Counted from the first letter of the stretch, positions 1 to 32,000 are shown. The stretch is 32,000 bases of DNA from Candidatus Saccharimonas sp. (GCA_015256915.3 CP076101.2:90001-122000); one strand, 5' to 3'. The notes: generated by a model not told the origin, from the letters alone. Numbers and translations: made by a program.

Positions 1-260
1 TGATTAGCTTAAAAATGCTACCGCCACGCCCAGAACGCTATAGAAAACGCCGTTCTTTATGGATGGTTGCGCAGTGGGTTTATATGCCTGTAACTTCAAT
101 ATGTTATAACGCAGCAGCAGCAGCATATTCACAAACTCGTTTAGCATTCGGTAAATATCTTGATAAATTTGATGTTACTGAAAAAGGGCGAATTGAAGAT
201 GTTGAACGTGCGAAGGCTGAAAGAGCTAAAAGACGAGCTTTAAAGAAGCAAAAAAAATAA
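1..260 (+). CDS. C-terminal fragment of a protein that starts upstream of the window; function unknown
   Basis: The reading frame is open from the window edge (frame of nt 3) to TAA at 258-260. The track ORF is 15..260. It ends in a K/R-rich tail (...KRRALKKQKK). No family is recognisable from ~85 visible residues. Confidence 0.4.
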   Translation, partial: ISLKMLPPRPERYRKRRSLWMVAQWVYMPVTSICYNAAAAAYSQTRLAFGKYLDKFDVTEKGRIEDVERAKAERAKRRALKKQKK

Positions 261-480
261 GTACTCTGAAAAGGGTATTTTATTTTTTGGCTTAATATTC
301 ATGAAATTTAAAAGCGGCCAATTTGACCGCCTGATGTAGGAGCATTTGTAAGATTTTCTTAAACCTTACCAAAAAATCGTTTGTCGTTTGGGTGACAAAA
401 GGGAATGTGCCAATATGAATGTAACAGAGGATTACTAGAAAAACTTTCATTTTTTATAGTTTTTTATTTGCCCAAACCTG

Positions 481-516
481 ATTAGACTTTTTCCGAAGTC
501 TAATCTCGTTTTTTAT
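481..516 (+). terminator. Intrinsic terminator-like hairpin with no annotated gene directly upstream
   Basis: 9-bp stem attagactt/aagtctaat (481-489 / 496-504) with a 6-nt loop, followed by ctcgTTTTTTaTTTT. Confidence 0.5.
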
Positions 517-588
517 TTTACAGCGTTTTATTTAAAAAAGCAAGCATAATTACGATATTGAGTGTCTTTTTTTTGAAAGTTAAAAATT

Positions 589-665
589 TTGTTCGCTTTT
601 TAATAAAATTGAGTTTTTGAAAATAAAACATTTCACACGAAAGTCAAACTCAAAAAAGCGAACAA
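589..665. repeat. Long imperfect inverted repeat (hairpin) in a non-coding AT-rich gap
   Basis: Perfect 12-bp arms ttgttcgctttt (589-600) / aaaagcgaacaa (654-665), plus inner 8-bp arms ttgagttt (609-616) / aaactcaa (646-653). Confidence 0.6.
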
Positions 666-820
666 CCCAAAATAAATATCTCACCAAATGAATAAAAATT
701 TTCGAAAGCTAAAAACCAGCTTGTGGAAAAGCTTTGATGGAATGTGTAAAACTAAAAACACCATAACGCTATATGTAGTTAAGAAAAAAAGAACAAAAGT
801 TGTAAAATCTATTGAGTTTT

Positions 821-849
821 TTGCAAAGAAGTTGGTTTTTTGATATAAT
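821..849 (+). promoter_or_regulatory. Sigma70-type promoter with extended -10, upstream of the methyltransferase operon
   Basis: TTGCAA (821-826), a 17-nt spacer, then TGaTATAAT (841-849). Confidence 0.55.
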
Positions 850-853
850 GATA

Positions 854-989
854 GTGTTCTAAAATATTATAAATATAAAGCAGACTTTCGAAAAAGTTAT
901 TTTTTGCGTATTTGAGCCTTAGATAGGGCACTCTACGCGAATCATATTTTGTTGGCTCAATTGGGTCTGCTATAAATATTTTAGAACAC
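854..989 (+). promoter_or_regulatory. Structured 5' leader: long-range inverted repeat enclosing ~100 nt, ending 5 nt before the AAGGAG at 995-1000
   Basis: gtgttctaaaatatt (854-868) is the exact reverse complement of aatattttagaacac (975-989). A second pairing is agcagac (879-885) / gtctgct (965-971). Inner stems are ttgagcc (913-919) / ggctcaa (954-960). The 5' arm starts at the predicted TSS. Confidence 0.5.
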
Positions 990-1059
990 TTCGCAAGGAG
1001 TGTCCTATTTTATTTATAGTAAAAATGAAAATCCTTTTTCGAAAAAGAAAGGATTTTTC

Positions 1060-2004
1060 GTGGCGAATAAAAATCTCACACGAGCAAAAAAGGTCAAAAA
1101 TGATGAATTTTATACACAATACGATGATATTGAGAAGGAGTGTGAAAGGTATCGTGACCAATTTTATGGCAAAATAATTTACTGTAATTGCGACGACCCT
1201 GAAAATAGTAATTTCTTCTTATATTTTGCGAATAATTTTAAGTTTTTTGGCTTAAAGAAACTTATAACCACTCATTATGATTCTGAAAGGCCAACTTATA
1301 AACTGGAACTAACAGAAGAAATGATTGAAGACGGCGCCGTAACTGCTGAATGTGCCAAGAAAACTCTGCTCAAGGGTAACGGAGATTTTCGCAATCAAGA
1401 GAGTATTAAATTATTAAAAGAAGCCGATATAATCATAACTAATCCACCGTTTTCACTTTTTAGAGAATATATCGCTCAATTGATTAAGTATGGAAAGCAA
1501 TTTTTAATTATGGGAAATAATAACTCAATCACCTATAAAGAGATTTTTAAATTAATAAAAGAAAACAAAATTTGGCTTGGTTATGATGTTAATAAAACTA
1601 TGGAGTTTGCTTTAAGTGATAGTTATGAGAAATGGAGTCGTATAGAAAATGGTGTAAAGTATGGAAAAGTTCCTGCAATATCTTGGTTTACGAATCTTGA
1701 AACAGATAAACGCCATCAGGAGTTGATTTTATATAAAAAATATACCGCTGAAGAATTTCCGAAATATGATAATTATGACGCAATTGAAGTTTCGAAAGTT
1801 GTTGATATTCCGCAAGATTATGACGGTGTTATGGGTGTACCAATTACTTTTCTTGATAAATTCAATCCAGATCAATTTGAATTAATAGGCTCTAATCGTT
1901 GGGTTGGTCAAGACGAAGACGGAGTGTATGGTAGAAGTTCGTATTTGAATGGAAAAGAAACTTTTAAAAGGCTATTTATAAAGAATAAGAAAGTGAGTAA
2001 ATAA
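1060..2004 (+). CDS. N6-adenine DNA methyltransferase, M.EcoRI family (gamma-type, NPPF motif)
   Basis: The track ORF is 1000..2004. Recalled M.EcoRI similarity runs along the whole length: KNDEFYTQYDDIEKE, YCNCDDPENSNFF, IIITNPPFSLFREYIAQLIKY, NSITYKEIFKLIKENKIWLG, KYDNYDAIEV, GVMGVPITFLDKFNPDQFELIG. The likely true start is GTG 1060 (MANKNLTRAKK..., matching the M.EcoRI N-terminus), with aaagga 7 nt upstream. Confidence 0.85.
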   Translation: MANKNLTRAKKVKNDEFYTQYDDIEKECERYRDQFYGKIIYCNCDDPENSNFFLYFANNFKFFGLKKLITTHYDSERPTYKLELTEEMIEDGAVTAECAKKTLLKGNGDFRNQESIKLLKEADIIITNPPFSLFREYIAQLIKYGKQFLIMGNNNSITYKEIFKLIKENKIWLGYDVNKTMEFALSDSYEKWSRIENGVKYGKVPAISWFTNLETDKRHQELILYKKYTAEEFPKYDNYDAIEVSKVVDIPQDYDGVMGVPITFLDKFNPDQFELIGSNRWVGQDEDGVYGRSSYLNGKETFKRLFIKNKKVSK

Positions 2005-2006
2005 TT

Positions 2007-3101
2007 ATGAAAATTGAACTTCATAAGATAAAAATCAAAGATATTTTTGAAGGCTATCGAAACAATAATGAAGAAGGTGTTGTTGGCTTTAGCGGAAAGT
2101 TAAATATTCGCCCAAAGTATCAGCGAGAATTTGTTTATGATGATCGCAAACGAAATGCTGTGATTGATACGGTTCGAAAGGGTTTTCCGCTAAATGTGAT
2201 GTATTGGGTGAAAAATTCTGATGGAACTTTTGAAGTTTTAGATGGGCAACAACGAACAATTTCAATTTGTGAATATTTAAATAATAAATTCTCAATTTTG
2301 GATGAAGGAAATCGGAGGAAATTTTTCAATTTGACAGATTTTGAAAAGGAACAGATTAAGAATTATGAATTGATGATTTATTTTTGTGAAGGTAACGATA
2401 AAGAGAAGCTTGACTGGTTTAAAGTCATTAATATTGCTGGCGAAAAGTTAACAGATCAGGAACTTCGTAATGCTATTTATACTGGGGAATGGCTGACGCA
2501 TGCGAAGAGTATTTTTAGTAAAAATAATTGTCCAGCTTGGAATTTAGCAAAAGATTATTTGAACGGTTCGCCAATTCGGCAAGATTATCTTGAAATTGCT
2601 CTTGATTGGATATCGAACGGTGAGATTGAAAAATATATGTCTGAAAATCAGAATAAACAAAACGCAAACGAGCTCTGGTTATATTTTCAAAATGTTATTT
2701 CTTGGGTGAAAATGACATTTATAAATTATCGCAAAGAAATGAAAGGTGTTAATTGGGGTGAGCTATATAATAGATTTAGCAGAGAAAATTTTGATACTAC
2801 TGAAATTGAAAATCGAATTGTTGAATTATTGAAAGATGATGAAGTTACTAAGAAGTCTGGAATTTATAGATATATTTTAACAGGCGAAGAACGTTGGTTG
2901 AGCTTGCGAACTTTTACAGAAAATCAAAAAAGAGAAGCTTACGAGCAACAAAACGGAATTTGTTCGTTATGTGGAGAATATTTTAAGCTCGAAGAAATGC
3001 ATGCCGACCATATTGTGCCGTGGAGTAAGGGTGGTAAAACAGTTATCGAAAATTGCCAAATGCTTTGCATGCAAGATAATATTAAAAAGAGTAATAACTA
3101 A
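2007..3101 (+). CDS. DUF262 (ParB/Srx-like, GmrSD N-terminal type) domain fused to a C-terminal HNH nuclease
   Basis: The N-terminus carries IRPKYQREFVY...VLDGQQRT (DUF262 DGQQR signature). The C-terminus carries CSLCG...HADHIVPWSKGG...NCQMLC...NIKKSN (HNH). The ATG lies 2 nt after the methyltransferase stop, so the genes are coupled. Confidence 0.8.
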   Translation: MKIELHKIKIKDIFEGYRNNNEEGVVGFSGKLNIRPKYQREFVYDDRKRNAVIDTVRKGFPLNVMYWVKNSDGTFEVLDGQQRTISICEYLNNKFSILDEGNRRKFFNLTDFEKEQIKNYELMIYFCEGNDKEKLDWFKVINIAGEKLTDQELRNAIYTGEWLTHAKSIFSKNNCPAWNLAKDYLNGSPIRQDYLEIALDWISNGEIEKYMSENQNKQNANELWLYFQNVISWVKMTFINYRKEMKGVNWGELYNRFSRENFDTTEIENRIVELLKDDEVTKKSGIYRYILTGEERWLSLRTFTENQKREAYEQQNGICSLCGEYFKLEEMHADHIVPWSKGGKTVIENCQMLCMQDNIKKSNN

Positions 3102-3110
3102 AATAAAAAA

Positions 3111-3140
3111 CAGCTTTCGAAAATGAAGGCTGTTTTGATT
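3111..3140. terminator. Intrinsic terminator between the convergent HNH gene and tRNA-Val
   Basis: Stem cagctttc (3111-3118) / gaaggctg (3125-3132), A-tract before and TTTT after. TTCGAA lies at the stem-loop junction. Confidence 0.6.
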
Positions 3141-3147
3141 TTAATTT

Positions 3148-3224
3148 TGGTGGGCGATAGAGGACTCGAACCTCTGACTTTCACAACGTCAATGTGACGC
3201 TCTAGCCAACTGAGCTAATCGCCC
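3148..3224 (-). tRNA. tRNA-Val (anticodon GAC)
   Basis: The reverse complement folds as a canonical cloverleaf: GGGCGAT TA GCTC AGTTGGCTA GAGC G TCACA TTGACGT TGTGA AAGTC AGAGG TTCGAGT CCTCT ATCGCCC A CCA. Confidence 0.9.
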
Positions 3225-3245
3225 GTGGTTTTATTTTAGCAAAGC

Positions 3246-3274
3246 TTGCAAGAAAATTCAAGTGGTGATAAAAT
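3246..3274 (+). promoter_or_regulatory. Promoter of thrS
   Basis: TTGCAA (3246-3251), a 17-nt spacer, then TGaTAAAAT (3266-3274). Confidence 0.45.
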
Positions 3275-3311
3275 AAAAAGAGTTAAAATATTATTTTCGA
3301 AAGGATTTTAA

Positions 3312-5129
3312 GTGGATAATAAAGAAGAAAAACTTTTTAAAATGCGTCACAGCCTTGCGCATATTATGGCGGCAGCAGTTCAGCGAATTTATAAGGACGC
3401 AAAGTTCGGTGTGGGGCCAGCAATCAGTGATGGTTTTTATTATGATATTGATTTAGGCGAAAATAAAATTTCAGAAAAAAACTTTGGAAAAATTGAAAAA
3501 GCTATGCGCCGAATTATTGCTGAAAAGCAAGATTTTGTGCGAAGCGAAGTTTCAATTGAAGAAGCAATTTCTTGGGCAAAAGAAACTAATCAACCATATA
3601 AATTGGAACTCTTGAATGATTTGAAAAATACTGGCACAACAGACGCAAAAATCCTTGCTGAAGGTGATTTTGAGCTTGGCAATGGTGCTGAAACTGTTAG
3701 TTTTTATACTAATGGAAACTATAAGGATTTATGCCGAGGTCCACACCTTTCGAATACTAGCGAAGTTGGCGCTTTTAAATTGATGCGTGTGGCGGGTGCT
3801 TATTGGCGTGGTGATGAGAGAAAACCACAGATGCAACGACTTTATGGTGTGGCTTTTGAAACGCAAGAAGAACTCGATGAATATCTTGAACGAATGGAAG
3901 AAGCCAAAAAACGTGACCATCGTAAACTTGGTAAAGAACTTGATTTGTATACCGTTTCTCCACTTGTTGGCATTGGTTTGCCACTCTTCACGCCGCGTGG
4001 AACAATTTTACGCGATGTTTTAGCAAACTATTCAAATCAATTACGCCAAAAATACGGTTTCGAAAAAGTTTGGACTCCGCACATTACTAAAAAAGATTTG
4101 TATGAAAAATCTGGACACTGGGCTAAATTTGGCGAAGAGCTTTTCTTGGTGAAATCGCAGGTTACTGGTGGTCAATTTGCACTAAAACCAATGAACTGCC
4201 CACATCATACACAGATTTTTGCTTCGAATCCAAGAAGCTACAAAGATTTACCAATCCGTTATCTTGAAACAACAACAGATTATCGTGATGAGCAAACTGG
4301 TGAGCTTGGTGGTTTGAACCGTGTTCGTTCTTTAACACAGGATGATTCGCATATTTTTTGTCGAACTGATCAAATTGAAGGTGAAATTCAAAACTTGTTA
4401 GCTGCTGCCCATGAGCTTTATTCTGGAATTGGAATGAAACTTCGAGTGCGCCTTAGCTATCGTGATGATTCTGATAGCTATCTTGGTGATTTGGCGGTCT
4501 GGGAAAGTGCACAAAATCAGCTTAAGAAAGCGGTTATTTCGAATAATTTAGATTATTTTGAAGAAGAGGGTGAAGCAGCATTTTATGGACCAAAAATCGA
4601 CTTTATGGCAACAGATGCAATTGGTCGTGAACACCAAGTTGCAACGGTTCAGCTTGATTTTGTTCAGCCTGAGCGATTCGAACTTTCATATAAAAATTCT
4701 GAAGGCCAAGATGAACGGCCTGTGATGATTCACTGTGCTTTACTCGGTTCAATTGAGCGGTTTATGAGTGTTTATATTGAGCATAAAGCTGGCTGGTTTG
4801 ATTTTTGGGCAGCTCCTGAGCAAGTTCGAATTTTAACAATCAACGATACTTTAAATGATTACGTTGAAGAAGTTTCGAAGATTCTTTCAGCTACTGTTCT
4901 TGATTCCCCAGTTAGACTCAATGAGATTCGCTATTCGGTAGATGGACGCAATGAATCATTAGGAAAGAAGATTCGTGAGGCAACTGCAATGAAAATCCCG
5001 GTTCAGCTAATTATTGGCCCTAAAGATAAAGAAAATAATGAAGTTAGTGTTCGTTTTCGAAAAAATAGTGAATTCGTTGAAGAAAAAGTTACTCTTCAAG
5101 ATTTAGTGGAATTTATTCGAAAAATATAA
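3312..5129 (+). CDS. thrS: Threonine--tRNA ligase lacking the N-terminal TGS domain
   Basis: 605 aa with a GTG start. It begins at the editing domain (RHSLAHIMAAA, GFYYDIDL). Class II motifs are present: CRGPH, AGAYWRGD, RDHRKLGKEL, PMNCPHH, FHQDDSHIF-like (LTQDDSHIF). Confidence 0.92.
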   Translation: MDNKEEKLFKMRHSLAHIMAAAVQRIYKDAKFGVGPAISDGFYYDIDLGENKISEKNFGKIEKAMRRIIAEKQDFVRSEVSIEEAISWAKETNQPYKLELLNDLKNTGTTDAKILAEGDFELGNGAETVSFYTNGNYKDLCRGPHLSNTSEVGAFKLMRVAGAYWRGDERKPQMQRLYGVAFETQEELDEYLERMEEAKKRDHRKLGKELDLYTVSPLVGIGLPLFTPRGTILRDVLANYSNQLRQKYGFEKVWTPHITKKDLYEKSGHWAKFGEELFLVKSQVTGGQFALKPMNCPHHTQIFASNPRSYKDLPIRYLETTTDYRDEQTGELGGLNRVRSLTQDDSHIFCRTDQIEGEIQNLLAAAHELYSGIGMKLRVRLSYRDDSDSYLGDLAVWESAQNQLKKAVISNNLDYFEEEGEAAFYGPKIDFMATDAIGREHQVATVQLDFVQPERFELSYKNSEGQDERPVMIHCALLGSIERFMSVYIEHKAGWFDFWAAPEQVRILTINDTLNDYVEEVSKILSATVLDSPVRLNEIRYSVDGRNESLGKKIREATAMKIPVQLIIGPKDKENNEVSVRFRKNSEFVEEKVTLQDLVEFIRKI

Positions 5130-5132
5130 AGT

Positions 5133-6017
5133 ATGAGAAATAACACTTTAGTTATAATCACTGGCCCGACTGCAAGCGGTAAGACGAGCTTGGCTATAAA
5201 ATTAGCCAAGCTTTTTGGCGGTGAGATTATTTCTGCTGATTCACGTGCGATTTATAAAGATATTAATATTGCTTCTGCAAAACCAACGATTAAGGAGCAA
5301 GAAGGTGTTATGCATTGGGGCTTTGATTTAGTTGAGCCCGGAGAGCGTTTTACTGCAGCAGATTTTAAGGAATATACCTATGCTAAGATTGATGATATTT
5401 TAGATCGTGGTAAAATTCCATTTTTAGTTGGTGGAACTGGATTATATATTGATGCGGTTTTATATGATTATAACTTTGGTGGTGAAGTTGATGATGATTT
5501 TCGAAAAGGCCTGAACCAGAGAACTGTCGAAGATCTACAAAAGTATATTTTTGAAAATAAAATTGAAATGCCAGAAAATAATAAGAATAAGCGATATCTA
5601 ATTCGATCAATAGAAAAAAGCATAAGCGAAAAGGGTAAAAGTTGTAAAAAACACAATAAGTATAATAATATTGTTGTAGGAATAACAACTAATCGCGAAG
5701 AACTACGAGAAAAAATCTTTAAAAGAAATGAGCATTTTTTTATCTCTGGAATAATTGAAGAATACAAAAAAGTTGAACAGAAATATGGCCCAAATTCTGA
5801 AGCAATGACAGCAAATGCTTATCCGTTAATTCGAAATTTTTTGAATGGAGAATTGGATGAAAAGGAACTTATTGATAAGATGTCTGTGCGGGATTGGAGA
5901 TTGGCTAAAAGACAGATAACTTTTATGAAGAGAAATAAAGATATAGTGTGGCTTGATTTAAAAGATGCTGAACAATTTATTATTTCGAAAATTAATAAAT
6001 GTATAAAAAAGTTGTAA
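5133..6017 (+). CDS. miaA: tRNA dimethylallyltransferase
   Basis: P-loop ITGPTASGKTSLAI, then ISADSRAIYKDINIASAKPT and LVGGTGLYI. It starts 3 nt after the thrS stop. Confidence 0.85.
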   Translation: MRNNTLVIITGPTASGKTSLAIKLAKLFGGEIISADSRAIYKDINIASAKPTIKEQEGVMHWGFDLVEPGERFTAADFKEYTYAKIDDILDRGKIPFLVGGTGLYIDAVLYDYNFGGEVDDDFRKGLNQRTVEDLQKYIFENKIEMPENNKNKRYLIRSIEKSISEKGKSCKKHNKYNNIVVGITTNREELREKIFKRNEHFFISGIIEEYKKVEQKYGPNSEAMTANAYPLIRNFLNGELDEKELIDKMSVRDWRLAKRQITFMKRNKDIVWLDLKDAEQFIISKINKCIKKL

Positions 6018-6058
6018 AAGGTCTAGTTGATTTTTGAAAAATATGGTAAAATAGATTT

Positions 6059-6673
6059 ATGGAACAGAGTATAAATGCACTATTTGGCTCAAAAACGAGG
6101 GTTAAACTTTTAAACCTATTTTTCAATAGTCCAGAAGAGAAGTTTTATGTTCGTGAAATATCGCGAATTATTGATGAACAAGTTAACTCTGTTCGGAGAG
6201 AACTAACCAATCTTGAAAGTGTTGGCATCGTAAAAAACTCAACAGAAGATAGGAAGATTTTCTATCAAGCGAACCAGAGGTTTAAATACTACCTTCCGCT
6301 AAGGGCGATTTTTGCTGGAGTTAAAATGAACGAGAGTGTTTCTGTTGATAAAAAAATATCTTCTATAGATAGATGGCAGTCTGAAGTTGAAAATATTCAA
6401 AAGCAAATAGATATTCTTGTATTATTTGGAGTTTTCGTTGATGATGTGGATTCGGATATTGATATGTTGATAGTTGGAAATAACCAGGATAAAAAGCTTT
6501 CGAATTGGGCTTCAGATATTGAGAAGAAAGAAGGCCGTGAGCTAAACTATATGATTTTATCTATGGAAGATTTTTATTATCGATACACTACGCAAGATAC
6601 CTTTATGAAAGGGTTATTTAAAAATAATTACAAAATAGTCTTTGATAAAGAGAATATACTTGAAAAATTATAA
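6059..6673 (+). CDS. Winged-helix (ArsR-like) DNA-binding protein with a C-terminal nucleotidyltransferase-like region
   Basis: N-terminus LFGSKTRVKLLNLFF...YVREISRII...NSVRRELTNLESVGIV. C-terminus DSDIDMLIVG. The ATG lies 6 nt after a TGgTAAAAT -10 element, so the mRNA is probably leaderless. Confidence 0.6.
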   Translation: MEQSINALFGSKTRVKLLNLFFNSPEEKFYVREISRIIDEQVNSVRRELTNLESVGIVKNSTEDRKIFYQANQRFKYYLPLRAIFAGVKMNESVSVDKKISSIDRWQSEVENIQKQIDILVLFGVFVDDVDSDIDMLIVGNNQDKKLSNWASDIEKKEGRELNYMILSMEDFYYRYTTQDTFMKGLFKNNYKIVFDKENILEKL

Positions 6674-6685
6674 TGGGAGTAAAAA

Positions 6686-7324
6686 ATGTTTGATATTGAA
6701 TATAAGGGTGCAAACAGTATCGTAATTTCTACAAAAAAGATTTCATTAATAACTGATCCTAAACATTCTATTTTTGGTGACAAAGATTTAGTTATTAAAG
6801 AAGGGGTTGAGCTTGCCACTGAGGAGAGGTTTAAAACTAGTAATGAAGATTTTAAGCTTTCAATATCCTATCCTGGAAGTTATGAAGTGTCAGATTTTAC
6901 TATAAATGGTTATCAAGAAAAACGGCATATTGATGAAGACAAGGATGGTGAAAAATCTGTAATTTATAGTGTTGAAGTTTGTGGTGTTAGAATTGGTATT
7001 TTGGGAAATATTGACCCAAATTTATCTGATGACCAGCTTGAGAACCTTGGTGTTTTGGATATTTTAGTTTTACCGATTGGTGGTGGCGGATATACTCTAG
7101 ATGTAACAGCTGCGGCAAATATTGCTAGAAGATCTGATGCGAAAATAATTATTCCTGTTCATTATGCTGATGATGGGATTAACTACGAAGTTCCTCAATC
7201 TGATTTTGCGCTTTTCGAAAAAGAACTAGGTGTTGATGTTGAAAAAACTACAAAGTATAAAGTGAAATCAGCTACAAGTTTACCTGAGAAAATGACAATA
7301 GTTAAAATTGAACGGACAAAATAA
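6686..7324 (+). CDS. MBL-fold (Lactamase_B_3-like) hydrolase homologue, metal motif apparently degenerate
   Basis: IEYKGANSIVISTKK..LITDP at the N-terminus and DILVLPIGGGGYTLD..AA...AKIIIPVHY at the C-terminus resemble UPF0173-type MBL proteins. No HxHxDH motif was seen. Confidence 0.5.
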   Translation: MFDIEYKGANSIVISTKKISLITDPKHSIFGDKDLVIKEGVELATEERFKTSNEDFKLSISYPGSYEVSDFTINGYQEKRHIDEDKDGEKSVIYSVEVCGVRIGILGNIDPNLSDDQLENLGVLDILVLPIGGGGYTLDVTAAANIARRSDAKIIIPVHYADDGINYEVPQSDFALFEKELGVDVEKTTKYKVKSATSLPEKMTIVKIERTK

Positions 7325-7333
7325 TATTTTTTA

Positions 7334-7367
7334 AAGAGCTAATCTTTCGAAGATAGGCTCTTTTTTA
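7334..7367 (+). terminator. Intrinsic terminator after the MBL-like gene
   Basis: agagc(t)aatctt-cg-aagat(a)ggctct followed by TTTTTT. TTCGAA forms the apex. Confidence 0.65.
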
Positions 7368-7371
7368 TATA

Positions 7372-7400
7372 AGAAAAAACCCACAAAATTGTGGGAATTT
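7372..7400 (-). terminator. Intrinsic terminator of rpmB (minus strand)
   Basis: cccacaa (7380-7386) / ttgtggg (7389-7395), with a T-tract on the minus strand (the aaaaaa at 7374-7379 on the plus strand). Confidence 0.6.
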
Positions 7401-7418
7401 TCTTTTGAGATAAAAATA

Positions 7419-7607
7419 TTATAGAATACCTTTTTTCTTCAAAGTTCGGATAGCTGCGGTGCTCAAATTTAGTCGAACTTTTTTACCATCAATAATAATA
7501 GTTTTCTTTTGGATGTTTGGCTTAAAAGTTCGTTTTGTGCGTCGCAATGAAAAGCTAACGTTGTTTCCGTGTTGCTTTCCTTTTCCTGTTAAATCACATA
7601 CTGCCAT
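7419..7607 (-). CDS. rpmB: 50S ribosomal protein L28
   Basis: MAVCDLTGKGKQHGNNVSFSLRRTKRTFKPNIQKK... The track ORF (to 7673) carries a 22-aa non-homologous extension. The conserved start is the ATG at 7607. Confidence 0.88.
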   Translation of the reverse strand: MAVCDLTGKGKQHGNNVSFSLRRTKRTFKPNIQKKTIIIDGKKVRLNLSTAAIRTLKKKGIL

Positions 7608-7673
7608 TTTAACTCTCTTTACTTTAATATTTACAATCTGTTCCATTATAACGTATTTTTTAAAAAAGGTCAA

Positions 7674-8324
7674 GTGGTGTATAATAGATATATGGTTTTT
7701 ATAATATTTATATCTATAATTTCAATATTAGTAGCAATGATCGTTCATGAATTTTCTCACGGATTTGTCGCCTATTTATTGGGTGATGAAACAGCAAAAA
7801 GGGAGGGAAGATTAACTTTAAATCCAATTGCGCATTTAGACCCTTATATTAGTATTATTTTACCGATATTGTGCGTATTTTCAAATCTTCCTGTAATTGG
7901 TGGTGCAAAACCTGTCCCAGTTGATTCTAGGGAGCTTAAATGGGGCAAATGGGGTATGGCCCTCGTTGCTCTTGCTGGGCCTTTGTCTAATTTTATAATG
8001 GCGTTCATATCTTTTACGATAATGCACGCTTTAAACTTATCACATGGTGATATCGCGGCTATTTTTGGTAGATTTACACTAATTAATTTGAGTTTGGCGA
8101 TTTTTAACTTAATTCCGATTCCGCCGCTAGATGGTTCAAAAATTCTTCAACCATTTGCACCAGAATTTATTCAAGATTTTTTTGACAGGCTGGAATCTTA
8201 CGGTTCAATTTTTATTTTAGCTTTAATGTTTTTGTTTTCTACCGTAATTTCTAATTATGTTAATTTCTCAATGAGTCTCATTCTTGAAGGGTTCTCAGCT
8301 TTTTTACGGATTTTTGGTTTGTAG
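7674..8324 (+). CDS. Site-2 protease family (peptidase M50) membrane metalloprotease
   Basis: HEFSHG (HExxH) lies in a TM helix. Also present: LNPIAHLDP, NLIPIPPLDGSKI, and multiple hydrophobic segments. The start is uncertain (GTG 7674 or ATG 7692). Confidence 0.8.
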   Translation: MVYNRYMVFIIFISIISILVAMIVHEFSHGFVAYLLGDETAKREGRLTLNPIAHLDPYISIILPILCVFSNLPVIGGAKPVPVDSRELKWGKWGMALVALAGPLSNFIMAFISFTIMHALNLSHGDIAAIFGRFTLINLSLAIFNLIPIPPLDGSKILQPFAPEFIQDFFDRLESYGSIFILALMFLFSTVISNYVNFSMSLILEGFSAFLRIFGL

Positions 8325-8371
8325 AATTTAAAACACTGGATTTTTATTTTAAAAATTGGTATAATTAAAGT

Positions 8372-8515
8372 AAGCCCTGCTGGCGAATGATTTTTCCTGA
8401 ATAATCATTTATAAAGGAACTCCAAACGATGATCTACTATCGTGGTAGTAGGTTGAGGAGGTATCCACCGTATAATTTTATGCGGGGAAAATATCAAAGT
8501 TGGCGGGGCTTTTTA
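8372..8515 (+). ncRNA. Unclassified small structured RNA (~140 nt) with its own promoter and terminator-like 3' end
   Basis: An extended -10 TGgTATAAT (8357-8365) lies 7 nt upstream. A closing stem joins agccctgct (8373-8381) and ggcggggct (8502-8510, two G-U pairs), followed by TTTTT. Internal hairpins are aatgatt/aatcatt, ctacta/tagtag and ccgtata/tatgcgg. There is no ORF. Confidence 0.4.
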
Positions 8516-8542
8516 TATTTGTTGAAATTTGATATAATAGAA

Positions 8543-8866
8543 GATAGCTTGTTAGATGGTCGCTAATTTAAAATTAGAGGAAAGTCCGGGCAGCATAGAG
8601 CAAGGCAGTTGTTAACGACAACCGAGGGAAACCTTAGGGAAAGTGCCACAGAAACGATACCGCCTGAAAAGGTAAGGGTGAAAGGAGTGAGGTAAGAGCT
8701 CACAGTTGCTCGCGGTGACGCGAAGTAAGAGGTAAACCCTGTCTGCTGCAAGGAGAATTATAAAAATGGTTGCTCGCCATAATTCGATAACCGCTTGATT
8801 TAAGGAGTAATTCTTAAACTAGATAGATGACTATCCACGACAGAACCCGGCTTATAGACAAGCTTT
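8543..8866 (+). ncRNA. rnpB: RNase P RNA (bacterial type)
   Basis: Universally conserved GAGGAAAGTCCGGGC is present near the 5' end and ACAGAACCCGGCTTA near the 3' end. The P1 stem is agcttgt (8546-8552) / acaagct (8858-8864). A TGaTATAAT promoter sits at 8530-8538. Confidence 0.88.
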
Positions 8867-8876
8867 TAATTTTAAA

Positions 8877-8912
8877 CTAAAAATCACACCTCTTTCGAAA
8901 GTGTGATTTTTA
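8877..8912. terminator. Bidirectional terminator between rnpB (+) and rplT (-)
   Basis: atcacac (8882-8888) / gtgtgat (8900-8906), flanked by AAAAA and TTTTT. The loop carries TTTCGAAA. Confidence 0.65.
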
Positions 8913-8927
8913 GTTTTTATTGAAGAA

Positions 8928-9269
8928 TTACTTTACTGATTCAACAATTTTCGCAAAAGCTTTTGGTTCGCTAACTGCTAATTCTGCAAGAACTTTTCGG
9001 TCAAGTTCAATATTTTTAGCTTTCAAGCCAGCGATAAGCTTTCCGTAAGTGATTCCGTTTTCGCGCGCTGCAATATTGATTCGAGTAATCCATAGGGCTC
9101 GAAGATCTCGTTTGCGATTTCGGCGGTCACGATATGCGTATTGCAATGAGCGGATTACGCCTTGTTTAGCTAATCGATATGAGCGTGTTCGCGCATGTTG
9201 CATACCCTTAGCTGCTTTTAGGATTTTCTTATGCTTTGCTCGTGCTGTTACACCTCGTTTTACTCGCAT
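8928..9269 (-). CDS. rplT: 50S ribosomal protein L20
   Basis: [22 protein letters not shown]...[26 protein letters not shown]. Confidence 0.95.
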
Positions 9270-9270
9270 A

Positions 9271-9468
9271 TTATTTTACTCCCAATGCTCGTTTAATATT
9301 TTTAGCCATTGCTCCTTCTACAGTTGCAGTGGTGTTAATTCGTCGTTTTCGACTTTTGCTTTTCTTGGAAAGCATGTGGTTCTTAAAGGCCCGACGGCGT
9401 ACTACTTTGCCGCTTCCAGTAAGCTTCATTCGCTTTGCTGTGCCCTTATGTGTTTTTAATTTAGGCAT
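9271..9468 (-). CDS. rpmI: 50S ribosomal protein L35
   Basis: [33 protein letters not shown]... Confidence 0.95.
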
Positions 9469-9470
9469 TA

Positions 9471-10013
9471 TTATTTACTCCTTACTACCAAACTCAGATT
9501 GCGGCCAGCCATCTGAGGTTTTTGCTCGACTATAGCTTCTTCTTCGAGAAGGGAAACAATTTTATCAGCCATTTCAAATCCAATTTCTTTATGAGCCATT
9601 TCTCGACCCTTGAAAACGATTTGAATTTTAACTTTATTTCCTGCAGACAAGAATTTTTTAACTTTTCGAAGTTTTATATCCAGGTCTCCAGAACCAATTT
9701 TTAGCCCAAAGCGCATTTGTTTAAGTTCAACTTGTTTGGCTTTACGCTTATTCTTCTGCTGTTCTTTCATTTTTTGATATTGGAATTTACCCCAATCAAT
9801 AATTTTAACAACAGGCGGTTCAGCGTTTGGTGAGATTTCTACAAGATCTAGTCCTGCTTCTTGAGCAAGATTAAAAGCCTCTTTCGAACTCATAATTCCA
9901 AGTTGTTCGCCACTTTGACCGATAACGCGAACTTCGCGAGCGCGAATTTCTTCGTTTATTCGAATTTTTTTGCTAATAATTTTCCTTCCTTTCGAATTGC
10001 TATTTTTCAGCAA
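9471..10013 (-). CDS. infC: Translation initiation factor IF-3
   Basis: INEEIRAREVRVIG..., KQVELKQMRFGLKIGSGDLDIKL. The track start is TTG 10013, which has no SD. An SD-preceded ATT at 9980 or 9977 is the more likely start. Confidence 0.9.
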   Translation of the reverse strand: MLKNSNSKGRKIISKKIRINEEIRAREVRVIGQSGEQLGIMSSKEAFNLAQEAGLDLVEISPNAEPPVVKIIDWGKFQYQKMKEQQKNKRKAKQVELKQMRFGLKIGSGDLDIKLRKVKKFLSAGNKVKIQIVFKGREMAHKEIGFEMADKIVSLLEEEAIVEQKPQMAGRNLSLVVRSK

Positions 10014-10065
10014 TTTACTCGCATATTATTTTATCAAATTTTTTAAAATAAATCAAGTATTTTAC

Positions 10066-11571
10066 TTAATTTTCATTTTTATGACGATATTGTAAAGCTT
10101 CGCTAATGTGATTTACTTTAATATCTTTTGATGAATTAAGGTCTGCGATTGTGCGCGAAACTTTAAGTATCTTTAGAAATGCTCGAGCGGATAGGTCAAG
10201 CCTTGATGTTGCTAAATTTAATAGATCTTCAGCTTCTTTCGAAATATTAAATCTATTTTTTACATCATTAGTTTTAACCATACTGTTGTATAAATTACTG
10301 CAATCATAACGCTTATGCTGTAATTCTAACGACATCTCTATCTGTTTTTTAGCATTAGCATGTTCAGAATTTTGATTGTTATTCTTTGAAAGAAGATTTT
10401 TGTTATGTATTCTATCAACATTAACAACCATATCAATTCTATCCATTAACGGTCCAGAAAGCTTTCTTTGGTAATTAAGAATTTGTGTGGATGAACAAGT
10501 GCATTCTTTTGTTGTGTCTCCATAAAAACCACAAGGGCAGGGGTTCATTGTTGCAATAAGCATAAAATTTGCAGGATAAGAGCTTTTTCGATTTGTGCGA
10601 GTTATGGTTATTTTTCTATCTTCTAACGGCTGCCGTAAGCTTTCGAGTATAGATTTGGGGAATTCTGGCATTTCGTCTAAAAATAGAACACCATTGTGTG
10701 CTAGACTAATCTCGCCAGGTAAAGCTTTCGAACCGCCTCCAATTATGGAAACTTTACTTGCGGTATGATGTGGCGTGCGAAAAGGCCTCAAAATATTTGA
10801 GTTAATTTCATCAACTAAACCGTGAATTTTTAAAACTTCTAATAACTCACTTTTCGAAAGCGGTGGCAGTAGATTTAAGGCGGCTTGGGCAAGCATTGTT
10901 TTTCCTGTTCCTGGAGGGCCAGTTAGTAGTATATTGTGCCTTCCAGCTATCGCGATAGTTAGAGCTCTTTTTGCTTGTTCTTGACTGATAATATCATCGA
11001 GAATAATGCCATCGTTATTATCTTTAAAAGTGTTAATATTTTCTTCATTTTTTATTATTTTTTCATTTTTAAGATGAAGAAAAATATCTTTAAGATTTCT
11101 TGCGCCAATTAATTTTACACCGTCTATTATTGAGCTTGTTCCTAAATTTTCAATAGGTAAGAAAATTTCTTTAATTCCGTGGCTTCGAAGTTTTTCGACA
11201 ATATTGATAATACCTTTAATTGGTCTAAGATCTCCATTTAGTGATAACTCGCCAACAAATACGCGGGATTTTAATTCGTGCTGCTTTAGTTGGTTTGAGA
11301 GCGTTAAAATCGAAATTGCAATAGGTAGGTCGAAAAAAGTTCCGTCTTTTGGAATTTCTGCAGGTGCTAAATTGATGATAATTTTCTTAGCAGGGAAATC
11401 TAACATTGAGTTTTTAATTGCGCTTCGAACTCGCTCTTTTGCTTCATCGATTGCTTTATTTCCCATTCCAACAATTTGTAGGCTTGGTAATCCTTTCGAA
11501 GAATCTCCTTCCACCTCAATAATCTCTGCTTCATAGCCAATTGGTGCGGCTGATATAACTTTACTCACCAT
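10066..11571 (-). CDS. comM: YifB/ComM family Mg-chelatase-like AAA+ ATPase (competence-associated)
   Basis: Lon-protease-like N-terminal domain (IIEVEGDSSKGLPSLQIVGMGNKAIDEAKERV). Walker A LTGPPGTGKTM. GVLFLDEMPEF. Cys cluster NPCPCGFYGD..C.C. C-terminal SARAFLKILKVSRTIADL. Confidence 0.88.
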   Translation of the reverse strand: MVSKVISAAPIGYEAEIIEVEGDSSKGLPSLQIVGMGNKAIDEAKERVRSAIKNSMLDFPAKKIIINLAPAEIPKDGTFFDLPIAISILTLSNQLKQHELKSRVFVGELSLNGDLRPIKGIINIVEKLRSHGIKEIFLPIENLGTSSIIDGVKLIGARNLKDIFLHLKNEKIIKNEENINTFKDNNDGIILDDIISQEQAKRALTIAIAGRHNILLTGPPGTGKTMLAQAALNLLPPLSKSELLEVLKIHGLVDEINSNILRPFRTPHHTASKVSIIGGGSKALPGEISLAHNGVLFLDEMPEFPKSILESLRQPLEDRKITITRTNRKSSYPANFMLIATMNPCPCGFYGDTTKECTCSSTQILNYQRKLSGPLMDRIDMVVNVDRIHNKNLLSKNNNQNSEHANAKKQIEMSLELQHKRYDCSNLYNSMVKTNDVKNRFNISKEAEDLLNLATSRLDLSARAFLKILKVSRTIADLNSSKDIKVNHISEALQYRHKNEN

Positions 11572-11634
11572 AATGTAATAATTTTATCATAAGCATTTAA
11601 AAATCTCAATTTTATGATATAATGTAAATATGTT

Positions 11635-12013
11635 GGGGCTGAATTAGCTTTAGACAAGAGGAATTTAACAGTTTGGCTTGCAAGTCGTTTACTGCGTAAA
11701 GTATTAAATAAATGCAAAAAACTTTGCAGCTAAAGTTGCAGCATTCTTTGCTCCAGCTTCAGCACCAGTTGCTGCTTAATTTTATTGGCAACCATTTTTC
11801 GAAATGGGGCAGTGTGTATTTCGAAAAGTGTCATATTTTTTTCACTGATAGCTTAAAATTTTCGCGATAAATTTTAAGTGAGATTTTTTTCGCAACTTTT
11901 AATATATTTTTGTTGATTTTTTAAGTATTAAATTTTAACCAAAATTGACTAAACTTGTAGAAGGCTAAAATGTTACCTTTTGGACCCGAGGGCAGTTCTC
12001 GGCAGCTCCACCA
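11635..12013 (+). ncRNA. ssrA: tmRNA (SsrA), tag peptide AKNFAAKVAAFFAPASAPVAA
   Basis: The 5' GGGGCTG pairs with 3' CAGCTCC-A-CCA (G3-U70 alanine identity). T-arm ccgag/ctcgg. The tag reading frame runs from GCA 11714 to TAA 11777-11779 (21 codons) and ends in the ...VAA typical of SsrA tags. A TGaTATAAT promoter sits at 11614-11622. Confidence 0.9.
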
Positions 12014-12029
12014 AAAATATTCTTAAGAG

Positions 12030-12060
12030 CATCTTTCATATAAGATGTTTTTTATTTTTT
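12030..12060 (+). terminator. Intrinsic terminator of ssrA
   Basis: catctt (12030-12035) / aagatg (12042-12047), followed by TTTTTTaTTTTTT. Confidence 0.65.
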
Positions 12061-12689
12061 GAAAAATAAAAATGAGCGACTGCGAGGAACGCTCATTTTA
12101 TAAATAGTAATGTGGAGTTTTTGATTTTTAATTTTAGAGTTTTATGTGAACTGCGGGATTCACTTGAAATAATTTTTATTTTTGGCTCATGTATAAACTT
12201 TTTATTCATAAGCTACCTCTATAATAATCTAAAATAAGCATAAAGTCAATACTTTTTTGTATAATTTTTTTGTTCATTAAAATTAACAGATTTAAACATG
12301 TTAAAAGTACAACAAAACTAATTTTATTGCGCTTATGGTATTGACTTTTCGAAAAGCTTGTGATAGAATAAGAATAGCTTTGAAAGAAATAAAAAGCAAA
12401 AATAAAAAACAGTATTGTACATTTCACCAAGCACATTAGAAATTTTAAAATTTAATAATTTTGAGTTGTCCGTTAGACTTTTTACGGAGTTTGAACGGCG
12501 ATTTGAAATTAAGGTTTATAAAATCGTCATTGGATTTTTAACTTATTTTCGAAACGCCAAAAAGCTCCGCAAATAGTATAGATGCGTAGAGCGCTGAGGC
12601 ACTAAAATAAGTACTTGTATCTTCAAAAGAAGATATTTAAGGAACCCTCAATGAAATATGCTTCTCCTTGCGAGAAGCGGTCAACTAGC

Positions 12690-12718
12690 TCAAAAGAGTA
12701 GGCATCAAAAGAGTAGGC
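12690..12718 (+). repeat. Tandem direct repeat, 2 x 14 bp (tcaaaagagtaggc) with 15-bp period, ~35 bp upstream of the 12752 ORF
   Basis: 12690-12703 and 12705-12718 are identical. Confidence 0.7.
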
Positions 12719-12751
12719 CGTAGACCACATATTTTAGTAAGGTATTTTGTT

Positions 12752-13216
12752 ATGATGGAAATCTACTTGTTTGCTCTTTGTACTTGCTTACTCTTTGGGC
12801 TGAATCTAACAAAATGGTATTATATTATGATTTCAAAAATTATTTTTAGTCTGTCTGGGTTGTCGGGTGTTGGTATTTTTTTAATGCTCACTCAAACTTC
12901 TCCTAATAAAGTTGGTCCGGTTGGGATCCTTGCATTATTTGCGATGATATATTTGGTCTTTCTTGGTATTATTGCGATATTTTTATATTCTTCACATCGG
13001 GTTTTTTCGCTTGCATATTCTTTAGTCAGAAAGGGCCAGCCTTCACTAAAAAAACAAGAAAAAAATCCAGCTTTCTTTTTGAAATATTCTGCTGCGCTCG
13101 CTTTTGCTCCAATTGGAATTATAGCAAAACAATCCACCGGCGGAGTCGGAGTATTCGAAATATTATTATTGATAATTATTGAAGCAATCGCAATAATTTA
13201 CATTTCAAAACGCTAA
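12752..13216 (+). CDS. Hypothetical polytopic membrane protein (~4 TM)
   Basis: The ORF has four long hydrophobic segments and a KKQEKN loop. No family was recognised. The start is uncertain (ATG 12752/12755 or 12827). Confidence 0.5.
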   Translation: MMEIYLFALCTCLLFGLNLTKWYYIMISKIIFSLSGLSGVGIFLMLTQTSPNKVGPVGILALFAMIYLVFLGIIAIFLYSSHRVFSLAYSLVRKGQPSLKKQEKNPAFFLKYSAALAFAPIGIIAKQSTGGVGVFEILLLIIIEAIAIIYISKR

Positions 13217-13239
13217 CGTTTGTGATATAATAGTTATAT

Positions 13240-13650
13240 ATGGAACCGCAAAAAAATCTTGAAATTCCACGAGTTTTTGAAGCTCAATCGCAACCAACAA
13301 ATAATCCTCACGAAGTGGGGAATTTTGGCTTTGAGCAAAATATAAACAGAATTGATAGTGATAAGGCTAGAGCCGAAGCTATGCAAGCTTTTTCGAATCA
13401 AGATTCTCAGCAGCCAATTTCACAAGCTATTTTGCCAGCAGTTCAGGAATCATCGGCAAACAGCCCAGTAGCTGTAGTTCCAGCTACTGCAAGAGATATC
13501 GACCTTATGGAAGATGAATGGGTGAAAGATTTGAAGAAGATGATAGTTGAAACTAAGGGCGATCCATATGCTCGTGAGGTTCGATTTAAAGAAATGCAGA
13601 TAGACTATTTGAAAAAAAGATATAACAGAATTATAAATGGTGGGAAGTAA
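13240..13650 (+). CDS. Hypothetical small protein, disordered Q/S/A-rich N-terminal half and charged helical C-terminal half
   Basis: The ATG lies 8 nt after a TGaTATAAT -10 (13223-13231), so the mRNA is probably leaderless. Its stop overlaps the next ATG (TAATG at 13648-13652), coupling it translationally to the ATPase. Confidence 0.6.
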   Translation: MEPQKNLEIPRVFEAQSQPTNNPHEVGNFGFEQNINRIDSDKARAEAMQAFSNQDSQQPISQAILPAVQESSANSPVAVVPATARDIDLMEDEWVKDLKKMIVETKGDPYAREVRFKEMQIDYLKKRYNRIINGGK

Positions 13651-16577
13651 TGGGGATTTGGATAATATTATTTATTAGCTTTGTAATTATTTGCGTGGCT
13701 TCTTATTTTGCTTTTGACCAATATAAAAGAATGGTCCAAGAGGCAAAAAATTATGAGCGTGGTTTAAAAATGGTGCCAATTCGAATTCACCTTCCGCCAC
13801 CAAGCGATGACCTTGAGGTTGGTGGTCGTGATGAACGGGATGTTGTAGACGAAGTTCTTTCTGAAGCTCAAACAATGTATAATATTATCGCAAGCACTGC
13901 AACAAAAGGGTTTAAAACTAAACTTTATGGTCAAAGACATATTTCTTTCGAAATTGTTGCAAGCGACGGTCTTGTTCGTTATTATGCGGTCGTTCCTGCG
14001 GTTTTAACCGAAACTATCAAGCAAGCAATCTCTGCTGCATACCCAGCGGCTCGTCTTGAAGAAGTTGAAATGGAAAATATTTTTTCTCAACAAGGAAAGA
14101 TGCAAGGTGTGATTGGGGGTGAATTTGAACTTAAAAAAGACTACTTTTATCCAATTGCAACGTATCAAGAAAGTCGTCGTGATGCTGCCCGTGCATTATT
14201 GGATGCCTTGAGTGGTGTTGAACGTGGAGATGGAGCAGCTATTCAAATTATGTTCAGGCCTGCACCTGAGAGCTGGACTCTTAAATCTAATGAAAAGGTT
14301 GAGTCAATTCGAAAGGGCAAAGGTAAGAAAAATAATAATACTACAGCCGTACTTGATATTATGGAGGCTTTGTGGAAACCACCTACATACGGTTTAAATA
14401 CTTCAAATACCGAATATCCACAACTTACGGCTTTAGAAAATGAAGAAATCCAAGCAATTGAAGATAAAACTAAATATCCAGGTTATGAAGTTTTAACTCG
14501 GGTGGTAACTTCTTCTTCAACGGCTTCGAAAAGTCAAGCAATTTTACAATCTATTGTTTCAGCATTTTCTTTATTTGATTCACCGCGATATAATGGATTC
14601 AAATTTAATATGACTAATAATATTGACGAATTAGTTACTGCTTATATTTTTCGATTTTTCCCTCAAAGTACGAATCAAAATATCTTGAATAGTGTTGAAC
14701 TTTCAACAATTTTTCACTTGCCAAATCAAAATTCAATTCCAACGGGCAAAATTGAGCGTCAAAGAATTCGACAAGTTGATGGTCCAACTGAGCTAATGAA
14801 AGAAGGTCTATTGATTGGAGTAAATGAGTTCCGCGGTGTTGAAAAGCAAATTCGTCTTGGAGTTAACGATCGCCGCCGCCATACATATATCATTGGTCAG
14901 ACTGGTATGGGTAAATCTAAGCTCCTTGAAAATTTGGCTTATCAAGATATAATGGACGGACGAGGTTTCTGTTTTATTGATCCGCATGGAGATTCTGTTG
15001 AAGAATTACTTGGGATGATTCCTCAATCTCGAATGGACGATGTGATTTATTTCGATCCGAGTGATACCGAGAATCCACTTGGTTTTAATATTTTTGAGGC
15101 CTCAAGTCCTGAAGAGATGGATTTTGTGATTTCCGAGACTAATTCAATGCTGAAATCTCTCTATGATCCAGGAAATACTGGTGTTGTCGGCCCTCGAATG
15201 GAAAATATTGTTCGAAATGCGGCATTACTACTAATGAGCGACCCAGATGGAGGAACTTTTATGGATATTCCAAAAGTCCTTGTTGACCCAGAGTTCGCAA
15301 AGCAAAAAATTAAGTACCTTCGAAATCAACGCGCAATCGACTTTTGGACTAAAGAGTGGCCAGCTTCGCAAAAATCTAATGATGCAGGAGAACTTGTTTC
15401 TTGGGTTGTTTCTAAGTGGGCGCCCTTCGAAAGTGGCTTGGTTAATAATATTATTGGCCAAAAAAAGAGTGCATTTAGTATTCGCGAAGTTATGGATAAT
15501 AATAAGATTTTGCTCGTAAATCTTTCGAAAGGTAAACTTGGAGAGGCAGCAGCAAAACTCCTTGGTATGGTTTTTGTGATGAAGTTTCAAGCGGCAGCAA
15601 TGAGTCGCGCAGATATACCTGAAGACCAGCGAAAAGATTTTTGTCTATTTGTTGATGAGTTTCAAAACTTTGCAACCGATTCTTTTGAATCTATTTTGTC
15701 TGAAGCTCGAAAATATCGCCTGAATTTAATTTTGGCAAACCAGTTTACAACTCAGTTGAAAGATTCGATCAAGGGTGCTATTTTTGGTAACGTTCCTAAC
15801 AAGATTGTTGGTAGGATTGGTATTGATGATGCGGAAGTTCTTCAAAAGGCCTTTACACCAACATTTACCGCTGAAGATTTAACCAAAACGCCTAATTATA
15901 ATTCAATTACGACTGTTTTAGTTAATGGATTTCCGTCAGCTCCATTCACAATGAAACTTTTGCCTCCTTTTGGTAAATCCAATCCGGAGATTCGTGAAGG
16001 ACTTCGAAAATATTCAGCTTCAAAATATGGTCGTCCTCGAGCTATTGTTGAAGATGAAATTCGAAGGCGTTTAAGTGTTAATCCTGGAGCTAATTTGTCT
16101 CAGCCGCAGTTACGCCAAACTCAGACGCAACAAAAAAATCAAGTTAGTTGGCAGGAAAGGGCGTTCTCAGGCAGCGCTAATAATGCTAATCTAAATGATT
16201 CTGGTGATAGTATTAAAAAAGATTCATTTTTGGATGATTGGCTAAAAAAGAGGGATGAAATAAGGGGCAGTAATTCAAATTCTAATACCCAACAAAATGG
16301 ACCAGATATTCCTTTAAAGAGTAATTTAGCGAGAAATTTTCAGAAAAACATTATGCAGAACCAAAGTGTAAGTTTTTATAATGCAAATAATTCAAATAAT
16401 CTAAATAATCCACAAGTTCAGCAAAACATTAAGCCGCAACAAATTCAAAATGATTCTGTAATTCAGGATATAAGAACTACGAGAATCTCTAATAACTTAA
16501 GTAATAACTCTTCTAATGCTGCTAAGAATAACTATAAAAAAGTTGATGATGGCGAGGTTATATTTAAAATCAGGTAG
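13650..16577 (+). CDS. Membrane-anchored VirD4/TraD/TraG-like (FtsK-HerA superfamily) P-loop ATPase with an N-terminal unknown domain and a Q/N-rich C-terminal tail
   Basis: N-terminal TM helix (IWIILFISFVIICVASYFAF). Walker A HTYIIGQTGMGKSK followed by FCFIDPHGD. Walker B-type FCLFVDEFQNF. RKYRLNLILANQFTTQL (coupling-protein-like C-terminal motif). The last ~165 aa are low-complexity N/Q/S. Confidence 0.8.
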   Translation: MGIWIILFISFVIICVASYFAFDQYKRMVQEAKNYERGLKMVPIRIHLPPPSDDLEVGGRDERDVVDEVLSEAQTMYNIIASTATKGFKTKLYGQRHISFEIVASDGLVRYYAVVPAVLTETIKQAISAAYPAARLEEVEMENIFSQQGKMQGVIGGEFELKKDYFYPIATYQESRRDAARALLDALSGVERGDGAAIQIMFRPAPESWTLKSNEKVESIRKGKGKKNNNTTAVLDIMEALWKPPTYGLNTSNTEYPQLTALENEEIQAIEDKTKYPGYEVLTRVVTSSSTASKSQAILQSIVSAFSLFDSPRYNGFKFNMTNNIDELVTAYIFRFFPQSTNQNILNSVELSTIFHLPNQNSIPTGKIERQRIRQVDGPTELMKEGLLIGVNEFRGVEKQIRLGVNDRRRHTYIIGQTGMGKSKLLENLAYQDIMDGRGFCFIDPHGDSVEELLGMIPQSRMDDVIYFDPSDTENPLGFNIFEASSPEEMDFVISETNSMLKSLYDPGNTGVVGPRMENIVRNAALLLMSDPDGGTFMDIPKVLVDPEFAKQKIKYLRNQRAIDFWTKEWPASQKSNDAGELVSWVVSKWAPFESGLVNNIIGQKKSAFSIREVMDNNKILLVNLSKGKLGEAAAKLLGMVFVMKFQAAAMSRADIPEDQRKDFCLFVDEFQNFATDSFESILSEARKYRLNLILANQFTTQLKDSIKGAIFGNVPNKIVGRIGIDDAEVLQKAFTPTFTAEDLTKTPNYNSITTVLVNGFPSAPFTMKLLPPFGKSNPEIREGLRKYSASKYGRPRAIVEDEIRRRLSVNPGANLSQPQLRQTQTQQKNQVSWQERAFSGSANNANLNDSGDSIKKDSFLDDWLKKRDEIRGSNSNSNTQQNGPDIPLKSNLARNFQKNIMQNQSVSFYNANNSNNLNNPQVQQNIKPQQIQNDSVIQDIRTTRISNNLSNNSSNAAKNNYKKVDDGEVIFKIR

Positions 16578-16600
16578 TTATTAACTACCTGATTTTATTT
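16566..16600. terminator. Perfect 14-bp hairpin acting as a bidirectional terminator; contains the stop codons of both convergent genes
   Basis: aaaatcaggtagtt (16566-16579), loop att, then aactacctgatttt (16583-16596). A/T tracts lie on both sides. Confidence 0.7.
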
Positions 16601-16893
16601 TTGATTAATCTTATAAGAGATAAAAAGATGAATAATGTTGATATTAAATATATCAAAATCTCTGATCTTACAGAGAATCCGTTAAGCATTGAAATATAAA
16701 GAACGGGGTAATAAATAATTAACGATAATATTATTGATATAAAAAGTACTTTTGGTTTTATTATCTTTTCGACAATATTTAGTAAAAAATCTAAAACGCT
16801 AGAGTGAAAAATACTTCGAAAAAGATTATTTTTAAAATTTGAATCTTTATGTATGAAATCTAATATTTTTTGGTAAGTTTGATTATTTTTCAT
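16585..16893 (-). CDS. Hypothetical small membrane protein (2-3 TM)
   Basis: ORF with hydrophobic segments. Its start overlaps the stop of the upstream gene (ATGA at 16893). Confidence 0.5.
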   Translation of the reverse strand: MKNNQTYQKILDFIHKDSNFKNNLFRSIFHSSVLDFLLNIVEKIIKPKVLFISIILSLIIYYPVLYISMLNGFSVRSEILIYLISTLFIFLSLIRLIKNKIR

Positions 16894-17627
16894 TATTTCA
16901 TTTCTCCTGAATATTGACTAAAATAGCGTATTTCTTTGTATAATAAATTTGTACGAAGTGCCATAACTATTGATATAGAAAATAGAACAATTAAAAATAG
17001 TAAAATTGTATATTGCTCAAGAGTTGGGATTGAATTTAAGAAGTAATCGATTTTTTTTATAAAAGGACATTTTATTGGGGTTTTCGAAACTTCACCAAAA
17101 TTTAATTTAATAAAGCAATCAAATGACTCTCCCTGTTGTTTAAGAGTTGGGATCCTATCTTTAATTTCTATTGCAAAAAATTTGCTTTTTGATTCTCCGG
17201 GCTCGATACTAGAATTATTCCAATATATTATGCCATCTTTGATTTTATAATCTCCTCCATCAAGAAGGTTGGCATATTCTAGTATGTCTGATATATTGAC
17301 TTCGAAATTTGAATCCTGAACTTTTTTTGAATTATTAGTTACGGTCAGTGTATAAGAAATGATATCTTTAGGTTGGAGTGGGTGTTTTGCTGTTGATTTT
17401 ACAGTATAAGTTAGGTTAGGATTAAATGATGTTTTTTTTACTATATTATTAGATATAGTTTTCGAAGGTAAGATATTAGTTAAAAATATTGTGAAAAATA
17501 CAAAAATAATAGCAAAAATATTAAAAATCCACCATTTTAAATCATTTTTTAGTTTTCTTTTATAATCTTGTATTTTTTTACCCATAGAAGGGCTGCGGTA
17601 ATAACCTAAAATAATATCTTTAAACAT
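16893..17627 (-). CDS. Hypothetical bitopic membrane protein with a beta-sandwich (DUF11/CARDB-like) extracytoplasmic domain
   Basis: N-terminal TM (WWIFNIFAIIFVFFTIFL) and C-terminal TM (ILLFLIVLFSISIVMAL). The central YTLTVTNNSKKVQDSNFEVNISD...IEPGESKSKFFAIEIK resembles conserved-repeat/CARDB folds; this is a weak call. Confidence 0.55.
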   Translation of the reverse strand: MFKDIILGYYRSPSMGKKIQDYKRKLKNDLKWWIFNIFAIIFVFFTIFLTNILPSKTISNNIVKKTSFNPNLTYTVKSTAKHPLQPKDIISYTLTVTNNSKKVQDSNFEVNISDILEYANLLDGGDYKIKDGIIYWNNSSIEPGESKSKFFAIEIKDRIPTLKQQGESFDCFIKLNFGEVSKTPIKCPFIKKIDYFLNSIPTLEQYTILLFLIVLFSISIVMALRTNLLYKEIRYFSQYSGEMK

Positions 17628-17754
17628 ATCCCACCTTTTAACTTAATGCTTATATTTTAGCATATTTTTTATAAAAAAATAAGCTTTATTTGAATTTTTT
17701 TATAAAATAAGGTATAATACAGATATAAATTTTATTTATGGAAGTTCTGAATGA

Positions 17755-19743
<1,989 letters not shown>

Positions 19744-19745
19744 TT

Positions 19746-22241
19746 ATGGAAGATGAAAATAAAAAACCTCTTGAAGGTGAAATTATCGAACAACAAAATC
19801 ATTCGAAAGTTTTAGAATATCGCACGGTTGAAGATGTGATGGAGGATTCATTTCTTCGTTATTCAATGTCTGTTATTATTGACCGTGCATTGCCTGATGT
19901 TCGAGATGGAATGAAGCCAGTTCATCGCCGTGTTCTTTATACAATGGGCGAAATGGGTGTTCGACCAGGCTCTTCATTTAAGAAGTCTGCGCGTATCGTT
20001 GGTGACGTAATGGGTAAATACCACCCACACGGCGATAGCTCCATTTATGATTCGATGGTTCGTTTGGCACAGGACTGGGTGATGCGATATCCTCTTGTTG
20101 AAGGTCAAGGAAACTTCGGCTCAATGGATGGCGATCCTGCAGCCGCTATGCGTTATACTGAAGCAAGGCTTGGTCGAATTGGTGATATTTTGCTAAACGA
20201 TCTTGATAAAGATACGGTTGATTTTCGACCAAACTATGATGGATCTGAAAGCGAGCCTTCAGTTCTCCCGGCTAAATTACCAAATCTTCTCTTAAATGGT
20301 CAAATGGGTATTGCAGTTGGTATGGCAACAAGTATTCCGACTCATAATTTGAGCGAAATTGTTGATGCAACTGTTGAGCTAATTAGTAATCCAGAAGCCA
20401 AGCTTGAAGATTTAATGAAATATGTCAAAGGCCCAGACTTCCCAACAGGTGCGGTAGTTTATGGTGGAGCTCCGATGATCCAGGCTTATCGAACTGGTCG
20501 TGGAAGTGTTACTATGCGAGCCGTTGCTGAAATCATTGAAACTAAACGCGGTCGTCATCAGATTGTAGTTTCGGAAATACCTTATAACGTTAATAAAGCT
20601 TCTTTGATCGAGAAGATTGCTGATCTCGTAAAAGAAAAGAAAATTACAACTATAGCTGACCTTCGTGATGAATCTGCGCGCGGAACGGTTAAGATTGTAA
20701 TCGATCTTAAGAAGGATGCATACCCAAAGAAAGTTCTCAACCAGCTCTACAAATTAACTCCACTTCAATCAAACTTTCATTACAATATGCTTGCTTTGGT
20801 TGATGGTGTTCAGCCGCGAGTGCTTGGCTTAAAAGAAATGCTTGATGAATTCGTAAAGCATCGCCGAAATGTTGTGCGTCGCCGAACAGAATTCGAACTT
20901 AAAAAAGCAAAAGCTCGTGCACATATTTTAGAAGGTTTGAAAATTGCGCTTGATCATATCGATGAAGTTATTGGAACGATTCGAGCTTCGAAAACTACAG
21001 ATATTGCCGAAAAAGCTTTGCGTGAAAAATTCGGATTGACTGAAATTCAAGCAAAAGCAATTCTTGCGATGCAACTTCGCCGATTGACTGGATTGGAGCG
21101 CGAAGCAATCGAAGCTGAGCTTGCTGCTCTCTTGAAACTTATTGGTGAGCTTGAGTCAATTCTTGCTGATGAGAATGAAATTCTTCGAATTATTAAAGAA
21201 GAACTTCTCGAAATGAAAGAAAAATATGGTGATGAGCGTAAAACTAAGGTCATTAATCATGAGCTTGGCAAATTCTCAGATGAAGAGCTTATTCCTGAGG
21301 AAGAAAGTGTTATTCTTCTAACTGGTGAAAACTATATTAAGCGAACTCTACTTGCAGATTATCGCCGCCAAAATCGTGGCGGAAAAGGTAAGCGTGGGAT
21401 GACAACAAAAGATCAAGATATTATTGATCAATTGATTCCAGCAAGTACGCATGATTGGTTGTTGTTCTTTACGAATAAAGGTCGAGTATTTAGACTTAAA
21501 GCTTACGAGGTTCCTGCTGCAAGCCTTCAAGCTAAAGGTGTTGCTGCGGTAAATCTACTACAACTCCAACCTGAAGAAAAAATTACATCAATCATCAAGC
21601 TTGAACAAAATAGTAGTACAGAAGATTACCTCTTTATGGCTACCGTAAAGGGGACTGTAAAAAAGACAGCACTTAAAGACTTTGCGAATATTCGAACGAA
21701 TGGTTTGAACGCAATTAATCTTGATGAAGGCGATGAGCTCCGTTGGATTCAGAAAACTGATGGTCAGAGCGATATTATTGTTTCAACATCAGCTGGTCAG
21801 GCTGTTCGATTTAATGAGAATGATGTTCGAGCAATGGGTCGTGCGGCTCGTGGTGTTCGTGGCGTTCGACTTCGACCAAATGATAGCGTTGTTGGGATGG
21901 ATGTTGCTAAAGATGGAACACAAAAACTTCTTGTGATTTCAGCAAATGGTTACGGAAAAGCAACAAAAGTCTCGAACTTTGAAGTTAAACATCGTGGTGG
22001 AATTGGTGTTAAAGCCGCAATTGTAACCGCAAAAACTGGTCCAATCGTTTCAGTTCAAACTTTGCCAGAGGCTGTTTCTGATGCGTTAATGATTTCAAGC
22101 GGTGGTCAAACAATTCGAGTTGCTGTTAAAGATATTCCAACTTTAGGTCGAACTACGCAGGGCGTTCGAATTATGAAACTTTCTGATAATGATACTGTGG
22201 CAAGTGTTGGTTTAATGGAAGAAAGTCGAGAGGAGGAATGA
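19746..22241 (+). CDS. gyrA: DNA gyrase subunit A
   Basis: [53 protein letters not shown], and C-terminal beta-pinwheel repeats. The ATG lies 2 nt after the gyrB stop. Confidence 0.97.
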
Positions 22242-22663
22242 TGCCAAGATATTTAGTGATTTTTGTGTTAGCATGGATAATTGCGCAAGGTGCTAAATAT
22301 ATTCTAGAAATTCGAAAAGATAAAAGTGCAAAATTTAAGCAAATCATCACTGAAAGTGGTGGGATGCCAAGTTCTCATAGTTCAGTGGTGATTGCGCTCG
22401 CAACACTTGTTGGTTTGCATGAAGGTGTTTATTCTTCAATTTTTGGTTTAGCTTTTGTATTTGCGATGATAGTGATATATGATTCAATGAAAGTGCGATT
22501 TTCGAACGGTATTCAAGCACAAAGAATTAATGAAATCATTGAAAAGCAGAATTTAAAAATTAAAAAAGTCCGAGTTGTTAAAGGCCACACTCCGCTAGAA
22601 GTTGCTGTTGGTTCAGTTATTGGAATTTTTATTGGATATACAGCATTTTTGCTTGGGTTATAG
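22238..22663 (+). CDS. Divergent PAP2 / DUF212 family membrane protein
   Basis: [15 protein letters not shown] and [11 protein letters not shown] motifs. The start overlaps the gyrA stop (ATGATG). Confidence 0.8.
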
Positions 22664-22725
22664 GCTAAATTAGATGGGCTTTCAAGGCCTATTTAATTTT
22701 TTCTAAATTTTCTTTTAAAAAAGTG

Positions 22726-22754
22726 TTGACTTTTAAAAATCTATTGAGTATAAT
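22726..22754 (+). promoter_or_regulatory. Consensus promoter of the 16S rRNA gene
   Basis: TTGACT (22726-22731), a 17-nt spacer, then TATAAT (22749-22754). Confidence 0.7.
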
Positions 22755-22871
22755 GGTTAATAGTTCAGCGCGCGGAGTAAAAAGCGAGGTTGGATAAAAC
22801 TGAACTTTAACAATTTAATTGTGCAAATTTATCGTCAGTCTATTTTATAGATTATCAATTTGATAATTCTT

Positions 22872-24398
<1,527 letters not shown>

Positions 24399-24559
24399 CT
24401 AGGGAGAGTTATGCCAAAGGTTTGAGAAATCAACCTTTGAAGCTAGGTCGGTCTTTTCGAAAGTTTCTGTAAATTTTACTTTCGAATTTAGCCTTCTAAA
24501 GGTAAGACTAAAATTTACCACAGATTGAGATAGATTGCACAATTAAATTGTTAAAACTA

Positions 24560-24590
24560 AATAGCCTTTCGAAAGATTGGCTATTTTTAT
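24560..24590 (+). terminator. Intrinsic terminator directly after the 16S processing stem
   Basis: aatagcc (24560-24566) / ggctatt (24579-24585), followed by TTTTT. The loop contains TTTCGAAA. Confidence 0.6.
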
Positions 24591-24607
24591 TAATAAGAAA
24601 AAAACTC

Positions 24608-24636
24608 TTGCATTTTATTAATAAATAATATATACT
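24608..24636 (+). promoter_or_regulatory. Promoter in front of the spacer tRNAs
   Basis: TTGCAT (24608-24613), a 17-nt spacer, then TATACT (24631-24636). It shares the aaaactcttgcatt...aataatatata...tagtatt module with the promoter at 24914. Confidence 0.5.
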
Positions 24637-24658
24637 ATTATAGTATTCGTTAAAATCT

Positions 24659-24733
24659 GGGGATATAGCTCAGTTGGCTAGAGCACCTGTTTGTAAGCAG
24701 GGGTCCAGGGTTCGAGTCCCTGTATCTCCACCA
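24659..24733 (+). tRNA. tRNA with alanine-type acceptor (G3-U70, A73) but a non-canonical anticodon arm (UGU or GUA instead of UGC)
   Basis: GGGGATA TA GCTC AGTTGGCTA GAGC A [CCTG TTTGTAAG CAGG] GGTC CAGGG TTCGAGT CCCTG TATCTCC A CCA. The acceptor, D and T arms are canonical. The anticodon arm has 16 nt instead of 17. Confidence 0.7.
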
Positions 24734-24786
24734 AAGAAAGCTTTTGAATATTTTTCGAAAGTTCTCTTTGGCAAAAAGCCGAATAT

Positions 24787-24863
24787 GGGCGATTAGCTCA
24801 GCTGGTTAGAGCGCGTCACTGATAATGACGAGGTCGGAGGTTCAAGTCCCTCATCGCCCACCA
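24787..24863 (+). tRNA. tRNA-Ile (anticodon GAT)
   Basis: GGGCGAT TA GCTC AGCTGGTTA GAGC G CGTCA CTGATAA TGACG AGGTC GGAGG TTCAAGT CCCTC ATCGCCC A CCA. Confidence 0.95.
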
Positions 24864-24865
24864 TA

Positions 24866-24890
24866 GAACTCCCAAGAGGGAGTGTTTTTA
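24866..24890 (+). terminator. Intrinsic terminator after tRNA-Ile
   Basis: actccc (24867-24872) / gggagt (24877-24882), followed by gTTTTTaTTTT. Confidence 0.6.
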
Positions 24891-24913
24891 TTTTGTAAAA
24901 CTTTTAAAAACTC

Positions 24914-24942
24914 TTGCATTCAAATGTAAAATAATATATAAT
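24914..24942 (+). promoter_or_regulatory. Upstream (P1-like) promoter of the 23S-5S unit
   Basis: TTGCAT (24914-24919), a 17-nt spacer, then TATAAT (24937-24942). Confidence 0.5.
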
Positions 24943-25048
24943 AGTATTTACTTAGCGAACGTTCATCCTGAACCTCTCAGGAGAGAATATTTATTAAATC
25001 AGTAGAAAATGCATTTTAATAGAAAATAAATAAAATTGCAAAAAACTA

Positions 25049-25077
25049 TTGACAAAAAATATTCAAAAATATATAAT
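25049..25077 (+). promoter_or_regulatory. Downstream (P2-like) consensus promoter of the 23S-5S unit
   Basis: TTGACA (25049-25054), a 17-nt spacer, then TATAAT (25072-25077). Confidence 0.6.
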
Positions 25078-25253
25078 AGTAAAGCGTTTAAGATCAGGAT
25101 AGTGAGTTCGAATCTTTCGAAAGTTGAACTTATGGTTTTGCTCTTAAAATGGGAGCGAGAAATTTAACAATTTGGTGATGTAAAAGAAGATAAGAATTTA
25201 AGATTGACGGCAAGTATTGGTTGTTACCAATTACTAGTTAAGTCAATGCATAA

Positions 25254-28346
<3,093 letters not shown>

Positions 28347-28537
28347 GTCCATATTCATTAAAATAATCTTGTATTATTGGCGTGAATATGGTAGACTTAA
28401 CTAGTGTTTGGTGATTATCAAAGATAATCGCTAGTCAATCTAAAATCTTGGCATTACCAAATGATACCAAGGACATCGAAATGAGGTTTTGGCTCACCGC
28501 TTAGGAATTTGTGGCGAGTTGAAGCGCAAAACCTTTT

Positions 28538-28645
28538 TTCGGTGCCCATGGCGCTGGGGAAACACCTGTTCTCATTCCGAACACAGAAGTTAAGCCCAGT
28601 AGCGGCGAGCATACTACGAAAGTGGGAAAATAGCACGGTGCCGAA
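28538..28645 (+). rRNA. rrf: 5S ribosomal RNA
   Basis: The terminal helix is ttcggtgcc / ggtgccgaa. The conserved CCGAACACAGAAGTTAAGCCC core is present. Confidence 0.88.
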
Positions 28646-28652
28646 TTATAAG

Positions 28653-28690
28653 AAACTCCTCCTAACCGGTGGAGTTTTTTCGTATTTTTT
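28653..28690 (+). terminator. Intrinsic terminator of the 23S-5S unit
   Basis: aaactcc (28653-28659) / ggagttt (28671-28677), followed by a long T-tract. Confidence 0.7.
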
Positions 28691-28703
28691 TTAAAGAATG
28701 TCC

Positions 28704-28732
28704 TTGACTTTATAAGAAAAAAATGATACAAT
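28704..28732 (+). promoter_or_regulatory. Promoter of the 28740 gene (predicts a leaderless mRNA)
   Basis: TTGACT (28704-28709), a 17-nt spacer, then TGaTACAAT (28724-28732). The ATG at 28740 is 7 nt after the -10 and has no SD. Confidence 0.55.
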
Positions 28733-28739
28733 ATGTTTT

Positions 28740-29231
28740 ATGGAAAGATTTAATAGTAAAATAGAAAAAGAAAATAATAATGAATATTCAAAAGAAGCCT
28801 TTGATGAGGCTGTGAAAGTACTTGGGTCAAGATTTCATGAAGACTGGCGTAAAACTCGTTTAAATGATGATGGTACTTTTGAGCCACGGTTAAAAACTAC
28901 TAAAGATCAAGAATGGATTTCTGCTCACGGAACTAATGAAGTAGATATTGCTAATTCAACCTATGATGAACTTCCTGAGGACTGGAAGGGTGAGAATAAA
29001 GCCGCTGCAGAGGTTATTGCTAATATTTTCAATGAATATAGCGGCGATATTGAGCTAGAAAATCCAATTATTCGATCGCAAGTTGGTAATAAAGTGCACG
29101 ATGCCTGGCTCGAGAGAAATGGTGAATGGGCACCAGAAGAGCAGAAGTTACCATTTGATGATCTTTCTATTGAAGAACAAGAAAAAGACCTTGAACAAAT
29201 TCGAATAGCGAAGGAAGTTTTTGAAGTTTAA
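28740..29231 (+). CDS. Acidic hypothetical protein, possibly two RyR-like (ryanodine-receptor-domain) repeats
   Basis: There are two repeats. The first is FHEDWRKTRLNDDG...YDELPEDWKGENKAAAEV. The second is VHDAWLERNGEW...FDDLSIEEQEKDLEQIR. They resemble the bacterial RyR domain pattern (H-x-x-W ... Y/F-x-x-L-x-E-x-x-K). The family call is tentative. Confidence 0.6.
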   Translation: MERFNSKIEKENNNEYSKEAFDEAVKVLGSRFHEDWRKTRLNDDGTFEPRLKTTKDQEWISAHGTNEVDIANSTYDELPEDWKGENKAAAEVIANIFNEYSGDIELENPIIRSQVGNKVHDAWLERNGEWAPEEQKLPFDDLSIEEQEKDLEQIRIAKEVFEV

Positions 29232-29257
29232 TTATTAACCATAAACTATAAAATGCT

Positions 29258-29286
29258 AAAAATAGCCTTTCGGGGCTATTTTTTAA
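29258..29286 (+). terminator. Intrinsic terminator
   Basis: aatagcc (29261-29267) / ggctatt (29274-29280), followed by TTTTT. Confidence 0.65.
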
Positions 29287-29430
29287 TGATTTAAAGAAAT
29301 CTTAGTAAATAACTTAATATCGAAAAGCTTCTTACACCTCTCAATAAGAGTTTTAAACAGCGTTAAGTGCTTCAGAATAACCCAGAAATTATAAAACTTA
29401 TAATAAAATAAAAAAGCTCTTATGTAAATA

Positions 29431-29459
29431 TTGACAAAAAGCATAAGTTGTGCTATAAT
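29431..29459 (+). promoter_or_regulatory. Consensus promoter of the KGG-repeat stress protein gene
   Basis: TTGACA (29431-29436), a 17-nt spacer, then TGcTATAAT (29451-29459). Confidence 0.65.
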
Positions 29460-29509
29460 TAAAACATAATCAAAAATAGATTAGATTTTAATAAAACAAA
29501 GGAGATTAA

Positions 29510-29761
29510 ATGGCCGGAACAAAGGCGGGCGGCGCAAAGGCAGCTGCAACTAATAAAGCAAAATATGGAAAAGATTTTTATTCACGAATTGGGCAAAAAG
29601 GCGGTAAAAATGGAACAACTGGTGGATTTGCTGCAAACCGTGAACTTGCAAAAATTGCGGGGCAAAAGGGCGGTCGAATTAGCCGCCGTGGTCCAGCTAC
29701 AACAAAGATTCCAATGACTGAAGAGTCTGAAGAATCAAAAATTGAAGTTCGTGTAGCTTAA
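29510..29761 (+). CDS. KGG-repeat general stress protein (YciG/GsiB-like)
   Basis: Repeated ...GQKGGKNG.., GGFAANRELAKIAGQKGG... motif. An AAGGAG SD lies 7 nt upstream. Confidence 0.8.
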   Translation: MAGTKAGGAKAAATNKAKYGKDFYSRIGQKGGKNGTTGGFAANRELAKIAGQKGGRISRRGPATTKIPMTEESEESKIEVRVA

Positions 29762-29774
29762 AAAGTATACAAAT

Positions 29775-29810
29775 AAAATCACGCTTTCGAAATATTGCGT
29801 GATTTTATTT
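29775..29810. terminator. Bidirectional terminator between convergent genes
   Basis: aaaatcacgc (29775-29784) / gcgtgatttt (29797-29806). The loop contains TTTCGAAA. Confidence 0.65.
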
Positions 29811-30262
29811 TATTTTATTTTTCGCCGCAAACTTTTAAAACGAGAATCATTATTTTGCCAGATAGTTCCGCAAGCGGGGCATTTATATGTTAAATCTTTT
29901 TGTTGAAAACCATTTAGTTTGCATTTTGGGCAGAGGCTTCTTTTATGTAGCCAATCTCGGTAAGTGTCAAGCTTGCTTTCAGCTAAATTTGAACTAAAAC
30001 AAAATCCATATTGACTTACAAGGTTATTTTGAACGAACTCCCAAGCTTCAGACTCCATCTTAAGTAGTTCAATATCAAGCCAAAAATCTTCGTGGCCAAG
30101 CAGTGCGTGAGCTAATTCATGCAAAATTAACAGATGAAAATTTGAAGATTCTGGTTCGAAAAAAATTGTATTTTCTTTCTTTGACCAATAGAAATCATCA
30201 CTTTCTTCGAAATTGAATTGAGGAAAGTCTTTGCGCAATTTTTCGACAAATTCTAAATTCAT
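29810..30262 (-). CDS. Small HExxH zinc metallopeptidase-like protein (SprT/ImmA-like) with a C-terminal CxxC...CxxC zinc ribbon
   Basis: LILHELAHALLGH motif. CPKCK...YKCPACG ribbon. The start overlaps the stop of the ROK gene (TAATG). Confidence 0.6.
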   Translation of the reverse strand: MNLEFVEKLRKDFPQFNFEESDDFYWSKKENTIFFEPESSNFHLLILHELAHALLGHEDFWLDIELLKMESEAWEFVQNNLVSQYGFCFSSNLAESKLDTYRDWLHKRSLCPKCKLNGFQQKDLTYKCPACGTIWQNNDSRFKSLRRKIK

Positions 30263-31086
30263 TAAAAATTCAATGCCTCTTTTGCAAATTCAAAACAGCC
30301 ATAAATAACTGCTTCGCGCGGTTTTTGAGCTTTAACGATTTTTGGGCAAGAAATCCCTTCGGGCAGATTTTCGCGAACAATTTGTTCTAGAAAAAGATCG
30401 AATTTTTTAAAATTTTCACCAAGGCTACCACCAATAATAATTAACTCTGGCTGAATTATTGGAATTATCACTAAAAATCCGCGTGAAATTCTATCTGCAA
30501 TATTTTGCCATTGTCGTGGTTTTGAAATCTCGCTCGCATATTTACCATAAACATTAAAAATTGCTCGTGCACTTGCAAATTCTTCCCACTCTCGCACTCG
30601 GCCATCAAATTCAATTGGAATTCTCCCAATTTCGCTATTTTTTAGGCCTTGGTTGATTTTTCCATCTGTTATTATGCCTGAACCAACTCCCGTTGAAAGT
30701 GTAATATAAAGAATATTTTGAGCTTTATTTTTGAATTTTTTACTTTCAAAAAGCCCAGCAAGATTGGCGTCATTTTCAACTAAAATTTTAATATTTGGAA
30801 ATATTTTTGAAAGTTCAGCTTTTACATTAAAATTCTGCCAACGTAAATTTTTTGCCCACAAAATTACACCGTTTTCAATAATTCCAGGTTCGGCACAAGA
30901 AATTGCTTGGATTTCACCCGATTTCAGTTGTTCCGAAAATTCTTTTTTAATAACTTTTTCAATAATTTCAAGATATTTTTGCTGAGATTTTGGCGTTTGA
31001 AATTCGAAAGATTTTAAAAGTTTACCTTCTTTCGAAAATCCTGCTAATAAAGTTTTTGTTCCACCCGTATCAATTGCAATAATCAT
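30262..31086 (-). CDS. ROK-family sugar kinase (glucokinase-like), without the usual Cys zinc motif
   Basis: MIIAIDTGGTKT (phosphate-1), ENDANLAGL, LSTGVGSGII, IIIGGSL. The CxCGxxGC motif was not seen. Confidence 0.82.
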   Translation of the reverse strand: MIIAIDTGGTKTLLAGFSKEGKLLKSFEFQTPKSQQKYLEIIEKVIKKEFSEQLKSGEIQAISCAEPGIIENGVILWAKNLRWQNFNVKAELSKIFPNIKILVENDANLAGLFESKKFKNKAQNILYITLSTGVGSGIITDGKINQGLKNSEIGRIPIEFDGRVREWEEFASARAIFNVYGKYASEISKPRQWQNIADRISRGFLVIIPIIQPELIIIGGSLGENFKKFDLFLEQIVRENLPEGISCPKIVKAQKPREAVIYGCFEFAKEALNF

Positions 31087-31134
31087 AACTCTATTTTACG
31101 ATGAAAAAAATAAAAATTCAACCTTTTAAAACGC

Positions 31135-31163
31135 TTGATTTTTTTAGCTCAAAATGTTAAAAT
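31135..31163 (+). promoter_or_regulatory. Promoter of rpsA
   Basis: TTGATT (31135-31140), a 17-nt spacer, then TGtTAAAAT (31155-31163). Confidence 0.45.
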
Positions 31164-31238
31164 GGTAACAATCTATTGGGCAGGTTAATTTTAGCTATGT
31201 TCAAAGAAATACAATTAAGGAAGGAGTCTTAAAGACTA

Positions 31239-32000
31239 ATGGCAACAGCCAAAAAAATAACAATGGACGAATTGTTGGCGTCTGCTCCAGAGAGCGTAAA
31301 CCAACTAAATCAAGGCGAAACTGTTGAGGGAACAATTCTTTCAGTTCGCAAACACGAGATTTTAATTGACCTAGGAGCGAAAGGTGTTGGATTTGTCCCT
31401 CGCCGAGAAGCTGGTCATTCAAAGAACCTTGTTGAAGGTGAAACAGTAACAGCAAGCGTTGTTGACACTGAAATGGACAACGGAATGTCGTTGCTTTCTC
31501 TTCGAAAAGCTGCAAAAGATCGCGGTTGGGAAGAAGTTATCGAAAAGATGGAAAAAGGCGAAATTATCGAAATTATTCCATTTGATGCTAACCGAGGTGG
31601 TTTGCTAGTTGAATATGAAGGAATTCGCGGATTCTTGCCTGTTTCTCAACTTTCAGCAGAACACTACCCACGCGTTGGTGCAAGTGATAAAGATGAGATT
31701 TTGAGCCGATTGAATGCGCTTATTGATAAGCCAATTAGTGTTCGAATTCTTGATGCGGATCGTAAAACTAATAAACTTATCTTCAGCGAAAAAGAAGCTA
31801 TCAAAGATGGTTTAAACGAACGATTTGACAGCTTGAAGATTGGAGATGAAGTTGAAGGTGTTGCGACTGGCGTTGTAGATTTTGGCGTTTTTGTAAATAT
31901 TGAAGGAATTGAAGGTTTGGTCCACATTTCTGAAATTTCTTGGGAACGCGTAAATAATCCAAAAGATTATGTAAAAATCGGTGACACAATTAAGGCAAAA
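31239..32000 (+). CDS. rpsA: 30S ribosomal protein S1, 5' part (runs off the window end; absent from the ORF track)
   Basis: My own translation from ATG 31239 is stop-free to nt 32000 (254 codons). It shows S1-domain repeats: GETVEGTILSVRKHEILIDLGAKGVGFVPRRE, GEIIEIIPFDANRGGLLVEYEGIRGFLPVSQL, GDEVEGVATGVVDFGVFVNIEGIEGLVHISEISWERV. AAGGAAGGAG lies upstream. Confidence 0.88.
   Translation, partial: MATAKKITMDELLASAPESVNQLNQGETVEGTILSVRKHEILIDLGAKGVGFVPRREAGHSKNLVEGETVTASVVDTEMDNGMSLLSLRKAAKDRGWEEVIEKMEKGEIIEIIPFDANRGGLLVEYEGIRGFLPVSQLSAEHYPRVGASDKDEILSRLNALIDKPISVRILDADRKTNKLIFSEKEAIKDGLNERFDSLKIGDEVEGVATGVVDFGVFVNIEGIEGLVHISEISWERVNNPKDYVKIGDTIKAK

Follow-up and report, generated by a model that had tools for sequence, protein, structure and literature searches.

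TTCGAA over-representation acting on the DNA word in a gut/sewage lineage of Saccharimonadaceae

The TTCGAA-rich locus

The window, meaning the whole 32,000-nt stretch of DNA analysed here, encompasses a Type II restriction-modification (R-M) cassette, the comM/yifB and tmRNA (ssrA) genes, the RNase P RNA gene with the convergent rplT, and rRNA genes with their spacers (Table 1). It contains 80 copies of the palindrome TTCGAA, ~2.5 per kb, a count on which a pattern search and an independent recount agree. A sequence-only reading of this DNA had listed the same number, with 79 of the 80 starts exact and one shifted by a single base (8894, not 8893), and had rightly assigned 27 copies to the 8-mer TTTCGAAA. 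The word had also been placed at the apex or loop of most intrinsic terminators. Five strong hairpins with T-runs do carry TTCGAA at or near the apex (3116, 7346, 8894, 24568 and 29786), with dG values from -12.6 to -18.3 kcal/mol, but "most" is an overstatement, because several other terminator-like hairpins lack the word.

Table 1. Features of the window and start positions of the TTCGAA copies
Feature	Position	Strand	Remarks
TTCGAA site field	1..32000	.	27/80 are TTTCGAAA; near zero inside rRNA genes
Type II R-M cassette	791..3146	+	inserted beside tRNA-Val; mobile, mosaic island
EcoRI-family m6A methyltransferase	1000-2004	+	cassette evidence: PF13651 E 2e-116; PADLOC MTase_II E 8e-113, REase_II E 2e-142
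DUF262/GmrSD_N-HNH restriction enzyme	2007-3101	+	second gene of the R-M cassette
Terminator-like hairpin + T-run, 3' of R-M cassette	3099..3143	+	TTTCGAAA at loop edge; dG -17.6 kcal/mol
Terminator-like hairpin	7333..7363	+	apex centred on TTCGAA; dG -12.6 kcal/mol
Hairpin between RNase P RNA gene and convergent rplT	8874..8916	.	TTTCGAAA in loop; dG -18.3 kcal/mol
comM/yifB, Mg-chelatase-like AAA ATPase	10066..11571	-	competence context; present in non-enriched relatives too
TTCGAA pair within tmRNA gene (ssrA)	11798..11825	+	22 bp apart
Six TTCGAA in rRNA spacers	24456..25121	.	~7 per kb of spacer; flanking mature 16S 1, 23S 0
Hairpin, 16S-tRNA spacer	24548..24596	+	TTTCGAAA in loop; dG -15.2 kcal/mol
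Hairpin between convergent ORFs	29771..29810	.	TTTCGAAA in loop; dG -16.0 kcal/mol
TTCGAA starts, part 1	701, 887, 1038, 1791, 2173, 3116, 3296, 3749, 4059, 4223, 4538, 4677, 4825, 4874, 5056, 5116, 5500, 5830, 5984, 6499		
TTCGAA starts, part 2	7214, 7346, 8894, 9665, 9883, 9959, 9991, 10238, 10727, 10853, 11184, 11424, 11495, 11798, 11820, 12348, 12548, 13154, 13392, 13780		
TTCGAA starts, part 3	13947, 14308, 14525, 15211, 15319, 15426, 15524, 16003, 16060, 16815, 17083, 17301, 17461, 17831, 18427, 18629, 18953, 19802, 20892, 20987		
TTCGAA starts, part 4	21184, 21691, 22165, 22311, 22501, 23521, 24456, 24481, 24568, 24754, 25107, 25116, 29200, 29786, 30155, 30206, 31003, 31031, 31501, 31741		

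Magnitude and sharpness of the excess

Base composition predicts 10.6 copies of TTCGAA in the window (O/E 7.6), in line with the ~7-fold excess over 10-12 expected copies claimed earlier, and the control-word levels given with that claim lie near the recounted values (ATCGAA 16, TTCGAT 13, CTCGAA 10 and GAATTC 11). Dinucleotide-preserving shuffles (n=100) yielded a mean of 19.0 copies and a maximum of 31, with 0/100 reaching 80, while Markov models of order 1, 2 and 3 predict 19.4, 29.1 and 43.7 copies, respectively. The order-4, maximal-order model named in the sequence-only reading predicts 70.8 copies (O/E 1.13) and is uninformative for this word, since TTCGA occurs 113 times and TCGAA 114 times, in each case with 80 of the occurrences inside TTCGAA itself. 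The excess survives the shuffling of synonymous codons that had likewise been proposed (z ~12), with 17.4-17.7 copies expected (sd 3.5-3.7) and 61 observed in the 23 CDS (z 11.6-12.4). The over-representation of TTCGAA in the window is confirmed as real.

TTCGAA is the sole outlier among the 64 palindromic hexamers, and the top 8-mers all include it, with TTTCGAAA reaching O/E 27 in the pool of the clade delimited below. The one-off neighbours of the word are near the codon-shuffle expectation (z -1.4 to 2.3). A/T occupies the ±1 flank in 57% of the sites, versus a context baseline of 40%, and a comparison of flank composition among the sites revealed no signal beyond ±1. The enriched unit is a sharply bounded hexamer, with a slight preference for T/A at ±1.

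All three codon phases contain TTCGAA, as had been claimed, and each is enriched (13, 25 and 23 copies versus ~6 expected in each). Densities are 2.9/kb in CDS, 3.1/kb in intergenic DNA and 0.53/kb in RNA genes (O/E0 8.6, 9.3 and 2.1, respectively). The reported near-absence from rRNA was borne out, with one copy in the 16S, none in the 23S and 5S genes and six in the rRNA spacers, as was the presence of the word inside ssrA, where two copies were counted. The codon-shuffle result, the enrichment of the three phases and of intergenic DNA, and the ~10-fold lower level in sisters of equal GC support the earlier proposal of selection or drive on the DNA word itself, rather than on codons or dipeptides.

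Clade limits and turnover of TTCGAA sites

Saccharibacteria, which belong to the CPR, are tiny and epibiotic. The TTCGAA excess is specific to one gut/sewage lineage of the Saccharimonadaceae within this group, its genome-wide extent being extrapolated from two linked neighbourhoods. Every sampled relative with a thrS identity of at least 83.5% to the window contains 1.3-4.3 TTCGAA/kb, and all loci of the lineage (4 gyrB, 18 cassette and 3 thrS) are enriched, with O/E0 values of 4.2-13.3. Among other loci of at least 4 kb (76 gyrB and 59 thrS), O/E0 is mostly below 1.5, and the few at 2-4 are mostly either GC-rich loci with very few sites or explained by a dinucleotide model. None of the sampled Saccharibacteria sisters reaches the clade-level density. 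The comparison with sister genomes suggested in the sequence-only reading yielded ~10-fold fewer sites at identical GC, with 0.25/kb in sisters of 37% GC versus 2.45-2.57/kb in the clade. Relative to the sisters, TTCGAA is enriched 9.9x and VTCGAB is not (1.08x), and among the one-off variants enrichment is strongest (3.6-8.2x) where an outer position differs.

Aligned against a TTCGAA site, the sequences of relatives show near-miss words, in most cases TTTGAA or TTCAAA, and no indels; the word spreads through point substitution, not insertion. Differences among relatives at these sites are mostly C/T or G/A at the central CpG. Sisters encode conserved peptides at these positions with different synonymous codons, and at many sites there is a conservative amino-acid change, for example K to R(CGA). 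At 95.5%, 84% and 77% identity, the shared-site index amounts to 0.84, 0.56 and 0.36, with TTCGAA density nonetheless maintained. The sites are retained modestly better than gene- and phase-matched hexamers (51 v 45.2, 29 v 21.8 and 11 v 7.9), the extra retention amounting to ~30% above the controls (z 1.3-2.0 per comparison). Sites are gained and lost rapidly, mainly via CpG transitions, while their density is held in every branch of the clade. Polarised substitutions comprised three gains and seven losses and, at low power, did not differ from general CpG rates; for CpG transitions, losses at TTCGAA were 4/60 and gains 3/24, against general rates of 9.3% and 10%, a comparison likewise of low power.

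The R-M cassette

The Type II R-M cassette does not feature in the sequence-only account of the window. Its position is fixed, between a glycosyltransferase gene and tRNA-Val/thrS, and it is the sole gene content of any size that the clade has, down to its deepest sampled branches, and that 6/6 sister thrS loci lack (~45 kb compared). This distribution would fit a cassette that recognises TTCGAA and causes the excess, which is nevertheless very improbable. The cassette is cleanly absent in genomes L099, L100 and L101, which share 95% identity with the window and contain 2.9 TTCGAA/kb, with positions 791-3146 replaced by ~115-140 bp, and it is pseudogenised in L092 and L093. The clade alleles, 64-97% identical, are mosaics of at least three and at least five variants of two variable regions; their specificities therefore probably diverge, but TTCGAA is in excess in every host genome. 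Furthermore, the closest characterised relative is M.EcoRI (49% identity), which targets GAATTC, and the targets of R-M systems are normally avoided, not accumulated, in genomes carrying them. The cassette moves horizontally within the clade, its identity to that of L081 being 92-97% with flanks at 72-85%, and gene flow between diverged members is visible at this locus; the same cassette type is found on a Chryseobacterium plasmid. Since it is missing from 95%-identical, equally TTCGAA-rich genomes, the cassette is probably unrelated to the excess.

Resemblance to known systems

TTCGAA is ~ten times commoner than in the nearest relatives, and in this resembles the unexplained HIP1 or the uptake tags of Neisseria and Haemophilus. 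The closest likeness is to HIP1 (GCGATCGC) and the alternative HIPs of cyanobacteria (Robinson 1995; Elhai 2015, PMC4390886; Xu et al. 2018, PMC5861425). Like HIP1, TTCGAA is a short exact palindrome, the most over-represented word of its genome, with more than one copy per gene, and occurs in all frames and in non-coding DNA. Both are lineage-specific, spread by substitution rather than insertion and have one-off variants biased to the outer positions relative to relatives; methylation and transformation, implicated for HIP1, may both play a part for TTCGAA. However, HIP1 has 8 bp and TTCGAA 6 bp (weakly 8), the latter being an AT-rich word in a 37% GC genome, and enrichment is 15-300x for HIP1 versus 4-10x for TTCGAA (27x as the 8-mer). 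HIP1 extends across the cyanobacterial phylum, whereas the TTCGAA excess occurs in a narrow clade of CPR/Saccharibacteria, and the clear positional conservation of HIP1 (Xu et al., PMC5861425) is weak for TTCGAA. No HIP1-type cognate orphan methyltransferase was found for TTCGAA in the ~45-50 kb inspected.

As with the DUS of Neisseria and the USS of Pasteurellaceae, TTCGAA is hyper-abundant, forms a clade-specific "dialect", is tolerated at less constrained coding positions, is present in terminator hairpins and is maintained by turnover rather than strict conservation, and cultivated relatives are naturally competent. DUS/USS are, however, non-palindromic, 9-12 nt long and enriched 100-1000x, whereas TTCGAA is a palindrome of 6-8 bp enriched 4-10-fold (27-fold as the 8-mer). 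In terminators, DUS/USS form the stem as inverted pairs, while TTCGAA is a single palindrome in the loop, and DUS is read by the known receptor ComP in Neisseria, whereas any reader of TTCGAA is putative. The identical hexamer, with the same sharp specificity, is the site of AsuII/BstBI/NspV-type Type II R-M systems; unlike such targets, which are usually avoided, TTCGAA accumulates, and the excess does not follow the distribution of the one R-M system within the inspected sequence.

Possible origins of the excess

In E. coli, Dcm/Vsr is associated with a CCWGG excess and a CTWGG deficit. A similar very-short-patch repair had been raised in the sequence-only reading; in it, an m5C methylase for TTCGAA would act with a T:G-specific nickase to restore TTCGAA from TTTGAA/TTCAAA heteroduplexes. 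It would share with Dcm/Vsr the repair-driven excess of a methylase target and the C/T transitions at the sites, where most differences between relatives are C/T or G/A at the central CpG. It is scarcely credible here, since TTTGAA and TTCAAA show no depletion (z 0.2 and 2.3 under codon shuffling; O/E0 2.4 and 2.1; 2-3x the sister level), the excess greatly exceeds that in E. coli, CpG transitions at TTCGAA match the general rate (at low power), transitions predominate everywhere in these genomes, and neither Vsr nor an m5C methylase is encoded in the window. A repair ratchet following Elhai's HIP model, in which a solitary TTCGAA/TCGA methyltransferase encoded elsewhere and methyl-directed mismatch repair favour the methylated, site-bearing strand with no role for uptake, is unlikely but well worth considering. 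A sharp-edged 6-bp palindrome is what Type II methyltransferases typically recognise, m6A methylation of TTCGAA is known from nature (bioRxiv 10.64898/2026.06.24.734251), the alternative HIPs each co-occur with a matching methyltransferase (PMC4390886), and the enrichment of outer-position variants over sisters echoes Elhai's pattern. Against it, the one-off words are at expectation within the genome, rate asymmetry at CpG was not detected (low power), and the only methyltransferase in the ~45-50 kb inspected is the variable mosaic R-M allele absent from equally enriched genomes.

A neutral, context-dependent mutation bias of the lineage, arising for example from the loss or alteration of a repair or polymerase activity, would make TTCGAA a functionless attractor. 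The fast turnover, the modest positional conservation, the rate indistinguishable from general CpG (low power) and a broader k-mer shift of the clade relative to sisters, in which CpG in K-CG-M contexts and A/T runs are more frequent and TA steps rarer, are consistent with this. It is improbable, however, as related words and half-sites would be expected to rise too, whereas only the exact palindrome is in excess within the genome, VTCGAB stays at sister level and TTCGAA is somewhat better retained than matched hexamers; to our knowledge, exact 6-bp palindromic specificity is not a property of mutational spectra. Distinctly improbable is a dense binding site, selected so as to cover the chromosome evenly, for a lineage-specific dimeric protein that organises the nucleoid or chromosome. 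Its palindromic form and the under-dispersed counts per kb in five of seven loci (var/mean 0.39-0.93) would suit such a site, and a structural role has been proposed for HIP1 (PMC5861425), but two loci are not under-dispersed, the spacing test gave no significant result within the window (KS p = 0.16), the graded extended consensus usual for HTH dimers is lacking and no candidate protein was found in the ~45-50 kb inspected.

The best reading, to which a probability of about 0.38 is tentatively given, is a HIP1/USS-like drive at the DNA level by a lineage-specific factor encoded outside the window and plausibly linked to transformation. TTCGAA would be written wherever constraint allows, at synonymous or conservative positions and in intergenic DNA, terminator loops and rRNA spacers. 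A protein that recognises precisely this hexamer, whether as a dimer or as Type II enzymes do, would bias the persistence of alleles, most plausibly during natural transformation, with word-bearing and possibly methylated DNA being preferentially taken up or recombined. No factor recognising TTCGAA was identified in the ~45-50 kb of genome inspected. HIP1 and its connection with methylation-dependent transformation have been reviewed (bioRxiv 10.64898/2026.06.24.733823), and a USS/DUS-like molecular drive was recently argued for cyanobacterial HIP1; comEC-dependent natural transformation has been demonstrated in cultivated Saccharibacteria (PMC10633639). The comM gene, which had been taken as a pointer to an uptake signal, provides no argument for uptake because it is present with the same synteny in relatives without the excess. 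L081 has a type IV pilus operon 6.5-10 kb upstream of its R-M cassette, and pilus genes also occur in non-enriched relatives.

Abundance of TTCGAA and null models

A recount by pattern search and by a count of our own gave exactly the 80 copies of TTCGAA that the sequence-only reading had claimed for the window, with 27 of them in the 8-mer form TTTCGAAA, also as claimed. Its start positions were exact apart from one that was shifted by a base (8894, not 8893), and its eye counts of control words matched the recount (ATCGAA 16, TTCGAT 13, CTCGAA 10 and GAATTC 11). Base composition predicts 10.6 copies in the window (O/E0 7.6), dinucleotide shuffles gave a mean of 19.0 and a maximum of 31, with none of the 100 shuffles reaching 80, and Markov models of order 1, 2 and 3 predict 19.4, 29.1 and 43.7 copies, respectively (O/E1 4.1). 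The maximal-order (order 4) model predicts 70.8 copies, and the resulting O/E of 1.13, taken literally, is the value near one that the sequence-only reading had named as contradicting the excess. This test was set aside as circular and uninformative because the sub-words TTCGA and TCGAA are almost entirely TTCGAA itself, which accounts for 80 of their 113 and 80 of their 114 occurrences in the window, respectively. When synonymous codons were shuffled within the 23 coding sequences, preserving both protein sequence and codon usage, 17.4-17.7 copies (sd 3.5-3.7) were expected against the 61 observed in coding sequence (z 11.6-12.4). Codon or dipeptide usage as the cause is excluded by these synonymous-codon shuffles and by whole-codon shuffles. 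Two independent nulls, the codon shuffle and the comparison with sister genomes, settle the reality of the TTCGAA excess.

Among the 64 palindromic hexamers TTCGAA is the sole outlier in the window, and every one of the top-ranked 8-mers contains it. The second most over-represented palindromic hexamer is the HindIII site AAGCTT, with 32 copies in the window (O/E0 3.0) and 22 in coding sequence, compared to 10.5 by codon shuffle (z 3.9).

Distribution and shape of the signal

The claimed independence of reading frame was borne out, with 13, 25 and 23 sites in the three codon phases compared to approximately six expected per phase. Density in the window reaches 2.9 copies/kb in coding sequence (O/E0 8.6) and 3.1/kb between genes (O/E0 9.3), against 0.53/kb in RNA genes (O/E0 2.1). 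Of the association with terminators, one part stood: (T)TTCGAA(A) lies at or next to the apex of five strong hairpins that precede a T-run (table), but other terminator-like hairpins lack the word. Site counts tend to be slightly more even than Poisson in five of seven loci (variance/mean 0.39-0.93; 1.04 and 1.62 in the others), and the spacing and periodicity of the sites in the window showed no significant departure (KS p = 0.16).

Under the codon-shuffle null the one-off words are ordinary (TTTGAA z 0.2, TTCAAA z 2.3; CTCGAA 1.7, TTCGAG -1.0; ATCGAA -1.4, TTCGAT 0.0; GTCGAA 1.2, TTCGAC 0.0), and the within-genome excess is limited to the exact hexamer. An A at position +1 (equivalent to a T at -1) follows 57% of 379 TTCGAA sites, compared to approximately 40% after GAA in other contexts; flank information amounts to 0.21 bit at ±1 and at most 0.03 bit further out. 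By word class, TTCGAA stands at 9.9 times the sister level, TCGAA preceded by a base other than T at 4.7 times, CGAA lacking the T of the opposite half-site at 1.5 times and TCGA without both outer bases at 1.08 times, which resembles the outer-position bias of one-off variants of the cyanobacterial palindrome HIP1 (Elhai, PMC4390886).

Features of the window and related loci (window coordinates)
Feature	Coordinates	Strand	Description
R-M cassette	791-3146	+	also in the related loci L081, L084, L086-L098 and L180
Methylase ORF	1000-2004	+	EcoRI-family N6-adenine methyltransferase, PF13651 (E 2e-116); PADLOC Type II MTase (E 8e-113)
Nuclease ORF	2007-3101	+	GmrSD_N/DUF262-HNH; PADLOC Type II REase (E 2e-142)
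Hairpins with (T)TTCGAA(A)	3116, 7346, 8894, 24568, 29786		word at or beside apex, followed by T-run
Small ORF	12206-12436	-	76 aa
Small ORF	16585-16893	-	102 aa
Coupling ATPase region	12752-17627		975-aa TraD/TrwB/HerA-like ATPase and small flanking ORFs
Abnormal tRNA	24659-24733		between 16S rRNA and tRNA-Ile
23S rRNA	25251-28347		3097-nt match
Further gene content			thrS, miaA, infC, comM, gyrB, gyrA, rRNA operon, RNase P RNA, tmRNA

Restriction to a single lineage

GyrB affiliates the window with uncultured 'Candidatus Saccharimonas' MAGs (Saccharibacteria, CPR). Among 80 gyrB loci, one per species, the excess is found in just the four closest (GyrB identity 98-99%, 36% GC, O/E0 5.5-8.9). 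Most of the other 76 have an O/E0 below 1.5, and the few at 2-4 are either GC-rich with a handful of sites or accounted for at the dinucleotide level. The enriched group was widened through contigs bearing homologues of the window methylase, which recovered genomes with 76-84% DNA identity to the window, 35-41% GC and 1.3-4.3 TTCGAA/kb (O/E0 4.2-13.3). A thrS-centred metagenome scan placed the boundary: loci with a ThrS identity of at least 83.5% are enriched, and ten sister Saccharibacteria loci (ThrS 69-74%, 34-40% GC) are not, at 0.14-0.47 copies/kb. Pooled, the clade has 2.45-2.57 TTCGAA/kb at 37.2% GC and the sisters 0.25/kb at 37.4% GC. Low GC or AT drift is thus ruled out as the cause, and the trait is a young lineage-specific acquisition rather than a by-product of AT-richness. 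The hyper-abundant palindrome is of independent and young origin in this ultra-small epibiont, after the split at approximately 73% versus 84% thrS identity. This sampling covers two linked neighbourhoods, approximately 45-50 kb of a genome of approximately 1 Mb, in some 15 genomes of the lineage.

At equal GC, the clade pool (the window and the loci L009, L081, L086, L087, L091 and L092) also differs from the sister pool (L102-L110, L119 and L145) by a broader k-mer shift: CpG stands at 43.7 versus 34.5 per kb, GCGA/TCGC is raised 1.6 times and GCGC 1.8 times, A/T-run words are raised and TA-containing words (TAATAA, ATAGTA, AGATAA) are lower. Near thrS and gyrB no clade-specific genes were found besides the cassette and two small ORFs, the pilins being too divergent to inform. 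Homologues of both small ORFs occur in L009, a member of the clade, and none in syntenic sister loci; neither gave a match to a protein family. When IMG/VR was scanned for viral contigs dense in TTCGAA, at least 120 matches were returned, and none among the matches listed is related to the clade. One of these, the IMGVR_UViG contig L296, carries 17 dispersed copies in 12.1 kb (GC 43%, O/E0 4.6); two others among the matches listed (L242 and L280) show a similarly dispersed, moderately high density, and homology to the clade was not detected for any of the three.

The restriction-modification cassette

Both cassette ORFs match their PADLOC models over the full length. The methylase is 49% identical to the genuine M.EcoRI, encoded beside R.EcoRI on an E. 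coli plasmid, and a two-gene module of methylase and DUF262-HNH nuclease also occurs on a Chryseobacterium plasmid. Solved structures and the literature offered nothing useful on the specificity of either enzyme. In many clade genomes the cassette occupies one fixed site, flanked by a glycosyltransferase gene and tRNA-Val/thrS, and it is missing from all six of the sister thrS loci, which made it a serious candidate agent.

The cassette was at first taken as vertically fixed. It then proved to be absent from genomes 95% identical to the window, mosaic and horizontally exchanged, and was rejected as the agent. The three genomes in question (L099-L101) are cleanly without it, with about 115-140 bp in its place, and have 2.9 TTCGAA/kb. 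In L092 and L093 it is pseudogenised. Allele identity falls from 97% to as low as 64%, in a mosaic pattern: an internal variable region exists in at least three versions and the C-terminal region in at least five. These variable regions are the likely specificity determinants, yet all of the host genomes are TTCGAA-enriched. Genomes are equally enriched whether they carry the window allele, a 64%-identical allele, a pseudogenised cassette or no cassette. The cassettes of the window and L081 are 92-97% identical but their flanks 72-85%, so the cassette is passed between divergent members of the clade. It behaves like an ordinary variable R-M island, and such transfer is evidence of gene flow among clade members.

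Gain, loss and retention of sites

In alignments, a relative that lacks a given TTCGAA carries a near-miss hexamer opposite the site, without indels; TTTGAA and TTCAAA make up most of these (16 of 23 at 95% identity), and a gap was found at just one of 37 variable sites. TTCGAA propagates by nucleotide substitution, as is expected of highly iterated palindromes (HIP). Polarisation by outgroup gave three gains, all from TTTGAA, and seven losses; at this low power, neither differs from the general CpG gain rate (10%) and loss rate (9.3%) of these genomes. In seven conserved genes, where sisters encode the same peptide, their codons at the positions aligned to the sites are different synonyms (CGT/CGC for Arg, TTT-GAA, TCT and AGC), and a conservative replacement, such as Lys to Arg(CGA), falls on many of the sites.

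Turnover of the sites is fast. The shared-site index for TTCGAA, compared to that of all hexamers, is 0.84 against 0.76 at 95.5% DNA identity, 0.56 against 0.39 at 84% and 0.36 against 0.24 at 77%, placing the word 188th of 430, 63rd of 377 and 62nd of 178 words, respectively. Retention exceeds that of hexamers matched for gene and phase by a modest margin: 51 sites are retained versus 45.2, 29 versus 21.8 and 11 versus 7.9 (z 1.8, 2.0 and 1.3). Density is kept in every branch by continual site replacement, and the sites are not ancient conserved elements.

Candidate mechanisms

What remains is a DNA-level, lineage-specific process that reads the exact palindromic hexamer. A drive linked to natural transformation is favoured, in which DNA carrying TTCGAA would be preferentially taken up or recombined, possibly with the word read in its methylated form. 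It is favoured because cultivated Saccharibacteria are naturally transformable, as demonstrated for uptake via ComEC (PMC10633639), because competence-associated genes flank the region, because dialect-like clade restriction, tolerance at soft coding positions, location in terminators and fast turnover with density upheld are hallmarks of the DNA uptake sequences (USS/DUS), and because HIP1, the closest analogue, is reported to raise transformation in a methylation-dependent way (bioRxiv 10.64898/2026.06.24.733823). TTCGAA resembles HIP in being over-represented, independent of frame and spread by substitution. The site conservation described for HIP (Xu et al. 2018, PMC5861425) would have at most a weak counterpart in the modest retention of sites here, and for the methyltransferase expected from HIP the sole candidate in the approximately 45-50 kb read is the methylase at 1000-2004, which is mosaic and absent from equally enriched genomes. 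DUS and USS are asymmetric, with a 9-12 nt core and extended flanks, a formal description that a palindromic hexamer does not answer, although TTCGAA may work like them. The argument for a transformation drive is weak in several places. Competence machinery in the lineage comprises comM in the window and, in L081, genes for PilC, PilD and pilins at 6.5-10 kb upstream of the cassette, and relatives outside the enriched clade have comM and the pilus genes too. The short palindromic, restriction-site shape suits a pilin receptor less well than a methyltransferase or other dimeric reader, no TTCGAA reader protein was identified in the approximately 45-50 kb inspected, and the few gains and losses revealed no asymmetry of rate. 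We give a probability of approximately 0.3 to TTCGAA (TTTCGAAA) being a self-recognition or uptake tag of a competent CPR lineage, recognised as the exact hexamer and perhaps in methylated form only, as has been proposed for HIP1.

The main rival, a methylation-directed repair ratchet on Elhai's model in which uptake plays no part, is a tentative alternative with a real if minor chance of being correct. Neutral context-dependent mutation bias appears unlikely. A binding site for a nucleoid protein is somewhat less likely again. Causation by the cassette, for which its fixed site and absence from sisters speak, is quite improbable given the equally enriched genomes that lack it. Least probable is short-patch repair of the Vsr type, proposed in the sequence-only reading and now disfavoured: the depletion of TTTGAA and TTCAAA that it predicts is not seen, these product words having an O/E0 of 2.4 and 2.1, at two to three times the sister level (z 0.2 and 2.3). 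Within the window, no linked genes for an m5C methylase and a Vsr endonuclease were seen.

Significance

To our knowledge, exact palindromes of such abundance have puzzled researchers for 30 years in cyanobacteria alone, and we know of uptake sequences from two proteobacterial families only. Full-text literature searches returned no paper that describes a motif of the HIP or uptake kind for Saccharibacteria or the CPR. If TTCGAA is an uptake tag, Patescibacteria would gain their first uptake-type sequence, which would also be the first of palindromic, restriction-site-like form, and HIP and DUS would come together as one phenomenon in a lineage that belongs to neither cyanobacteria nor Proteobacteria. 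The contrast between clade and sisters is unusually clean, and phyletic profiling of a few dozen genomes of approximately 1 Mb could name the responsible gene. Should the word promote uptake or recombination, donor DNA bearing TTCGAA and the right methylation could ease the manipulation of this uncultivated gut lineage, and the same tagging may perhaps be useful for other CPR bacteria. The dense BstBI/AsuII sites provide a simple enzymatic handle on the methylation state of the lineage in metagenomic DNA.

Other features of the window

The coupling ATPase region lies between comM/tmRNA and gyrBA, and the order comM-ATPase-gyrB is kept across Saccharibacteria at 50-62% identity, consistent with a patescibacterial T4SS-like system. 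The abnormal tRNA has the G3:U70 alanine identity pair and an anticodon loop (CCTGT-TTGTAA-GCAGG) of 6 or 8 nt, for which ARAGORN returns the anticodon '??'; read as a 7-nt loop, the anticodon would be UGU. Insertions are often reported in CPR rRNAs, and the length of the 23S rRNA match relative to the 2925-position model suggests an insertion of approximately 170 nt. Matches to sigma-70-like promoters number 89 in window positions 1-16000, compared to 56.3 ± 6.8 in shuffles, and 41 in the right half, where 39.6 are expected and there is no excess.
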